Positions 1-63,888 of a DNA stretch of 63,888 bases are shown here, one piece after another. The DNA comes from a virus. Both the position numbers and the translations under genes were made by a program. Numbering within the stretch: the first letter of the stretch is position 1; the number at the start of each line of letters is the position of its first letter. The notes below the pieces were generated by a model. That model worked only from the letters and a program-made list of their open reading frames with translations. It was not told the DNA's origin and did no database searches. Where the stretch lies: IMG/VR virus record IMGVR_UViG_3300020165_000002, one strand, 5' to 3'.

Positions 1-127
1 AAACGGTACTGTAATAACAAACGATGCATCTAATGTAACGGAAACTAGTTTTACTGGTAGCTTAAATAAAAGCTCATTTGGAACAACACCTAATTCATTT
101 AGAGCATACGCAACAAATGTAGCGGGT
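1..127. repeat. Terminal overlap, copy 1 (identical to 63762-63888); signature of a circularly closed assembly
   Basis: First 127 nt and last 127 nt are identical base for base. An ORF is in frame across the join. Confidence 0.9.
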
Positions 128-790
128 ACTACATATAGTTCAATAACAAACGTAAACACTACTGGAGTCAGTAACGAGTCAGGTATAATTTGGAATAATC
201 AAAGCTACACTTATCCTCCTGCTATTGCAAATTATAGTTCTGGAAATATAGCTGCTGGTACTGGTAGTCAGTGGAATCAATTACAAGGTACTTCAACTAC
301 AACTGGAACAATTTCATCAACTATAAGTGAGAATCAAGTTCCGTTAATATCTAACAACACTTATAGATATAAAGCTGTAATGAGACAAGGATCAACTGTT
401 CACTATGGTGCTCAAAAAACTTTTACAGTTCCCGCATCATATGATTTTAGCGCAACTATAACTGTTAGATCTGACCAGATTTATAGCACTATGGCTTATG
501 GATATGGTAGCACTTCGAATTATTTTCCAAGCATGGGTTCGATGACTAGCTATAATTTCGATGGTAATACAATAGCTGGTGTTTGGTTTCAAGACCAATC
601 CTCAACTGATTATTTATATATAAAATTTATGTTTACAAAACCATCTTTTAGCAACTTAGTTATAAATGGAACTAGCTACGGCGCATCTAGCACTTGGTTA
701 TCAGCCGACAGCTCAACATGGAGGAAAGTAGTTACAAGTAACCCAATGGGAACTACTTATGGTTTTGCATCTATAAATATGAGTGTTTAA
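1..790 (+). CDS. C-terminal part of a junction-spanning fibre/adhesin-like structural protein (continues from 62833..63761; 572 aa when circularised)
   Basis: Frame 2 (codons from base 2) is open up to the TAA at 788-790. It is the same frame as the ORF starting at 62833 once 63762 is equated with base 1. Contains 'SFTGSL..FRAYATNVAGTTY', an FN3/Ig-like module typical of Bacteroidetes surface proteins. The track ORF 380..790 is only its tail. Confidence 0.7.
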   Translation, partial: NGTVITNDASNVTETSFTGSLNKSSFGTTPNSFRAYATNVAGTTYSSITNVNTTGVSNESGIIWNNQSYTYPPAIANYSSGNIAAGTGSQWNQLQGTSTTTGTISSTISENQVPLISNNTYRYKAVMRQGSTVHYGAQKTFTVPASYDFSATITVRSDQIYSTMAYGYGSTSNYFPSMGSMTSYNFDGNTIAGVWFQDQSSTDYLYIKFMFTKPSFSNLVINGTSYGASSTWLSADSSTWRKVVTSNPMGTTYGFASINMSV

Positions 791-805
791 ATCTAATAAA
801 AATTA

Positions 806-817
806 TTTGTATATTTG
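806..817 (+). promoter_or_regulatory. Promoter-like box TTTGTATATTTG (Bacteroidetes -7 element TAnnTTTG)
   Basis: Intergenic, 31 nt upstream of the ATG at 849. The same 12-mer recurs at 18025 and 43551, with a variant at 10275. Confidence 0.5.
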
Positions 818-848
818 TGACTAATTAATATTAATTAAATTAAATATA

Positions 849-1088
849 ATGGCAAAAATTACAGACGAGCAATTAAAACAATTGCAAGAACAGGTTAACA
901 CTATTAACCAGAATCAATTACAAATTGGTAATTTAGAAACTCAAAAACACACATTAATTCATAATGGTGTGGAATTACAAAATCAACTTAGAGAGATTCA
1001 AGACGAACTTGAAAAAGAATATGGTAAGGTTACTGTAAATATTTCTACAGGGGAGTACCAAGACATTAAAGAAGAAGAGTCTAAGTAG
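849..1088 (+). CDS. hypothetical protein, coiled-coil (79 aa)
   Basis: ORF after the promoter-like box. Q/L/E heptad-rich sequence. Confidence 0.6.
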   Translation: MAKITDEQLKQLQEQVNTINQNQLQIGNLETQKHTLIHNGVELQNQLREIQDELEKEYGKVTVNISTGEYQDIKEEESK

Positions 1089-1089
1089 C

Positions 1090-1314
1090 ATGCAAATACG
1101 TAAGATATCTATAGGAGCAGACTATAAAGGTAGTGCAATGCATTACCTTTTAGGACAAGATGTCTTGAATGGAAGTTATAATATACATTTAATAGATTAT
1201 AGTTCTGATAAAGAATCTTTTTTAATTTATATTGAAAAGAATAATGAAGTTTTTCTTTGGAAAGAATTTAATAAAAATATTCCTGTTTCTATAGAGTACA
1301 ATATATATTTTTAA
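1090..1314 (+). CDS. hypothetical protein (74 aa)
   Basis: Tightly packed, co-oriented ORF. Confidence 0.55.
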   Translation: MQIRKISIGADYKGSAMHYLLGQDVLNGSYNIHLIDYSSDKESFLIYIEKNNEVFLWKEFNKNIPVSIEYNIYF

Positions 1315-1315
1315 T

Positions 1316-1876
1316 ATGCACTCTCCTTACTACTTTATAATCAAACCTTTAGGTCTTGAGTATAATAATGAAATAGAAATCTCTGGTCAGAAAGTGATTG
1401 TGAACTCTACTGTTGAGAATCATAAACATGTAAATAGATTTGCTAAAGTAGTTCATGTACCTAAAAGGTATAAAGGCAAAATCATTAAAGATGATTTAAT
1501 TATCGTCCACCACAATATATTTAGAATATATTATGATATGAAAGGCCGTCCAAAAAAATCACCAAACTACTTTAAAAATGGGCTATATTTTATAGATGAA
1601 CAGCAGTTTTATTTATATCATAATGGTAAGAAGTGGAATTCTGTTTTAGATTATTGTTTTGTAAAACCTATAGACGTAGAAAATTCGTATCTTTATGAGG
1701 AAGGGTTAGAAGACAATACAGGTTATTTAGTTTACTCAAACAATGAACTTTCTAAACTAGGAGTTAAAGAGGGTGATAAAGTTAACTTCAGGAAAGATAG
1801 TGAATATGAGTTTGAGGTAGATGGAGAACTTTTATACAGAATGAAATCTAGTGATATATGCACGATACTACAATAA
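1316..1876 (+). CDS. hypothetical protein (186 aa)
   Basis: Tightly packed, co-oriented ORF. Confidence 0.6.
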   Translation: MHSPYYFIIKPLGLEYNNEIEISGQKVIVNSTVENHKHVNRFAKVVHVPKRYKGKIIKDDLIIVHHNIFRIYYDMKGRPKKSPNYFKNGLYFIDEQQFYLYHNGKKWNSVLDYCFVKPIDVENSYLYEEGLEDNTGYLVYSNNELSKLGVKEGDKVNFRKDSEYEFEVDGELLYRMKSSDICTILQ

Positions 1877-2142
1877 ATGACATAAAAAAAAGAATTATAC
1901 AGGCAGGTCATGAGGCTGTAAACGAATTAATTAATGTAGCAAAAGAAAAAATTGTAACAGGAACAGAAGATGATGTTTCTGCTGATAGATTAAAAAATGC
2001 AGCTGCTACAAAAAAGTTAGCAATATTTGATGCTTTTGAAATATTAAGCAGAATTGAACAAGAAAAAAGCTACATTGATAATAAACCTATAGAGAAAGAT
2101 AAGAAGTCTTTTAGTGGTTTTGCAGAAAGAAGATCTAAGTAA
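1858..2142 (+). CDS. hypothetical protein; possible small terminase subunit (guess from position only)
   Basis: 94-aa ORF ending in a TAATG overlap with the large terminase start. Confidence 0.35.
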   Translation: MHDTTINDIKKRIIQAGHEAVNELINVAKEKIVTGTEDDVSADRLKNAAATKKLAIFDAFEILSRIEQEKSYIDNKPIEKDKKSFSGFAERRSK

Positions 2143-4358
2143 TGTACAAACAAACTCTATATTTCATAACAAAAGATATTATACCTGAAAAAGTTTTAAA
2201 ACTCAGGAATAAAAAAAAATCTTGGGCTTATGGATATAATAAAGAGTTTGATGTTATTATTATTAGCAAGACAGGTGAGATAGGAGATATTTATTCTATA
2301 CAAGGCCTGATTATTGCATTACCAAAAGAAGATAATGTAGAAAACTCAGAGAAGTGGACTAGAAAAGAATACCCAAAAGAACTAAAGACAATAAAGAGTA
2401 TCTTTGATTGGAGGGATTTGCCAGATGATTTTAAATTAAAATGGCACAAATACATAGATGGTGAATTTAAAAAACGTGAAGAAGGGTATTGGTTTAAAAA
2501 TAAAGGCGTTAGCACTTATATTACTGGCACTCACTATATGTACTTGCAGTGGACCAAGATTGATGTTGGGAACCCAGAGTTTAGGGAAGCAAACAGATTA
2601 TTCTTTATATTCTGGGAGGCTTGTAAAGCAGACAAGCGATGTTATGGAATGTGCTATCTCAAGAATAGACGTTCAGGTTTTTCGTTTATGGCATCCGCAG
2701 AGACGGTTAATTTGGCAACCATATCTTCCGATTCACGCTACGGGATACTGTCCAAATCTGGAGCCGATGCGAAGAAGATGTTCACAGATAAAGTGGTTCC
2801 AATTTCAATCAATTATCCATTCTTTTTCAGACCAATACAGGACGGTATGGATAGACCGAAGACAGAACTTGCCTATAGAGTTCCCGCATCAAAATTTACC
2901 AGAAAAAGATTCGATTCAAAAGATAGACCTCAAGAGATGGAAGGATTGGACACGACCATCGACTGGAAAAACACGGGAGATAACTCCTATGATGGAGAAA
3001 AACTCTCCCTCCTCGTCCACGATGAAGCGGGTAAATGGGAAAAACCAGAAAACATCCTCAACAACTGGAGGGTTACAAAAACAACATTAAGATTAGGTTC
3101 AAGAGTTATAGGTAAATGCATGATGGGTTCAACATCTAATGCATTAGATAAAGGTGGAGAAAACTTTAAAAAGCTATATAATAATTCAGATGTAACTCAG
3201 AGGAATAAAAATGGACAAACACAATCTGGCCTTTACAGTTTGTTTATTCCAATGGAATGGAACTTTGAAGGATATATAGATGAGTATGGTTTTCCTGTAT
3301 TTGAAACTCCTAAAAAAGAAATAAGAGACTCTTACGGAGACATAATTGATACAGGTGTTTTGGATAGTTGGGAAAATGAAGTAGAGGGATTAAAGAATGA
3401 TCCAGATGCATTAAATGAATTTTATAGACAATTTCCAAAAACAGAATCTCATGCTTTTAGAGATGAGTCAAAAAACACTCTATTCAACCTTACAAGAATA
3501 TATGAACAAATAGATTACAATGACTCTTTTGCTGTAAAAACTTCAGTTACAAGAGGTAATTTTCATTGGAAAGCAGGTAAAAGAGATACAGAAGTTATTT
3601 TTTCTCCAGAAACAAAAGGAAGGTTTTTTCTTTCTTGGATTCCTTCACCTGAAATAAGAAACAATGTTATAGATAAAAATGGCAAAAAGTATCCAGGAAA
3701 TAAACACTTGGGCTCTTTTGGAGGAGATTCATATGATATATCTGGAGTTGTAGGAGGAGGAGGATCCAAAGGATCAGTTCATGGAATGACTAAGTTTCAC
3801 ATGGAAGATGCTCCTACTAACATGTTTTTTTTAGAGTATATTTCTAGACCTCAAACTGCTGAAATATTTTATGAAGATGTTTTGATGGCTTTGCATTTTT
3901 ATGGAATGCCTATATTGTTAGAAAACAACAAGCCTAGAATTTTATATTACCTAAAAGAAAGAGGGTACAGAGGTTTTTCTCTTAATAGACCTGATAAACA
4001 TAGAAACGTTTTGTCAAAATCTGAAAAAGAATTAGGCGGTATACCATCTTCATCAGCAGTAATTTCTGTACATGCTGAGAACATAGAAAGCTATATTGAA
4101 GGCCATGTAGGAGTTTTAAGAGATGAAGGTAATATAGATTATGGTAGTTGTGGAAATGTTTTCTTTAACAGGACTTTATTGGATTGGGCAAATTACGATA
4201 TCAATAACAGAACTAAATTTGATGCAACAGTAAGTTCTGGGTTTGCCATTATGGCAAATCAGTCTACTATTAAGAGGGGTGAAGAAAAACGTAATCAAAT
4301 AAATCTTAACTTTGCAAGATACAGTAACAAAGGTTTTGTTAGTGAAATTATTAAATAA
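2142..4358 (+). CDS. terL: terminase large subunit
   Basis: 738 aa. Walker-B-like 'LLVHDEAGKW' and an acidic nuclease-like C-terminal half ('GGDSYDISG'). Lies directly upstream of the portal-sized ORF. Confidence 0.8.
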   Translation: MYKQTLYFITKDIIPEKVLKLRNKKKSWAYGYNKEFDVIIISKTGEIGDIYSIQGLIIALPKEDNVENSEKWTRKEYPKELKTIKSIFDWRDLPDDFKLKWHKYIDGEFKKREEGYWFKNKGVSTYITGTHYMYLQWTKIDVGNPEFREANRLFFIFWEACKADKRCYGMCYLKNRRSGFSFMASAETVNLATISSDSRYGILSKSGADAKKMFTDKVVPISINYPFFFRPIQDGMDRPKTELAYRVPASKFTRKRFDSKDRPQEMEGLDTTIDWKNTGDNSYDGEKLSLLVHDEAGKWEKPENILNNWRVTKTTLRLGSRVIGKCMMGSTSNALDKGGENFKKLYNNSDVTQRNKNGQTQSGLYSLFIPMEWNFEGYIDEYGFPVFETPKKEIRDSYGDIIDTGVLDSWENEVEGLKNDPDALNEFYRQFPKTESHAFRDESKNTLFNLTRIYEQIDYNDSFAVKTSVTRGNFHWKAGKRDTEVIFSPETKGRFFLSWIPSPEIRNNVIDKNGKKYPGNKHLGSFGGDSYDISGVVGGGGSKGSVHGMTKFHMEDAPTNMFFLEYISRPQTAEIFYEDVLMALHFYGMPILLENNKPRILYYLKERGYRGFSLNRPDKHRNVLSKSEKELGGIPSSSAVISVHAENIESYIEGHVGVLRDEGNIDYGSCGNVFFNRTLLDWANYDINNRTKFDATVSSGFAIMANQSTIKRGEEKRNQINLNFARYSNKGFVSEIIK

Positions 4359-4360
4359 AT

Positions 4361-6802
4361 ATGATAAATAAGCCAAGATTCGGATCTGGTGGTGGTTTCC
4401 CAAATCAGTTTGTATCAGATATCGAAAAAGACACTTATGAATACGGTATTCGTGTAGGTCAAGCTATAGAATCTGAATGGTTCTCTAGAGACTACGGAAG
4501 TAGTATGTACGGAGAGTTGCGTTCAGAGTATTTAAAAAGAAGATTATACGCTAGAGGAGATCAACCAGTAGAGAAGTATAAAAATGAATTAGCTATCAAT
4601 GGTGATTTATCTTATCTTAATCTTGATTGGACTCCAGTACCTATCATCCCTAAGTTTGTAGATGTAGTCGTTAATGGAATATCTAATAGATTATTAGATG
4701 TGAAAGTAGAGGCTGTAGATGATTTATCTTCCATGAAGAAGCAAATGTTTCGTAATGAAATGTACACTGACATGGTTGGTAAAGATATATTGACTATGGT
4801 TAAAAACGAAACTGGAGTTGATGCTTTTAATAATCCACAAGATGAAGTTCCTGATACTGAAGAAGAGTTAAATCTATATATGGATTTAAGGTATAAGCAA
4901 GCTATAGAGGTTGCTGAAGAGACTGCCATTAAAACAATAATGGAAATTAACGAATATGAAGAAACAAAAAGGAGAGTAGATGAAGACAATGTTGTTTTAG
5001 GTATATCTGCTTTAAAACACTCTTTTGATGTTCATGATGGAGTTAAAATAGAATATGTAGATCCAGTTAATTTTGTTTACTCACCTACAGAAGACCCTAA
5101 CTTTAAAGATTGTTATTATTTTGGTGAATTGAAATCAGTTCATGTTACAGAGTTAAAAAAAATAAACCCAGATCTTACTCAAGAAGATATTGAAAAAATA
5201 TCTAAACTTGCTAGTAGATTTGACGGATATAGAAGTACACAGAATTTACAAACACAGAGTGGGTTAGACAAGTCTAATGTTTCTTTATTATATTTTTGTT
5301 ACAAAACAGATAAAGAGATTGTATACAAAGTAAAAGAAACTGCAAACGGTGGTCAGAATTCAATCGAAAAGGATTCCTCATTTAATCCACCTGAAGAAAG
5401 TCAAGAAAGATTTAAAAAAGTATCTAGAAGAATAGATGTTTGGTATGAAGGTGTATTAGTTATGGGAACTAATCACTTGTTAAAGTGGGAAGTTATGGCT
5501 AATATGGTTAGACCTAAGTCAGCTTTTCAAAGAGCATTACCTCCATATATTGTTTCTGCTATAAAAATGTCTAAAGGGAACATAGATTCTTTGGTTAAAA
5601 GAATGATTCCTTTTGCAGATCAAATACAATTAACTCATTTAAAGTTACAACAAGTAGTTGCAAAAATGATACCAGATGGTGTGTTTATTGATGCAGATGG
5701 TTTGAATAGTGTTGATTTAGGTAATGGAGCTTCATATAATCCTTCAGAAGCTTTATCTATGTACTTCCAAACAGGTAGTGTTATAGGTAGAAGTTATACT
5801 GAAGATGGAGACTTCAATAATGCCAGAGTTCCAATTCAAGAGCTTACAAGTAGTGGTTCTAATGCAAAGATTCAAAGTCTTATTGCTATGTACAACTACC
5901 AACTTAATATGATAAGAGCTGTTACTGGTATTAATGAAGCTAGAGACGGTTCAACACCAAGTGAGCATTCTTTAGTGGGTGTTCAGAAGTTAGCTGCTTT
6001 GAATAGTAATACAGCTACAAGACATATTGTACAGTCAGGAATTACAATTACAAAAAGAATTGCTACCGCTGTTTCTTATAGAATATCTGATATTATGATG
6101 TATTCTGATTTTGCTGATGATTTTGCAAAAATGATTGGTAAAAACAACATGGCTGTTGTTGAAGAAATATTAGGAGTTCACTTGCATGACTTTGGTGTGT
6201 TTATAGAAATAGAACCAGATGAGGAAGAAAAAGCTTTATTAGAGCAAAACATTCAACAATCTATACAATCTAAAGTTTTAGATTTGGACGATGCAATTGA
6301 TATAAGAGCTGTTAAAAATGTAACTCTAGCAAACTCTTTACTTAAGATAAGAAAAAAGAAAAAAAGAAAAGAAGACTTAGATATTCAGCAGCAAAACATT
6401 CAAATGCAAAGTAAGGCTAACGCTGAATCAGCGCAAGCTGCGTCTCAAGCAAGAGTACAAGAAGAGCAACAAAAATCTCAATTAGAATCTCAAATGATCC
6501 AAATGAAAAGTGATTTAGAGATGAAGAAAATGCAGGCTGATAAAGAGGTTCAAAAAGAATTGATGCAAATGAAACATCAGTTTGATTTACAATTAAAACA
6601 AATGGAAACAGATAATGTTTCTAATAAAGAGAAATATAAGGAAGACAGGAAAGATAGTAGGACAGATAAACAAGCTACTCAACAAAGTAGATTGATTAGT
6701 CAAAGAAAAAAAGACCTACCTCCAGTTGACTTTAATAAATCAGGAGATGCTAACCAAATAATGAATAATTTAAGTGGTCAAATAGCTCCAGAAAACATGT
6801 AG
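4361..6802 (+). CDS. portal protein
   Basis: 813 aa. Sits between terL and the scaffold/capsid ORFs. Long Q/K/E-rich coiled-coil C-terminus, as in podovirus portal barrels. Confidence 0.7.
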   Translation: MINKPRFGSGGGFPNQFVSDIEKDTYEYGIRVGQAIESEWFSRDYGSSMYGELRSEYLKRRLYARGDQPVEKYKNELAINGDLSYLNLDWTPVPIIPKFVDVVVNGISNRLLDVKVEAVDDLSSMKKQMFRNEMYTDMVGKDILTMVKNETGVDAFNNPQDEVPDTEEELNLYMDLRYKQAIEVAEETAIKTIMEINEYEETKRRVDEDNVVLGISALKHSFDVHDGVKIEYVDPVNFVYSPTEDPNFKDCYYFGELKSVHVTELKKINPDLTQEDIEKISKLASRFDGYRSTQNLQTQSGLDKSNVSLLYFCYKTDKEIVYKVKETANGGQNSIEKDSSFNPPEESQERFKKVSRRIDVWYEGVLVMGTNHLLKWEVMANMVRPKSAFQRALPPYIVSAIKMSKGNIDSLVKRMIPFADQIQLTHLKLQQVVAKMIPDGVFIDADGLNSVDLGNGASYNPSEALSMYFQTGSVIGRSYTEDGDFNNARVPIQELTSSGSNAKIQSLIAMYNYQLNMIRAVTGINEARDGSTPSEHSLVGVQKLAALNSNTATRHIVQSGITITKRIATAVSYRISDIMMYSDFADDFAKMIGKNNMAVVEEILGVHLHDFGVFIEIEPDEEEKALLEQNIQQSIQSKVLDLDDAIDIRAVKNVTLANSLLKIRKKKKRKEDLDIQQQNIQMQSKANAESAQAASQARVQEEQQKSQLESQMIQMKSDLEMKKMQADKEVQKELMQMKHQFDLQLKQMETDNVSNKEKYKEDRKDSRTDKQATQQSRLISQRKKDLPPVDFNKSGDANQIMNNLSGQIAPENM

Positions 6803-6845
6803 TTTTTTTAACTAATTTTGTAGAATAATTTAAATCTAATCTAAT

Positions 6846-7961
6846 ATGAACAAAGATGATCAAGACGTTGACTATAAAGTCAACTTATCAAATCCACCTG
6901 TAGAAGAACAGGTTGAAGAAAATAAAGAGGAAGATTCTGTTGAGAATCAAGAAACTGAATCTAAAGAAGAGGAAGTTATAGACCAACAGGTTGAAGAAAA
7001 AAAGGAAGAGGTAGAGGAAGAACCTACACCAGTTTCCAAAGAAGAAATGATTGGAGAGTACCTTACTAATAAGTACAGTATGGGACTTGAAGATCTAGAT
7101 AACGTTCTTTCAAATAAAAACAAGAATACTCAAGTTTTACCTGAAGAGGTTGAAAAGTATTTAAAGTTTAAAGATGAAACCAAAAGAGGTTTAAAAGACT
7201 TCGTAAAAGCTAATGAAGATTTTAGTGATTATGATGAGTCATCTTTATTAAAAGAATACTACAGACAATCTAATCCAGAGCTAGATGATTCTGATATTAA
7301 TTATTTAATAGAAGATAAGTTTGCTTTAGATGAAAGTGTTGATACAGACACAGATAAGAGAAGGAAAATTCTTGAGAAGAAACAAGAGCTTTATAAAGCT
7401 AAACAGTATTTTGAGCAAACAAAGGAAAAATACAATGCTCCACTTGAGTCAAGTATGGAGGGTATTCCAGAGGAAGCAAAAGAGGCTGTTCAGTTTTATC
7501 AGCAATATAACGATGAAAAGGCAAAAGAGCAAGAAGTAATCTCTAGACAAAGACAATCTTTTGAAGAGAAAACTTCTAAGTTTTTTAACAATGATTTCAA
7601 AGGTTTTGAATTCAAAATTGGGGAAAAAACATTAAACTTTCAACCTAAAGACAAGCAAAAAGTTGTAGACAAGCAATTAAACTTGAACAATTTTATTAAT
7701 TCGTTTTTAGATGACAAAGGTGTTCTAAAGGATGCAAAGAAGTATCATACCGCCTTAAACATGGCTATGAACCCAGAGGCTTACGCTAAGTTCTTTTATG
7801 AACAAGGTAAATCCGATGCGGTAGATGACGTGGTTAAGAAAGGTAAAAACATAGATATGAATGTGCGTTCTAAGGTTGATTCATCAAAGCCAGGAGCAAA
7901 ATACAGAGTCGTAGAAAGCGGCAAAGGATTTTCATCTGGACTGAGAATTAAAAAAAAATAA
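6846..7961 (+). CDS. scaffolding protein (putative)
   Basis: 371 aa, very acidic and E/K-rich with predicted coiled coil. Located between portal and capsid ORFs. Confidence 0.55.
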   Translation: MNKDDQDVDYKVNLSNPPVEEQVEENKEEDSVENQETESKEEEVIDQQVEEKKEEVEEEPTPVSKEEMIGEYLTNKYSMGLEDLDNVLSNKNKNTQVLPEEVEKYLKFKDETKRGLKDFVKANEDFSDYDESSLLKEYYRQSNPELDDSDINYLIEDKFALDESVDTDTDKRRKILEKKQELYKAKQYFEQTKEKYNAPLESSMEGIPEEAKEAVQFYQQYNDEKAKEQEVISRQRQSFEEKTSKFFNNDFKGFEFKIGEKTLNFQPKDKQKVVDKQLNLNNFINSFLDDKGVLKDAKKYHTALNMAMNPEAYAKFFYEQGKSDAVDDVVKKGKNIDMNVRSKVDSSKPGAKYRVVESGKGFSSGLRIKKK

Positions 7962-7984
7962 TAAACGCTTAAAAATTTAAAAAA

Positions 7985-9376
7985 ATGGCACAATCTATTA
8001 ATTTTGACGGGTCTGCAGGAGCACAAATCAGTGGTTCTACATCCCTAACACCTGCACCAGGAAAGAGTTTAGGTAATTCTAACTACCTTTCTAATGCAGA
8101 TTACACATTTGCACAACAATATTTACCAGACTTGTATGAACAAGAATTTGAAAGATACGGTAATCGTACCGTAGCATCTTTCTTAAGAATGGTAGGTGCA
8201 GAAATTCCTTCTTCTTCTGATTTAATCAAATGGAGTGAGCAAGGAAGATTACATGTTCAAGCTTCAGGTACTGTTACAGATGCAGAAGAAATTACTGTAG
8301 CTGGACATAGCTTTAGAGAAAACCAAACAATTATCGTTTCAAAAGCTGGAAGTCAGGCTAAATGTCTTATTACCGCTGTAGCTACTGATACGATTACTGT
8401 TAAAACTTTCGCATCTTTAGATTTATTTAACGTAGCTGGAACTGACGCTGCTGGACCATTTGATGACAATGACCCTGTAAAGCTTTTTGTTTTCGGTTCT
8501 GAATTCAAAAAAGGTTCTGCTGGAATGGTAGGTTCTTTAGAAGCTGATTTCGAAGCTAAAGAGAACAGTCCAATTATCATCAAAGACAAATACGAAGTAT
8601 CTGGATCTGAGATGGCACACGTTGGATGGGTAGAAGTAACTAGTGAAGGTGGAGCAAACGGATATTTATGGTACTTAAAATCTGAGTCTGAAACAAGATT
8701 AAGATTTGAAGACTATTTAGAAACTTCAATGATTGAAGGGGAGCCTGCTGCTTCTGGTTCTGGAGCTGCAACAGCTGGGTACAAAGGTACAAAAGGTCTT
8801 TTCTATGAAGTAGAAAATGGCGGAAACGTAACTACAGGTACTATTGACTCAAGAGAAGATCTTGAAGATATCGCAAAAGTTCTTGATAAAGAAGGAGCGA
8901 TTCAAGAAAATGTAATGTTCGTAAATAGAGCAACATCTTTCGATATAGATAAAGTATTAGCTGCACAAAACAACAATGGAGCGTCTACTGCATCTTACGG
9001 ATTATTTGACAATGACGAAGATATGGCATTAAACCTTGGATTCTCAGGATTCCGTATTGGTTATGACTTTTACAAGTCTGACTGGAAATACTTAAACGAT
9101 GCTACTACTAGAGGTAACATTGGAGGTATTGATGGTATCATTGTTCCTGCTGGAACAGTAACTGTTTACGATCAAGTTCTTGGAGAAAATGCTAAGAGAC
9201 CATTCTTACATGTTCGATACAGAGTATCTCCTACTGAAGACAGAAAATATAAGTCTTGGGTAGTTGGTTCTGCTGGTGGAGCTGCAACTAGCGGTGATGA
9301 CAAAATGGAAGTTCACTTCTTGTCTGAGCGTGCTCTTTGTACAATGGGAGCTAATAACTTCATTTTAATGAAGTAG
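7985..9376 (+). CDS. major capsid protein (putative)
   Basis: 463 aa. Follows the scaffold ORF and is followed by a strong intrinsic terminator, typical of a highly expressed capsid gene. Confidence 0.65.
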   Translation: MAQSINFDGSAGAQISGSTSLTPAPGKSLGNSNYLSNADYTFAQQYLPDLYEQEFERYGNRTVASFLRMVGAEIPSSSDLIKWSEQGRLHVQASGTVTDAEEITVAGHSFRENQTIIVSKAGSQAKCLITAVATDTITVKTFASLDLFNVAGTDAAGPFDDNDPVKLFVFGSEFKKGSAGMVGSLEADFEAKENSPIIIKDKYEVSGSEMAHVGWVEVTSEGGANGYLWYLKSESETRLRFEDYLETSMIEGEPAASGSGAATAGYKGTKGLFYEVENGGNVTTGTIDSREDLEDIAKVLDKEGAIQENVMFVNRATSFDIDKVLAAQNNNGASTASYGLFDNDEDMALNLGFSGFRIGYDFYKSDWKYLNDATTRGNIGGIDGIIVPAGTVTVYDQVLGENAKRPFLHVRYRVSPTEDRKYKSWVVGSAGGAATSGDDKMEVHFLSERALCTMGANNFILMK

Positions 9377-9384
9377 TACATATT

Positions 9385-9423
9385 AGGGAATTGGGTCGCG
9401 TAGCGGCCCTCTCCCTTTTTTTT
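9385..9423 (+). terminator. Rho-independent terminator after the capsid gene
   Basis: GC-rich hairpin (AGGGA..GGGTCGC-GTA-GCGGCCC..TCCCT) followed by T8. Confidence 0.75.
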
Positions 9424-9446
9424 AATCTAATTTAATCTTAAATAAA

Positions 9447-10223
9447 ATGGCAACAAGAAATGCAACAAAAGCGTTTGGATACAACTCAGTTTTTCCAAAC
9501 CTAGAGCAAAAACAAAGAGTTTTTGTAATAAAGGAGAATAAATCTCCTATCCGTTTAATGATAGCGGTAAAACACACATCAAGAAAACCTTTAACTTTTT
9601 TCGACGGAAAATTAAACAGGGCACTTAGGTATGCAACTAATCAACTTACTCCTTTTATGGATGAGCAAGATGGTGTTGTTACTATGGAGCCTATCGTTTT
9701 TGATAATGGTACTTTAATTGTTCCTGCTTGGAATGTAAACTTGCAGAAGTTTTTATTAATTCACCCTCAGTTTAACAAAACTTTTTTTGAATTAGACAAA
9801 GAAGCAAACGCAAGTAAAGAAGTTGAAAGTATATACTCAGAATTAGATGCTCAAATAGAAGCTAAGAATCTTAACATTGATGATTTAGAGGCTATAGCTA
9901 GAGTATGTATGAAAGGAAGTATATCTTTAATGACTTCTTCAGAATTAAGAAGAGATATGATTATATGGGCAAAGAAAAACCCATCTGAATTTATGTCTTT
10001 ATTAAATGATGAAAACCTTAAATTAAGAAATATAGCTGTAAGAGCAGTAGAACAAGGTATATTACACATTAATAGTGATAACAGGACTGTCGTATGGAAA
10101 GACAAGAAAAAAGAGAAAATAATGGTCGCTCCTTTTGGAGAAAACGTTTATAGTTCTCTTGGTTTATTCTTTAAAACAGACGAAGGTCTTGATGTTTTAC
10201 AAAACATTACAAACAAATTATAA
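9447..10223 (+). CDS. hypothetical virion-module protein (258 aa)
   Basis: ORF bracketed by two terminators within the structural arc. Confidence 0.55.
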   Translation: MATRNATKAFGYNSVFPNLEQKQRVFVIKENKSPIRLMIAVKHTSRKPLTFFDGKLNRALRYATNQLTPFMDEQDGVVTMEPIVFDNGTLIVPAWNVNLQKFLLIHPQFNKTFFELDKEANASKEVESIYSELDAQIEAKNLNIDDLEAIARVCMKGSISLMTSSELRRDMIIWAKKNPSEFMSLLNDENLKLRNIAVRAVEQGILHINSDNRTVVWKDKKKEKIMVAPFGENVYSSLGLFFKTDEGLDVLQNITNKL

Positions 10224-10246
10224 TTACTTTATCACTTAATAACAGA

Positions 10247-10277
10247 AGAGGTCGCAAATTGTGACCTCTTTTTTTTT
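10247..10277 (+). terminator. Rho-independent terminator
   Basis: 7-bp stem AGAGGTC/GACCTCT with a 9-nt loop, then a T-run. Confidence 0.75.
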
Positions 10278-10286
10278 GTATTTTTG
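10275..10286 (+). promoter_or_regulatory. Promoter-like box TTTGTATTTTTG
   Basis: TAnnTTTG element 15 nt upstream of the ATG at 10302. Confidence 0.5.
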
Positions 10287-10301
10287 TAAAAAATATATCC
10301 T

Positions 10302-11033
10302 ATGATAAATAGCGTAAGAAATACTGTTATGTTTTTGTTGAATAAAGATAACAGAGGATATGTGTCTCCTTCAGAGTTTGATTATTTCGCTAAACAAGCT
10401 CAATTAGAAATATTTGAGTCTTATTTTTCTGAATATTCTAAAGCTCTATTAGCTCAAAACTCTAGAAAAAGAGGATTGAATTATGGAGACTCTGTTGCTC
10501 ATATACAAAACAAGATTGACATATTTTCAAAAAACCAAGCATTAACTTATTTTGATGCAATCCCAACTTCACCTGGTGGAGAAGAAGATTATTTTGTTGC
10601 ACCTACAGATTTATATAAATTAATAAACTTAACTTATGCGGGAAAGGTTATTCAACAGGTTCCGTCGCATAGATTTGATATGATTGTGAATAGCAATCTA
10701 TCTGCACCTAGTGTAACTTATCCCATATTTAAAAGAGAGGGAGATAAGATGATAGTAAGACCTGTAAGTATACATATAACAGGGTACAATTCAGTAAATG
10801 TTATTGCTAACTACATTAGAAAACCTTTAGATCCTCATTGGGGATATAATACGATAAACTCCGACCCTGTATATAATTCAGACAGTTCTGTGGATTTTGA
10901 AATATCCGAAGAAGATGAAACTGATTTAGTTATAAAAATATGTAAGTATTCTGGATTAAGTATAAGAGAGGCCGATGTTGTACAAGTAACTAGCCAACAA
11001 GAGCAGTTAGAATATCAAAAACAAAATTCATAG
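10302..11033 (+). CDS. hypothetical structural protein (head-tail adaptor position)
   Basis: 243 aa. Call rests on position in a T7-like gene order only. Confidence 0.4.
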   Translation: MINSVRNTVMFLLNKDNRGYVSPSEFDYFAKQAQLEIFESYFSEYSKALLAQNSRKRGLNYGDSVAHIQNKIDIFSKNQALTYFDAIPTSPGGEEDYFVAPTDLYKLINLTYAGKVIQQVPSHRFDMIVNSNLSAPSVTYPIFKREGDKMIVRPVSIHITGYNSVNVIANYIRKPLDPHWGYNTINSDPVYNSDSSVDFEISEEDETDLVIKICKYSGLSIREADVVQVTSQQEQLEYQKQNS

Positions 11034-11036
11034 CAT

Positions 11037-11924
11037 ATGCCAATTATAGGAACAAACATAACACAACAGAAATATTATCAAAATGATAGTAATATTCCCA
11101 CTAATGAAAACTGGGGTACTTATCAATATCTTTTATTGTCGGATATTATAAATAACTTTTTGATTACTTATGTTGGAGACGATAAGGTAATAAATAAGAT
11201 TGATAGAAATGAAATAATATTTCACGCAAAAAGAGGGTTACAAGAATTACATTATGATGTACTTAGAGAAGTAGTTGGTTTTGAAGCACAAATTCCAGAT
11301 ACTTTAAAAATGCATTTACCTCATGATTTCGTTAGCCTGGTTAAAATATCTTATGTAGGTAGTGATGGACTAACTCATCCTATAAACCAAAATTTCAACT
11401 CAAAGATAACAAAGTCATATCTACAAGATAATTCTGCTCAAAGAAATATATTGACTGATTCTAATGGAAACGCTTTAACAGGTACTCCAGTAATAGAAAC
11501 TAACTGGAAAAACCAACCCAAACAAGGCTTAAGAGGCGCACACAGGGGTTCTAAGGGACAAAGATACGGTTTAGACACTTCTACAACAAACGGGAACGGT
11601 AGCTATCTTATTGATAAAAACTCTGGAACTATAATGTTTAGTACAGACTTACATGGACAGAATGTTGTTATAGAATATGTTTCAGATGGATTATACTCTT
11701 CTGCAGATAATGAGATAAAAGTTCATAAATTAGCAGAAACATTTATGTATGATTACATTTTTTCAAATGTATGTAAGCAAAAATTTGGAATACAAGAGTT
11801 TATTGTTAGAAGAGCAACAAAACAATCTTCAGCTTCATTAAGAAATGCAAAAATAAGGTTAAATTCTATTAAATTAAATGAACTAACTCAAACATTAAGA
11901 GGGAGAGATAAGTGGATAAAGTAA
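11037..11924 (+). CDS. hypothetical structural protein (tail tubular A-like position)
   Basis: 295 aa, immediately upstream of the giant nozzle-position ORF. Confidence 0.4.
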   Translation: MPIIGTNITQQKYYQNDSNIPTNENWGTYQYLLLSDIINNFLITYVGDDKVINKIDRNEIIFHAKRGLQELHYDVLREVVGFEAQIPDTLKMHLPHDFVSLVKISYVGSDGLTHPINQNFNSKITKSYLQDNSAQRNILTDSNGNALTGTPVIETNWKNQPKQGLRGAHRGSKGQRYGLDTSTTNGNGSYLIDKNSGTIMFSTDLHGQNVVIEYVSDGLYSSADNEIKVHKLAETFMYDYIFSNVCKQKFGIQEFIVRRATKQSSASLRNAKIRLNSIKLNELTQTLRGRDKWIK

Positions 11925-11925
11925 T

Positions 11926-14900
11926 ATGAAGATACAAAATTTATTTTCTACAGGAAAAATGAATAAAGATGTAGATGAACGTCTTATTCAAAACGGAGAG
12001 TATGTAGACGCCTTAAACGTTCGTGTTTTAAACACTGCGGGTGGTGATAGTGGAGCAATAGAAAATGAAAAAGGTAATGTTAAGCTCACTAATGTAAATC
12101 TTAGCAACTCACCTGAATGTATTGGGTCTGTAGCAAATGAATCTAAAGAAAAAATATATTGGTTTGTTGTTAATGAATTAGGGTATTCGTATATATATGA
12201 GTATGACAGAAAAAATAATATAACTTCTAATATTCTTACAGACGAAAGATCTGGTGATCAACAAGTTTTAAACTTTAATAAAGACTATAAAATTACAGGT
12301 GTCAATGTTATATTCAATAACTCAAAGAAAAGTAATCTAATACTTTGGACAGATGGATTGAATCAGCCAAGAATGATTGATATCAAGAGAGCAAAGTCTT
12401 ATGGGTTAAATAATTTTTATGAAGATGATATTTCTTTATATAAAAAACCTCCAAAAAAAGCTCCTACTGTAACTCCTTTTAATAGTTTAGTAACATCTGA
12501 GAACGCAGTAAGAGAAAACTTTTTTGCTTTCGGATATAGATATAGGTATCTAGACGGCGGATATTCTGCGCCTTCATCTTTTAGTTACTTTCAATTCACT
12601 CCAGAAGACTTCTCTTTAGACTTTGCATCTATGGAGAATAAAGGAATGTTAAATATTTTTAATGGATATAGAATAAATTACGAAAGTGGAGACCATAGGG
12701 TTACAGATGTACAGCTACTTTTTAAATATCCAACAGAGCCAACTATTTATGTTATTGATAATATTAATAAAAAAGAAAGTAGCATACTTGATAACAGCTC
12801 TCAAGCTTATGAGTTTGTAAATAAAAAAATATACAAGACTTTACCTCAAGATGAAGTTTTTAGAGTATTTGATGATGTGCCTTTAACTGCAAAATCACAA
12901 GATTTTATAAACGATAGAATTGTTTTTGGAAATACTACTTCTCAATATGACGTTGTAGAAGAAGAAGGATCTAACGATAAAATTAAAATAGATTATACTG
13001 TAGATTTAGTTTCTAAAGATCAAGAAGGCGACAAGAAAGATGGAGCATTGTCAACAGGTGATACAAAAATAGTTTTTGATTTAACTGGAGAAAATTTATT
13101 ACAAGGATATACTATTACAGCAAACTTCTCTGTTAAATCAGATGCAGCAGGTACTTCCCCTAATATTTATTTTAATGGAAGAGCTGTTTGTCAATCTGCT
13201 TTTGTGTTAGCTCAGGATTATGCAACTGTTTCAGACATGGTGCAATCAGCAGAGTTTGTTAGTTTTTTAGGGTCTCTTTCATCTGTGTTTGCAAGTGTAG
13301 TAAATACTACAAGCCCCTTAAATACTACTTTAGTAACTTATGGAAGTTTTTCTTTAGACACATCTTCTTCTACATCTTTTACTATTTTAGCTCCATCAAT
13401 AACTCATCAAGTAGATACAACTCCACTAGACACTACGGATAATGTTTTTACAAATGAATTAGAAAACTTTAAGTTTGAGGATGGATCTCATATAAAAATA
13501 AGACAATCAGTTAGTAACATTTCTTTAAAATCACTAAGGAGTTATGAAGTTGGGTTGGTTTATTTAGATAAGTATGGTAGATATTCAAGTATTTTACTTC
13601 CTAAAGAGTCAGTTGGAACCACTTCAAATGAGGTTTTTGTGCCTATAAGTGAAAGTGTTAATTTAAATAAATTGAGATTATCTATATCAAACAACCCTCC
13701 TTATTGGGCTGACAGATATAAATATTTTGTTAAAGTAAATAAAGACTCTCATTACAATATATATGCAACTATTTTTTATGAAGACGGATTATATCGATGG
13801 GTTTTATTACAAGGAAATAATCTAGGAAAAGTTGAGGCTGGACAAACACTTATAGTTAAAGCTGATGATACGGGACCTTTAAACAAAGAAATTAAGTGTA
13901 AAGTATTAGATGTAACAACAAAAAATGGTGCAGATGAAGAGATAGATGGAGAAGGTTGGATACCAGCAAATCAAAACGGTGCTGGAGATCCGCTTGTAGA
14001 AAGAGCTGGTACATATATGAAAATAAGACCGAATGGTTTTCAAATGGATTTTAATCCAAATAATTTTATAGAGTACAGAACTAAAAAAAGAGCTGGAGGA
14101 GGTTTTTTAAATACCTGGGCTGGAACAAATACCGTTTATTTGCCAAAAGGGCCTCATACAGGACTTAGTGGACTAATTTTGCTTTCAAACGGGCTTCTTA
14201 ATGAAGGAATATTACAAAGACTAAATGAAACTAATAATACATGGGTAAATCAAGATTTAACAACAGGTAGTTCAATAAAACTAGAGCTGGTTTATAGTGA
14301 AAGTGACGGAAGTCCTAATTTTAATTATTTTAAAGAATGGACTTCAAATGGAGATTATGTTACAACAGCAACAGATAATGCGTTTGGGTTGTTTTTGAAA
14401 AACGAAACAAATTTCACTTACGAAAACGTAAGTATTAGTGACGCTGTTAATGGAACAAGGTTTACAATCCCTTCTCTTAACGATCAAGATGAAAATTTTA
14501 AATTAGATATATATAAAACAAGTCAAGGGTATGGAGCTACTGGCAGATGGATGATTAGAGTTCAGCCTAGTGAAGGTACTGCAACTTTTGAAAATTCAAC
14601 ATTAGAGGCTAATATAGATATAGTTCTAGTAACAACTTTAGCTATTTTTGAAACAGAGCCTGTAGATTTAGATGCTGATATTTATTATGAAACAGAGGAG
14701 GTTTTTGAAATATCTAACGGCTTACATAAAGGTAATCATCAAGATCAAACCTCAACACTACCCGCTATAAGTAACTTAGGTTTTGGTAATTGTTTTAGTT
14801 TTGGTAACGGCGTTGAATCAATGAGGGTTTTAGATGATAGATTTAAAGCTAAAATAGATGTAAAGTCGAGACCAAATATTGCTATTATAGAAGGATATGA

Positions 14901-17247
14901 AAGAAAGGAAGACAAAACAAAATTAATTTATAGTGGTTCATTTAACGAGAATACAGGATACAACACTTTAAATGAGTTTAATTCTAGTAGAGGTATTACT
15001 AAGTATATGGATTCAAAATACGGGTCTATACAGAAAATATTTGCTAGAGAATCTGATCTTGTAGTATTTCAAGAAGATAGGGTTTCTAAGGTTTTGTATG
15101 GGAAAAATATATTATCTAGTCCTGACGGAAGCGGAAGTTTATCGCAAATAGAAAAAGTATTGGGTCAAGACGTTCCTTTCACGGGAGAATATGGAATATC
15201 ACTGAATCCAGAGTCTTTTTCAAACTACGAAGGTAGGCTGTATTTTGCTGATCCAAACAGAGGAGCTGTTTTGAGATTAGGAAACGATGGAGTTACACCT
15301 ATATCTTATTTAGGAATGAAGGCTTTTTTCAAAGATAAGCTTTATAATAATAAATCTTATTACAATATAGGAGGGTACGACCCAAAGTATCATCAATATG
15401 TTTTATCTATGGGCAACAATCAAGTTCCGCAAGACTCATTAGAACTTGACTGTGCTTCTTCTTTTACAAGATTAATAACAGGAAGTGCTTTTTCATATAA
15501 CTTGAACGTGGGTTCTTTTTCAGGAGTTACAACAATAGGATACACAACATCATCTAGTATAAATATTGTAATTGTTTATAATGGTGTAACATACACAAAC
15601 AACAACCTGACAGGAAGCGGTCAAGTTACTTTTAATGTAACTTCTAATGACTTAGATGTAACAAATATCGCTTCAGTTACTATAAGCTCTAACTCTACTT
15701 CTGATGCTACTGTTAGTATTACACATACTTGTCCTGTTCCAGACACTTTAGAAGTTGTTTTAGTTGTTGTAAATGACTCAACAGAGGCATCAGAAACAAT
15801 TATAAACAGATATAAGCATAATGGAGCTCAAGGAGATATTTATAATTCAAATTTAGATATTTTTGAGGCAGATGAACTTACTAGATATGAGGTTATAACA
15901 GGATATGAAGGTACGGATATAATACCAGATAATGGTGACACCGTAACAATATCTTCATTAAAACAAATAGGCACACACTCAGGACATTTTAACGTTTGTA
16001 ATAGTTTAGGTTATTTAGTTTCTGCAGCTTCTGGACTTAGTGTTCAAAATATTATAGACCAGGCAACATATCCAACTGTGACTACTTCAACTACTTCTGG
16101 TATTGAAGAAAACACAGTTAATTTTCAATTTAATAGAACAAATACAAGTCAAAAATTATATTTAGTTTGGAACTATATAGATTCTTTACCTGTATTAACA
16201 AACGATAGTGTTACTGGAATTACAAATGGAGGTAGTAGTATTATAAATGTTGTTGCAAACGACTCTATACCTTCTCCATATACCCTTACAATAGGTACAG
16301 CTCCATCATACGGTACTGCTGTAGTTAATTCAGACAACACTATAACTTATAATCATACATCGGGAAATAATCTAAATGATAGCTTTACTTATGTTGTTAG
16401 TAGAGGTGGAGCGTGTCAAGCAACTGCAACGGTTACAACTCAAGCATTAGCAATATCTGTAGATACCTACATATACATATACTTTGATAATTCGGGATCT
16501 ATGGCAACAACTGAAACCGAGCTTCAAACACTTAGGACTGGTTCTTTAAAAGGAACTTTACAGGATCTTTATGCAACTGGAGGAACGGAGTCTAGTGGAA
16601 ATACAAATAACGCAACAAACGGTAGTGATGAATATGATAGTAAAGTAACTATTGTTTACGGAGCAGGTTCTTCAACTAGCTGGCAAAATGAAAGAACTTT
16701 TGCTGCCTTAGGAGATAATGATGTAAATGATTTTATATCTACATCAACGCATAACAATTTTCCATCCGACGCTAGTAATGTGATTGTGATTGTTTTTCAA
16801 GACGAGTCAACTCCTTACAATGCAGGTGGAACTGGAAGCACAGCCCCAGCAAGAACAGCAACGTACGACACAGATATAGCTGACTTGAGATCAAGAGTTA
16901 CTTCTTTAAATTCATCTAACAGTGGGTTTTATAGAGGTATATTAATGGAAGTACAGGGTTATGCGCAGTTTAATGCGTTTATTGATGCGGTAATTGGAGG
17001 TACAGGAACTTATTCTGGCACAAATGGATTATCAGACTTAGTTTCTGGTTCATCACCTACATTTAATTTCGTTCAAAACGTAGAGGAAAGCGACAATAAT
17101 GACGCAAATGCTCCTCTTAAACCAGTACCATACACAGGTAATTTTGATCAATGGCAATACTATTACCTGTATTTAGTAACCGATGCACTTAACACACTAG
17201 GCTTTTCTCCATCGCCAGGAGCATGGCCTGTAGTAATAGACGATTAA
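11926..17247 (+). CDS. giant tail/nozzle-position protein with a cadherin-like Ig segment and a C-terminal VWA (MIDAS) domain
   Basis: 1773 aa in the position of T7 gp12. 'VLTNDS..NVVANDS..FTYVV' is a cadherin/VCBS-like segment (~16190-16440). 'YIYFDNSGSM' is a DxSGS MIDAS motif (~16480-16510), followed by an alpha/beta-like region. Confidence 0.5.
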   Translation: MKIQNLFSTGKMNKDVDERLIQNGEYVDALNVRVLNTAGGDSGAIENEKGNVKLTNVNLSNSPECIGSVANESKEKIYWFVVNELGYSYIYEYDRKNNITSNILTDERSGDQQVLNFNKDYKITGVNVIFNNSKKSNLILWTDGLNQPRMIDIKRAKSYGLNNFYEDDISLYKKPPKKAPTVTPFNSLVTSENAVRENFFAFGYRYRYLDGGYSAPSSFSYFQFTPEDFSLDFASMENKGMLNIFNGYRINYESGDHRVTDVQLLFKYPTEPTIYVIDNINKKESSILDNSSQAYEFVNKKIYKTLPQDEVFRVFDDVPLTAKSQDFINDRIVFGNTTSQYDVVEEEGSNDKIKIDYTVDLVSKDQEGDKKDGALSTGDTKIVFDLTGENLLQGYTITANFSVKSDAAGTSPNIYFNGRAVCQSAFVLAQDYATVSDMVQSAEFVSFLGSLSSVFASVVNTTSPLNTTLVTYGSFSLDTSSSTSFTILAPSITHQVDTTPLDTTDNVFTNELENFKFEDGSHIKIRQSVSNISLKSLRSYEVGLVYLDKYGRYSSILLPKESVGTTSNEVFVPISESVNLNKLRLSISNNPPYWADRYKYFVKVNKDSHYNIYATIFYEDGLYRWVLLQGNNLGKVEAGQTLIVKADDTGPLNKEIKCKVLDVTTKNGADEEIDGEGWIPANQNGAGDPLVERAGTYMKIRPNGFQMDFNPNNFIEYRTKKRAGGGFLNTWAGTNTVYLPKGPHTGLSGLILLSNGLLNEGILQRLNETNNTWVNQDLTTGSSIKLELVYSESDGSPNFNYFKEWTSNGDYVTTATDNAFGLFLKNETNFTYENVSISDAVNGTRFTIPSLNDQDENFKLDIYKTSQGYGATGRWMIRVQPSEGTATFENSTLEANIDIVLVTTLAIFETEPVDLDADIYYETEEVFEISNGLHKGNHQDQTSTLPAISNLGFGNCFSFGNGVESMRVLDDRFKAKIDVKSRPNIAIIEGYERKEDKTKLIYSGSFNENTGYNTLNEFNSSRGITKYMDSKYGSIQKIFARESDLVVFQEDRVSKVLYGKNILSSPDGSGSLSQIEKVLGQDVPFTGEYGISLNPESFSNYEGRLYFADPNRGAVLRLGNDGVTPISYLGMKAFFKDKLYNNKSYYNIGGYDPKYHQYVLSMGNNQVPQDSLELDCASSFTRLITGSAFSYNLNVGSFSGVTTIGYTTSSSINIVIVYNGVTYTNNNLTGSGQVTFNVTSNDLDVTNIASVTISSNSTSDATVSITHTCPVPDTLEVVLVVVNDSTEASETIINRYKHNGAQGDIYNSNLDIFEADELTRYEVITGYEGTDIIPDNGDTVTISSLKQIGTHSGHFNVCNSLGYLVSAASGLSVQNIIDQATYPTVTTSTTSGIEENTVNFQFNRTNTSQKLYLVWNYIDSLPVLTNDSVTGITNGGSSIINVVANDSIPSPYTLTIGTAPSYGTAVVNSDNTITYNHTSGNNLNDSFTYVVSRGGACQATATVTTQALAISVDTYIYIYFDNSGSMATTETELQTLRTGSLKGTLQDLYATGGTESSGNTNNATNGSDEYDSKVTIVYGAGSSTSWQNERTFAALGDNDVNDFISTSTHNNFPSDASNVIVIVFQDESTPYNAGGTGSTAPARTATYDTDIADLRSRVTSLNSSNSGFYRGILMEVQGYAQFNAFIDAVIGGTGTYSGTNGLSDLVSGSSPTFNFVQNVEESDNNDANAPLKPVPYTGNFDQWQYYYLYLVTDALNTLGFSPSPGAWPVVIDD

Positions 17248-17248
17248 T

Positions 17249-18022
17249 ATGGGATTACAATCAGGACAAAGAACAATAACATTTGATGAGGTTTATAATG
17301 CATGGACTTCTTTTCACTCATACGAACCTGAGTGGATGGAAAGACTAGGTACTAATTTTTACACCTTTAAAAACGGTGAGCTTTATATTCATGATGAAAA
17401 CGAAACTAGAACGAACTTTTACGGGGGTTCTAATGGTTGTAGCGTTACTTACTCATCAAATAAAAACCCTTCTGACGTAAAAGGATTTAAATCTATTTCT
17501 TTAGAGTCAAACTCAAGTAATTGGTATGCTGTAGTAAACTCAGATCTTGAGTCTGGAAACATAGGGACTTCTTCTAATCTTAAATTTATAGATAAAGAAG
17601 GGTTCAAATACGGATACATTAGAAGATATGTTACTAATAAATTAGACTTTAATAAGTTATCTATAGTTGGTATTGGAAACTTACAATCCGTACCAGGAAC
17701 TAATCAATATCAATTCACAAAAAATATACCTAATCAAATTTCTTTTAATGGTACTGATGGAGTTGGTGGAGATGAATTATTTTTTAATGACGGAACAACT
17801 AAGATCATTGGGGTTATTAATACGTTTCAAAATAATATTATAACCACAGTCTCTACTGTAAATTTACCACAAGCAGATGATTTTTGTTTTGTTGTTAAAA
17901 ATGCAGAATCTGAATCTTTTGGCGTAAGAGGGTATAGTAGCACTATAAAATTAACAAATGACTCTACTTCATTTGTAGAATTGTTTGCTGCGAACACAGA
18001 GGTCTTCAAGAGCTATATGTAA
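17249..18022 (+). CDS. hypothetical virion protein (257 aa)
   Basis: Co-oriented ORF starting 2 nt after the preceding stop. Confidence 0.5.
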   Translation: MGLQSGQRTITFDEVYNAWTSFHSYEPEWMERLGTNFYTFKNGELYIHDENETRTNFYGGSNGCSVTYSSNKNPSDVKGFKSISLESNSSNWYAVVNSDLESGNIGTSSNLKFIDKEGFKYGYIRRYVTNKLDFNKLSIVGIGNLQSVPGTNQYQFTKNIPNQISFNGTDGVGGDELFFNDGTTKIIGVINTFQNNIITTVSTVNLPQADDFCFVVKNAESESFGVRGYSSTIKLTNDSTSFVELFAANTEVFKSYM

Positions 18023-18024
18023 AT

Positions 18025-18036
18025 TTTGTATATTTG
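18025..18036 (+). promoter_or_regulatory. Promoter-like box TTTGTATATTTG
   Basis: 16 nt upstream of the ATG at 18053. Confidence 0.5.
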
Positions 18037-18052
18037 TAAAAATTAAAGTAAT

Positions 18053-18640
18053 ATGGCAATACTTAGTGCAATTGGAATGGGTGTAGGTTTAATTGGTGAT
18101 GGATTGCAGTTTATGCAAGGTAGTAAATTGAAAAGCCAAGCTGAACATGGTTTGGCTAAGTTTAGACATCAAGAGTTAACTAATTTAGCAGAGAACTTAA
18201 AACCATCTCTTGAGGCTGAACGACAAATGCAAGCCGCTGCTTCAAAGCAAAGGGCTGCTGTTGTAGATGTAGCTGGAGGAATGGATGCTGCACAGGCTAT
18301 GGCTATGGCTTCTGCAGGTCTAGGGGCTACAGGTGACTTAGAAATGAAAGCTTTTTCTAGTCAGTTAGACAAAGAATACCAAGCCGATGTAGTTCGTGTT
18401 CAAGAAGAACAAACTATGAGGGGTATGGTTGAGAAAAGAAAAATGGAAGAACTATCTTCTTTGAAGGCTCAAAAAATGGCTGGTATGCAGATGCAATCTA
18501 GTGCAATAAAAGACTTAGGAGGAATGGCACTTGGAGCTGGTCTGGCTTCAGATAAACTTGCTGCCTCTCAAGGTAAAGCTACAAGTTTGTTTGGAAAAGC
18601 AGGAGAAGTAGGTTCAGCTCCCATACCTAAGGACTATTAA
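18053..18640 (+). CDS. internal virion protein (T7 gp14-like position; putative)
   Basis: 195 aa, rich in A/M/G/Q, with a hydrophobic N-terminus. First of three ORFs of increasing size, as in T7 gp14-16. Confidence 0.4.
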   Translation: MAILSAIGMGVGLIGDGLQFMQGSKLKSQAEHGLAKFRHQELTNLAENLKPSLEAERQMQAAASKQRAAVVDVAGGMDAAQAMAMASAGLGATGDLEMKAFSSQLDKEYQADVVRVQEEQTMRGMVEKRKMEELSSLKAQKMAGMQMQSSAIKDLGGMALGAGLASDKLAASQGKATSLFGKAGEVGSAPIPKDY

Positions 18641-18659
18641 AAATATTAAATAACAAAAT

Positions 18660-20729
18660 ATGTCATACGGAGGAGGAACTGTAACACAACCAATATTAGG
18701 TGGGTTTGATGACTTAACTAAAATGCTACTTCAAGGTAGCTCAGAGATTGCACAAATAAACTTAAAGATAAGCGAAAAAAGAGACAAGCAAATGTCAGAT
18801 CTAACTGAGCAAATCAGTAAGATTACATCTACAGGTATTACTCAGCACGACAAACTTATACAACAAGGAGCTAGGGATAGGGTAAATAGACTAGCTGCTT
18901 CTCATCAAGCTAACAGAAGAGGGGACATGACTTTAAGTCAAGTTTCTGCTGCAAAAGGTCAATATGAATCAGAAATAGCTATATTAGCTAACATGTCTAA
19001 ACTACAAGACGAAAATTTAAAAAACGTTTATAAAGGTGTTGAAGATGGTAAATTTGACAGTATTTCAGGAGACCAAGCAAATCTTCTTTGGTATAACAAT
19101 CCAGGCGACAAGAAAGACGTCTATTTATCTCCAGCTGTTAACGCAGATGGAACTCCTAAGATTGTAGGTGGAGTACAACAGTACGTTCGAAGACCTTCTA
19201 TTGAAGGTTTACAAGTTCAAGATATTAATGGAGTTTTAAATGTTGTTAAAATAAAAGAAGTTCCTAAAAGAGATGAAAATGGGGATGTTGTAAGAATAAA
19301 TAACATTGTACAAACAACAAACAAAACTTTTTATCAACCTTTAACAGAGGCTTTAGATCCAAGTAAAAAATATGTAAAAAAATACGACTTAACAAAAGAC
19401 GTTAAAGACTTTCAGTCTATTACTGGAACTAGGGTTAATTTTGTAGATAAAAACGGAAATAGTCTTGATAACCCTTATTTAAACACAGGAACATTTCCTT
19501 CTGGATCTCAGCTTTTAGCATACCAAATAGCTCCAGAGAATTTTCCAGATATGATTAGAAGTGTGGAAGAGTATATAGGGAAGACATCAGATGATGATGC
19601 TATTTCCATAATACATTCTTTTATGGGAGGAAAAGCAGATTTTCAACCTGATTATGAGCCGCCAAGAAACGCAAAAGAAACTAATGAAAGCATGATGATG
19701 GATGTTGTTGTGGGTGGAGAAACAACTACGCTACCAAGGTATTATGATATGAATGGTAATGTTTTGAAATTTACATCTGATCCATTAGACTTACAAACAG
19801 ATTCAAGAGGTAAGATACAAGTAACAGATGAGCAAAGAGCTTTAGCAAAAGCTTTTAAGCGCGACAAAATGTTGAAGTCTTTTAATGTTACTTATAAGGA
19901 TTACAAGGATCATATTAACACAGCTTCTAGCTCTAAAACACCTCCTGTTGGTATTTCTTTTGCACCTGCAACTTATCCTAGTCAGGTTCAAGAAATTATT
20001 GATGAAAAACCAACAGGGAAAATACTCTCAATAAACAACAATACTCCGATTGATCAATCTTTTATACAGAGCAAAATAAAAATTTTAGCAACAGGTAGAG
20101 AAGAGTTTTCTACTGGAACCAATACAAGTGCAAACAAAACAAGAGAGGCTATAGGAAGGTTTAATCAAGGTATTTCATTAACACCAGCAACAGAAGGATT
20201 AGCTGGTTCAATGAAGGTTTTGAATGATAGATCTCAAGACGTGTTAGGAGGTTTTAGTGTTGTAACGCAAGGAAAAAACAAGAAACCAGGTGGAGATATT
20301 ATAAGTAAAATAACTCAAGATTTAAAAGGGACTACTGTTAGTGGAGGAAAATTAACATCAGTTAGTAATATTATTTACTTTGATGAAGGCGTGGATGAAA
20401 ACACAAGAGAGCCACTTGCTCCAATGCTTGTTATACAAGGAAAAATAGACTTAGCTTCAACAACATTAAGTGATTCATTACTATCAACCCAAGGTGGTTC
20501 AACCGCTATGTCTACAAAACAATCAATAGCCGTAGATGACTTTTATCTTGTTGATTCAGGAGAGATTCGTAGTTTATATACAAAGCTTTGGGAACAAGGA
20601 AATGAAGAAGGTTCTTTCCAAAAAGTTTTGTCAGACAAAGGATATAATATAAAAGGTATAATGAAAGGCGGTAATAAAAGCGACTTTTTAGGAGCGTTTG
20701 AAGCATACACAGACATAATAAATAACTAA
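18660..20729 (+). CDS. internal virion protein (T7 gp15-like position; putative)
   Basis: 689 aa. Call rests on synteny only. Confidence 0.4.
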   Translation: MSYGGGTVTQPILGGFDDLTKMLLQGSSEIAQINLKISEKRDKQMSDLTEQISKITSTGITQHDKLIQQGARDRVNRLAASHQANRRGDMTLSQVSAAKGQYESEIAILANMSKLQDENLKNVYKGVEDGKFDSISGDQANLLWYNNPGDKKDVYLSPAVNADGTPKIVGGVQQYVRRPSIEGLQVQDINGVLNVVKIKEVPKRDENGDVVRINNIVQTTNKTFYQPLTEALDPSKKYVKKYDLTKDVKDFQSITGTRVNFVDKNGNSLDNPYLNTGTFPSGSQLLAYQIAPENFPDMIRSVEEYIGKTSDDDAISIIHSFMGGKADFQPDYEPPRNAKETNESMMMDVVVGGETTTLPRYYDMNGNVLKFTSDPLDLQTDSRGKIQVTDEQRALAKAFKRDKMLKSFNVTYKDYKDHINTASSSKTPPVGISFAPATYPSQVQEIIDEKPTGKILSINNNTPIDQSFIQSKIKILATGREEFSTGTNTSANKTREAIGRFNQGISLTPATEGLAGSMKVLNDRSQDVLGGFSVVTQGKNKKPGGDIISKITQDLKGTTVSGGKLTSVSNIIYFDEGVDENTREPLAPMLVIQGKIDLASTTLSDSLLSTQGGSTAMSTKQSIAVDDFYLVDSGEIRSLYTKLWEQGNEEGSFQKVLSDKGYNIKGIMKGGNKSDFLGAFEAYTDIINN

Positions 20730-23700
20730 TGATTGTGAAAAAAGATACACCAGTATTAGAAGACCCAAAGCAAACTATTGAAGATAATGCTATGGTTTCA
20801 GAAAACAATGTTCAGGTTAAAGACCCACAGGATCCAAAGGATCCAAAACCTCCTGTAAATAAGGAAAAAGTTTATTCATATTTAGTTTCTTTATACGACA
20901 ATGCTGGTAAGAGATATAATAAAAACAAATTAAAAAACATATCTTCTTCTTCAAATCTAAGATATTGGATTGATTTCGCACACAAGAAAACTGGGCAAAA
21001 AAAACTAGATGACAATGGTTATAAAAAACTAAGTTTATCATGGACTGATGTCAAAGAGGTTGAAAAAAAAAATCAAAACCACACTTTACAGCAATCAATT
21101 CCACAAAATGTAGTTGCGATAACACCTACAGGTACGGGTTCTCCATCCATATTGGAAAGTTCACCTACCACATTGGTGCCTCAAGATCCAAATAACATAA
21201 CTCAAGTACCTCAACCAAAGGTAGACGAATATTATACTGAAAAATTAGACGAAAGAACTAGTATACTTCCGATTCTAAAGCAGCTCCCTAGAGATTTCTT
21301 AAAAATGGGAGAAGCAGATGCTGAGGTTAAGTTTAATGAGATTTTAGGAGATTTCGGGTATTCTGCATCAGAAAGTAATATAGGCTCCAACGCTCTTAAT
21401 ATAACAAGACCAGACGGAACTCAGTTTGAAATAGAACTAATGTCTGGAGTTGGAAATATGATAGGAGAGTTTTTTAAAGGAGAGGAGAAAACTAACCAAA
21501 GAGTTAATACAAAGCACAATAAATTTGTAATGGATTTATCTCTAGGTAAATCAAACCTAGTTGGAGTTATATCTGATTACATAGATGAAAATCGTTTTGG
21601 CGTTAACGATGCTATGGAGCGTTATTCTTTTCAAATGAATCAACCAGAAGAAGAGGATTTGCGTTTTTTATCAAAAGCTCTAACTGGTCAAGAAAACTCC
21701 AACATATTTAAAACTTCTAGAGGTTTTAATTCTGACATATTTATAAATTCAATTAAGCAGTTAAAACGTAATTTAACTCCAGCTTATAATGATATTATAA
21801 AGAAAGAAAAAGATTATAAGGATTCTGTTATATCCTCTACTTTAGCCTCTACTAAAACAGATAATCTTAGGTTACCAGAGAATCCAAACGATTCTTTAAC
21901 AGAAGAAGAACTTGAAAGCAATATAAAGATAAAGTCAACTCTAGGCAGAATAGATGATATCTTAAAAAAATATGAGCAAAGCAAAAGAAACACATCTAAG
22001 ATATTAGGTAAATCTTTAAAAAGAAGTGATAAGTTGGCTCAGATAGATCTTAGTAACGAAAAACAAATAGCTGGCTTAATATCTAGTGGATTAGATATGC
22101 TTGATATGCCTTTACCATCATTATTAATAAACGATAAACAAGCTTCTTTTCAAGACGTATATGATTTAATATCAAGACCAAAAGAGCTTGGTTATATACA
22201 AAGAGGTGAAATAAGAGTTTCTATTGATGACAGCGTAGACGTTGGTGTGTTTAATGATTTAGTAAAAAAACTTAAAGTAACTCAAGAAAGAAATATTGCT
22301 TTTTTAGATGAAGGAAACCCTAGGTTAAATTCATTTTTTAGAGGTGTAGCTGATGTTCCACAAGGCATTTACGCCAATACATTAGATATATTAAATAACT
22401 TTGGTGTAGCATTACAAGATTCACTTGAAATGTTTGGAGTTCCTCCAGAAGTTGCTGAACATGTTATTTTTAATCAAACGGGTGTTTATTTACCTGGAGC
22501 AAAAGGATCTCCAGGAATGAGCATTCCTCGTGCTTCAATGCCTACAAAAAAAGAGGTTGAAGAGGCAATGAAATTACTTCCTGAATACAACGGATCTATA
22601 TCCGATTCAAGAGGTGTTGGAGAGTTTTTATCATACGGTATGCAAGGTTTTACATCTTCTGTTCCTTATATAGCTGCATTTATGGCTAATCCTGGAGTTG
22701 GCTTAGGTGTTACTTTTGGTAGCACTTATGGAGGAAGTATAGAAGAGGTAAGAGAAGCTAGAAAATCTGCAAGAGAAGCTGAGTCAGCTGGAATTGTTTT
22801 AACTGAAAAACAAAAAGATTTATTAGAGATGTCTAGTGCTAAAGCAAGAGGATATGCTCTTCTTAAAGCAGGTGGAGAGACTCTTATAACTGCGGCATTT
22901 ACTGCTAAGTATTTTAAACAGTTGAAACTTGCAAACGGAATGAGAAACGTTCCAAAGACACAGGAATCAGCTCAACAACTTGCTTCTGCATTTGCAGAAC
23001 AAAACAGAAAGGGATTGATAGCAGCTTTTTCTAAATACACAGGGTTAAGCCCTAAGGTTATTGCAAACGAAGTTCCAGAAGAGCAATTTATTGCTTACAC
23101 AGGATATCTTACAGACGTTGCTTTTGGTTTAAAAGAATATAGCAATGAAACCGCAAAAAAACTTGCTGCAGATGCTGGATTAAACTCTTTGTTTAGTTCT
23201 TCTGGTATGAGTATGGCTAGTAAAGCTATGTCTAAAAACGTTAACAATATAGCTGATGATGTTATAAACAGAAAAATAACTCTTGACGGAGAAATAAGTG
23301 CTGTTCAAAATAAACTTAAGTCAGATATGATTGTGAGCCAACTTGAAGACAGCGGGGAACTTCCTAGCAGCCCTAAGTTTAAAGTTGCATTAGATATGCA
23401 AAGACAAGCAGATGACGCTATTTTGTTGTTTGAAAAAAGAAAACAAGAGCTTGTTGGTCAAATGACGCCCTCTCATAAAGCAACTTTTTTACAAGGTATT
23501 GCTGACTTAGAAGCTTTGCAAGGACAAATAAACGACTCCGAAACAACACCAGAAGTTATTAATTCAGCTCAGGATCAAATAGAAACCATGAAGTTTAAAA
23601 TGAGAAGAATTTTAGCTTCATACCCTAGTGAGTTAAGTTACTATTTTTTACCTAAAGACCAACAATCAGCTTTAACTGAAAAAGCTCTTGAGCAATTATC

Positions 23701-26700
23701 AAAAGAAAAAGAAGGTGAAACCTTTAGTCTTACAAGTGAAGATTCTGAAGTGACTCAAAGGGCAGCTGAGATATACAAAAAAGAAGTTTTGGAGAACATG
23801 CGTGATTCATCTGAACGTATTGATGTTGTTGGTTACTTTAACGATCATATTTCTTATGATGATTTAGAAATTGATGTAGATGAAAATTATGATCCTACTG
23901 ATTTTAACTTAGCTCAAGAAATAATTTTATTAAACAAACCTGATGCTGTAGAAACTTTATTAGGCGAAGATGTAGCAAACGAAACAAAAAAGGAGACAGA
24001 AAAACAAGAAAAGAAAAGTGATGAACAGATATTTCAAGAAAAACAAGACTCAAAAAGACAAGAAGAGTCTATTTATAGAATAAAACAATTAAATCTATCT
24101 CAAAACTTTTACGAAGGGTTAGATGCTAATGGTAAAAAGATAATTCAAAAATTCTTTACAGACATTAAAAACGGATTCAGGCCTAAGTTTGCAAGAGTGG
24201 AAACTCTTTTAGACGCTCAAGAAACAATTAATGATTTAAAAGTTCTTAATACTGAAAAAATAGATATTCTTGAAAACCCAAAGCTACTTAGTAAGAAAAA
24301 CATAAATCCTTTTAGCCTTGTTCAAGACATATTTCCTTATGTAAACAATTTTGGAAGAAAAATGATGATGGGTAGAACGAAAGTAATGCCTAAAAACTTA
24401 ATGACTTCAGATATATTTTTGGGTGCTATTTTTAAAGACACTTCTAAAGGAAAGCCGTTTATTGATTTAGTCTCTGCTGCAAATAGAAATGTAGCAAGCG
24501 CAATGAACACTTCTGCAGAGTTTGTAAATCAAGACGCTTCTCTATTTAAAAACGAAATTAAAGCGTATAACAAAGCTAATCCTAAAAATAAAATTTCTAC
24601 TGATTTAAGAAATTTAGAACTTTCTTATGAGATGCAGGTTTTAGCTCATTTAAGAAGAAAATCTGGTGAAATAGATGAGTCTACAGGATTAGATACAGAA
24701 TTTCAAAGACAAAAAAATAGTTTGTTTAAAGAGTTAGAGCTTAGAAAACAAGAATACGAAGATGACCCTGATAATATAACTGAGGCAAAATACAAGCAAT
24801 TAAAAGCTACACTAGAAAGTTTAGGTTTGGATAGCGCTTTGTCTTATGAAGATGTGTCTAGGAACGCTAAACAACCTATAGTGGATGCTCTTAACAGACT
24901 TTCAGAAAGATTTCCTCACCAGGAAGCTAGACAAAGAAAAAAAGACTATGAAGGAAAAGATACTTTTTTTGTAGACGGAACTTATGTGCCTAGTTTTAGA
25001 ACAGCTGATAACGGTCAAGAGTCAAGTGACGCTAATAGAATTAAAAACAAAAAAGGAAGTGATTTTGGAACTTTTGCAGGGGTTCTTCAAGATGTTACAG
25101 AAGATGATACACTAGAAAATTCTAGATTATCTTTTGGTAATTATTTTGAAAGAGCTTATCAGCAAATGCAAGGTTCTTTTATTGACATGAATTCTAGAAA
25201 AGATTTTGAGACCATAGATATGATTGTGAATTCTGATGGCTTTAAAGATTTATTTGCAAAGGAAGGTAAAGATTATAAGAGTGTACAAAAGTATTTTGGA
25301 TCTAGAATGGAGATTTTTAATTACATGATTTCTCAAGGTCAAAATGTACAAATGGATTTTGGTAGTCCAGACTTTACAGCCACTTTAGGAAAAGTAGGGC
25401 AAGCTTTTTATTCTACTTTATCTGCAATAGGTCTTTCAAGATTTAATCAACCAGCTTCACAGTTTTACAGTGCAACTACTGGTACTATGCCTATGTTAAA
25501 TGATGCAAGAGCTAGAAATCATTTACAATTAGCTAACGCAAGGTTTTTGTCTGCTATGGCAGGTGTTGGAAATGGCCAAAAAACAGCTAAATATGCTCAA
25601 TGGGCAAACAACCTTATAAAAGGAGGTCAACTTTCTAATATTTACAGTCAATCAAGAACTGGATTGCGTAATGCTTTAAAAGCTGAATTTGCTATAGGAG
25701 AAAACACAAAGCTTCCGCTTGATTATTATGTTAGTAAATTTAATATGGATAGTGACCTTTTTTCTGATGAAATGAGAGGTCTTCAATATACAGTAGACGG
25801 TGTTTTAGATGCGATAACTAAAAGCTCAGAGCTTTCTCTTGAGTTTTTCTTAGCCAATGCGGATAGGGCTGCAGCAAATTCTGCTTTTGAATCTCATTAT
25901 TTGCAAAACAGAATAGATCAAGGCGCTATTATTCCTAAAGACATATCAGCGTGGTGGAAGAAAGAAAACGAAAACCCAGATACGGAAGCTATTGAATATG
26001 CAGATAGGAGAATAGCTGAAACTATGAGGCAAACAGAACCAACTTCTGAGGCTGAATTTTATGCCATAAACGCTAAAACAGGAACTAAAATAGCTCAAAG
26101 AACAGTATTTCCTTGGGGTAAATTTATGTTAAATGCTAAAGCAAATTTTGCCAATCAATACGCTAGATCTCAAGACAAGAGTCTACCAGAGTTGCAAAGA
26201 CAAGAAGCTAACAAAAGAATGAGGGGTATATTAAATGAAGTTGCTGTATTTAACGGAATAAAACTATCCACAGGAAGGGTTACAACTATAGGTTTTGTTG
26301 GAGCTGCAATGATGCAGTTTGGAGCAGATGAAGATGATATAGATAGATATGGTGGAATGACAAAACTTATTGGAGACGCTTTATTGCCAATAGAAGATCG
26401 TGACTACGAGGAGCAATTATCTAAAATGCCTAGAGGACAAAGAGAAACCTTAGAGGGTTTTAAAGCTTCTTTTAATGAAACAGCAACTGGTATAGACTAC
26501 ACTCTTTTAGAGTTGTATAAAACAACTATGGAATATGAGAATAAATATAAATTATCTCCAAACTATAGTGTTTTATTGCAAATGGCAACAGATATGTTTA
26601 AAACAACCTTACCTTATGCTGTTCCAGATCCATTGTATGATTTAGGATTTTCTGTAATGAACGAGTTATTAGGAGAAGAGGTTATTCCAGAGTACATATC

Positions 26701-27250
26701 TACAGATTTAGATAAAATGGGGACAAGTACTGATGAAATAGCATTACTTTTAAAGGAAAATTTAGGTATGTATAGTGTTGGTTTTGAGCAGTATGATAAA
26801 TTCACAAAAGCCTATACTTTGTACACAGAACGTGTATTTAAAAAACCAGGTAGTGGAGTTTCAAGCACAGGGATAATAGAATATCTTGCGGCAGATACTC
26901 CTGCTATGCAAGAAAAATTAGACAATATGGTTGATTACCTTTTATATGCGAGGACTGCGAACTTACTTCTTCCTGTACCAAAAGGAGATATAAATAACCT
27001 TCTTAATAAATTAGAAAGACAAATAGAGGAGAATTTTACAAGATCTTCGCCTTCAATAAAAGGTGTTAATAACGCCTTCTTTAAAGCTTATTTAGACTAC
27101 AGGACAAAAGAACAAAATCTACCTGTTGATATGAATAATATAGGTGAATGGTGGGAAGAAGAACAGAAAGATATGGATCGTTCTGCAAAAATACACGCTT
27201 TAGATGTAGTAGAGAATATAAGGAAAAACGCAGCTACGCCTAAAGATTAA
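20729..27250 (+). CDS. giant internal/ejection-type virion protein (T7 gp16-like position); function unknown
   Basis: 2173 aa. Start overlaps the preceding stop (TAATG). Hydrophobic G/A-rich segments occur near residue 650. No catalytic motif recognised by eye. Confidence 0.4.
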   Translation: MIVKKDTPVLEDPKQTIEDNAMVSENNVQVKDPQDPKDPKPPVNKEKVYSYLVSLYDNAGKRYNKNKLKNISSSSNLRYWIDFAHKKTGQKKLDDNGYKKLSLSWTDVKEVEKKNQNHTLQQSIPQNVVAITPTGTGSPSILESSPTTLVPQDPNNITQVPQPKVDEYYTEKLDERTSILPILKQLPRDFLKMGEADAEVKFNEILGDFGYSASESNIGSNALNITRPDGTQFEIELMSGVGNMIGEFFKGEEKTNQRVNTKHNKFVMDLSLGKSNLVGVISDYIDENRFGVNDAMERYSFQMNQPEEEDLRFLSKALTGQENSNIFKTSRGFNSDIFINSIKQLKRNLTPAYNDIIKKEKDYKDSVISSTLASTKTDNLRLPENPNDSLTEEELESNIKIKSTLGRIDDILKKYEQSKRNTSKILGKSLKRSDKLAQIDLSNEKQIAGLISSGLDMLDMPLPSLLINDKQASFQDVYDLISRPKELGYIQRGEIRVSIDDSVDVGVFNDLVKKLKVTQERNIAFLDEGNPRLNSFFRGVADVPQGIYANTLDILNNFGVALQDSLEMFGVPPEVAEHVIFNQTGVYLPGAKGSPGMSIPRASMPTKKEVEEAMKLLPEYNGSISDSRGVGEFLSYGMQGFTSSVPYIAAFMANPGVGLGVTFGSTYGGSIEEVREARKSAREAESAGIVLTEKQKDLLEMSSAKARGYALLKAGGETLITAAFTAKYFKQLKLANGMRNVPKTQESAQQLASAFAEQNRKGLIAAFSKYTGLSPKVIANEVPEEQFIAYTGYLTDVAFGLKEYSNETAKKLAADAGLNSLFSSSGMSMASKAMSKNVNNIADDVINRKITLDGEISAVQNKLKSDMIVSQLEDSGELPSSPKFKVALDMQRQADDAILLFEKRKQELVGQMTPSHKATFLQGIADLEALQGQINDSETTPEVINSAQDQIETMKFKMRRILASYPSELSYYFLPKDQQSALTEKALEQLSKEKEGETFSLTSEDSEVTQRAAEIYKKEVLENMRDSSERIDVVGYFNDHISYDDLEIDVDENYDPTDFNLAQEIILLNKPDAVETLLGEDVANETKKETEKQEKKSDEQIFQEKQDSKRQEESIYRIKQLNLSQNFYEGLDANGKKIIQKFFTDIKNGFRPKFARVETLLDAQETINDLKVLNTEKIDILENPKLLSKKNINPFSLVQDIFPYVNNFGRKMMMGRTKVMPKNLMTSDIFLGAIFKDTSKGKPFIDLVSAANRNVASAMNTSAEFVNQDASLFKNEIKAYNKANPKNKISTDLRNLELSYEMQVLAHLRRKSGEIDESTGLDTEFQRQKNSLFKELELRKQEYEDDPDNITEAKYKQLKATLESLGLDSALSYEDVSRNAKQPIVDALNRLSERFPHQEARQRKKDYEGKDTFFVDGTYVPSFRTADNGQESSDANRIKNKKGSDFGTFAGVLQDVTEDDTLENSRLSFGNYFERAYQQMQGSFIDMNSRKDFETIDMIVNSDGFKDLFAKEGKDYKSVQKYFGSRMEIFNYMISQGQNVQMDFGSPDFTATLGKVGQAFYSTLSAIGLSRFNQPASQFYSATTGTMPMLNDARARNHLQLANARFLSAMAGVGNGQKTAKYAQWANNLIKGGQLSNIYSQSRTGLRNALKAEFAIGENTKLPLDYYVSKFNMDSDLFSDEMRGLQYTVDGVLDAITKSSELSLEFFLANADRAAANSAFESHYLQNRIDQGAIIPKDISAWWKKENENPDTEAIEYADRRIAETMRQTEPTSEAEFYAINAKTGTKIAQRTVFPWGKFMLNAKANFANQYARSQDKSLPELQRQEANKRMRGILNEVAVFNGIKLSTGRVTTIGFVGAAMMQFGADEDDIDRYGGMTKLIGDALLPIEDRDYEEQLSKMPRGQRETLEGFKASFNETATGIDYTLLELYKTTMEYENKYKLSPNYSVLLQMATDMFKTTLPYAVPDPLYDLGFSVMNELLGEEVIPEYISTDLDKMGTSTDEIALLLKENLGMYSVGFEQYDKFTKAYTLYTERVFKKPGSGVSSTGIIEYLAADTPAMQEKLDNMVDYLLYARTANLLLPVPKGDINNLLNKLERQIEENFTRSSPSIKGVNNAFFKAYLDYRTKEQNLPVDMNNIGEWWEEEQKDMDRSAKIHALDVVENIRKNAATPKD

Positions 27251-27699
27251 TAATATTTTTCTTTTATAATATTTATTACCTCTTGACAATCTTTCTGGTT
27301 TCTGGGTACAAATAAATCTGGAGACCAGCCTTTTAAGTTGAGGTGTCTTTTAAATAATTTCCAAACCATAGGAAATCTCTCATTTGGGTTTCCTTTACAC
27401 TCTATAATATATCTTGGAGGTACTTGAGTATCAACAAAATCAGGAGTATATCTTATGGGTAATATTTTTTTATAACCTTTATCGTGTAGAAATTTCTTTT
27501 TAGGTGTTTTTTCGTAAGAAGAATGTTCGCTCAGAAATCCGTCAATGATTGTGAATTGATGTGTTTCGTATCCGTTACTTATTTCATTTGCCTTTAATAA
27601 TAAATACATGTGAGACTCTAGTCTTGATTGAAATTGTATTCCGTCAATAACTGTTTTAGTTGCTCTAGTTATTTGCTTATTCTTTTTATATCTCTTCAT
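27247..27699 (-). CDS. PD-(D/E)XK-type endonuclease (DUF1064/resolvase-like)
   Basis: 150 aa. 'GIQFQSRLE..YLLL', 'YTPDF' and 'IIECKG' match the small phage nuclease pattern. Last gene of the - strand arc, convergent with the 2173-aa ORF. Confidence 0.5.
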   Translation of the reverse strand: MKRYKKNKQITRATKTVIDGIQFQSRLESHMYLLLKANEISNGYETHQFTIIDGFLSEHSSYEKTPKKKFLHDKGYKKILPIRYTPDFVDTQVPPRYIIECKGNPNERFPMVWKLFKRHLNLKGWSPDLFVPRNQKDCQEVINIIKEKYY

Positions 27700-28138
27700 C
27701 TACGTCCTCTAAATACATGTAATCATGTTGGTCCATATTATCCATTATATTAACTGCTTCTGGAGCGCTTTCTGCATAAACAGCTTTTTCTGAATATTTT
27801 TTTTCTATACCATTATCTGAAATAACAGGAATAAACTTTTTTAAATTGTTTAATCCCATCCAGTAAAGAGTTTCTTTTAGTTTGTTGTTTATTTCATATC
27901 TTCTTTTTAAATACTCCATTGACATTTTATTGTCAATATAATATTCTTTAGAAACCAAATAAACGTACTCATCTTTAGCACTCACAACTTGAACTCCATC
28001 TTCCTTATCTACAGTAACGTATACAAAAGAATCTTTTAAGTGCTCAATTAAATCCACTTTCTTTAAAGCTTCTCTTGCATAATCAAGGTCTTCGTCACTT
28101 AATTCCTTATTTACAAAAAGTTTCTTCTTATAGTCCAT
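27686..28138 (-). CDS. hypothetical protein (start trimmed to MDYKKK)
   Basis: The track ORF extends to 28225, but that extension contains a strong terminator hairpin. The internal ATG at 28138 follows the hairpin. Confidence 0.55.
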   Translation of the reverse strand: MDYKKKLFVNKELSDEDLDYAREALKKVDLIEHLKDSFVYVTVDKEDGVQVVSAKDEYVYLVSKEYYIDNKMSMEYLKRRYEINNKLKETLYWMGLNNLKKFIPVISDNGIEKKYSEKAVYAESAPEAVNIMDNMDQHDYMYLEDVDEEI

Positions 28139-28149
28139 AAACAAATTTA

Positions 28150-28193
28150 ATAAAAAAAACCCTAGACTATTTCTTGGCCGAAGTCTAGGGTTT
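28150..28193 (-). terminator. Rho-independent terminator (- strand)
   Basis: 12-bp stem AAACCCTAGACT/AGTCTAGGGTTT followed by T8 on the - strand. Confidence 0.75.
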
Positions 28194-28240
28194 GTTATGA
28201 AAACAGATTGGGTAATCTTTAACATTATAAAGATACTTAA

Positions 28241-28417
28241 TTATTCTCTTTGTGTACCATCTTCCCCAAAATCATAGTTAATAGTTACTAACAATAAATG
28301 AAGCTTTAAAGACCAGTATTGTTCATGTTCATTAGGCTCCCAAACCTCAAACCCTAAGACAACCCCTTCGTGAGGCCATCTGAAACTTAACGACAATAAA
28401 TACCAACCTTCTTCCAT
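28241..28417 (-). CDS. hypothetical small protein (58 aa, below the track cutoff)
   Basis: ATG at 28417 lies 2 nt after the stop of the upstream gene. Open to the TAA at 28241-28243. Confidence 0.45.
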   Translation of the reverse strand: MEEGWYLLSLSFRWPHEGVVLGFEVWEPNEHEQYWSLKLHLLLVTINYDFGEDGTQRE

Positions 28418-28418
28418 T

Positions 28419-29519
28419 TTAAAATATATGTGTTAATCTAGCTACTTGACCAAATTCTGGGTGATGTAAAAACCCTTCAATTGCTTTTGGAGCATGCTGA
28501 TATCCATTTCTATGATGCCAACTATCTGTTCCAGACGGACTTCTTAAACTTTCTACTGTTACACCTGCGTAATCTTTTGCGTTTTTATGATGAACATGAT
28601 GTGTATAAACGTACCTATGTTGTGATTGTGACCACTCATCTTTAGCTTCTACAGCCATAAGTAAAGGTAAATCATTGTTCTTTGCACCATCTCCGTGAGT
28701 CGTTCCTATTAGGTTAGACCCATATTTAAAATATTTTCTATGACTTATACTAGAATCAAAAGTTACGTTTTTAGATTTCCTAAACCAAGTTGTAATAACG
28801 TCAGCTAAAAAGAATCCGTTAGTGTAATCATGATTACTAGGATTGTATGTTACATGAACATCTGCTATAGACATAAGTGTTTCTATAACCTCAACATAAA
28901 TAGCTTTTGCTTTTAAAAAACTTTCGTACCACATCCCATCAGTATCTTGAGGTGTTCCAGAGGTAGTTTGTCTTTTAGGAGTGTCTATGTGTAATATATC
29001 GTTACCTATTATTAACAAGAATTTATCTACTTCAAAACCAGCAGACTTATTTAATATTCCTTGAACACCATCCCTAACTCTTTGTATAGCTATTTCAGAA
29101 TTATAATCTTCACCAGTCTCGAAAGACGTGGACAACTTCCCAATATGTACATCAGCTGGATCTATAACTAATAAGTGAGGGTCTTTTTTGTTTTTTCTTT
29201 TTACTGAAGGATACTTTGGAGAGTAAATCTTCATCTCCTCGATTATCTGCCTAGATATATCGTTGTATGAAACTATAGTAGGTCTTACTTGTACTGAATA
29301 CTCTTTTGTTTTGTCCCAGTACTGACTAACACTATTGAAATCAATACCTCTTTCTTTACAGTAATCAGCAACACCTTGATGTCTTACTTGATTTAGTTTT
29401 TGTTGAGACTCAATATCTATATAGGCTCTAAAAGTTTTTCTACCTTGCTCTGTTTCTTTTACTTCTAAGCCTAAAGCTATCGCTTCTTCTTTGTTTAGTC
29501 TAACTCTTTTTTTACTCAT
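28419..29519 (-). CDS. calcineurin-like metallophosphoesterase
   Basis: 366 aa with 'DPADVHIGK', 'GNDILHID', 'NPSNHDY', 'GTTHGDG' and 'THHVHH', the five phosphoesterase motifs in the usual order. Confidence 0.7.
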   Translation of the reverse strand: MSKKRVRLNKEEAIALGLEVKETEQGRKTFRAYIDIESQQKLNQVRHQGVADYCKERGIDFNSVSQYWDKTKEYSVQVRPTIVSYNDISRQIIEEMKIYSPKYPSVKRKNKKDPHLLVIDPADVHIGKLSTSFETGEDYNSEIAIQRVRDGVQGILNKSAGFEVDKFLLIIGNDILHIDTPKRQTTSGTPQDTDGMWYESFLKAKAIYVEVIETLMSIADVHVTYNPSNHDYTNGFFLADVITTWFRKSKNVTFDSSISHRKYFKYGSNLIGTTHGDGAKNNDLPLLMAVEAKDEWSQSQHRYVYTHHVHHKNAKDYAGVTVESLRSPSGTDSWHHRNGYQHAPKAIEGFLHHPEFGQVARLTHIF

Positions 29520-29686
29520 GGATCCATGGATTTTTTAAGTTGTCTTAAGTCGTAAATTAAAGAATTCACCGTGTTTTTAGACTCTTCAAAATCTCCATCA
29601 TGAACATGTTCATAAGCGTCGTTTAACTTCTCGTGCATACGATTAAAAACATTGTTTAAATATACTTGACGAGAAGCAGATGCCAT
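29516..29686 (-). CDS. hypothetical small protein (56 aa, below the track cutoff)
   Basis: Start overlaps the upstream stop (TAATG) and stop overlaps the downstream start (ATGA), suggesting translational coupling. Confidence 0.45.
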   Translation of the reverse strand: MASASRQVYLNNVFNRMHEKLNDAYEHVHDGDFEESKNTVNSLIYDLRQLKKSMDP

Positions 29687-29922
29687 TATTCTTTGTCTAA
29701 ATGATACAAAAATCTATCTCCTTCCGTTTTATTTATAGTTTTGATTGCTCTATAAATGGCTCTTGATTTTCTTTTTGTTTCCGTTCTTTCTTTTTTAGTA
29801 GACTCTAAACCTAGATTAGTATACAGACCACAGTCGTATTCAAGTAAAGTGTCTATTTTTCTTTTTTCAGACCACGTCTTGTAGCCTAATATTTTATCAA
29901 TAAATTTAGTTAATTCTTCCAT
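29686..29922 (-). CDS. hypothetical protein (78 aa)
   Basis: Tightly packed, co-oriented ORF. Confidence 0.55.
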   Translation of the reverse strand: MEELTKFIDKILGYKTWSEKRKIDTLLEYDCGLYTNLGLESTKKERTETKRKSRAIYRAIKTINKTEGDRFLYHLDKE

Positions 29923-30468
29923 TTAAAGGTATTGTTTTAGATTAGGTCTAAAGTATTCAGATCCTTTCATAATTTTACCATCATTTCTTCTTAAAACTTT
30001 TCCATTCTCTAATTTACTCATATTAGATTTATGAACCTCTTCAAACATGTCAAAGATAACATCAGATAAACCATGAGACAGTATAATTCCATATAATATA
30101 TACATCATATCTACAACAGCATCTGCAATCTCTACAACATCCTCAGACTTACAAGCGTCTTTATATTCATCAAGCTCTTCCAACATTAATTGATACTTTA
30201 GCTTGTGATCTTCTTCGCTAATTAATGAAGGAGTTTTTAAAGTAGATATATTAAACACCTTGTTAAATTTTCTAACCATTTCAAGTTTTGAATCTTTAAC
30301 AGATAATTCTTTTTCTATATACAATGTTGCATCCATTAACTCTTCTTGAAGATGTTGTAAAAAATTATCAGTCACATTGTTATCAAGTGTCGTTTTATAT
30401 TTTTCAATACCACGGATACTTCTGTCTGTATATTTGTTTTTTACACTTTCTACTATTGAATCGAACAT
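29923..30468 (-). CDS. MazG-like nucleoside triphosphate pyrophosphohydrolase
   Basis: 181 aa. 'LEELDEYKDA..VVEIADAVVDMMYILYG' matches the EExxE..E..D all-alpha NTP-PPase pattern. Confidence 0.55.
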   Translation of the reverse strand: MFDSIVESVKNKYTDRSIRGIEKYKTTLDNNVTDNFLQHLQEELMDATLYIEKELSVKDSKLEMVRKFNKVFNISTLKTPSLISEEDHKLKYQLMLEELDEYKDACKSEDVVEIADAVVDMMYILYGIILSHGLSDVIFDMFEEVHKSNMSKLENGKVLRRNDGKIMKGSEYFRPNLKQYL

Positions 30469-30506
30469 TTTAATGAGTTAATTTTTGGTAATTTAATTTA
30501 TTTTTC

Positions 30507-30806
30507 TTAAAAAGCCAAAGTTTTGTTAAACTTTCTTCGTATTTTCTTAATATTTGAGTACTTTCTGGTGTTTTCTTGTGCTAAATGAACGATTTCGTGT
30601 ATTATTCCGTCGTCAGACAAACAATCATCAGAGCTTATTTCTTTTATCCAACACACATAAACGGCATAATGAAGTATGTCTATGATGTTTTTCACAAACT
30701 CTTCATCAGAGTAATCTTTATATTTTATGTAAGATGTTTTTAAAATATCTTCGTTATAAATATATTTCCTATTCCCGATCTTGTATTCTTTTTGCAATTG
30801 TTTCAT
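30507..30806 (-). CDS. hypothetical protein with an HExxH motif (99 aa)
   Basis: 'IIHEIVHLAQ'. Too small to assign a protease family. Confidence 0.45.
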   Translation of the reverse strand: MKQLQKEYKIGNRKYIYNEDILKTSYIKYKDYSDEEFVKNIIDILHYAVYVCWIKEISSDDCLSDDGIIHEIVHLAQENTRKYSNIKKIRRKFNKTLAF

Positions 30807-30990
30807 ATAGTTCTATTATTTTAGCTTGTAGCTGTTTTTGTTCAGTTCTCCAGTTGTATTTCTCTTTTCCTTTTTTCTTTCTGCCTGCATAATCCACCTC
30901 AACTTTTAAGTGGTATTTATCATAAATAACAGGATAAACTTTTATATCGTTTTTTATGCAAACAGAAACTACTTTACTAATATCCTTCAT
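30769..30990 (-). CDS. hypothetical protein (73 aa)
   Basis: Co-oriented ORF overlapping both neighbours by a few codons. Confidence 0.5.
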   Translation of the reverse strand: MKDISKVVSVCIKNDIKVYPVIYDKYHLKVEVDYAGRKKKGKEKYNWRTEQKQLQAKIIELYETIAKRIQDRE

Positions 30991-31324
30991 CTTGTATCAA
31001 AGATATTTTTACGTTTTCCCATTTACCACCTTTCAAGTCGTAATCAACAAGAAAATCAATTCTCTTCTTCCATCTTTTATTCATTCTGTCCTCTACAGTC
31101 CATACGCCATTCATGTCTCCTGCGTTTTCGACACATACTTTTGCGCCAAACACAAAACCGTATTCTTCTAAATCTCTACTAACAGCTATCCATCTGTGAG
31201 ATCCAGGTGATTGTGAATTAATTTTTTTTAATGATGCAGTTGTTAAGTAATCTGCATTACATTGTTTTGGGTCGGCATGGTAAATTGTTGCCGTAACCAT
31301 AATTGCTAATACTATTGTTTTCAT
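30977..31324 (-). CDS. secreted 3D/RlpA-like (DPBB) domain protein (putative)
   Basis: 115 aa with a signal-like N-terminus 'MKTIVLAIMVTATIY'. 'HRWIAVSRDL..GAKVCVENAGDMNGVWTVEDRM..RIDFLV' resembles 3D-domain cell-wall proteins. Confidence 0.4.
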   Translation of the reverse strand: MKTIVLAIMVTATIYHADPKQCNADYLTTASLKKINSQSPGSHRWIAVSRDLEEYGFVFGAKVCVENAGDMNGVWTVEDRMNKRWKKRIDFLVDYDLKGGKWENVKISLIQDEGY

Positions 31325-33078
31325 AATTCTAGTTTTTTAAATTCAACATCTAAACTTTTTGTTAATTCATAAGGATTGCCTTTTTCTGTCAACCAATTTG
31401 TGTTGTCCCATACAGGTGATCCATCCCTTAAATCTGTGTATCTTCCGTTGTTTACATTCCAACAATAATCTACATGAGCTTGATTCTCTCCAAGATTCGC
31501 AAACTTTACTTTCAATACCTTAATCTTTACTGTACCTGCCTCAAAATCACGATGTACTAATATTCCGTGAGGACTCATGTCGTAAAATTCACCTCCACCC
31601 TTCACATCGTAGAATGTTGGCTCAATTAATTTACCTTTATCATTTTGAGGTTTTGTTGGGTGAGCTACAAGAATACATACAACGTCATTTTTTTTACAAA
31701 AATTATCTATTTTATTCAAATAAGCATTTGTATAGTCAGTTATACTTAGATTCATATTTGATTTGTCTCTTATCTTGTTGTATGGGTCAATAACAAGACA
31801 TCTTATACCAACCCTTCTTACAAGCTCTTCTCCTTTTTTTAATACCTTGTCTAAATCAAATCCGTCTTCATAGTTAATAAAGCAAAAGTTTTTATTAATA
31901 TGGTTTACGCACCTTCTCCATGATTCTGTTTTAGTGTCTTTGTACTCTGGAGTATTTCCATATAGTTTTCTTATTAACTTGTCAACATGTAGGTATTGCG
32001 GGTAGTTTTCTGTTGAAGCATAAGCTGTTTTCCATCCGTACATCATATTGTATCCTATAGTCATTTGGTCCACAAAGTCCGACTTACCACTACTTGGAAA
32101 TCCAGTTACTACTACAAATTGCTTTGTGTATGTTGAGAATATAGAGTCAAATCCATCTAAACCAATTTTAAAACCATTCTTAACACCGCCTTTATAAAAT
32201 TCATCTAAGTCAGCCTCCATATCAGAAACTCTTAGTACATTTTCTATTGGGCATGGTATTGCTGTTTTTATGACGTTCCTTAGACTTTCAGAGCCATACT
32301 TGATTAAGTACTCATTCGCATCTTTACAGTCCTTTAAATCGCATAAATAAACCTTTTCTGAACCAAACCTCCTTATGAGTTCTTTCTTCCCGTTCTCGCC
32401 AGCTTCGTCAGCATCAACACAAACGTATATTTTTTTCTTATCTTCAAAGTGATAATACAAATCGTTGAGGTAATCTAAGTTTATTTGACCTGTTGCTGTA
32501 AACCCATTTGGAACACTAACAACGTTTTCAACACCAGCTTCTACAAACGAAAGACAATCTATTTCGCCTTCTACAATGACACATTCGTCTTTACCTATAA
32601 TTGAATCCATGTTATAGCAAATCTTCTTTGCTCCTTTATAGAGCTTAAAGTTTTTCTGTGCATCTCTGTATTTTACATTTACCAACTTTCCCTTATAGTT
32701 ATACTTAAACATGATTACATTCACCTCTTTGCTTACTTGAGGCATATATTCTAATCCTGCGGTCACATCTAACTTATCTAAAGTTTGGCTTGTAATACCT
32801 CTACTCTTGAACCATTCAATCATGTTATCTCCAGGTTTATTTACTTTGCGTAGCACAGGTGCCTCGTAAGTGTATTCAGCTTCTTTTTCGTAAGTATGTA
32901 GCTGTAAAACCTCTCCACAATGTTGACAAGTTCCAAGACCCCTATCCCAATCTAGCATCAAACATTTTTGAGTCTTTTTCTTTCTACTTGATGAACATTT
33001 AGGACATGTTGATTTTTTAGATTTTGTATCTAGCTTGTAAATGTTGTAGTCTTTTATTTTAAATCCGTTAATGTCCAT
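31321..33078 (-). CDS. bifunctional primase-helicase (T7 gp4-like)
   Basis: 585 aa. N-terminal Zn finger 'CPKCSS..CQHCG', TOPRIM 'VIVEGEIDCLSF..VSVPNG..DADEAG', and Walker A 'GFPSSGKS' with a DnaB/RecA-like C-terminal half. Confidence 0.8.
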   Translation of the reverse strand: MDINGFKIKDYNIYKLDTKSKKSTCPKCSSSRKKKTQKCLMLDWDRGLGTCQHCGEVLQLHTYEKEAEYTYEAPVLRKVNKPGDNMIEWFKSRGITSQTLDKLDVTAGLEYMPQVSKEVNVIMFKYNYKGKLVNVKYRDAQKNFKLYKGAKKICYNMDSIIGKDECVIVEGEIDCLSFVEAGVENVVSVPNGFTATGQINLDYLNDLYYHFEDKKKIYVCVDADEAGENGKKELIRRFGSEKVYLCDLKDCKDANEYLIKYGSESLRNVIKTAIPCPIENVLRVSDMEADLDEFYKGGVKNGFKIGLDGFDSIFSTYTKQFVVVTGFPSSGKSDFVDQMTIGYNMMYGWKTAYASTENYPQYLHVDKLIRKLYGNTPEYKDTKTESWRRCVNHINKNFCFINYEDGFDLDKVLKKGEELVRRVGIRCLVIDPYNKIRDKSNMNLSITDYTNAYLNKIDNFCKKNDVVCILVAHPTKPQNDKGKLIEPTFYDVKGGGEFYDMSPHGILVHRDFEAGTVKIKVLKVKFANLGENQAHVDYCWNVNNGRYTDLRDGSPVWDNTNWLTEKGNPYELTKSLDVEFKKLEL

Positions 33079-33814
33079 TTTGTATTATTTTAAAGTCAAA
33101 TCCTGGTTGATCGTAAAATTTCTTATCTTTCTCTAATTCAGTCTTAGTTCCACTCTTGGTGCTTTGACCTTTCCATTTCCATTTATAGCTACCAGAGTTC
33201 TTTATAGCATCAACTTTGTTGTATTTGAGCCAATTAACAAAATGAGACTTATAGTCTTTTATTGAGTTTTTAATTTCGTCAGTCATTATCAGATGATTGT
33301 GAAACGTATCCAATGCTTTATCTAAAGACTCTTTGTTAATTGAGTTTTGCATACAAACAACTTCAGCCCAAGTTGCAGAATTAAGACAATCAGTTAAAAA
33401 TATGTTATTTTTATTTTCTTGTTTTATTATATTCTTATTTATCTCTGTCGCTTGCTTGACACTTGTTTGTCGTTTGCTTGTCGTTTTCTTTTTAGTTTTA
33501 CGCTCCTCAACTTGATAACTCTCATAGTTACAGATAGTTACCTTGGTATATTTATTTGTCGTTTGCGTGTCTATTTCTCCCGTTTGTTTAAGCCTTTTTA
33601 TAGCTGTTCTTACCTTTCTGATTGGTATGTCCAGATCAACAGAAATCCTATTAAGAGACGTAATGTATTCCCCTTTAGCCACAGCTTTGCCCATAAATCT
33701 ACAATCGTCGTAGCAGGCATTTAATAGTAAGTGTATGAATATAATTTTAGTATTGGAGTCCTTGTACCATTCCCAATCGAGAATCCTCCTGTGAAGCTTG
33801 ATATACCCTTTCAT
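33068..33814 (-). CDS. replisome organiser / replication initiation wHTH protein (putative)
   Basis: N-terminus 'GYIKLHRRILDWEWYKD..' is typical of phage replication-organiser N-terminal domains. K/T-rich linker. Confidence 0.5.
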   Translation of the reverse strand: MKGYIKLHRRILDWEWYKDSNTKIIFIHLLLNACYDDCRFMGKAVAKGEYITSLNRISVDLDIPIRKVRTAIKRLKQTGEIDTQTTNKYTKVTICNYESYQVEERKTKKKTTSKRQTSVKQATEINKNIIKQENKNNIFLTDCLNSATWAEVVCMQNSINKESLDKALDTFHNHLIMTDEIKNSIKDYKSHFVNWLKYNKVDAIKNSGSYKWKWKGQSTKSGTKTELEKDKKFYDQPGFDFKIIQNGH

Positions 33815-34337
33815 TGTTTTCTTCTTTATTTGTTATAAGCTCATTGATAGTATCCGCCAAGTTATCAATAAACTCTCTGTTTTTGTATAGTTTTTCTGTA
33901 ATTTCACTGTATTTCGTTAAAAACACAATGTCTTCTTCATGGTAAATTTTCTTTGCAATCTTTTTTTTGTACTTGTTTGATTCATCGTACCTGTATTGCT
34001 CATAATCCACAAAGTATTTTACTTCGTTTTCTATTTCACCTATATACTCTTTATATTCTTTGTCGATTGAAATCCAATCTTTAACTAATTTTGAGCTATA
34101 GATTATAGTCGCATGATTGTGAGCGCTGCCACGACCTCTGTGTTTAGAGTAGTTTCCTATATCCTGTAAAGGAAGATTTGTGAATCTAGTTGCTAAGTAA
34201 AAAAACACTTTTCTTAAATCACACACCTCTCTTTTTCTTGTGTCTTGAAATATATATTGATCATCTACTTTATGTTTTTTTTCTATAACCTCTGAGATTA
34301 TATCGAGCACTTGATATTTATCTGTTTTTGTTTTCAT
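33747..34337 (-). CDS. DnaA domain IV-like helix-turn-helix DNA-binding protein
   Basis: 'CDLRKVFFYLATRFTNLPLQDIGNY..HNHATIIYSSKLV' parallels the DnaA C-terminal pattern (R..a.YL.r..t..S...IG....dHtTV.ha..k). Overlaps the next ORF by 68 nt. Confidence 0.5.
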   Translation of the reverse strand: MKTKTDKYQVLDIISEVIEKKHKVDDQYIFQDTRKREVCDLRKVFFYLATRFTNLPLQDIGNYSKHRGRGSAHNHATIIYSSKLVKDWISIDKEYKEYIGEIENEVKYFVDYEQYRYDESNKYKKKIAKKIYHEEDIVFLTKYSEITEKLYKNREFIDNLADTINELITNKEENNERVYQASQEDSRLGMVQGLQY

Positions 34338-34340
34338 AGT

Positions 34341-34370
34341 TTGTAATTAAAACCCACCCCGAAGGGTGGG
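34341..34370 (-). terminator. Rho-independent terminator (- strand)
   Basis: CCCACCC-TTCG-GGGTGGG followed by TTTTAATT on the - strand. Confidence 0.7.
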
Positions 34371-34382
34371 ATTAAGATTTAA

Positions 34383-34712
34383 TTAAAATGGTAAATGATT
34401 TAGATCATTATCGCTGACAGAATTTGAGCTTGTCTGATTTGAACCAGAGTTATCATCTTCTTTAACGCCTTTTACGACCTTTCCATCTGTCCAAATCACA
34501 GATCCGTTACCTAAGTAATGTTTTTCTGCTTTACTGGCTCTTTCATCTTGATCTTGAGCAATTGTAATAGATACGTTTTTACCGAATCTTGATTCATCAT
34601 TTACAGAAATAGTGATAGGTATGTAGCTATCTTTTTCTCCTTTAATGATTTTGTTTTTGTCGATTTTCTTCAACTCTGAAGCTTTAATCGATGCATTGAT
34701 AAGTGTTGACAT
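34383..34712 (-). CDS. single-stranded DNA-binding protein (putative)
   Basis: 109 aa. S/N/D-rich tail ending '..DNDLNHLPF', resembling the acidic SSB C-terminal tip (DDDIPF). Lies in the replication module. Confidence 0.4.
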   Translation of the reverse strand: MSTLINASIKASELKKIDKNKIIKGEKDSYIPITISVNDESRFGKNVSITIAQDQDERASKAEKHYLGNGSVIWTDGKVVKGVKEDDNSGSNQTSSNSVSDNDLNHLPF

Positions 34713-34791
34713 AGTTTATGAATTAAAAATTAAAATTAAAATTATTATTAAAAATGTTTTTATAGCTAAACGCTCTGCTTTTTCTTCGGTA

Positions 34792-35523
34792 TTATATTTC
34801 GCCATACTTAGTAAAGTTTTTAAGGTCTGCCTCTTTGTTTACAAAATACTTTAGAAATTGAGTTTCCGCTGCTTCAACTTTGTAATATCCGTTATCATAC
34901 GCTTCGTCTGATGTTTCAAATATTCCAATAAGTCCTGTACCTTTTTCTATTACTAAAAACTTCATAGGTTTTTGAAATAGTTTTGAGTATATAAACGCTT
35001 GACTATCGTAATTATAGGATCTAGAGCTGTTGCGAAAACTTTTAAGCTTTGAGCACGTCTTGATGTCGTAAACAAAATCGTCTGTAATGATATCAGCCTT
35101 ACCTTTCCATGGTATATCGTTCTCTGTCATAAAGCCTACAGAAGGAACTTCAAACTTAATATTTTTAGTATTTAGCACTTCCTTGATGTTATCATTTGAC
35201 TTGAACACATCAACCATGTTTAGTATTTCATCAGCTTCTTTTTGTAGTAAAATTATTTCTTTACCACTATCTAAAATTGCTTGTTTATAGATTTTAGTTG
35301 TACGAGTTGATGACTCAATAGCCTCCATGTTGTCGCTTTTACCAAACATAACCATTTCATGAAATGCCGACCCGTAGAGGAACGGCAATGATTGTGATTT
35401 TGGTTGGTGAAAACTATACGGATTATTGATTAGAGCATCTATGTCTGAGTTAGACAAATACTTCTGACCAAACTCACCATAGTAATGCTTGTCGTCTTGT
35501 AGTTTTTTTATTACTTTTTCCAT
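34792..35523 (-). CDS. RecB/Cas4-family PD-(D/E)XK exonuclease
   Basis: 243 aa. 'GSAFHE', 'GKADIITDDFVYDIKT' (D..D.K) and 'YDSQAFIY' (QxxxY). Confidence 0.6.
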   Translation of the reverse strand: MEKVIKKLQDDKHYYGEFGQKYLSNSDIDALINNPYSFHQPKSQSLPFLYGSAFHEMVMFGKSDNMEAIESSTRTTKIYKQAILDSGKEIILLQKEADEILNMVDVFKSNDNIKEVLNTKNIKFEVPSVGFMTENDIPWKGKADIITDDFVYDIKTCSKLKSFRNSSRSYNYDSQAFIYSKLFQKPMKFLVIEKGTGLIGIFETSDEAYDNGYYKVEAAETQFLKYFVNKEADLKNFTKYGEI

Positions 35524-35915
35524 GACGCATCCTTCCTTTTAAAGTCCTCGCTCTCATCTTCACCGAAGACACCTAGCTCGTAGAACCCTGTTAATTTTAG
35601 CACAGCTCTGCTCATAGCTCTTTTCTCTGCCATTTCCATGACATACCAGGTATTACAATTTCCATCTCTGTGAGTGGATCCTTTTAAAGCTGAGCCAAAT
35701 GTTTGAATACTGTTTTCACCAACAAGTGCGTTAGCTTTTACAACACAAAAATTTGTTTCGCAGTTAATTACATCATAAGTAATTTTGATTTTTTCACTTG
35801 CTTGGATTTTATCAATCCCAGATCTAGTGATAATAATGTAGTGTTGATGTTTAAAGACATCGTCTTTCGATAAACCGTACTTTAAGTACAGCTCTTTTAA
35901 TCTCTCTGTTTTCAT
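35511..35915 (-). CDS. possible single-strand annealing protein (weak call)
   Basis: 134 aa, directly upstream of and overlapping the exonuclease gene. 'MEMAEKRAMSRAVLKLTG' is reminiscent of Rad52/Sak-type annealases. Confidence 0.3.
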   Translation of the reverse strand: MKTERLKELYLKYGLSKDDVFKHQHYIIITRSGIDKIQASEKIKITYDVINCETNFCVVKANALVGENSIQTFGSALKGSTHRDGNCNTWYVMEMAEKRAMSRAVLKLTGFYELGVFGEDESEDFKRKDASWKK

Positions 35916-35932
35916 TTGAATAGATTTAATTA

Positions 35933-36355
35933 TTAATTAACAAATTTAGCTTTTTTCTTGTTAATATCCAAGAAATTCTTTAATGTTTTTATGGTTTCAG
36001 AAGCAATTCTGTAGTGGTATTGCTTTTCTTTGTCGTTATTTTTGATAATTGCAATTTGCATTTTCTTCTTATTGTTTTTTATGCGTTGCATAGAATTTTG
36101 CAGGTATAATTTGTCGCAAAAATCATCAATATCTCCTTCATCCAACTCTTCAATTTCATCTTCATTTAAAGGTCTGTAGATGTCTGTAGAGTTGTCGAAT
36201 ATAAAGTGATCATTGTCAATATTCATTATCGTTAAACGCCTGTAAATGTACGTGTCACCGTCATTTTTATTTTGTAGCCTACTTATTTTATTGTTTTTTC
36301 TGTTTTGATAAATTTTTACAAACCTTTCAAATATGTTCCTAGATCTATAACTCAT
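35933..36355 (-). CDS. hypothetical protein (140 aa)
   Basis: Co-oriented, packed ORF. Confidence 0.55.
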   Translation of the reverse strand: MSYRSRNIFERFVKIYQNRKNNKISRLQNKNDGDTYIYRRLTIMNIDNDHFIFDNSTDIYRPLNEDEIEELDEGDIDDFCDKLYLQNSMQRIKNNKKKMQIAIIKNNDKEKQYHYRIASETIKTLKNFLDINKKKAKFVN

Positions 36356-36357
36356 AA

Positions 36358-36609
36358 TTATATTTTTTTAGATTTATTAAAGTGTGCAATCGTGTAGTTT
36401 ACTAACTCTATAATGTCGTCTGAGTAGTGTATTGCGTTCATTCGCTCAAGTTCCTTTATGTGGTTATCGTCATCTAAATTAAATGCAGCACACATCATCT
36501 GAGTCTGGTTTTTTGCAAGCTTGTCAATCAGAGAGTAGGTTTTTTCAAACACTAAATCGTTTTTTTTACAGCTTAGCAATTCTGAGTGTAAATAGTCTTT
36601 TGTTTTCAT
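36358..36609 (-). CDS. hypothetical protein (83 aa), first gene of the replication operon
   Basis: Preceded by a TATATTTG box 22 nt upstream. Confidence 0.55.
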   Translation of the reverse strand: MKTKDYLHSELLSCKKNDLVFEKTYSLIDKLAKNQTQMMCAAFNLDDDNHIKELERMNAIHYSDDIIELVNYTIAHFNKSKKI

Positions 36610-36631
36610 AATTATATTGGATTTATATTAA

Positions 36632-36639
36632 CAAATATA
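36632..36639 (-). promoter_or_regulatory. Bacteroidetes-type -7 box TATATTTG (- strand)
   Basis: + strand caaatata, 22 nt upstream of the ATG at 36609. Confidence 0.5.
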
Positions 36640-36711
36640 GTCTTTTTTTTGTTGATAAACTAATGTTTTTAACACAAAACTGCACTACATGTGAGCGTTT
36701 TATCGCATTTT

Positions 36712-36761
36712 CAGTCGCATCTCATGTTCAGTCGCATCTCAGTCGCATCTCAGTCGCATCT
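36712..36761 (+). repeat. Iteron array: CAGTCGCATCT x4 (three abutting 11-mers at 36729-36761, one at 36712-36722, partial ATCGCAT at 36702)
   Basis: Read directly. The 11-bp period equals one helical turn. Immediately followed by GTGATTGTGA at 36765-36774. Confidence 0.85.
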
Positions 36762-36821
36762 TCGGTGATTGTGAACTGTTAAAGTATGTTTGTGCTAATG
36801 TATGTATGTTTTAATTTAATT

Positions 36822-36845
36822 AAGGCGACTTTTTTTAGCCGCCTT
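36822..36845 (-). terminator. GC-rich hairpin terminator (AAGGCGAC-N-GCCGCCTT family)
   Basis: Downstream of the stop at 36893, followed by a T/A-rich run on the - strand. Confidence 0.5.
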
Positions 36846-36892
36846 TGTATACTTAAGTATTTACTTTTGTATTTTATTGTAAACTATCGTGT

Positions 36893-37099
36893 TTACTTTT
36901 GTATTGTTTGTACTATTTTACCACTTATATGATGTACTATAAATGATTTATTGTTATTGTTGTTTGGATTGTAACAACTGTCAATACTGTTTCCGTCATC
37001 ATCAATCCATACTGTTACACCTCTTTTATCAAGCGTCCAACCGTTTTCTTTTGCAACTTTTTTCCAAAATTTTATTGCATCGTTTACTAATTTTTCCAT
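36893..37099 (-). CDS. hypothetical protein (68 aa)
   Basis: ORF bracketed by two hairpin terminators. Confidence 0.5.
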   Translation of the reverse strand: MEKLVNDAIKFWKKVAKENGWTLDKRGVTVWIDDDGNSIDSCYNPNNNNNKSFIVHHISGKIVQTIQK

Positions 37100-37179
37100 A
37101 TTATCTGTATAGTTTTTTTAATTATCTTATCTTATTGTGTTTCTTATGTAAAGATTTACTTTTGTTATTATTATTTGAA

Positions 37180-37203
37180 AAGGCGACTAATTATCGCCGC
37201 CTC
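37180..37203 (-). terminator. GC-rich hairpin terminator (same family as 36822)
   Basis: GGCGA-TAATTAG-TCGCC followed by TTTTC on the - strand. Overlaps the 3' end of the mini-ORF. Confidence 0.55.
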
Positions 37204-37315
37204 TTCCTCCACATGAAAGAAATATACCAATCATAAGTATAATCCAAACAATATAATGTAGTATAGTTATTATGTAAGATTGTATAATTCGTAAGTAATA
37301 TTTTATTTTTTTCAT
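37196..37315 (-). CDS. possible 39-aa hydrophobic peptide
   Basis: ATG lies 4 nt after the stop of the 590-aa ORF. Sequence 'MKKIKYYLRIIQSYIITILHYIVWIILMIGIFLSCGGRGGDN'. Below the track cutoff. Confidence 0.35.
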
Positions 37316-37318
37316 ATT

Positions 37319-39091
37319 TTAACTTAAGAATTGTTCAAGTTGGTCTAAAGTTACATCTTCATGTACTGTATAGTCAATATTGTTTAGTCTTATTGTTACT
37401 GATTGTGATTCAAGTATATCACCTTTGACCATACAATGAACACTTTCATTTATTAGTATATAAGAACTTATAACATCTGAGAATACAACATCATCACAGT
37501 GTGCATAATTATTATCGTGTTCCATATAGACAACGTCTTCTGATTCTTTGAATACGCAACTATTGTCTACAGTTCTTACCATATCATCTATATGATAAGT
37601 TTCACTATTCCAATCGCAGAAAAACGTATCATCATTATGATAATAACCTTCTTCAACAGTACCGTATTCTATGTAACTTACATCATCTTCGTGATATCTT
37701 TCACCATTTACACATAATGCACCGCCTGCCTCACCTCCGTCTGTAGAGTCAAGTGTATGAGTATCGTTATTACTGTCGTTTGTAAGCTCTAATTTTTTGG
37801 AGTATATACATTCAGTATATTTGAAGGTGTCCATATATGGCATGTAGTCACTATTACGTTCAAGTGTTATTGTATATTCACCTTCTATAATTTCACCTAC
37901 TGTAGTTACAAATTCTGTGTCATTGGAATAGCTCTGTACTTTTTTATGCATATAACCATTTTCGTGTGCCCACTTTTTAAATGCGTTTCTTGTTATTTCA
38001 TTGCCATAAATTCTATCCATTATTAATGTTTTACAATCTGTATACCAAAGTAGTGCACGTCCTATAATACCCTCTTCTGTATTAGCAATTAGCATTTTTA
38101 CTTTATCAGGATTGTCAACATATATGTCAAAGAAATCCTGACAAGAGTCATGTCTCATACAAGAGTTTCCTAGTGATTCTGTGTTACCGCTAGCATATTG
38201 GTCGTAATGATAATAATGACGTATATCCTCACCCTTTACTATTTCCATTTTACCTAGGAATGTGTAATCTGCTTTGAGTGATTGTGATATATTTTGTATA
38301 TCAACCATGCTAGTTGGTGGTAAATCAGGTTGATTTAGTATAGCACGTATACCTTTACCGTATTTTATTTCTTGTCTACGGTCTCTAGCCCATACTGTTC
38401 CTTGGTCACTATCTACAGTTCTACATTGTTTACCTTTAGGTAAGCAAGTCATTTTACCTTCTTTGTTTATTGTGAAGTTTCTGACAGTGTCTATATGATA
38501 GTTAGTATTATCTATTAAATTTAATACGCGTCCAAGTTTTCCGATACGTTGCGTATCGTGGTCACGTTTAAATAAATCATCAGTACTTGGTTGCATTCTG
38601 TCAATAATTCTACCAATTTTACTTTTTAATGTTTCAGACATCATTGAGTATTTACGACTACGTTTAGAGTTGTACATATTGTATTGCATTTTTACAATAT
38701 CATATATCTTTAGTTTGTAGTCTCCAAGGTCAAGTGTTTCATTATAGTCATCTAGTTTGAAATCAACAGAAAACATTCTATTAGTACTATCTTCAAATGT
38801 TTCATGTTCAATCAGATACTTAAAGTATATAGATGAACGTAATTTAGCTACAATTTTTTTAGCTGTTCGTGCAGCAAACAGTGTACTGCAATCGCATTCT
38901 TGAATTTTACATGCTAGATTGTATATACTCATAGTTCTATCAGAATATATGCTTTGTGCTATACTTGTGCATACGTTTAGTATCTTCATGTGTAGTGCAT
39001 GGTTACTTTGGTCGTCTGGTAGCTTGAATGTTTTGATGTAGTCATCATTGATTACATTTCTTACTGCGTCTTGTATTATAATGTCTAGCAT
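37319..39091 (-). CDS. hypothetical early protein (590 aa), Cys/His/Asp-rich C-terminus
   Basis: Long ORF with a conserved-looking 'GNSCMRHDSCQDFF..GRALLW..DRIYG' core. No family assigned by eye. Confidence 0.6.
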   Translation of the reverse strand: MLDIIIQDAVRNVINDDYIKTFKLPDDQSNHALHMKILNVCTSIAQSIYSDRTMSIYNLACKIQECDCSTLFAARTAKKIVAKLRSSIYFKYLIEHETFEDSTNRMFSVDFKLDDYNETLDLGDYKLKIYDIVKMQYNMYNSKRSRKYSMMSETLKSKIGRIIDRMQPSTDDLFKRDHDTQRIGKLGRVLNLIDNTNYHIDTVRNFTINKEGKMTCLPKGKQCRTVDSDQGTVWARDRRQEIKYGKGIRAILNQPDLPPTSMVDIQNISQSLKADYTFLGKMEIVKGEDIRHYYHYDQYASGNTESLGNSCMRHDSCQDFFDIYVDNPDKVKMLIANTEEGIIGRALLWYTDCKTLIMDRIYGNEITRNAFKKWAHENGYMHKKVQSYSNDTEFVTTVGEIIEGEYTITLERNSDYMPYMDTFKYTECIYSKKLELTNDSNNDTHTLDSTDGGEAGGALCVNGERYHEDDVSYIEYGTVEEGYYHNDDTFFCDWNSETYHIDDMVRTVDNSCVFKESEDVVYMEHDNNYAHCDDVVFSDVISSYILINESVHCMVKGDILESQSVTIRLNNIDYTVHEDVTLDQLEQFLS

Positions 39092-40188
39092 GATTGTGAG
39101 TTTTCAGGGTTACTAAATAATGGATCGTATCCAAGTTTACTTTCTATTTCATCACGTACATCATCTTCTATTTCTGTTAGTACATCTAATTCGTATGCTG
39201 TTATGTAGTGACCACAATTTTGACACCAAAAAGCATCTTCATATTCGTCATACAACATTTCTGCGTGATTACATTCGTTACATTTTTGGTTTATTTTTAC
39301 TAACTCTTCATTATCGTCGTGATATATGTTATCATAAAATGCTGAACCTTGACCATTATGGTCGCTTGGTTGAGTCCAACCTCCATACATTTGTGCATTG
39401 TAGTTACCATAACCATAATCGTAATATGTAACACGAGAGTCTTTATCCATAGTGTAACGCTTTAGTTGTGTAGCTGCAAGTATTTTCATACACATGCGTT
39501 TCACTTTTTCTACCTCTGATATAACAATATATTCATTTTCGCTATGAGGTTCATAGTAACCGCATGACATGTTTGCTACTTGAACATCATTGTTTTCAGC
39601 TATTTCACCAACGTCTGTTATACCTCCGTTACAAGTAACAAATTTATATTCATCTATAATATGTTGTATATCTTCAATAAGTGTGTCGTCACTTAGTTTT
39701 GTTCCTGATATATTTGTAACAAAGTCTCCGTAACCACGTCTATCACATTCTAAAACTATTGTACTGTCGTTGAAGTAATCAAAGTCTGCATTTGAAGAAC
39801 CGACACAACCAACCTCTTCGTCAAGAAAGAAAACTGCTTTGAAGTTGTCAAATTTACGTAAACAACATAGTGTGATATATATACCTACTTTGTCGTCACC
39901 TCCTATACCAATTCTATGGCAGTTTGTTGAGTCAATAGCAAACATTTTATCACCTGTACGTACAATACGTACATTGTCATTGATACTGTGAACTGTATCA
40001 ATATGGCATACCATTGTTGGGTATAAGTCTGCATCACCTTTGGTCACATAGATGTTACCATATTTATCTTTACTGTAACCTAGACCATCTTTTTGTAGTG
40101 TCTTGGTTATGAATTTAGCCATTCTGTGTGTTTTGTATGAAGCTGACTGTACTTTCATAATTGATGCTAAGAAATCATTTTTTTTCAT
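39085..40188 (-). CDS. M42/M20-like zinc aminopeptidase fused to a C-terminal zinc ribbon
   Basis: Metal-ligand series 'CHIDTVH', 'GGDDKVG', 'LDEEVGCVGS', 'LECDRRG' and 'YYEPHSENE'. C-terminal 'CNECNH..CQNCGH'. Confidence 0.55.
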   Translation of the reverse strand: MKKNDFLASIMKVQSASYKTHRMAKFITKTLQKDGLGYSKDKYGNIYVTKGDADLYPTMVCHIDTVHSINDNVRIVRTGDKMFAIDSTNCHRIGIGGDDKVGIYITLCCLRKFDNFKAVFFLDEEVGCVGSSNADFDYFNDSTIVLECDRRGYGDFVTNISGTKLSDDTLIEDIQHIIDEYKFVTCNGGITDVGEIAENNDVQVANMSCGYYEPHSENEYIVISEVEKVKRMCMKILAATQLKRYTMDKDSRVTYYDYGYGNYNAQMYGGWTQPSDHNGQGSAFYDNIYHDDNEELVKINQKCNECNHAEMLYDEYEDAFWCQNCGHYITAYELDVLTEIEDDVRDEIESKLGYDPLFSNPENSQSC

Positions 40189-40199
40189 GTGGATTGAAT

Positions 40200-40568
40200 T
40201 TAATTATTAAATTGATTTTTAATTGTGTTATACATAAGTATTGCACATTCTTTGCGTGTTAAAGTCTTTGGATTTTTAGCAATGATTGTGAATACATCTT
40301 CGATACTATCAGTTGTAAGTAATGGTTGTTTAGTCTCATAACTAAATAGATTTCGTTGTTTGTCATTGAGTATTTTGTCTACCTCATTATTGACATCGTC
40401 AAGGGCTAATTCGTAACCATATTGTTTAGCCATTTGTACAAGTAGTACGTCATTACTACCATGGTTCGCTTGCATAAACTTATCTAGATATGTAGCGCTT
40501 GGAGTACCGACAATACTTTTTTTCAAGTCGGCAACTCGTTTGTAAGTGAATTCTTTTATGTGTTTCAT
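40200..40568 (-). CDS. hypothetical early protein (start trimmed to MKHIKEF)
   Basis: The track start at 40610 would overlap the upstream gene by 38 nt. The ATG at 40568 sits in the recurrent TAA-n-TTATG junction. Confidence 0.5.
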   Translation of the reverse strand: MKHIKEFTYKRVADLKKSIVGTPSATYLDKFMQANHGSNDVLLVQMAKQYGYELALDDVNNEVDKILNDKQRNLFSYETKQPLLTTDSIEDVFTIIAKNPKTLTRKECAILMYNTIKNQFNN

Positions 40569-40572
40569 AATT

Positions 40573-41181
40573 TTATTTGATTGTACTTTTTTGAATTGTT
40601 TTATTGTCAATTATACTTTGAATAATTGCTATCTCGTGAGTGCAAGGATTATTAGTATTACCTGTAGTTGGTACGCAATTATGTTTTTCTACTAACTTTT
40701 TGTCAATTATTTTTGCTAATTGTTTAATTATGTAATTACTAGTATACCATACATTGAACTCATTATCTTTTTCACGCATTGTAGTACTGCTGATACGGTA
40801 TTTATCTTTTATTTTTAACAGTTTTTTGATATACTTTTTTGCAGTCGCACTGTCAAGATGTTGTATAATGTTTGGATGGTCTAGTTCTGCAATAAATTTT
40901 TCTTCTGCAGCACTTGTAACTTGTTCTAACATTTCATCGTATACTTTGATACCATACAATTTTGTGTATAATTCTTTGAAACCGCCATACATTGTAGGCT
41001 TTTCATTCACATAAAAATCAACCTCTGTTTCTCGTATCTCTGTATCATACAGTTCAATGTCGTTAATTTTGTAAACAGTTGCAATGATTCTTACATCTGC
41101 TGTGTTCGTGTTGTCGATTGTTACAGTGTACGTGTTATAGTACTCGTAACTTTTAGACGGGCTTTTCAATACTACTTTCAT
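40573..41181 (-). CDS. hypothetical early protein (202 aa)
   Basis: Co-oriented ORF. Confidence 0.55.
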   Translation of the reverse strand: MKVVLKSPSKSYEYYNTYTVTIDNTNTADVRIIATVYKINDIELYDTEIRETEVDFYVNEKPTMYGGFKELYTKLYGIKVYDEMLEQVTSAAEEKFIAELDHPNIIQHLDSATAKKYIKKLLKIKDKYRISSTTMREKDNEFNVWYTSNYIIKQLAKIIDKKLVEKHNCVPTTGNTNNPCTHEIAIIQSIIDNKTIQKSTIK

Positions 41182-41383
41182 CTTTATTAGTTTTTAGATT
41201 ATTAATTTGGACAGTCATATTTTTCTTGACACTGTACCATAAGTCAAGTTTATCTGTTATTGTTTTTAGCTCTTCACTTTTAGTCTGGTGTTGATTGTGA
41301 AGTTTGTCAATAAGCATTATTACATCTGCTTGATCGTTTTCTAAGTCACGTATGATTGTGACTGCTTTGTTGTAGTGTAACAT
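41153..41383 (-). CDS. hypothetical early protein (start trimmed to MLHYNK)
   Basis: The track ORF extends to 41425, across the tRNA. The internal ATG at 41383 lies 15 nt after the tRNA 3' end. Confidence 0.5.
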   Translation of the reverse strand: MLHYNKAVTIIRDLENDQADVIMLIDKLHNQHQTKSEELKTITDKLDLWYSVKKNMTVQINNLKTNKDESSIEKPV

Positions 41384-41397
41384 ATCTATATTTTTAG

Positions 41398-41470
41398 TAG
41401 CGCGTGGAAGATTCGAACTTACCATCTTTAGGTTGAAAACCTACTGTCCTAGCCGTTAGACGAACGCGCC
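41398..41470 (-). tRNA. tRNA-Glu: tRNA-Glu (anticodon UUC)
   Basis: 73-nt cloverleaf on the - strand: GGCGCGT/ACGCGCT acceptor (G1-U72); D arm TCGTCTAACGGCTAGGACA, as in bacterial tRNA-Glu; anticodon loop TTTTCAA; T loop GTTCGAATC. Mismatches at 27-43 and 50-64. No encoded CCA. Confidence 0.75.
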
Positions 41471-41558
41471 GTGTGAGGAAAAAGCATGTAAAACCTCGGT
41501 CTAATTTTAATCATATTATACTGCTTTTATTACTACTAGTCGCATCCTATGATTGTGA

Positions 41559-41680
41559 TTTCCGTTCCCCGCGCTGCCGCAACGATTCCGTGCAGCCGTA
41601 ACGATTCCGTACTGCCGCAACGATTCCGTTCAGCCGTACTGCCGCAACGATTCCGACCAACCGTGTCGATTCCGTGCAGG
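41559..41680 (+). repeat. GC-rich iteron array: CGATTCCG x5 (starts 41583, 41602, 41621, 41648, 41667), mostly 19-bp spacing; longer unit GCCGCAACGATTCCGT x3
   Basis: Read directly. It is a GC-rich island in an AT-rich genome, lying between a terminator hairpin and the tRNA promoter region. A TGATTGTGA copy abuts it at 41550. Confidence 0.85.
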
Positions 41681-41695
41681 GTTCGAACATTAGAA

Positions 41696-41715
41696 ATGCT
41701 CGCTTTTGCGAGCAT
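41696..41715 (-). terminator. Hairpin terminator after the first early gene
   Basis: 8-bp stem ATGCTCGC/GCGAGCAT with a 4-nt loop, 13 nt after the stop at 41728. Short U-tract only. Confidence 0.45.
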
Positions 41716-41727
41716 AACTAGCCTGTT

Positions 41728-42141
41728 TTATTCAGGTCTTTCTTCAGCTAATCTGTCAACCTGTTTGTCAGGAAACTGTTGATTGGCATCTGCAATTGAT
41801 AGGAAACCTAATTGGTCAAAGATAGAGTCATCAGTTGCGAACTCTTCTTCTTCGGTGTAGGCATCCATTTTGTTGTCAAACAACCATTCGGGGATTTTAA
41901 CTCTGACTTTCTTAGTCTTTGCGTTAAGAACTGTTAACGATGATTGTGAGCGTGGCATGTAAATTTCTTTGAATAGTAATTCTTTGCCTTGTTTACAATT
42001 AGCTAATTTGATAGCCTTACCTGAAGGGTGAAGCTCTACAAGTGTGGCATCAAAAGTGACTGTTGTTGAATTTGCATTTTTCATAATATATAATAATTTA
42101 AAATTAGGCCGACCATATAAAATGCATTTTGGGTTAGGCAA
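41728..42141 (-). CDS. first early protein, acidic C-terminal third (alternative start at 42084, MKNANS)
   Basis: First ORF leaving the control region on the - strand. C-terminus 'DAYTEEEEFATDDSIFDQL'. Confidence 0.55.
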   Translation of the reverse strand: MPNPKCILYGRPNFKLLYIMKNANSTTVTFDATLVELHPSGKAIKLANCKQGKELLFKEIYMPRSQSSLTVLNAKTKKVRVKIPEWLFDNKMDAYTEEEEFATDDSIFDQLGFLSIADANQQFPDKQVDRLAEERPE

Positions 42142-42274
42142 TTGTGGTAAGGGAAATAATTTTAAAAAGTTTTGATTATATAAATAGATGATTGTGATAA
42201 GCCAATTGTTGATAGATTAACGACTACCTAAATAGATAGCACTAGCCCAAAAGTTTTTAAAAATATTTTACTTA

Positions 42275-42290
42275 GGCGATTTTTATCGCC
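42275..42290. other. Hairpin GGCGAT-TTTT-ATCGCC (same GC-rich hairpin family as the early-region terminators)
   Basis: Read directly. The U-tract is not adjacent on either strand, so terminator function is uncertain. Confidence 0.35.
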
Positions 42291-43145
42291 GACCCTATTG
42301 AATAACCCAAAATTCATTTTAGGTTTGCCGTCAATTTTAATTTTTATTTGAAAAATGTGAATTCGATGACAGTCTCTACTTTTGACCACAGTTGGAGAGA
42401 TTTGCACGGCAGGTAATGATAGCTATCCAATTAGCTAATTTTAAACAAATCTGTCTTGTCTTTCAATGACATTTATATGTTGCGCTTGCAATTGTCCATT
42501 GTTTTTTAATGCAAAGAGTGAGGGAGTTAGTGTTCTAATCTCTACTAGTTTGACGACGGAATGGATGCTTACAGCGAAAACTTATGTCGACAACTGAACT
42601 CTGTCTTTGAACAAGTAGGTTATCAACTACTTAGATGCCACTCAGTTTTCTGTCAACAGGTGACGTTATGTTAGATTGAAAGGCAGGGATAGGATAGGTT
42701 ATCTTATGATTGTGAAAGCCTCAGCATTTTTTAATGGAGAAGCCTGCGTTACGCTTTAAGCTGATAAGCTTAAATAAAAAGGCTAGGGCTTTAGCCCGTT
42801 CCGCTTCAATAAATAAAATATAATACCCCTAGGGTTAGACCCGTAAGGAAAAACCTTACCCGTACAGATTGTATAATATATTTTAACCAATACCAATATC
42901 CATAAGGTATAGTTTACGTAAAACTATAGTAATACAAAAAAGCTAAAAGTTTTGAGTAGTACGTACAGAAAAACGACCCCCATGGGTGTTGTAACTACGT
43001 TTCTATGTAGTGAGTATGTATGTAGTACCATAGGTTATCTCAAACTTCTGTATTTGTGGCTAGTTTTTGTAAACACCTATTACACTTACTTATGGTCAGT
43101 AGCTATTTACAATATAGTGCCACATTTAGGAGTTAGATAATTGAT

Positions 43146-43153
43146 TATATTTG
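43146..43153 (+). promoter_or_regulatory. -7 box TATATTTG
   Basis: 20 nt upstream of the ATG at 43174. Confidence 0.5.
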
Positions 43154-43173
43154 CGGTATAAAAACATATAATT

Positions 43174-43515
43174 ATGCCAGATAAAAAGAAACCTCAACAA
43201 GCTCAAGACAGTATCAAACCTACTTATAAAAATATGGGTTTATTCAATAAATTGAGAACACAAGATCAAACTCAAGGTCAAGGGTACAATGCTCCAACGA
43301 CTAAAAGAGACACGTTAAATTATAACCATGGATTTAAGTTTGGTTTACAAAACAAAGCTCCTAAAAAGCCTATTGCTAATGAAGGGTATATGTTTAGAGC
43401 TGGAAGATGGGAAGGTCAAAACAACCCAAACAGTATAAATAAAAAACCTGCTAAAGAGCAACCAAGTATTATCTCTAGAGCTGCTAATAAGTTAAGAGGT
43501 ATATTTAACGATTAA
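43174..43515 (+). CDS. hypothetical basic protein, paralog of 47260..47556
   Basis: Shares 'MPD' start, 'Y(N/K)(H/K)GF..G(L/I).N' and 'F(R/H)RAG' with 47260..47556, plus an identical start context ATAATTATGCCAGAT. Confidence 0.6.
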   Translation: MPDKKKPQQAQDSIKPTYKNMGLFNKLRTQDQTQGQGYNAPTTKRDTLNYNHGFKFGLQNKAPKKPIANEGYMFRAGRWEGQNNPNSINKKPAKEQPSIISRAANKLRGIFND

Positions 43516-43550
43516 TAATAGCTTTACATTTTTGCGCCACATTTTTATTT

Positions 43551-43562
43551 TTTGTATATTTG
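43551..43562 (+). promoter_or_regulatory. Promoter-like box TTTGTATATTTG
   Basis: Third exact copy of the 12-mer, upstream of the small ORF and the chaperonin operon. Confidence 0.5.
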
Positions 43563-43591
43563 TTTTATGATATGGACTAAAACTTATACTT

Positions 43592-43741
43592 ATGAAGAAA
43601 ACAGTAACAGAATTGTGTCAGGAGATTATTGGACTCAAACGACGACGTGGGACGAAGCTTTTAATCCAAAAATTACAGCAGAAAATAGACAAAATTCAGC
43701 GACAAGCAAGTGACAAACAAGTGACAATCAAAGCTACTTGA
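43592..43741 (+). CDS. possible small coiled-coil protein (49 aa)
   Basis: 'MKKTVTELCQEIIGLKRRRGTKLLIQKLQQKIDKIQRQ..'. Below the track cutoff. An alternative overlapping frame starts at 43567. Confidence 0.35.
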   Translation: MKKTVTELCQEIIGLKRRRGTKLLIQKLQQKIDKIQRQASDKQVTIKAT

Positions 43742-43857
43742 TAATCAGGTAGTTGTGGTACATATTTAATCTCTTAATAAAAACAACCTTATAAAGCGAC
43801 AAGCCTATATAAGAAGAAGAGAAGAAGAGAAGAATAATTAAATTAAATCTAAATATA

Positions 43858-45465
43858 ATGATAGAAAAACAAATTGTTTTTGGTGACGATGGCCGTGCCA
43901 AATTAAAAAGGGGTATCGACATTTTAGCAGAAGCTGTTTCTTCTACATTAGGAGCTTCTGGAAAAACAGTTATTATCGAAGATCAATTCGGTAATCCACA
44001 CATAACTAAAGATGGTGTAACAGTTGCTAATAGTATTCTTTTATCAGACCCTGTAGAAAACCTCGGATGTAGTATATTAAAACAAGCTTCTCAAAAAACA
44101 GCTTCTGAGGCTGGAGATGGCACAACGACTTCATGTGTTATAGCAAAATCTATTATCGACAAATGTTTTAATAAGATTGATGATATTGAGAACGTTACTC
44201 AGGCTAAAGAAGGTATTGAGTTCGCTGCAAGGCAGGTTGTCAAGTACCTGGAGAAAATGAAAACAGAAGTAACTGACGAAAAGCTTCTTCAAGTTTCTAC
44301 CATATCTGCGAATGGAGATGAGTATCTAGGTAAAATGATTGCCGATGCTTATTTAAAAGTTGGTAAAGATGGAGTTGTTACAATGGATGAATCAACTACT
44401 GGAGTTGATTATACAGAGGTTACAAACGGAACAAAAATACAAAGAGGCTATGGAACACCATTTAGTGTAAATAACTTAAGGTCAAAATCAGTTGAGTATC
44501 AAAATCCATTAATTGTGATAAGCAATATGAAAATTGATATGCATGAGAAACTTCATTTTGCATTCGAACAATCAATAAAACAAAAAAGACCTCTACTAAT
44601 TATTTCCGAACTTGACGATAGAGTAAAACTGTTTGTTGCTCAAAATATAAATAAGAAAAACTTAACAGCAAATTTTTTAGATCCTGAAGGGATAGGGTTA
44701 AAAAGATTTGAACTACTTGAGGATTTATGTCTTATGACAGGAGCTAAAATGATTTCTGAAATGTCAGGAGACTCAGCTCAAAATATCGACCAAAACTACT
44801 TAGGGACATGTAGACAAATGATTTCTAATTCAACAGAAACCATATTAGTTTTTGATGAAGAAGAAAACCCGAAAAAGAATGAAGTTATTGAGTGGTTAAA
44901 TAATGAAATCAAAGTTACAGCCAATAGATCTGATAAATGGCACCTACAAGATAGACTCTCAAAACTAGCTGGTGGTGTTGCTACTATAAAAATAGCGGGT
45001 AATTCAGAAGTAGAACTTAAAGAGAAAAAAGATAGAGTAGATGACTCCATCCATGCAACTAAAGCAGCCTTAGAAGAAGGAATAGTTGCTGGTGGAGGTG
45101 TTGCACTTCTTGACGTGCATAAAAAAATTTCCGAAAAACCTCTTGGAAAAAGATCTTCTTCTTTTTTGGTTGGTTATACAATGTTAATTGAATCTCTGCC
45201 AAGTGCCTGCAATAAAATTATAAGTAATTCAGGTATTTCTTTAGAAGATGAGGATATTAAATCACTGATGATTAACAGAAAACTTAAAAACGGACTAGAC
45301 GTTAAGACTAGAAAATTTGGAAATATGATAAGAATGGGTATTATAGATCCTTTCAAGGTAACAAAGAACGCTATATTAAATTCAGCTTCAGTTGCATCTA
45401 TTATACTTACAACATCTTGTGTAATATCTAATAAAAGAATAAAAAAAGATGAAAGCAGTAGGTAG
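43858..45465 (+). CDS. groL: GroEL-type chaperonin (Cpn60)
   Basis: 535 aa, aligns by eye with GroEL along its length: 'VFGDDGRAKLKRGIDILAEAV', 'ITKDGVTVA', 'AGDGTTTS', 'VAGGGVALL'. Lacks the GGM tail. Confidence 0.9.
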   Translation: MIEKQIVFGDDGRAKLKRGIDILAEAVSSTLGASGKTVIIEDQFGNPHITKDGVTVANSILLSDPVENLGCSILKQASQKTASEAGDGTTTSCVIAKSIIDKCFNKIDDIENVTQAKEGIEFAARQVVKYLEKMKTEVTDEKLLQVSTISANGDEYLGKMIADAYLKVGKDGVVTMDESTTGVDYTEVTNGTKIQRGYGTPFSVNNLRSKSVEYQNPLIVISNMKIDMHEKLHFAFEQSIKQKRPLLIISELDDRVKLFVAQNINKKNLTANFLDPEGIGLKRFELLEDLCLMTGAKMISEMSGDSAQNIDQNYLGTCRQMISNSTETILVFDEEENPKKNEVIEWLNNEIKVTANRSDKWHLQDRLSKLAGGVATIKIAGNSEVELKEKKDRVDDSIHATKAALEEGIVAGGGVALLDVHKKISEKPLGKRSSSFLVGYTMLIESLPSACNKIISNSGISLEDEDIKSLMINRKLKNGLDVKTRKFGNMIRMGIIDPFKVTKNAILNSASVASIILTTSCVISNKRIKKDESSR

Positions 45466-45727
45466 TTTTATAATAGTAAAAGATGATGAGGTCGTTCAAA
45501 AAAATGAATTAGGCTTAATTATAACAGAAAAATCAGACAACAACATTAGGTATGTTATAGGTCAAGTTATAACAGTAGGGGAAGATGTAAAAGAGGTTGT
45601 TCCAGGTCAATTTGTTTATTTTGACAAGATATCTGGATCAGAACTTAGAATTAAAGGGACTAAGCTAAAAGCCATAAGAGAAAGAGACGTTGTTGTAACT
45701 CTAGATGATGCTGATACCGTTATTTGA
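45449..45727 (+). CDS. groS: GroES-type co-chaperonin (Cpn10)
   Basis: 92 aa. 'FIIVKDDE..GLIIT..IGQVITVGEDV..VVPGQFVYFDK' follows the GroES pattern. Overlaps the groL stop by 17 nt. Confidence 0.7.
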   Translation: MKAVGSFIIVKDDEVVQKNELGLIITEKSDNNIRYVIGQVITVGEDVKEVVPGQFVYFDKISGSELRIKGTKLKAIRERDVVVTLDDADTVI

Positions 45728-46454
45728 TTACGAAAGGTATCGAATTATAATGGAAAGCCCTTTTATTTTCAAGGGTAAGGATTACCTTCATTTTCCAAAC
45801 GGGTGTAAATTCTATTCTCTTTACAGAACAACAAGAAAAATAAATTCTTTTTCAGAATTAGAGTACATAGCTGAGAAGTTTATTCATTTAAATCCTGATT
45901 TTAACGTAAATATAGCAAAAAGACTGTTTTGTAAGCTCTCTGAAAGAGATTCTGGTCACATAATTAGAACTTATGGACAAGACAGGGTCGAATCAATGGT
46001 AGAAAGGGTTTTTTCAAGAAAAAAAATTCCTTATTGCGGTAGATTAAGAAAAATAATATTCAATCCTTCTAAAATGATAGATAAATCTATAAAAATGAAG
46101 ATAGTGGGGTCTATTATTGGCACAAAAGAAAGACCAACTTCTGCACAATTAGATGAAGTAGTCGAAGAGCTTTGGCTAAATAAAGAAAAGATTACATTTT
46201 CTAAGATTGCAGAAAAATTAAACAGTAGTAGGTACCTTATAAGTTGGTATTTTGATTCAGAAGTTAAAGAATCCATAAAAAATGCCAATAAAGACATTAA
46301 AAAGACTAATTTAATCAGTAGAGCTATAGAAACTATAGATATTTTAACTGATAACGGTGATAAATTAAAAATGAGAGAATTAAAACGACTCACCTCTATT
46401 AGAAACTACTCAATATTAAAAGAAGCTGTTATTTGTTATCAGAAGAATCTCTAG
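45705..46454 (+). CDS. hypothetical protein with a possible C-terminal HTH (249 aa)
   Basis: 'ITFSKIAEKLNSSRYLISWY' is HTH-like. The true start may be the internal MESPFIF. Confidence 0.5.
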   Translation: MMLIPLFDYERYRIIMESPFIFKGKDYLHFPNGCKFYSLYRTTRKINSFSELEYIAEKFIHLNPDFNVNIAKRLFCKLSERDSGHIIRTYGQDRVESMVERVFSRKKIPYCGRLRKIIFNPSKMIDKSIKMKIVGSIIGTKERPTSAQLDEVVEELWLNKEKITFSKIAEKLNSSRYLISWYFDSEVKESIKNANKDIKKTNLISRAIETIDILTDNGDKLKMRELKRLTSIRNYSILKEAVICYQKNL

Positions 46455-46917
46455 ATTTATTCATGCTTTCAATTACATTCTTGTATATCTTATCCATATA
46501 AGTTTCTTTTTTAAACACAGGGTTTGATCTTGCTTCTTCTGAAATAGGCTCTTGGTTTGTTAGTTTTTTATATGTTAATGAGCATATAGTTTTACTTTTA
46601 TGACTTAATTCCCACAGCTTTGCTCTTGCATATTTCTCACCTCCTGGTCTCCACTCTTTTATCAAATCTTTCTTTACCATTTCATAAAAACGCTTTTTAT
46701 CCCACGACATTGTGTTTCCGTAATAATTAAAATCCTCCTTCTTAAAGTAAGGTAAATCATATAAATATAGCAGCATATCTAACTCCATAGAAGATATGTT
46801 ATACTTCCTTTTTATATAGTATTTAACTACTCTCCAGTACTTTAGGAAATTATTTTCCTTTTCTCTAGGCTGCCTTTTAATTGTCTTAGTTGGCTTTCTT
46901 TTGTAGGTTTTAATCAT
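46429..46917 (-). CDS. lone antisense gene: basic wHTH-like protein (possible regulator)
   Basis: 162 aa. The only credible - strand ORF inside the + arc. It has its own TATTTTTG box (46939-46946, - strand) 21 nt upstream. Confidence 0.55.
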   Translation of the reverse strand: MIKTYKRKPTKTIKRQPREKENNFLKYWRVVKYYIKRKYNISSMELDMLLYLYDLPYFKKEDFNYYGNTMSWDKKRFYEMVKKDLIKEWRPGGEKYARAKLWELSHKSKTICSLTYKKLTNQEPISEEARSNPVFKKETYMDKIYKNVIESMNKSRDSSDNK

Positions 46918-46938
46918 TTGATTTTATTAAGTATATAG

Positions 46939-46946
46939 CAAAAATA
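46939..46946 (-). promoter_or_regulatory. -7 box TATTTTTG (- strand)
   Basis: + strand caaaaata. Divergent partner of the box at 46964. Confidence 0.45.
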
Positions 46947-46963
46947 CGAAAAACAATATTTCT

Positions 46964-46971
46964 TATATTTG
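46964..46971 (+). promoter_or_regulatory. -7 box TATATTTG
   Basis: 20 nt upstream of the TTG-start ORF at 46992. Confidence 0.45.
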
Positions 46972-46991
46972 CTGTATATAAAACTAAGGTT

Positions 46992-47150
46992 TTGAGTAAG
47001 ATAAAGAAAAAAAAGGGAAACAAGATTTGTGCAGCGGGAATTTCGTGGGCAAAACGAACTTTTGACACGTATCCTTCAGCATATGCAAACATGGCTGCAA
47101 GTAAATATTGTAAAGACCCTAACTACGCAAAAAAATCTAAAAAGAAATAA
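46992..47150 (+). CDS. small basic Cys protein, TTG start (52 aa; 'YPSAYAN' family look-alike)
   Basis: 'SKIKKKKGNKICAAGISWAKRTFDTYPSAYANMAASKYCKDPNYAKKSKKK'. The motif C..G....K..F..YPSAYAN.....C recurs in small marine-phage proteins (from memory). There is no in-frame ATG near the 5' end. Confidence 0.45.
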   Translation: MSKIKKKKGNKICAAGISWAKRTFDTYPSAYANMAASKYCKDPNYAKKSKKK

Positions 47151-47152
47151 TT

Positions 47153-47257
47153 ATGCCGTACGGAAGCGCAACTTACAGTAAAAAGAAATCTAAGCCAATG
47201 GCTAAGAAAAAAAAGGTAACTAAGAAGAAGGCAAAGAAAAAATCTAAAAAGAAATAA
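47153..47257 (+). CDS. 34-aa lysine-rich peptide
   Basis: 'MPYGSATYSKKKSKPMAKKKKVTKKKAKKKSKKK'. Bounded by a 28-bp perfect direct repeat (47130-47157 and 47237-47264). Confidence 0.35.
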   Translation: MPYGSATYSKKKSKPMAKKKKVTKKKAKKKSKKK

Positions 47258-47259
47258 TT

Positions 47260-47556
47260 ATGCCAGATTACGATAAATATGGATTTAAAAACAAGGTGGT
47301 TGACAGGCTTGTGAAAAACGACTCTTTACCAAAACCAACTTTTAATAGGTTTAATATTCCTTTATATACAGGACGAAAACCAGGTACTAAACAAGATTCT
47401 ATAACATATAAAAAAGGATTTGCTCAAGGTATCAAAAATGTTCAAAGAGGAACACCAAACGCTATTGGACTTCGTGATTCAAATAATTTTCATAGAGCAG
47501 GAACAAAAGACGGAGTAGAAGCAATGAAGAAAAGGGATCAAAAAAATAAGTTATAA
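47260..47556 (+). CDS. hypothetical basic protein, paralog of 43174..43515
   Basis: See 43174..43515. Confidence 0.6.
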   Translation: MPDYDKYGFKNKVVDRLVKNDSLPKPTFNRFNIPLYTGRKPGTKQDSITYKKGFAQGIKNVQRGTPNAIGLRDSNNFHRAGTKDGVEAMKKRDQKNKL

Positions 47557-47563
47557 AGAAGTA

Positions 47564-47818
47564 ATGGGGGAGCTCAAAAAGTGGCGTGATGAGAAATGGG
47601 TTAGGATTGGAACCGACGGCTCTATAAAAGGAGAATGTGGTACTAGTAAAAATAAGAAAAACCCAGACAGATGCTTGCCATTAGCTAAAGCTAAAAGCAT
47701 GTCTAAAGCTGAAAGAGCAAAGACAGCTAAGAAAAAGAAAAGAGCTGGTGCAAAAGGAAAAACAGTGGTTGCTAATACTAAAAAAGGAAAAGTAACTAAA
47801 AAATATACAAAAAGATAA
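47564..47818 (+). CDS. small basic Cys-containing protein (84 aa)
   Basis: 'KKWRDEKWVRIGTDGSIKGECGTSKNKKNPDRCLP..KKKKRAGAKGK'. K/R-rich tail. Confidence 0.6.
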   Translation: MGELKKWRDEKWVRIGTDGSIKGECGTSKNKKNPDRCLPLAKAKSMSKAERAKTAKKKKRAGAKGKTVVANTKKGKVTKKYTKR

Positions 47819-47820
47819 TT

Positions 47821-48093
47821 ATGGCAACTATAAATACCTATGAAAACGATTCAGTTATAAATCCAGCAGATAAAGTTATAGGATCTGATGGAGCTGTTGG
47901 AGCCGATCTTGGCAAAACAAAAAATTTCACAGTTTCTTCTCTTACAACATATGTTTCAGCTCAAACACTGGCGCATCCAATTGTGCTAACAGGTCTGGTA
48001 GACGCATCATCTAATCAAGATGCAGCAGACAATGGTGTTCCTGTTGGTGGAGTATATCAAAACAGTGGTCAATTATTTATAAGAAACTCATAA
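47821..48093 (+). CDS. small structural-type protein sharing its N-terminal module with the fibre ORF at 50461
   Basis: 'MATINTY..DKVIGSD..TKNF' versus 'MASINTY..DKVIGTD..TKNY'. Confidence 0.55.
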   Translation: MATINTYENDSVINPADKVIGSDGAVGADLGKTKNFTVSSLTTYVSAQTLAHPIVLTGLVDASSNQDAADNGVPVGGVYQNSGQLFIRNS

Positions 48094-48347
48094 TGGCAAA
48101 ACCAAGAAAAGGAAAAGCAAAAGTAAAAATAACTGCATCAGGTAAGAAAGTCAGTTATGGGCAGGCGGGTAAAGCTAAAGGAGGCGGCCCAAGAGTAAGA
48201 CCAGGAACATCTAAAGGTGATAGCTATTGTGCTAGAAGCTTAGGTATAAAAAGAGGTTTATCAAAGAAAAAACAAAACGATCCAAATACTCCAAACAACT
48301 TATCTCGTAAAAGATGGAAGTGTGTAGGGGCTAAATCAAGAAAATAA
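48093..48347 (+). CDS. small basic Cys-containing protein (84 aa)
   Basis: 'KPRKGKAKVK..SYCARSLGIK..DPNTPNNLSRKRWKC'. Confidence 0.6.
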   Translation: MAKPRKGKAKVKITASGKKVSYGQAGKAKGGGPRVRPGTSKGDSYCARSLGIKRGLSKKKQNDPNTPNNLSRKRWKCVGAKSRK

Positions 48348-48350
48348 ATT

Positions 48351-48494
48351 ATGGGAAAATTTCTAGAAAAAGTAGGTTTAAAAATTCAAAAAATTTGGTG
48401 CAAGTTTCAGTGTTGGTGGAACTGGAGAATGTATCTTTTAATGTTCAATTCTAGTACATGTCCAAACAAATTATGTACTTGTTTAAAAAAATAA
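48351..48494 (+). CDS. possible 47-aa Cys/Trp-rich peptide
   Basis: 'MGKFLEKVGLKIQKIWCKFQCWWNWRMYLLMFNSSTCPNKLCTCLKK'. Fills the gap exactly. Below the track cutoff. Confidence 0.35.
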   Translation: MGKFLEKVGLKIQKIWCKFQCWWNWRMYLLMFNSSTCPNKLCTCLKK

Positions 48495-48495
48495 T

Positions 48496-48651
48496 ATGAA
48501 AGATAAAGGATTAGGAGATACTATAGAAAGATTCACAACTGCGACTGGAATAAAAAAGGTTGTTGAAACTGCTTCAAAAATGACTGGCAAACCATGTGGG
48601 TGCGGTGAGAGAAAAGATACTTTAAACAGAATGTTTCCATATAAAAAGTAA
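48496..48651 (+). CDS. small conserved-looking protein (51 aa; 'GLGDTIE..TGIKK..CGC..R...LN..FP')
   Basis: Stop overlaps the next ATG (TAATG). The motif resembles a widespread small marine-phage protein (from memory). Confidence 0.45.
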   Translation: MKDKGLGDTIERFTTATGIKKVVETASKMTGKPCGCGERKDTLNRMFPYKK

Positions 48652-48896
48652 TGTTAAGTAAAACAGCAAGATTTTACAGAGAAAATCCTGAAGCTAGGAA
48701 AAAGCACAGGAAAAGTAGTGCAAAAGCTCAAAAGAAAAAAGAAGCTGTGCGCAAAAGAGTTGAATGCAATAAATTCAACAAGAAAAATAAAAACTCTAAA
48801 AAAGGCGATAAATTAGATTGTTCTCATAAAAAAGGCAAATTAGTTTTAGAAAAACAAAAAAGTAACAGAGCCAGGGGTGGTGGTAAAAAGAAATAA
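48651..48896 (+). CDS. small highly basic protein (81 aa)
   Basis: 'ENPEARKKHRKSSAKAQKKKEAVRKR..GDKLDCSHKKGKLVLEKQKSNRARGGGKKK'. Confidence 0.6.
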   Translation: MLSKTARFYRENPEARKKHRKSSAKAQKKKEAVRKRVECNKFNKKNKNSKKGDKLDCSHKKGKLVLEKQKSNRARGGGKKK

Positions 48897-48925
48897 AAAA
48901 CAAGTTTAAAAACAAATAAGTAGTA

Positions 48926-49207
48926 ATGGCTAGTAAAATATCAGAAAACACTGAATTAACATTAGATTTAAAGACGTTAATAATAATCGTAAGTTTTGTT
49001 GTGACCGTAGTAGGTATGTGGTTTGCTATACAAGCGGATATTCAGTTAGCTAAAAAGCTACCTGAACCTCCTGTAAGTAGAACTGAATATGACTTAAAGG
49101 ATCAGTTAATTAGAGAAACTATAATGAATACTCAACAAAAAGTAGAACAAAATAGTGATAAGCTTGACAAAATAGATGAAAAGCTATATCAAATTATAAA
49201 AAAATAA
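48926..49207 (+). CDS. membrane-anchored coiled-coil protein (holin or spanin candidate)
   Basis: One TM segment 'LIIIVSFVVTVVGMWFAIQ'. Lies next to the amidase. Confidence 0.4.
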   Translation: MASKISENTELTLDLKTLIIIVSFVVTVVGMWFAIQADIQLAKKLPEPPVSRTEYDLKDQLIRETIMNTQQKVEQNSDKLDKIDEKLYQIIKK

Positions 49208-49210
49208 ATT

Positions 49211-49528
49211 ATGAAAAAAGCAATAGTTTTAATATTTATTCTATTTTCTAGCTCATTGTTTTCACAGAAATATATTTTAATGGAAATCAATTCAGAGTGG
49301 AATTGGTCAAATAAAGCTAAAATAGATAGAATAAGAAATATACCTCATCAAATCGCTTACCTAGAAGATCAAACACCTAAGTTTAGAGAAAAGGTAAGAT
49401 CAGTTCCTTTAGTTATACTATATAAAGACGGAAGACCTATAATGCAGTGGACAGCTGATATAAGTTTCAAATTAGTTGTAAGAAAAGAGGATGTACTCAA
49501 AGCTATAGCGAGAGAGGAAGAAAAATAA
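49211..49528 (+). CDS. secreted hypothetical protein (signal peptide)
   Basis: 'MKKAIVLIFILFSSSLFSQ' N-terminus. Lies in the lysis cassette. Confidence 0.45.
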   Translation: MKKAIVLIFILFSSSLFSQKYILMEINSEWNWSNKAKIDRIRNIPHQIAYLEDQTPKFREKVRSVPLVILYKDGRPIMQWTADISFKLVVRKEDVLKAIAREEEK

Positions 49529-49538
49529 ATCTTAATAA

Positions 49539-49964
49539 ATGAGAGATATAAATAAAATTATATTACACTGCTCTGCAACAAGAGAAGGTCAGGATATTTC
49601 AACAGAAACAATAAGAGGATGGCACGTTAATGAAAGAGGGTGGTCTGATATAGGTTATCATTATGTAATCTTGTTAGACGGAACCGTTGATAAAGCTAGA
49701 CCAGTAGAAAGACAAGGAGCTCACGTAAGAGGTCATAACAAGGGAAGTATTGGTATTTGCTATGTAGGAGGTTGTGATGCAGATATGAATCCAAAAGATA
49801 CTAGAACAGATCTTCAAAAAGATAGTTTAACTGAATTAATATCTTACTTAATGGATAGTTATGAAGATGCGACATTGCATGGACATAACGAATTTTCCTC
49901 AAAAGCATGCCCATCTTTTGATGTAAAAGAAGAGTATAAAGAATTAATAGAGTGTTATGAGTAA
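49539..49964 (+). CDS. N-acetylmuramoyl-L-alanine amidase (T7-lysozyme/PGRP-type endolysin)
   Basis: 'IILHCSAT..GWSDIGYHYVI..GAHVRGHN..SIGICYVGG..LHGHNEF..KACPSFDV'. Confidence 0.85.
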   Translation: MRDINKIILHCSATREGQDISTETIRGWHVNERGWSDIGYHYVILLDGTVDKARPVERQGAHVRGHNKGSIGICYVGGCDADMNPKDTRTDLQKDSLTELISYLMDSYEDATLHGHNEFSSKACPSFDVKEEYKELIECYE

Positions 49965-50409
49965 GCCAAAGAAAAGATTTAAAGACACAAAAGTAGGTAG
50001 TTTCTTGCTTGGTAAATTACCAGGACTAATTGGAGATGTTTTACCTGATAAAGGAGCTTTAGGTGTTTTAAAAAACATTATTGATAAAGACCCAGATACA
50101 ACACCAGAAGAAAAAGCTCAATTACACAATGAATTAGTTTCTATATATGAGCTTGAGGTAGCTGATAGAGACTCTGCTAGAAAAAGAGAAGTGGAGAAAG
50201 CTAAGTCAGGAGGATTTGACTTAATGTTTAATCTTACAGGAATAGTAGGTTTGTCGGCTTTTGCTTTTATTATTTACGCAATAGTATACTTGCAAATTCC
50301 AGAATCAAACAAAGAGGTTTGGATTCATCTTATAGGAATAAGTGAGGGTATTGTGCTATCAATTTTCGGTTATTTCTACGGAAGCGCAGTTAGGAAAAAC
50401 AAAGACTAG
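49957..50409 (+). CDS. holin (putative)
   Basis: 150 aa. Cytoplasmic N-terminal half with 'DRDSARKRE', then two TM segments. Overlaps the amidase stop. Confidence 0.5.
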   Translation: MSKPKKRFKDTKVGSFLLGKLPGLIGDVLPDKGALGVLKNIIDKDPDTTPEEKAQLHNELVSIYELEVADRDSARKREVEKAKSGGFDLMFNLTGIVGLSAFAFIIYAIVYLQIPESNKEVWIHLIGISEGIVLSIFGYFYGSAVRKNKD

Positions 50410-50436
50410 ACATTATTTTTGCCTTTGTTAAAATCT

Positions 50437-50444
50437 TATCTTTG
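50437..50444 (+). promoter_or_regulatory. -7 box TATCTTTG
   Basis: 16 nt upstream of the ATG at 50461. Confidence 0.4.
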
Positions 50445-50460
50445 CATAAAAGATAAATTA

Positions 50461-51177
50461 ATGGCTAGCATAAATACTTACGCTATAGATCAGATACTTT
50501 CCGTTAGGGATAAGGTTATAGGAACTGATGTAGCGGGAATTACCACAAAAAATTATGAGTTAGGAGATATAATATCTTTTTTTAATAAAAAAGGATTAAT
50601 AGAGTCTGGAGCTTCTTCATTTGAATATGATCAGCTACCAACTTCTTCATCTTCAAGGGTAGATGGAACAATAAGTTTTGACCCACCAATATCATCACAA
50701 GTTGACTTTTCGTCTATAAGCACATTATTGGTGTCAAACAAAGATCTTGCTGGAACATCTTTAAGTACATATTATTCAAACCTTGTTGGGTCTAGGATTA
50801 TAATTCAAAAATCTGGAGACCCTTCTAAATTTGGAATATACAATGTTACCGCTTCTTCAAGCTCTCAAAAGTTTACTGGAGTAACTCAAATGACTTTAAC
50901 ATATGTGTTTGGTAACTCAAGCTTAGAAAACGAGTCTAATTATTTAATATCTTTGCTTCAGTATGATTACCTATCAGCAACTGATAAGAATTTTGTGTTT
51001 ACACAAGCGACACCGTCGGCATCTTGGAGCATAAATCATGGGTTGAATAAATTCCCATCGGTAACAGTTGTTGATTCGGCAGGGACTCAAGTAATAGGAG
51101 ACGTTTATCATACAGACATAGATAATTTAACAATAACATTTATAAACCAGTTTTCTGGAAAAGCATTTTTAAACTAA
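50461..51177 (+). CDS. tail fibre/adaptor protein (start trimmed to MASINTY)
   Basis: N-terminal module shared with 47821..48093. The track start at 50419 lies upstream of the promoter box. Confidence 0.5.
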   Translation: MASINTYAIDQILSVRDKVIGTDVAGITTKNYELGDIISFFNKKGLIESGASSFEYDQLPTSSSSRVDGTISFDPPISSQVDFSSISTLLVSNKDLAGTSLSTYYSNLVGSRIIIQKSGDPSKFGIYNVTASSSSQKFTGVTQMTLTYVFGNSSLENESNYLISLLQYDYLSATDKNFVFTQATPSASWSINHGLNKFPSVTVVDSAGTQVIGDVYHTDIDNLTITFINQFSGKAFLN

Positions 51178-51183
51178 AACATC

Positions 51184-52749
51184 ATGGCAGATATTAAATT
51201 TTTAAACAACATTTCATTAGAGAACCTACAGCTAAATAACGCAAAGCTGCAGGTTGTCGCTTCAGACCCTACACTATCAGGTGCAGATTATGAAGGTAGG
51301 GTAATATATAACTCTACTGACAACGCTATTAAATTTCACAATGGGGCAACAAGCAACTATTGGATCACATTAGACGGTTCTGGTGATATTTCATCAGTAA
51401 CTGTTAATGCTGGTGAAGGTTTAGAGGTAGAAGCTGGATCTAATTCAGAAAGTTCTGGAGCTTTTAATGTTACTTTAGGTTTAGAGTCTGCTGTTGCTGG
51501 AGATGGTTTGGTTTATAGTTCTGGTGTAATAAGTGTAAATGACGACAACTCAACTCTTACTATTGTAGGCGATGTCTTAAAGATAAAAGATTCAGGTGTT
51601 GGCTCTTCTCAAATTGCAGCTGATGCAGTAAATGGAACAAAGATTGCTGACGATTCTATAAATTCAGAACACTACGTAAACGGAAGTATAGATAATGCTC
51701 ATTTAGCAAACGACTCTGTAAACGGAAACAAAATAGCTGACAATAGTATTAATTCAGAACATTATGTAAATGGCTCTATTGATAGAGTGCATTTAGCTGC
51801 CGATATAGTAGACGGAACTAAAATAGCAGATGATTCTATAAATTCAGAACATATTGTAAATGGCTCTGTAGATAATGTTCATTTAGCTAATGATGGAATT
51901 ACAATAGGGTCTACAGATGTTTCTTTAGGCGACACAATAACTGCATTAGTTGGTCTTACAGACTTAGACTTAACTGCTGCTGCTCACACAATATTCGATA
52001 CCGTTGGAGCAAATAACCTTACAATGGGTGCTTCAACAACAACAGTTATTATTCCTGGAGACTTACAAGTTACAGGAACTGTTACAACAAACAATGTTGA
52101 AACCGTATCAACAACCAATGGTGTTGTTTTTGAAGGTAATGCTGCTGATGCTAACGAATTAACTTTGTTAGCAGGAACGCTTACTGCAGATAGAACAGTA
52201 ACTTTACCAAATGCTAGTGGTACAGTAGCTTTAACTAGCGACTTGCCATCAGTAAACAATGGAACACTTACTGTTCAAGGAACTGGTGCTTTAGGTGGTA
52301 CTGGAACATTTACAGCAAACCAATCAGGAAACACAACTATAAGTATATCTCACGACGATACATCTTCTCAGGCTTCTGTAAACAACTCTGGATTAAATGT
52401 AATACAAGATGTAACATTAGACACTTATGGTCACACAACTGGATTAGCTTCTGTAAATTTAGCTTCAGGTATTGATGGTAGAATTACAGCTAGAGAGTTT
52501 TCAGGACTTATTGGGGATGGAAGTGCTACAACTTTAATACTTAAAAATAGTGGAGCTTCAGGAACAGCTCAATCAAATCATGGATTAGGTGCAGATTCTA
52601 CTGCATTCTTAGTTCAATTAATTGAAGTTTCTTCAGGTTCAACAGTATACGCAGATGTTCAGAGAGCTGCTAGTGGTGTTGTAAATGTTATATTTGCCGC
52701 TGCTCCAGCTTCAAACGCTATAAGAGTTCTTATGACCAAGATAGGTTAA
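51184..52749 (+). CDS. tail fibre protein with three tandem 30-aa repeats
   Basis: 521 aa. '(A/N)D.V(N/D)G.KIAD(D/N)SINSEH(Y/I)VNGS(I/V)D..HL' x3 (~51612-51897). G/T/S/N-rich beta-type sequence. Confidence 0.6.
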   Translation: MADIKFLNNISLENLQLNNAKLQVVASDPTLSGADYEGRVIYNSTDNAIKFHNGATSNYWITLDGSGDISSVTVNAGEGLEVEAGSNSESSGAFNVTLGLESAVAGDGLVYSSGVISVNDDNSTLTIVGDVLKIKDSGVGSSQIAADAVNGTKIADDSINSEHYVNGSIDNAHLANDSVNGNKIADNSINSEHYVNGSIDRVHLAADIVDGTKIADDSINSEHIVNGSVDNVHLANDGITIGSTDVSLGDTITALVGLTDLDLTAAAHTIFDTVGANNLTMGASTTTVIIPGDLQVTGTVTTNNVETVSTTNGVVFEGNAADANELTLLAGTLTADRTVTLPNASGTVALTSDLPSVNNGTLTVQGTGALGGTGTFTANQSGNTTISISHDDTSSQASVNNSGLNVIQDVTLDTYGHTTGLASVNLASGIDGRITAREFSGLIGDGSATTLILKNSGASGTAQSNHGLGADSTAFLVQLIEVSSGSTVYADVQRAASGVVNVIFAAAPASNAIRVLMTKIG

Positions 52750-52769
52750 TATAAATTAAATTAAATTAA

Positions 52770-52958
52770 ATGATAATTAAATTAAGGTATAACAAAATCG
52801 AGAAAACGCTCGAAGTAAGTAATGATATTCCCGAGTGCACGATTGTTGTTAATAACAATGCTACAATAGACATGGATGAAGATATAGTTTTTGAACTTTC
52901 TCTTGATACTACTTATTTAGCAGAAACACAAGAGGATTTAGATGGCGAACTTAACTAG
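52770..52958 (+). CDS. hypothetical protein (62 aa)
   Basis: Short acidic ORF between two fibre genes. Confidence 0.4.
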   Translation: MIIKLRYNKIEKTLEVSNDIPECTIVVNNNATIDMDEDIVFELSLDTTYLAETQEDLDGELN

Positions 52959-55482
52959 TAGTCAATCTGGAAATTGGGCTAGTTCATCTACATGGGGAGG
53001 TTCAACTCCAGCTGACGGAGACATATTCACAATATCACAAGGGCATAAAGTCACTGTTAATTCTGACCAAAGAGCTGGAACTGGTTTTGGCGATATTCTT
53101 GTTAGGGGATGTTTGCATTTTGATACTGGAGGGAAAATAAGAATAAACGGAAGGGTTACTGTACAGGGTAATGGATCTACTGATTACTCTAAAACAGACG
53201 GTGTGTCTGCACAAGATTTTACTGAAGGAGGAAGCTCTTCAGGAGCTTTATTGTCTGCCACAGGAAATAATATTGTTTTAGAGTTTGAAGGGACAAATTC
53301 AGACCAACATGGTATATGGATAGAGAACGTTACTTATTCATCTTGGAAGTTTATAGGTGATGACAGTGTAACAACTACTTCTTTAACTACTGTTGCTAAC
53401 GTAGAAGATTCTAATTTAGTCGTTTCTGATACAACTGGGTTTGCCCCTGGTGATTGGGTAGCTATATATAATTCTGGTCAAGGTGATTATAGAGTTAGAT
53501 CAGACGAAGGTTGTTGGGTTCATGACGTTGATTCATCAAACAATAGAATATATATAAAGAAATTTGTAGGGCCAAAAGCAATAGTTTCTTCTGCTATAGG
53601 CTCAACTTTAGTTGTTGATCACAGTGATATATTCAGAGTAGGCTACATTATTATATTTGGAACTGGCAGCAACAGAAATGTTAGAACAATAACGGCTATA
53701 AATAATCAAACAAAAACCTTAACCTTAAACTCAAATATATCTGGAACTATTGCTAGTGGTACAGAGGTATATGAAACAGGTTTAGATAAAAAACATTTAT
53801 CAGGTCACACTGTTAGAAGAAACTCGGCTGTGCTTACTAGTGCTGCAGCTGTTAATGATACTACTGTAACTATTAGCAATGCAACAGATATAAATGTTGG
53901 AGATACAATAAATATCGATGTCAACAATGATGTTGATACAAATTGGAATTATAACACTGAGTATTCAGTTACGGGTAAAAGTGGCAATACCTTAACAGTT
54001 AGCCCAGCTATAGCACATGTTAGAAAGGTTGGTAGCTTGGTGCAAAGATTAAATAGATCAATAGAAATAAAAGCTGTTGATTCTGACGTAAGAGCATTTT
54101 GCTACGTAGAGTATTATACAGACTATAGTAGAGCTAGTACTAGAGAAATAGGGCTAAAAGACATACTATGGAACGGTATGGGTGGTAATAGTAACAACAA
54201 CTATTATAGAGCTCAAGTTTTTGTAGCTGGTTATAATAGTAGATATAGAGACAATGATCACGCTACAGATTCTAGGTATGATTACCAAAGTAAATACGAA
54301 AACTGTGTTGTATTAAATGAACCAACGAATACTAGTTATGGTGGAATGAATACAAGACATACACATAGTTTTATTCATAGAAACTGTATATCTGTTTATT
54401 CAGGTCAAAGAGGGTATTGGCAATGGTCATCACACCACGATACTCAATTTGTAAATAACTATAGTACTCGTAACGCTTACGCTAGTTTACATAATGATGG
54501 TATGTACGAAGCAAATGAATGGGCTTACTTATACTTCACTAGATCGGATGATCATGGATTTATGATGCACCACAATAGAGAGATGAACCCAGTTCACAAC
54601 GTTATACTATTGAACCACGAGCAAAGACCAGTGTACATGTATTACCAAGCGCCTAACTCTCACTTTAAAAGATTCCACATAGATGGTTTTAGAAGTATAC
54701 CTTACATTGGTATAGGTGGTGGAGATGCCGTGTTCCAAGATTCATATATACAAAACAAATATTACAAACAAGTTCCAGGTGTGTATGCTGGTTATACGGA
54801 CACTTTTGGTGTTGTTGACGCTAATGATTACCTTGGTAGCGGTTCTGGTGACAGTAGAGCTAATAGTTATAGAGGTGGTGGTCATTGGATGATGTCTCAA
54901 TATCAAGACTGGTGTTTTGAAGATGGATTAAACGCCGTAGTTGAAAACTCTTATAACTTAAAATGGAATAAAGATGGAGGTAATATATGGAGTGTTGTAA
55001 ATCTAAGGTCAGAATATTATTTAGTTGGACAAGAAATCTTATATGTTCCTGCTAACACAGCTGTTACTATAAAAGGCGAGTTTAAAGGTCAATTAGGTGG
55101 TTCTTGGAGTTATCCTTATATATGTGCAAAACCACATACTAACAATGCTTTAGGTAGGTATCAAACTAGTTACACAGATCAAACAAGCTACGGTTCTAGT
55201 TCGGATAATGATGTTAAGAAAAGCATGCTTAACGGCTTCAAAGATGAAGTGCGCTTTGATAATGCTTCTGGAGTTTGGCAGCAAAAAACACTAACAATAT
55301 CAGCTCAAAAATATGCTTATACTCTTTTAGCAGGTTATTCTTGGGATAGTGATAACCAAGAAGAAATAGGCTATATAAGAGATTTAAGATTTATCTTTTC
55401 TACTCCAGCGAAAATAAAAACAAAGTTTGGTGGTAGATCAGAACTCAATGTTAGCAGAAAAAGAATAAGCGGAAGAATTTAA
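52942..55482 (+). CDS. tailspike-like protein (possible beta-helix polysaccharide depolymerase)
   Basis: 846 aa within the fibre cluster. N/G/S/T/Y-rich with periodic hydrophobics. No catalytic motif identified. Confidence 0.4.
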   Translation: MANLTSSQSGNWASSSTWGGSTPADGDIFTISQGHKVTVNSDQRAGTGFGDILVRGCLHFDTGGKIRINGRVTVQGNGSTDYSKTDGVSAQDFTEGGSSSGALLSATGNNIVLEFEGTNSDQHGIWIENVTYSSWKFIGDDSVTTTSLTTVANVEDSNLVVSDTTGFAPGDWVAIYNSGQGDYRVRSDEGCWVHDVDSSNNRIYIKKFVGPKAIVSSAIGSTLVVDHSDIFRVGYIIIFGTGSNRNVRTITAINNQTKTLTLNSNISGTIASGTEVYETGLDKKHLSGHTVRRNSAVLTSAAAVNDTTVTISNATDINVGDTINIDVNNDVDTNWNYNTEYSVTGKSGNTLTVSPAIAHVRKVGSLVQRLNRSIEIKAVDSDVRAFCYVEYYTDYSRASTREIGLKDILWNGMGGNSNNNYYRAQVFVAGYNSRYRDNDHATDSRYDYQSKYENCVVLNEPTNTSYGGMNTRHTHSFIHRNCISVYSGQRGYWQWSSHHDTQFVNNYSTRNAYASLHNDGMYEANEWAYLYFTRSDDHGFMMHHNREMNPVHNVILLNHEQRPVYMYYQAPNSHFKRFHIDGFRSIPYIGIGGGDAVFQDSYIQNKYYKQVPGVYAGYTDTFGVVDANDYLGSGSGDSRANSYRGGGHWMMSQYQDWCFEDGLNAVVENSYNLKWNKDGGNIWSVVNLRSEYYLVGQEILYVPANTAVTIKGEFKGQLGGSWSYPYICAKPHTNNALGRYQTSYTDQTSYGSSSDNDVKKSMLNGFKDEVRFDNASGVWQQKTLTISAQKYAYTLLAGYSWDSDNQEEIGYIRDLRFIFSTPAKIKTKFGGRSELNVSRKRISGRI

Positions 55483-55492
55483 AATATAAAAT

Positions 55493-58400
55493 ATGTCAAT
55501 ACCATTTTTAAATAACATAACAGTCGATGATTCAGGACACATACAGTTTAAAACAGCTGCTGGAGCTAACGCGGGAAAAATAAATCAAGATGGAAACAAT
55601 CTAGTTTTAACAAATGCTGTTGGTGATATTTTATTAGGTGATGGTTCATCTGATGTTTACATAGGGGATGGTACTAATAATGTTGATATTATATTCGAAC
55701 AATCAGGTGCTATAAAAGGTGACGGTAGCGCGATAACACTTACTTTAGGTGGTGCAAATACAACATTAAACTTAGAAAATCCTAACATAAATGGTTCTGT
55801 AACTCTACCTACTACAACTATAAATAGTAAAATGACCTTTGGAACAGCAAATGGTTACATACTATTTGATTATGAGCCATCAGGTGATACTGGTCAATAC
55901 GCTAGCGAGGTTCCTTTAATAAAGGTTAGTCATGGATCAAACGAACACACTATACTTGCTAGATTAAGTGAGTATAGAGCAGTTGTTTTAGGTCAAGATG
56001 ATACCGTTTGGTTACAAGCTGGTGACACTAGAAGCGTTATAACTTCTAACATTGGTTTAACAGGAGAGCAAGTGATAATGTCAGCTGAAGGTGGTTTTAT
56101 TGCTTATGGTTTTCCTGAGAACAATACAACTTGGTCTAATAGAGTAGAATTTCAGTTTAGAACCGATAGTGGTACAGCTAGTCAAAATGGTTTATACATA
56201 GGTGACGGTGGTAAAACTCAGTTTATAGATTTAAATAGAAACTTAAAAAACATTGGAACAATAAGTTCTGGTGCTATATCAGCCACTGGTGATTCAATTA
56301 TTTATGGCAAAACAACAGTTTACAAAAGCTCTTCACATACTGCTCAAGGTTCTTTTAGCGCTAACAATGCACATTTAGATTTATATAATCCGCTGCAAGC
56401 TAATACAGATCAAAAAGGATCTATAATAACTTTTACAGATAATTATTACGATGGTAGTAGTTATGTTAAAACAACAAGAGCTGGTATAAAAGGTGGTACT
56501 GATACTACTGGTAACACAGCTGATGGTTATTTAGAGTTTTACACAGACTCAGGAGGTGCTAACACACCAAACTTAGCGTTAAGATTAGATAAAAATCAAA
56601 ACGCAACTTTTGCAGGGACAATAGGATCAGGCGCTATTACATCTACTGGTAAAATAACTGGAACTGAGTTAGAAGGTACTAGCCTAGACATAAACGGCGA
56701 TGGTGCTATTGATGGTAAAGTTATAATTTCAGATGATGATAATGGTGCGTTAACTATAAGAAGAGCATCTAATACGGATCAAGCCTTGTATTTAAGAGGT
56801 GGTGCTGGTTCAGGTGAAGGTAGAGTTGCAGCTCAATACTCTTTAGACTTAGTATCAGGTTTAGGCGGTAGTAATAGTTATGATTTAAAACTTATTACAA
56901 GCACTGGTACAGCTTTACAAATAGATGCTAGCGATAGTAATAAAGCTATATTTTCAGGTCCTATAACATCAACAGGTCAAATTACTGGTACAGAATTAGA
57001 AGGCACTAGCTTAGATATAAACGGTAATGCTGATATATCAGGTGATCTAGTAATAACTGGTAACATTAAAAATAATATAGAAAATGGTACTTTAGACTTT
57101 TATGGTGGAACAGATGCAACAAACGATGCACATATAAGATTACATGGTAATAACACTCAATGGGGATCTTTATATATGGACTTTGGTTATGATGCTGCAA
57201 ACAGTAAGTTTATAGTAAACCAAGGTGGTACAGAAAGATTTAAGATTCAAAACAACGTAGCTTATTTTTCTGGTAAAATACAAGGTGCAGGAGAAATAGA
57301 AGGGACGTCTCTAGACATCAATGGTAACGCTGATATATCTGGTGAAACAACTTTTAAACCAAAACATTACGCAGCAACAGACGATCTAAATAGTGACACT
57401 AGAACTATATTTAGCACTCATTCAACAAATGGATCTACTTCAAACAGACCAGTAAACTGGTCAACAATATACACTCTTGGCGGTTCAGGTACGAACGCGT
57501 TACAAATAAGTACTAATGAAGATTATGAGGAGTCTGGTATGTGGATCAGACAATATAATCAAAATAATGCTTCACCACAAGGAACAGGTTGGCAAAATTG
57601 GACAGAAGTACATACAACTAATACTTTTGCTGTTGCTGACGTTTTAAACTCAAACGTAACGCTGTCCAGCTTAGGTGCAGCAGCTGCTTCGCATGAGCAT
57701 AGCGCAGCTGATATTACATCAGGTACTTTACCTGTATCGAGAGGTGGTACTGGATTAACATCTCAAACACTTTATTTAAACTCAAAATCATTCTCTAACT
57801 TTTTATCAACAAACGCTGATTGGGACACAGTAAACACTAGAGGTACATATAGGTTAACAGGTAGTTCAAACAGTATGTTTGGCGGAAGCCACTCTACAGG
57901 GTTAGTTGTAACACAAGATGATGGTAATTATGGTTGGCAACTTTTTTCAAATAGTAGTTCAAATAACACTGAAGGATTAAAGTATAGATATAAATCAAGT
58001 AATGCAGGTGGATGGGGTGCGACTCAGACTATACTTACAAAAACATTTGGTGATGGTAGATATTTATTAGACTCTGAAGTTACAAATCTTGCCGACGTAA
58101 AAGCGTTTGATCCTAGTGACTACGCGACATCAACTCAGGGTGGTACAGCAGATAGTGCACTTCAAAACGTAGTAGAAGATACATCGCCTCAGTTAGGTAG
58201 CCATCTAGATATGAATGGCATGCGAATGTACGAGACAAATGAAGCTACAGCTAGTATAGATTTAAGGGATCACAGTAGTTATACTTGGTTTAGAAACTCT
58301 GCTAATGCATGGGTATTTCAAGGTGGAACATCTGGTGATGATTGGACACAGTCTGTTAGATTAACGCTAGAATCTATCGATTCATCTAACAATAATAAAT

Positions 58401-61400
58401 GGGTACTTCTTGGTCAACAAAATGCTAACCAAACAGAAGGTAAGTATAAGGGTGTACGTATAGTTAAATATAATAGCGGTACTATAGATGGAGACTTGCA
58501 AGCAGGTACTGCAACCTTTAGCGGAGACTTAACAGTAACTGGTAATTTAAATATAACAGGAGATATAAACTCTTACAATGTTACAGACTTAGACGTAACA
58601 GATAAAACAATAACTATCGGTGCTGGTCAAACAGAAGCTAACTCAGGAGGTTCAGGTATTATAGTAGACGGATCTTCAGCTAGTATGCTGTGGAACGAAA
58701 CTGATTCTAGATGGGATTTTAATAAAAATATATATAGCGCTGGAACTATTGTATCTGCTACTACTGTAACAGCTCAAACAGGTATTAGAGCGCTAGATAG
58801 TGATGGCACAAATGTACATGGTTTCATGGGCTCCAACGCAAATGAAGGTACTTTAAGGATAAGTAACGGATCTAACTGGGGCTTCATAGCTAGAGGTGTT
58901 AGTAACGATCCTAGAATAGGTGCTTATCACGGAGGTCAGTTAAAAATAGAAGGTTTTCATAATGCCGATGGTTCAGAAGGAGCTGATACTGTTAATTTAG
59001 CACAATTTAATTTTTCCGCAGGAAAACTTAATGTAAATGGTGATATAACTCTTACGGGTACAGTTGATGGAGTTGATATAGCCACAAGAGATGCTTTAAT
59101 GGTTACTACAACTGGTGATCAAACTATAAGCGGTAGAAAAACATACACGCACGGTGACGGCGTTATGATACAGTCTGGAAGTCAAGGTAACGCTATACGC
59201 TTAGTTACGAATAACGACGCTGCTCAAATAGCTGATACTTTCGCAGCTAATACTGCTAAATCTTACATTTACTTTGATGCTAGAACAAGCTCTAATGATC
59301 CAGGTTATATAATGCATGAAACCTCGTCCTCTGAAGCTAACGAAGCTGTATTACACTTAGTGCCTTCAGATGATAACTCTTATGGAGACTATGTAAGTAT
59401 ACATGGTACCAACGATGCAGACTGTCTTAAACTCCACACTAGTGGAAGAATAGAAACTGCTTCTGGCTATGAGCTATCTATGGTATCAGGTTCTGGTAGT
59501 GTAAAAGTTGACGACTCGCTATTAGTAACTGGAAACGTAAACATAGGTGCTAACGAAAGTGGTAGATCTTTATACGCATATGGTGCTGCAACTGGAGAAG
59601 GAATGTTCTGGAATGGTAGTGATAGCCATTTAACTATAAAACACGATGATGGCGACCTTGGTTTAGAAATATACCCTGTTAACTCCACAACGCCTACAGT
59701 TCCTCAATTAAAAATTGGTAGAGACAACGGGCAGTATTGGGGTGTTTATACCACCGATAGAGACACGTTCTTAATTCATAGACAAGACGAGACTTCTGGT
59801 CAAATGAATACTAATTTTGATCAATGGGATAGTAATACAACTGATCCTAGCGGTGAATGGAGATGGAGATCTGGTGATGGTACAGGTGCATCAATGGTAA
59901 ACGCTATGTCTTTAACTAAAGGAGGTGTTCTAACCCTAGGAGGCACTAGTCAAATTAAATCCAATACAGATTTATCTTTGGTTAATCCAGATGGAGAATA
60001 TTTTTTATACGGAGCATCAAACGCTCAAGTGGCATTATATCATAATGGTGTAAAAAAGTTTGAAACTACATCTACAGGCGCATCAATAATAGGAAACATT
60101 GATTTAACTCCGTCGAGTTCTGATATTTTAATGATAGATAATAGCGGTGCTGCTTTAGAGGTAAAGCAAGGCTCTGATTTATATATGAGATTTATCACTA
60201 CTAATGGTGGTGAACACATAGAGGTAAATAAGAATATTGAGCTACAAGGAGTGACTGCTACAAGCGGTTCTTTTTCAAGCACTTTAACTGTAACTGGTGC
60301 TGGAAATTCTAGTAATTGGAAAACAGCATATGATCATAGTCAGGTAGCACACGCACCAAGTAATGCAGAACAAAATGTGCAGTCAGACTGGACTGAAACA
60401 ACTACAACTAGTGATGCGTTTATTTTAAATAAACCTAGTACATTCACACCTAGTTCTCATACCCACTCTGCGACAGAAATAACATCTGGAATATTGCCAA
60501 CAGCAAGACTTGCGGAGTTTTTAGCAGATAAACACACATACACTCCAAATGAAAACGGAAGTAGTAGTGGTGGTTACTACATGCCTATGGTTAAAGGAGG
60601 AGTTTATACAACTTCTGATTCATCGAAAACAGGTTACTTAAAAATAAAAGTTCCTACGTTTGCAGGAAATCAAATGATGTCTTTCACTGTAGATATTTAT
60701 GAATACAATAGCGATAGATCTCAAAGCATAAAATTAGGGGGTTACAACTATGCTAGTAGTTCTCCTTCTTGGTATAACACTTTTGCTATTGCAACTCAAG
60801 ATTCAGACAATAGGAATTTAAATGTTAGGTATATTACAGATGACACTAATGATGAACATTTTATTCTTATAGGAGAAAGTGATACAAACTGGACTTATCC
60901 GCAAGTGGTTGTTAGAGATTGGTTGTCTGGTTACAGTACTAGTTTATCAGAAATGACAGGCTCTTGGGATTTGGATTTCGTAACTTCTGTTACAGGTTCT
61001 ACTAACTCAACACATAGTGATAATCACCCATATGCACATTGGGATAGAATAGAAGATAAGCCTAGCACGTTTGCGCCAAGCTCTCATAATCACGATGACA
61101 GATACTATACTGAAACCGAGTTAAATGCAGGTCAGTTAGATAATAGATACTATACTGAATCAGAGTTAAATGCAGGTCAGTTAGATAATAGATACTATAC
61201 TGAATCAGAGATGAATGCATCATGGTACAATGCGTCTACTACAAGATCAAAGTTTACTACTACTGATGGTACTCAAGACGACTACACGTTTAAAGTAGAC
61301 GACGAAGGTAACATTAGTGGTAACAAATGGTACCACGTCGCAACAACAACTAGTGGTAGTGGAGGTTTGCACATGAGAGGTTTTATAGCTAACCATGTAG

Positions 61401-62533
61401 AATCCTTTGCAGCACAGAAATTTAATTTAGCAATACAAGTTAGACAAGGTAATGATGGTGGGCAATTAGAAATAACTGGTAGCGTAGACGTCTTAGATAA
61501 TGACACTGCTACTAACGGTACTGATAAAGTAGGTGTTAGAGTTATTAAAAGTGCTGAGAACGGAACTTACGATGAATTTAAAGTTTATATAAGAACATGT
61601 AGATATTCTCAGGCTCACGTTAGAATGACTCAAGAAGGATCATTTACATTTAACACAGACGGATCCTCAGTTACAACAGAGCCAGCACCAGTTACTGGTG
61701 GTCACTTAGAAATAGATACTTCTAATGGAAACTCTGGTTTTACAGAAGGTAACCACTTGATAACTGATAGTCAAATTGTAGCGTCTTTTGCAACAACGAC
61801 TATTGGTGGTACTAACGGTACTACTCTTTACAACAAAGAAGATAATTTAGTTTTAATGTCTGGTGGTACTAACGGTACTAACTTACAAATAAACGATGCT
61901 AACGGTGAATACTTGTTTACTACTGGAGACGTTAGAATCAACCAAGGTAGCCTTTCTATATCAGCAGATGGTAGCAACAATGTTACTTTATCAGAAAGTG
62001 GTAGTGGTGATTTTAAAATTGATGCTGCAGGTGATATTACTTTAGACGCTGGTGGTAATGATATTAGATTTAAAGTCAATAATACTGAGTACGGAAAGTT
62101 TAAAAGTGATAGCAGTGATTTTTCTATATACTCGTCAATACAAGATAAAGATATATTGTTTAAAGGTAATGATGGTGGTACAACAATTACTGCTCTTACG
62201 TTAGATATGTCAGCAGCTGGTAAAGCAACGTTTAACAATGATGTTGTTGCTTTTTCAGATAAGAAATTAAAAGAAAATATAAAAACTTTAGATGGTTCTA
62301 AGGTTTTAGAAATGAGGGGTGTTAGTTTTGATAGAAAAGATACTGGTTTACCTAGCTCTGGTGTAATAGCTCAAGAAATGCAAAAAGTAGCACCTGAACT
62401 TGTTAGTGAAACAAACGGAACTCTAGGTGTATCTTACGGAAACATAACAGGGTATCTAATTGAAGCTATAAAGGATTTAAAACAAGAAGTAGAAGAACTT
62501 AAAAAACAAATAAAAAATGGCAATAACTTATAG
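55493..62533 (+). CDS. giant tail fibre with a C-terminal S74-type intramolecular chaperone domain
   Basis: 2346 aa. Repeated 'TGTELEGTSLDINGN(A/G)DISG' modules, 'SxHxH' fibre knobs, and 'RYYTE(S/T)E(L/M)NAGQLDN' x3. C-terminus 'SDKKLKENI..GVSFDRKD......GVIAQEMQKV.PELV' matches auto-cleaving chaperone (peptidase S74) domains. Confidence 0.7.
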   Translation: MSIPFLNNITVDDSGHIQFKTAAGANAGKINQDGNNLVLTNAVGDILLGDGSSDVYIGDGTNNVDIIFEQSGAIKGDGSAITLTLGGANTTLNLENPNINGSVTLPTTTINSKMTFGTANGYILFDYEPSGDTGQYASEVPLIKVSHGSNEHTILARLSEYRAVVLGQDDTVWLQAGDTRSVITSNIGLTGEQVIMSAEGGFIAYGFPENNTTWSNRVEFQFRTDSGTASQNGLYIGDGGKTQFIDLNRNLKNIGTISSGAISATGDSIIYGKTTVYKSSSHTAQGSFSANNAHLDLYNPLQANTDQKGSIITFTDNYYDGSSYVKTTRAGIKGGTDTTGNTADGYLEFYTDSGGANTPNLALRLDKNQNATFAGTIGSGAITSTGKITGTELEGTSLDINGDGAIDGKVIISDDDNGALTIRRASNTDQALYLRGGAGSGEGRVAAQYSLDLVSGLGGSNSYDLKLITSTGTALQIDASDSNKAIFSGPITSTGQITGTELEGTSLDINGNADISGDLVITGNIKNNIENGTLDFYGGTDATNDAHIRLHGNNTQWGSLYMDFGYDAANSKFIVNQGGTERFKIQNNVAYFSGKIQGAGEIEGTSLDINGNADISGETTFKPKHYAATDDLNSDTRTIFSTHSTNGSTSNRPVNWSTIYTLGGSGTNALQISTNEDYEESGMWIRQYNQNNASPQGTGWQNWTEVHTTNTFAVADVLNSNVTLSSLGAAAASHEHSAADITSGTLPVSRGGTGLTSQTLYLNSKSFSNFLSTNADWDTVNTRGTYRLTGSSNSMFGGSHSTGLVVTQDDGNYGWQLFSNSSSNNTEGLKYRYKSSNAGGWGATQTILTKTFGDGRYLLDSEVTNLADVKAFDPSDYATSTQGGTADSALQNVVEDTSPQLGSHLDMNGMRMYETNEATASIDLRDHSSYTWFRNSANAWVFQGGTSGDDWTQSVRLTLESIDSSNNNKWVLLGQQNANQTEGKYKGVRIVKYNSGTIDGDLQAGTATFSGDLTVTGNLNITGDINSYNVTDLDVTDKTITIGAGQTEANSGGSGIIVDGSSASMLWNETDSRWDFNKNIYSAGTIVSATTVTAQTGIRALDSDGTNVHGFMGSNANEGTLRISNGSNWGFIARGVSNDPRIGAYHGGQLKIEGFHNADGSEGADTVNLAQFNFSAGKLNVNGDITLTGTVDGVDIATRDALMVTTTGDQTISGRKTYTHGDGVMIQSGSQGNAIRLVTNNDAAQIADTFAANTAKSYIYFDARTSSNDPGYIMHETSSSEANEAVLHLVPSDDNSYGDYVSIHGTNDADCLKLHTSGRIETASGYELSMVSGSGSVKVDDSLLVTGNVNIGANESGRSLYAYGAATGEGMFWNGSDSHLTIKHDDGDLGLEIYPVNSTTPTVPQLKIGRDNGQYWGVYTTDRDTFLIHRQDETSGQMNTNFDQWDSNTTDPSGEWRWRSGDGTGASMVNAMSLTKGGVLTLGGTSQIKSNTDLSLVNPDGEYFLYGASNAQVALYHNGVKKFETTSTGASIIGNIDLTPSSSDILMIDNSGAALEVKQGSDLYMRFITTNGGEHIEVNKNIELQGVTATSGSFSSTLTVTGAGNSSNWKTAYDHSQVAHAPSNAEQNVQSDWTETTTTSDAFILNKPSTFTPSSHTHSATEITSGILPTARLAEFLADKHTYTPNENGSSSGGYYMPMVKGGVYTTSDSSKTGYLKIKVPTFAGNQMMSFTVDIYEYNSDRSQSIKLGGYNYASSSPSWYNTFAIATQDSDNRNLNVRYITDDTNDEHFILIGESDTNWTYPQVVVRDWLSGYSTSLSEMTGSWDLDFVTSVTGSTNSTHSDNHPYAHWDRIEDKPSTFAPSSHNHDDRYYTETELNAGQLDNRYYTESELNAGQLDNRYYTESEMNASWYNASTTRSKFTTTDGTQDDYTFKVDDEGNISGNKWYHVATTTSGSGGLHMRGFIANHVESFAAQKFNLAIQVRQGNDGGQLEITGSVDVLDNDTATNGTDKVGVRVIKSAENGTYDEFKVYIRTCRYSQAHVRMTQEGSFTFNTDGSSVTTEPAPVTGGHLEIDTSNGNSGFTEGNHLITDSQIVASFATTTIGGTNGTTLYNKEDNLVLMSGGTNGTNLQINDANGEYLFTTGDVRINQGSLSISADGSNNVTLSESGSGDFKIDAAGDITLDAGGNDIRFKVNNTEYGKFKSDSSDFSIYSSIQDKDILFKGNDGGTTITALTLDMSAAGKATFNNDVVAFSDKKLKENIKTLDGSKVLEMRGVSFDRKDTGLPSSGVIAQEMQKVAPELVSETNGTLGVSYGNITGYLIEAIKDLKQEVEELKKQIKNGNNL

Positions 62534-62831
62534 TACTAACATACTACATTTAAAAGGCGCTCCTATCTTTCAAGATCTAACTAACGTTATAACTGAGGTT
62601 GAGTTTGAAGTTGTAGCTGTAGATGGTGATTATACTCATAATAGCATGGGTCATATAAAAGTGGATTTAAACGAAGATGATTTTACTGTGTTTGAAGATA
62701 TAACTGAAGAGCAAGTTGTTGGATGGGTGGAATCTCACCCTGTCCATCAAGGACATAAAAACCATTTAGAAGAGTTTATAAATAATTTAAAACAACCTAC
62801 AGATGTAGGTATGGAAAAACCTTGGGAATAA
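62517..62831 (+). CDS. hypothetical protein (104 aa)
   Basis: Overlaps the fibre stop by 17 nt. Acidic. Confidence 0.5.
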   Translation: MAITYSTNILHLKGAPIFQDLTNVITEVEFEVVAVDGDYTHNSMGHIKVDLNEDDFTVFEDITEEQVVGWVESHPVHQGHKNHLEEFINNLKQPTDVGMEKPWE

Positions 62832-62832
62832 C

Positions 62833-63888
62833 ATGGCAGTACCTGGAAGCGGAAGTTTGAGTTTAGCGGCTATAGCTGCTGAAAAATTAGAAAACGACTA
62901 TACTGATGTAGATACAAGCTATGGCCCATATAGTCTAAGAGATATTACTTTGGGTGGCGCAACAACAGTTAATGGTGAAGACTATGACGTTACAAACGCT
63001 ATAAGCCCTTCTCACCCTGATAATGATCCTAGTTATGGCATGAGTGAGTTTTATTCTTACGATCATGATTTTGCTGCGCCATCCTGTAACTTAGCTTATG
63101 AGTCAGGAGAAAATGGCGAGTTTAATTATCCTATGAATTTAGGAACAGCAACTGGTGTTATTAGAATAGATTATGAAGCTTTCAGTGTTCCTGATAGGTT
63201 CGAATTTACTTGGAATGGTAATACTTATATAAGCGGGAGTTCTTCTGGTAATTATGATGGATATGTAGGATTATCTAGTCAAACTAACGCCTTAAGAACT
63301 GCGCTTGGAAATAATACCGTAGAAGTATATTCAAATAACCAAGGAGGTATTTACACTGGAGGAAGAGGTTACATAGAGTTTAATAAAAACACATCAGCTT
63401 CATCAGCTAACATGAATGTTAATGCGCCAATATCAGGAACAGGGTGGTGGTTTTCCGTGAGTTGTCCTGGTATGCAAGTTATAGCTGATGATCCAGGTAT
63501 AGCACCAACTGTAACAGCTAGTACACAAAGTGTAAATATAAGTAGCCTTTCAATGATTGGTAATGTAACAAGCAAGGGTTTAACTTCTGATTTTACAACT
63601 GAAGGGACTATATCAGCAAAAGGTTTTGCGGTAATGCTGGGTCAAACAAACACTTCTCAGTTTATTATAGGTGACACTGGTGTAACTGATGTTCCTGAAG
63701 ATGATAGTACTATAGATGTAACTGGCGCATTTTATGAGAGTGTATCTAGTACTCCTTCCATAAACGGTACTGTAATAACAAACGATGCATCTAATGTAAC
63801 GGAAACTAGTTTTACTGGTAGCTTAAATAAAAGCTCATTTGGAACAACACCTAATTCATTTAGAGCATACGCAACAAATGTAGCGGGT
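62833..63888 (+). CDS. N-terminal part of the junction-spanning fibre/adhesin-like protein (no stop in window; continues at base 1)
   Basis: ATG at 62833, 2 nt after the previous stop. I translated all 352 codons to the window end without a stop. The ORF is missing from the track because it is open-ended. Confidence 0.7.
   Translation, partial: MAVPGSGSLSLAAIAAEKLENDYTDVDTSYGPYSLRDITLGGATTVNGEDYDVTNAISPSHPDNDPSYGMSEFYSYDHDFAAPSCNLAYESGENGEFNYPMNLGTATGVIRIDYEAFSVPDRFEFTWNGNTYISGSSSGNYDGYVGLSSQTNALRTALGNNTVEVYSNNQGGIYTGGRGYIEFNKNTSASSANMNVNAPISGTGWWFSVSCPGMQVIADDPGIAPTVTASTQSVNISSLSMIGNVTSKGLTSDFTTEGTISAKGFAVMLGQTNTSQFIIGDTGVTDVPEDDSTIDVTGAFYESVSSTPSINGTVITNDASNVTETSFTGSLNKSSFGTTPNSFRAYATNVAG
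63762..63888. repeat. Terminal overlap, copy 2 (identical to 1-127)
   Basis: See copy 1. Confidence 0.9.

Follow-up and report, generated by a model that had tools for sequence, protein, structure and literature searches.

A one-strand nine-base word coincides with DNA discontinuities in a clade of uncultured phages

Why should a phage genome carry one exact nine-base word many times on one strand and never on the other, at a density that rises towards a single locus and then falls to nothing? The question is posed by the 63,888-nt stretch of viral DNA analysed here (the window), which assembled as a circle of 63,761 unique bases whose termini overlap by 127 nt. A first-pass annotation, made from the sequence alone, had described the word as a polar, DNA-level signal aimed at an ORF-free region at about 42.7-43.2 kb. 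It preferred to see in it Chi-like sites and offered strand-specific nick sites, binding sites of a phage protein and primase or translocase signals as further options; shuffled controls, a one-mismatch count and a search of related phages were proposed as checks.

Distribution of the word in the window

The word, TGATTGTGA, was found 23 times on the + strand, at every start that the annotation had given, and not once on the - strand of the whole window; dinucleotide-preserving shuffles averaged 0.71 and never exceeded 4. Its one-mismatch variants gave 14 non-exact matches on both strands together, below the shuffles (∼24 matches in all); near-variants are thus not enriched, and only the exact 9-mer carries the signal. 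A logo of 138 non-redundant sites reads R-TGATTGTGA-W, the flanks beyond being without signal. The series extends from 1395 to 42715, with intervals that shorten monotonically approaching 42.7 kb (Spearman rho -0.90, p = 1e-8), and the word-free arc, earlier put at some 22 kb, measures 22,449 nt (P = 0.0016 under uniform placement). By their coordinates, copies in + strand genes are invariably read as (A/G)TG-ATT-GTG and those in - strand genes as SQS (six), HN (two) or TI (two), while ∼8 of the 23 lie at gene junctions or in intergenic DNA. These data bear out the first-pass description throughout, from the one-strand count, spacing and reading frames to the polarity towards the ORF-free region. 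The copies and the conserved block at the end of the series are:

1395..1403, + strand: copy 1, TGATTGTGA on + and TCACAATCA on -; within + ORF 1316-1876, read V-I-V; farthest from the boundary
10681..10689, + strand: copy 2, within + ORF 10302-11033; antisense to the leftward reading
16781..16789, + strand: copy 3, within + ORF 11926-17247 (virion protein)
20730..20738, + strand: copy 4, the A before the word completing the ATG start of the 2173-aa ORF 20729-27250
23328..23336, + strand: copy 5, within ORF 20729-27250
25221..25229, + strand: copy 6, within ORF 20729-27250
27546..27554, + strand: copy 7, within - ORF 27247-27699, last of the leftward block; T-I frame
28623..28631, + strand: copy 8, within - ORF 28419-29519 (exonuclease), SQS frame; kept in relatives L003 and L004
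31208..31216, + strand: copy 9, within - ORF 30977-31324
33294..33302, + strand: copy 10, within - ORF 33068-33814 (DnaD-like replisome organiser)
34114..34122, + strand: copy 11, within - ORF 33747-34337 (DnaA-C HTH protein); straight after the iteron-like word AGTCGCA
35389..35397, + strand: copy 12, within - ORF 34792-35523 (PDDEXK exonuclease)
36766..36774, + strand: copy 13, intergenic; 5 nt beyond 11-bp tandem repeats at 36702-36761
37400..37408, + strand: copy 14, close to the 3' end of - ORF 37319-39091
38279..38287, + strand: copy 15, mid - ORF 37319-39091, SQS frame
39091..39099, + strand: copy 16, TCACAATCA on the - strand leading into the ATG of ORF 37319-39091
40283..40291, + strand: copy 17, within - ORF 40200-40610
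41292..41300, + strand: copy 18, between - ORF 40573-41181 and tRNA-Glu
41353..41361, + strand: copy 19, 61 nt away from copy 18
41550..41558, + strand: copy 20, 80 nt upstream of tRNA-Glu (- strand); follows the word AGTCGCATC and adjoins 19-bp tandem repeats at 41576-41664
41941..41949, + strand: copy 21, within the first leftward ORF, 41728-42141
42189..42197, + strand: copy 22, 48 nt upstream of the start of ORF 41728-42141
42707..42715, + strand: copy 23, the boundary copy, after which the series ends
42676..42717, + strand: conserved non-coding block GGGATAGGnnnGGTTATCnnATGATTGTGAA, containing the boundary copy

Three copies come straight after iteron-like words. The gradient runs from non-coding DNA at ∼42.7 kb through the leftward early and replication genes into the convergent late genes, where it stops. 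The last copy precedes the start of GroEL by ∼1.1 kb, at -1151 in the window and at -1127, -1142 and -1088 in three relatives, and a contig of L004/L006 terminates 26 nt beyond the boundary copy. The block around this copy, as aligned between the window and L085, L087, L088 and L089, could be an end, an origin or a control element.

Conservation among uncultured relatives

We took as relatives those IMG/VR loci that are 69-100% identical in the primase-helicase (GC 30-43%). In ∼80 of them the search found 291 copies of TGATTGTGA in the same orientation and none in the opposite one; the background in 842 kb of the relatives' TerL surroundings was 8:8. Relative L004 retains all ten word sites, copy 14 among them, of a segment that is 79% identical in nucleotides, compared with 25% of 9-mers overall remaining intact. 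Copy 1 has a homologous site in the close relatives L106 and L109, and in L108 and L109 the homologues of copy 2 are placed +8625 and +8683 relative to the start of TerL. In more distant relatives the density of the word is maintained while the positions of sites turn over from one subclade to another; TGATTGTGA stays constant although local iterons vary. The word is under selective maintenance across a large phage clade.

Contig ends within the word

The ends of the relatives' contigs bear on what happens at the word. Eighteen of 76 true right-hand ends stop exactly at ...R-TGAT, within the word (binomial P = 2e-22; mirror control 1/61), and these ends come from at least 17 metagenomes. The flanks of several match individual sites of the window: L019 and L022 terminate in ...TGAT at copy 10 (33294), L009 in ...agtcgcaTGAT at copy 11 (34114), L065 in ...ggaacggcaaTGAT at copy 12 (35389), and L005 and L007 in ...cggTGAT at copy 13 (36766). 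None of the relatives' contigs starts with TGTGA. Left-hand ends are instead ragged, lying 3-36 nt upstream of a complete word, with nine ends no more than 30 nt away where 1.6 were expected. Four independent contigs (L011, L057, L064 and L081) start 3-11 nt upstream of the copy 7 homologue; for the homologue of copy 9 the distance is 36 nt in L010 and 25 nt in L021, and for that of copy 1 it is 3 nt in L106. L016 begins 35 nt before a copy whose flanks resemble those of copy 6. The side of the break opposite the exact ends overlaps them by 7-40 nt. Exact right-hand ends together with ragged opposite ends show that the relatives' DNA is physically discontinuous at one bond, between word positions 4 and 5 (TGAT^TGTGA, or TCACA^ATCA on the other strand, the caret marking the bond). 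Tandem iterons, which can break assemblies by themselves, precede six of the 18 exact ends; the other 12 are without them. None of three ENA contigs with the identical primase terminates at a word, and the window assembly passes through all 23 sites, so that the breaks are not apparent in all data sets.

A related word in T7-like cyanopodoviruses

T7-like cyanopodoviruses carry a related word, WCACANTCAY, in a ratio of 140:5, and exact TCACAATCA in a ratio of 41:0, frequently directly upstream of start codons. Six of 67 contig starts in this group fall exactly after WCACA (P = 1e-5; mirror control 0/63), and contig L439 begins CTCATCACATG, the word directly ahead of the P-SSP7 RNA polymerase gene. 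Two phages of one host, Prochlorococcus MED4, have different variants of the word. Since these cyanophages have Shine-Dalgarno sites and TATAAT promoters, their hosts belong to a phylum other than that of the window's host. Programmed one-strand breaks are probably present in T7-like cyanophages as well.

Probable programmed one-strand breaks and the alternatives

From the contig ends, we consider it likely that packaged DNA has programmed, site-specific one-strand breaks at TGATTGTGA (on the other strand, TCACAATCA), the option of T5-like nick sites that the annotation had ranked behind Chi. Such ends establish a discontinuity, which would be single-stranded and may be ligatable. The break would be a nick in the - strand, 5'-TCACA^ATCA-3', an assignment that assumes shear-plus-end-repair libraries: the asymmetry between exact and ragged ends would arise because shearing followed by end repair leaves an exact end solely on the fragment with the 5'-phosphate side of the nick. 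The putatively nicked strand codes for the early genes and runs 5' to 3' away from the 42.7-kb boundary. A putative phage-encoded nickase may cut the word late in infection, so that virions would receive the - strand in up to 24 pieces, paired with an uninterrupted + strand; we recognised no candidate nuclease for this role in the window. The gradient suggests a link to the genome end that is first packaged or injected.

Exact ends within the word, and a boundary copy inside a conserved non-coding block, might also be produced by a terminase or other endonuclease cutting both strands, with virion ends at many copies as in multiple pac or cos sites. This we judge unlikely: one side of the break is exact and the other ragged with a 7-40-nt overlap, which suits a nick plus shearing rather than a clean cut, and complete circular assemblies pass through every site. 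The alternative ends would number 23 over 41 kb, in genes of both orientations, and we know of no packaging scheme that matches this. In the Chi-like reading preferred at first pass, the word would be the Chi of a host AddAB/RecBCD enzyme, stacked by the DNA end where the nuclease enters so as to stop degradation or start recombination. The geometry suits it, since a DNA end at ∼42.8 kb would be the 3' terminus of the strand on which the word reads 5' to 3'; a fall in density with distance is what probabilistic recognition of single sites would give, and the word is constant despite variable phage iterons. Chi sequences known to us have 5-8 bases, none being as long as this 9- to 11-base word. 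There is a closely similar precedent in phages LLS, MD8 and P1, where Chi sites, irrespective of genes, are co-oriented and crowd towards one genome end: LLS has 23, with 20 in active orientation and a cluster at the right end, and MD8 has 32:0 (Zheng et al. 2025; PMC12315714). There, however, the word is the host's, makes no DNA breaks and is an octamer, and Chi-rich phages usually lack a recombination module (PMC12315714), whereas the window has its own exonuclease genes. Chi sites make no fixed-bond ends of the kind seen at 18 of 76 contig ends; the clade has DNA ends inside a word whose family, exact 9-mer included, is shared with cyanophages of another host phylum and differs between two MED4 phages, and 50 kb each of one Cellulophaga and one Flavobacterium phage held no copy. 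We therefore regard Chi as quite improbable.

Still less probable is a tracking enzyme other than a nickase, whether a phage RNA polymerase that would have the word as its promoter and, as in T7, would also pull in the genome or, as in the annotation's primase and translocase option, a T7 gp4-like primase-helicase with strong priming or loading sites on the lagging-strand template. T7 has 17 co-oriented promoters that thin along the genome, as the word does, and the T7-type core TCACTATAG is akin to TCACAATCA; TTGTG in the word is likewise close to TTGTC, the T7 primase site, a zinc-ribbon gp4-like protein is encoded in both phage groups that bear the word, and the cyanophage word often directly precedes start codons. 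T7 promoters are however 23 bp long and always face genes, whereas six conserved copies of the word are antisense to late genes, which no copy faces. A profile search of the window found no T7-like RNA polymerase (E > 0.5), nor do its large proteins contain RNA polymerase motifs. Cellulophaga phage phi10:1, with a 43% identical primase-helicase, has no copy, and neither version predicts fixed-bond DNA ends. Binding sites of a phage protein, such as the DnaA-domain-IV-like product of ORF 33747-34337, nucleating near an origin and spreading, had also been put forward; a 9-bp asymmetric site has the size of a DnaA box, and the copies after iteron-like words fit such a role. The word nevertheless agrees with the DnaA-box consensus TTATCCACA at only four of nine positions, two phages with DnaA-C proteins (MW202828 and phi10:1) lack it, and strict co-orientation over 41 kb and fixed-bond ends are left unexplained, so that we give this proposal very little credence.

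Comparison with nicked phages

One-strand breaks, the reading that we favour, have experimental precedents: localized single-strand interruptions were shown in T5, phiKMV and tf/LUZ24 (PMC3517423, PMC11780129). The 14 mapped nicks of Pseudomonas phage tf all lie in the top strand at TACT/RTGMC, a word of which near-variants are few (PMC3517423), and Nanopore sequencing of phage Rembedalsseter, with 60 relatives, gave the same pattern for WACTRTGAC (PMC11780129). The annotated tf positions thin out from the early end: 12 belong to the early coding strand, two lie antisense within the convergent late block, and the final 20% of the genome has none. The window resembles tf, Rembedalsseter and their ∼60 LUZ24-like relatives in having an exact one-strand 9-mer (14:0 and 13:0 there) with hardly any near-variants, kept across relatives of low nucleotide identity and placed within and outside genes, at times overlapping start codons. 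Shared too are the dense early end, the antisense extension into a convergent late block, the empty last fifth, a podovirus with two convergent gene blocks as carrier and, by inference for the window phage, nicking of the early-gene coding strand. The words themselves differ (TACT^RTGMC against TCACA^ATCA), as do the more numerous sites and steeper gradient of the window, its Bacteroidetes-type host (TAnnTTTG-like promoters and no Shine-Dalgarno sites, as read from sequence) and the evidence, which comes from contig ends rather than gels or native sequencing; we found no protein homology between the window and tf. T5/BF23 and phiKMV-like phages also have site-specific nicks in one strand of virion DNA, unevenly spread along the genome. 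In T5, mutants without nicks are viable, and the five major and many minor nicks follow a loose consensus, R/GCGCRGG, that is present on the un-nicked strand too, while phiKMV has ∼4 nicks with a 20-bp consensus (PMC3517423, PMC11780129); the window, in contrast, has one strict 9-mer at 23 sites. Localized single-strand interruptions have long been known in some phages; our data would extend them to a new group of uncultured marine phages.

Distribution of the word in the window

The first-pass annotation had described a short word recurring 23 times on one strand of the phage genome and crowding toward 42.7 kb. The window assembles as a circle (127-nt overlap, 63,761 unique bases); scanning all of it, we found TGATTGTGA 23 times on the + strand and 0 times on the − strand, at exactly the positions reported. 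The annotation's estimate of less than one chance hit per strand agrees with a mean of 0.71 in dinucleotide-preserving shuffles. The count of one-mismatch variants that it had proposed gave merely 14 further matches, spread over both strands, whereas the shuffles gave ∼24 matches in all; enrichment is therefore limited to the exact word, which is also the most strand-asymmetric word of the window at each length of 8, 9 and 10. Copies lie steadily closer together as 42.7 kb is approached (Spearman rho −0.90, p = 1e-8), as had been described, and the stretch of ∼22 kb seen to be empty proved to be a word-free arc of 22.4 kb (P = 0.0016 if placement were uniform). Gene coordinates likewise match the frames described, + strand genes reading the word as (M/V)-I-V and − strand genes reading it in all three frames. 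Since counts, spacing and frames all agree, the earlier description was correct in detail. In a logo of 138 non-redundant sites from the window and its relatives, R precedes the word (86%) and A or T follows it (85%), with no further flank signal within 30 nt.

The annotation of the window is that of a tailed phage, with the following main features.

Annotated features of the window
43174 across the junction to 27250, + strand: rightward late/virion gene block
2142–4358, rightward block: large terminase
4361–6802, rightward block: portal
43858–45727 (43.9–45.7 kb), rightward block: GroEL and GroES genes
42141–27247, − strand: leftward replication/recombination block
41397–41470, − strand: tRNA-Glu (UUC) gene, among the first leftward genes

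The leftward block encodes a T7 gp4-like primase-helicase, a DnaD-like organiser, a DnaA-C HTH protein, two exonucleases and a resolvase-like protein. Of the 23 word copies, 17 are carried by the template strand of leftward genes, so that TCACAATCA is on the coding strand of those genes; the remaining six fall inside late genes and run antisense to leftward reading. A mechanical ORF at 41153–41425 overlaps the tRNA-Glu gene and is unlikely to be real, in which case the copies at 41292 and 41353 would be intergenic. Directly upstream of the terminase, the protein at 1316–1876 has a weakly GroES-like C-terminus, and more than 100 phage GroEL clusters of the window's type are present in public data. 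Direct reading of the window sequence revealed promoter-like TAnnTTTG boxes and no Shine-Dalgarno sites, which point to a Bacteroidetes host. By TerL, the closest isolates are Flavobacterium ‘elemo’ and Cellulophaga podoviruses (identity 42% or less) and the closest record is the uncultured genome MW202828 (63%).

The window also contains tandem iteron-like repeats, likely to be origin elements: an 11-mer, TCAGTCGCATC, three to four times at 36702–36761; a 19-mer, GCCGCAACGATTCCGTACA, three times at 41576–41664; and TGTCGCTTGCT, 3.5 times at 33446–33483 within the DnaD-like gene. Iteron-like words occur in addition at 34107 and 41538, and three copies of the 9-mer lie directly 3′ of an iteron-like repeat or word. 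Repeats of this kind, with a GTCGC core, vary between lineages, whereas the 9-mer is invariant.

Conservation of density and orientation in relatives

The search of related phage genomes suggested in the first-pass annotation recovered the same polar word. Across ∼80 IMG/VR loci anchored on the primase-helicase (69–100% identity, GC 30–43%), 291 copies have the window's orientation and 0 the opposite one, and near-variants are rare. In GroEL-anchored loci of three relatives, ∼1.1 kb separate the last copy from the GroEL start downstream of it (−1127, −1142 and −1088; −1151 in the window), and beyond this copy follow 7–11 kb without copies, with one exception. This boundary copy (42707–42715 in the window) is within a conserved non-coding block. 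Against L004, a compared locus, all 10 sites are kept in a segment of 79% nucleotide identity where merely 25% of 9-mers are intact. Relatives of ∼60% identity have only 3–4 of 17 positions in common with the window, yet their genomes nonetheless carry 9–12 copies; what is maintained is therefore density and orientation, not position. The background around TerL (842 kb compared) is 8 forward and 8 reverse copies, and late-region sites are kept there by the closest relatives only.

MW202828, elemoF and Cellulophaga phi10:1 lack the word, and no copy was present in 5–11 kb of the higher-GC relatives L023–L026, L047, L050, L061 and L084 (GC 0.37–0.43; primase-helicase 69–79% identical). A search for a replacement word in L024–26, L047, L050 and L061 found none. 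Loss of the system or a change of host could account for these lineages, which would be useful in hunting a nickase by gene presence and absence. MW202828.1 (L001 and L002) carries, at ∼43.7–58.1 kb, 12–14 copies of TGTGTCGTTAACGACAC, a perfect 16-nt palindrome plus an extra T, mostly between small early genes and with spacing that narrows toward a divergent non-coding region, like that of the window word. The palindrome could be another solution to the same problem, or could form hairpin promoters or terminators.

Two MAG-binned contigs resemble phages of the window's group: L094 (NZMJ01000013.1, labelled Maricaulis sp. MAG) and L096 (labelled Lacinutrix sp. MAG). The former, of 64.7 kb, has a 75% identical GroEL with nine co-oriented word copies upstream, and is probably mis-binned. 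The matches listed by a GroEL protein search were phage GroELs only, and a phage GroEL alignment searched against genome contigs returned only phage-like contigs binned into MAGs; neither search yielded host DNA in which to look for a host Chi.

Contig ends at a fixed bond within the word

Breaks in the DNA at the word should tend to halt assemblies at that point. We therefore compared the true contig ends of relatives with word positions and flanks, using the mirror image as control. Ends within 15 nt of a copy were 6.7 times commoner than for random positions among contigs with true ends, and nine ends fell within 30 nt of a copy against 1.6 expected. Of 76 right-hand true ends in the window's orientation, 18 are exactly ...R-TGAT|, between word positions 4 and 5 (P = 2e-22 at a TGAT frequency of 0.0072 per position), compared with 1 of 61 in the mirror-image control. 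These 18 come from at least 17 different metagenomes, and the flanks of several agree with window sites 33294, 34114, 35389 and 36766. On the opposite side, no contig begins with TGTGA; contig starts there are ragged and precede a complete word by 3–36 nt, and four lie at the homologue of window site 27546.

One exact and one ragged side point to a single-strand break. Because left fragments are exact and right fragments ragged, we place the putative nick in the − strand, 5′-TCACA^ATCA-3′, a strand assignment inferred in dependence on library chemistry: after shearing and end repair, the 3′ side would be chewed back or filled in, so that an exact fragment end would arise only where the nicked strand gives a 5′ end. 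In three ENA contigs with an identical primase, 0 of 3 right-hand true ends and 0 of 1 left-hand true ends are at a word, although all word copies in those assemblies are co-oriented, and the window itself was assembled through all 23 sites; the break effect therefore depends on the data set.

Correspondence with known nick systems

In Pseudomonas phage tf, 14 nicks have been mapped experimentally, all in the exact 9-mer TACT/RTGMC and all in the top strand; just three one-mismatch variants of the word exist, none of them nicked, and tf-related phages have 8–9 copies on one strand (PMC3517423). The annotated tf positions (2.1, 3.5, 4.2, 5.3, 6.6, 8.6, 10.0, 12.5, 13.6, 15.7, 20.8, 24.7, 33.8 and 37.1 kb of 46.3 kb) widen in spacing away from the early end, with 12 on the early coding strand, two antisense in a convergent late block and none in the last 20%. 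The same pattern holds for WACTRTGAC in phage Rembedalsseter, studied by Nanopore sequencing, and in a survey of 60 relatives, with sites within and outside genes and some overlapping start codons (PMC11780129).

The tf and Rembedalsseter words reproduce each qualitative feature of the window's word: many copies on one strand with the exact word required (23:0 in the window, 291:0 in relatives), uneven placement toward the early genome end (relative positions 0.001–0.65 in the window, 0.045–0.80 in tf), conservation of word and strand across a phage family despite divergence and, on indirect evidence from assemblies, a break at a fixed bond inside the word. We therefore regard a strand-specific nicking system, which would recognize and cut the word, as the best explanation, an option that the first-pass annotation had listed second and that the ends at a fixed bond (18/76) and the tf-like pattern now favour. 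The nicked strand would be the coding strand of the early genes, the same geometry as in tf. A likeness in sequence to the tf word (TACTGTGAC versus GATTGTGAA, 6 of 9 positions) was dropped, the inferred nicked strand being the complementary one. No HNH, GIY-YIG or other candidate nicking enzyme was recognized in the window, where many ORFs have no family match. The kind of system, localized single-strand interruptions as in phages T5, phiKMV and the tf/LUZ24-like group, is already known, though functionally unexplained; what is new is the word, the phage clade and the greater number of sites.

A related word in T7-like cyanopodoviruses

Scanning IMG/VR for closely spaced word pairs turned up two contigs of T7-like cyanopodoviruses, L207 and L392, each with five copies that are dispersed and share one orientation; one of the arrays begins ∼300 nt past the terminase gene, at the genome-end region. 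Most multi-copy matches were tandem repeats within coding sequence (for example N-D-C-D) and were discarded. In cultured cyanopodoviruses a WCACANTCAY family occupies the coding strand in roughly the left quarter of the genome.

Word copies in cultured cyanopodoviruses
P-SSP7 (L306), 2502–12526: 5 copies of WCACANTCAY
S-RIP1 (L423), 23639–30285: about 9 copies
S-CBP1 (L425), 1105–12580: about 8 copies, with both C and A at the variable position
S-CBP4 (L426), 2373–10201: 4–5 copies
P-GSP1 (L424): exact TCACAATCA twice

Over 79 cyanopodovirus loci (649 kb), WCACANTCAY occurs 140 times in sense and 5 times in antisense, and exact TCACAATCA 41 times to 0. Six of 67 true cyanopodovirus contig starts are exactly NTCAY, in the same register after WCACA (P = 1e-5), against 0 of 63 in the mirror control. 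One of the six begins CTCATCACATG, the P-SSP7 word that directly precedes the RNA polymerase gene, with the cut falling after ACACA. This end signal points the same way as that of the window's clade but is weaker, so cultured model cyanopodoviruses may, judging from these sequences, have nicked DNA; we found no report of nicked DNA in T7-like cyanopodoviruses in the literature. In P-SSP7, ACACACTCATCA precedes two ATGs by 1 nt: that of the RNA polymerase (word at 9422–9437) and an in-frame one 48 codons inside the primase-helicase gene (word at 6026–6041). The latter recalls the separate 4A and 4B starts of T7 gene 4.

Alternative explanations

The first-pass annotation had preferred Chi-like sites, at which a host RecBCD or AddAB nuclease would be attenuated. 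The attraction of this reading lies in close precedents: phage LLS has 23 Chi, of which 20 are actively oriented and crowd at the right end, and Pseudomonas phage MD8 has 32:0 (PMC12315714, published in 2025). Nevertheless, several observations speak against it. Contig ends fall at a fixed bond within the word (18/76). Phages of a Bacteroidetes-type host and cyanobacterial phages have the word in common (41:0 exact and 140:5 for the family in the latter), where sharing would be expected only among hosts with the same Chi, and two phages of one host strain, Prochlorococcus MED4, carry different variants; a Chi specific to one host does not easily account for such sharing across phyla. Finally, the window encodes its own PDDEXK exonuclease, DNA-repair exonuclease and resolvase-like protein, whereas Chi-bearing phages usually, if not absolutely, lack a recombination module. 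A double-strand cut site would agree with broken DNA but not with exactness on one side only, nor with complete circular assemblies that cross the sites.

Promoters for a T7-type RNA polymerase would require a cognate polymerase. A profile of four cyanophage RNA polymerases was negative in the window (E > 0.5), while a gp4 profile detected the window primase-helicase (2.6e-10); motif patterns for T7-like or N4-like RNA polymerases were also negative in the window, and PDB sequence searches with the 590-, 689- and 2173-aa proteins found nothing. Moreover, six conserved copies face against genes. Neither promoters nor primase sites predict the breaks, and the latter fail also in that the phi10:1 enzyme is 43% identical yet its genome has 0 copies. 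Binding sites for the DnaA-C protein find no positive support; the word matches a DnaA box at 4 of 9 positions. Searched for in the literature, the word and its variants turned up in primer sequences only.

Implications of the proposed strand-specific nicking

Phage DNA with programmed nicks has been recognized since the 1960s, but only from a handful of laboratory phages, and the purpose of the nicks is unexplained. If the strand-specific nicking proposed here is correct, it would be common in abundant ocean phages, including cultured P-SSP7 relatives usable for experiments, and nick sites could be found from sequence alone, as an exact one-strand word at one bond of which metagenomic contigs end. 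Such words would also break up viral assemblies unnoticed, about one in four of the examined contig ends being at the word, and they caution that not every polar, end-clustered phage word is Chi.

It is possible, if on balance doubtful, that a nick-word family WCACA^NTCAY is common to two unrelated groups of abundant marine podoviruses, the very large uncultured clade with Bacteroidetes-type gene signals and the P-SSP7-related T7-like cyanophages. Were this so, either the nickase would have to move horizontally or both groups would have to share a requirement of podovirus DNA packaging or entry, and site density, falling smoothly away from the early end, would be a trace of the packaging or entry process along the genome. 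Cultured cyanophages would then allow a test of what purpose phage nicks serve, a question 50 years old.
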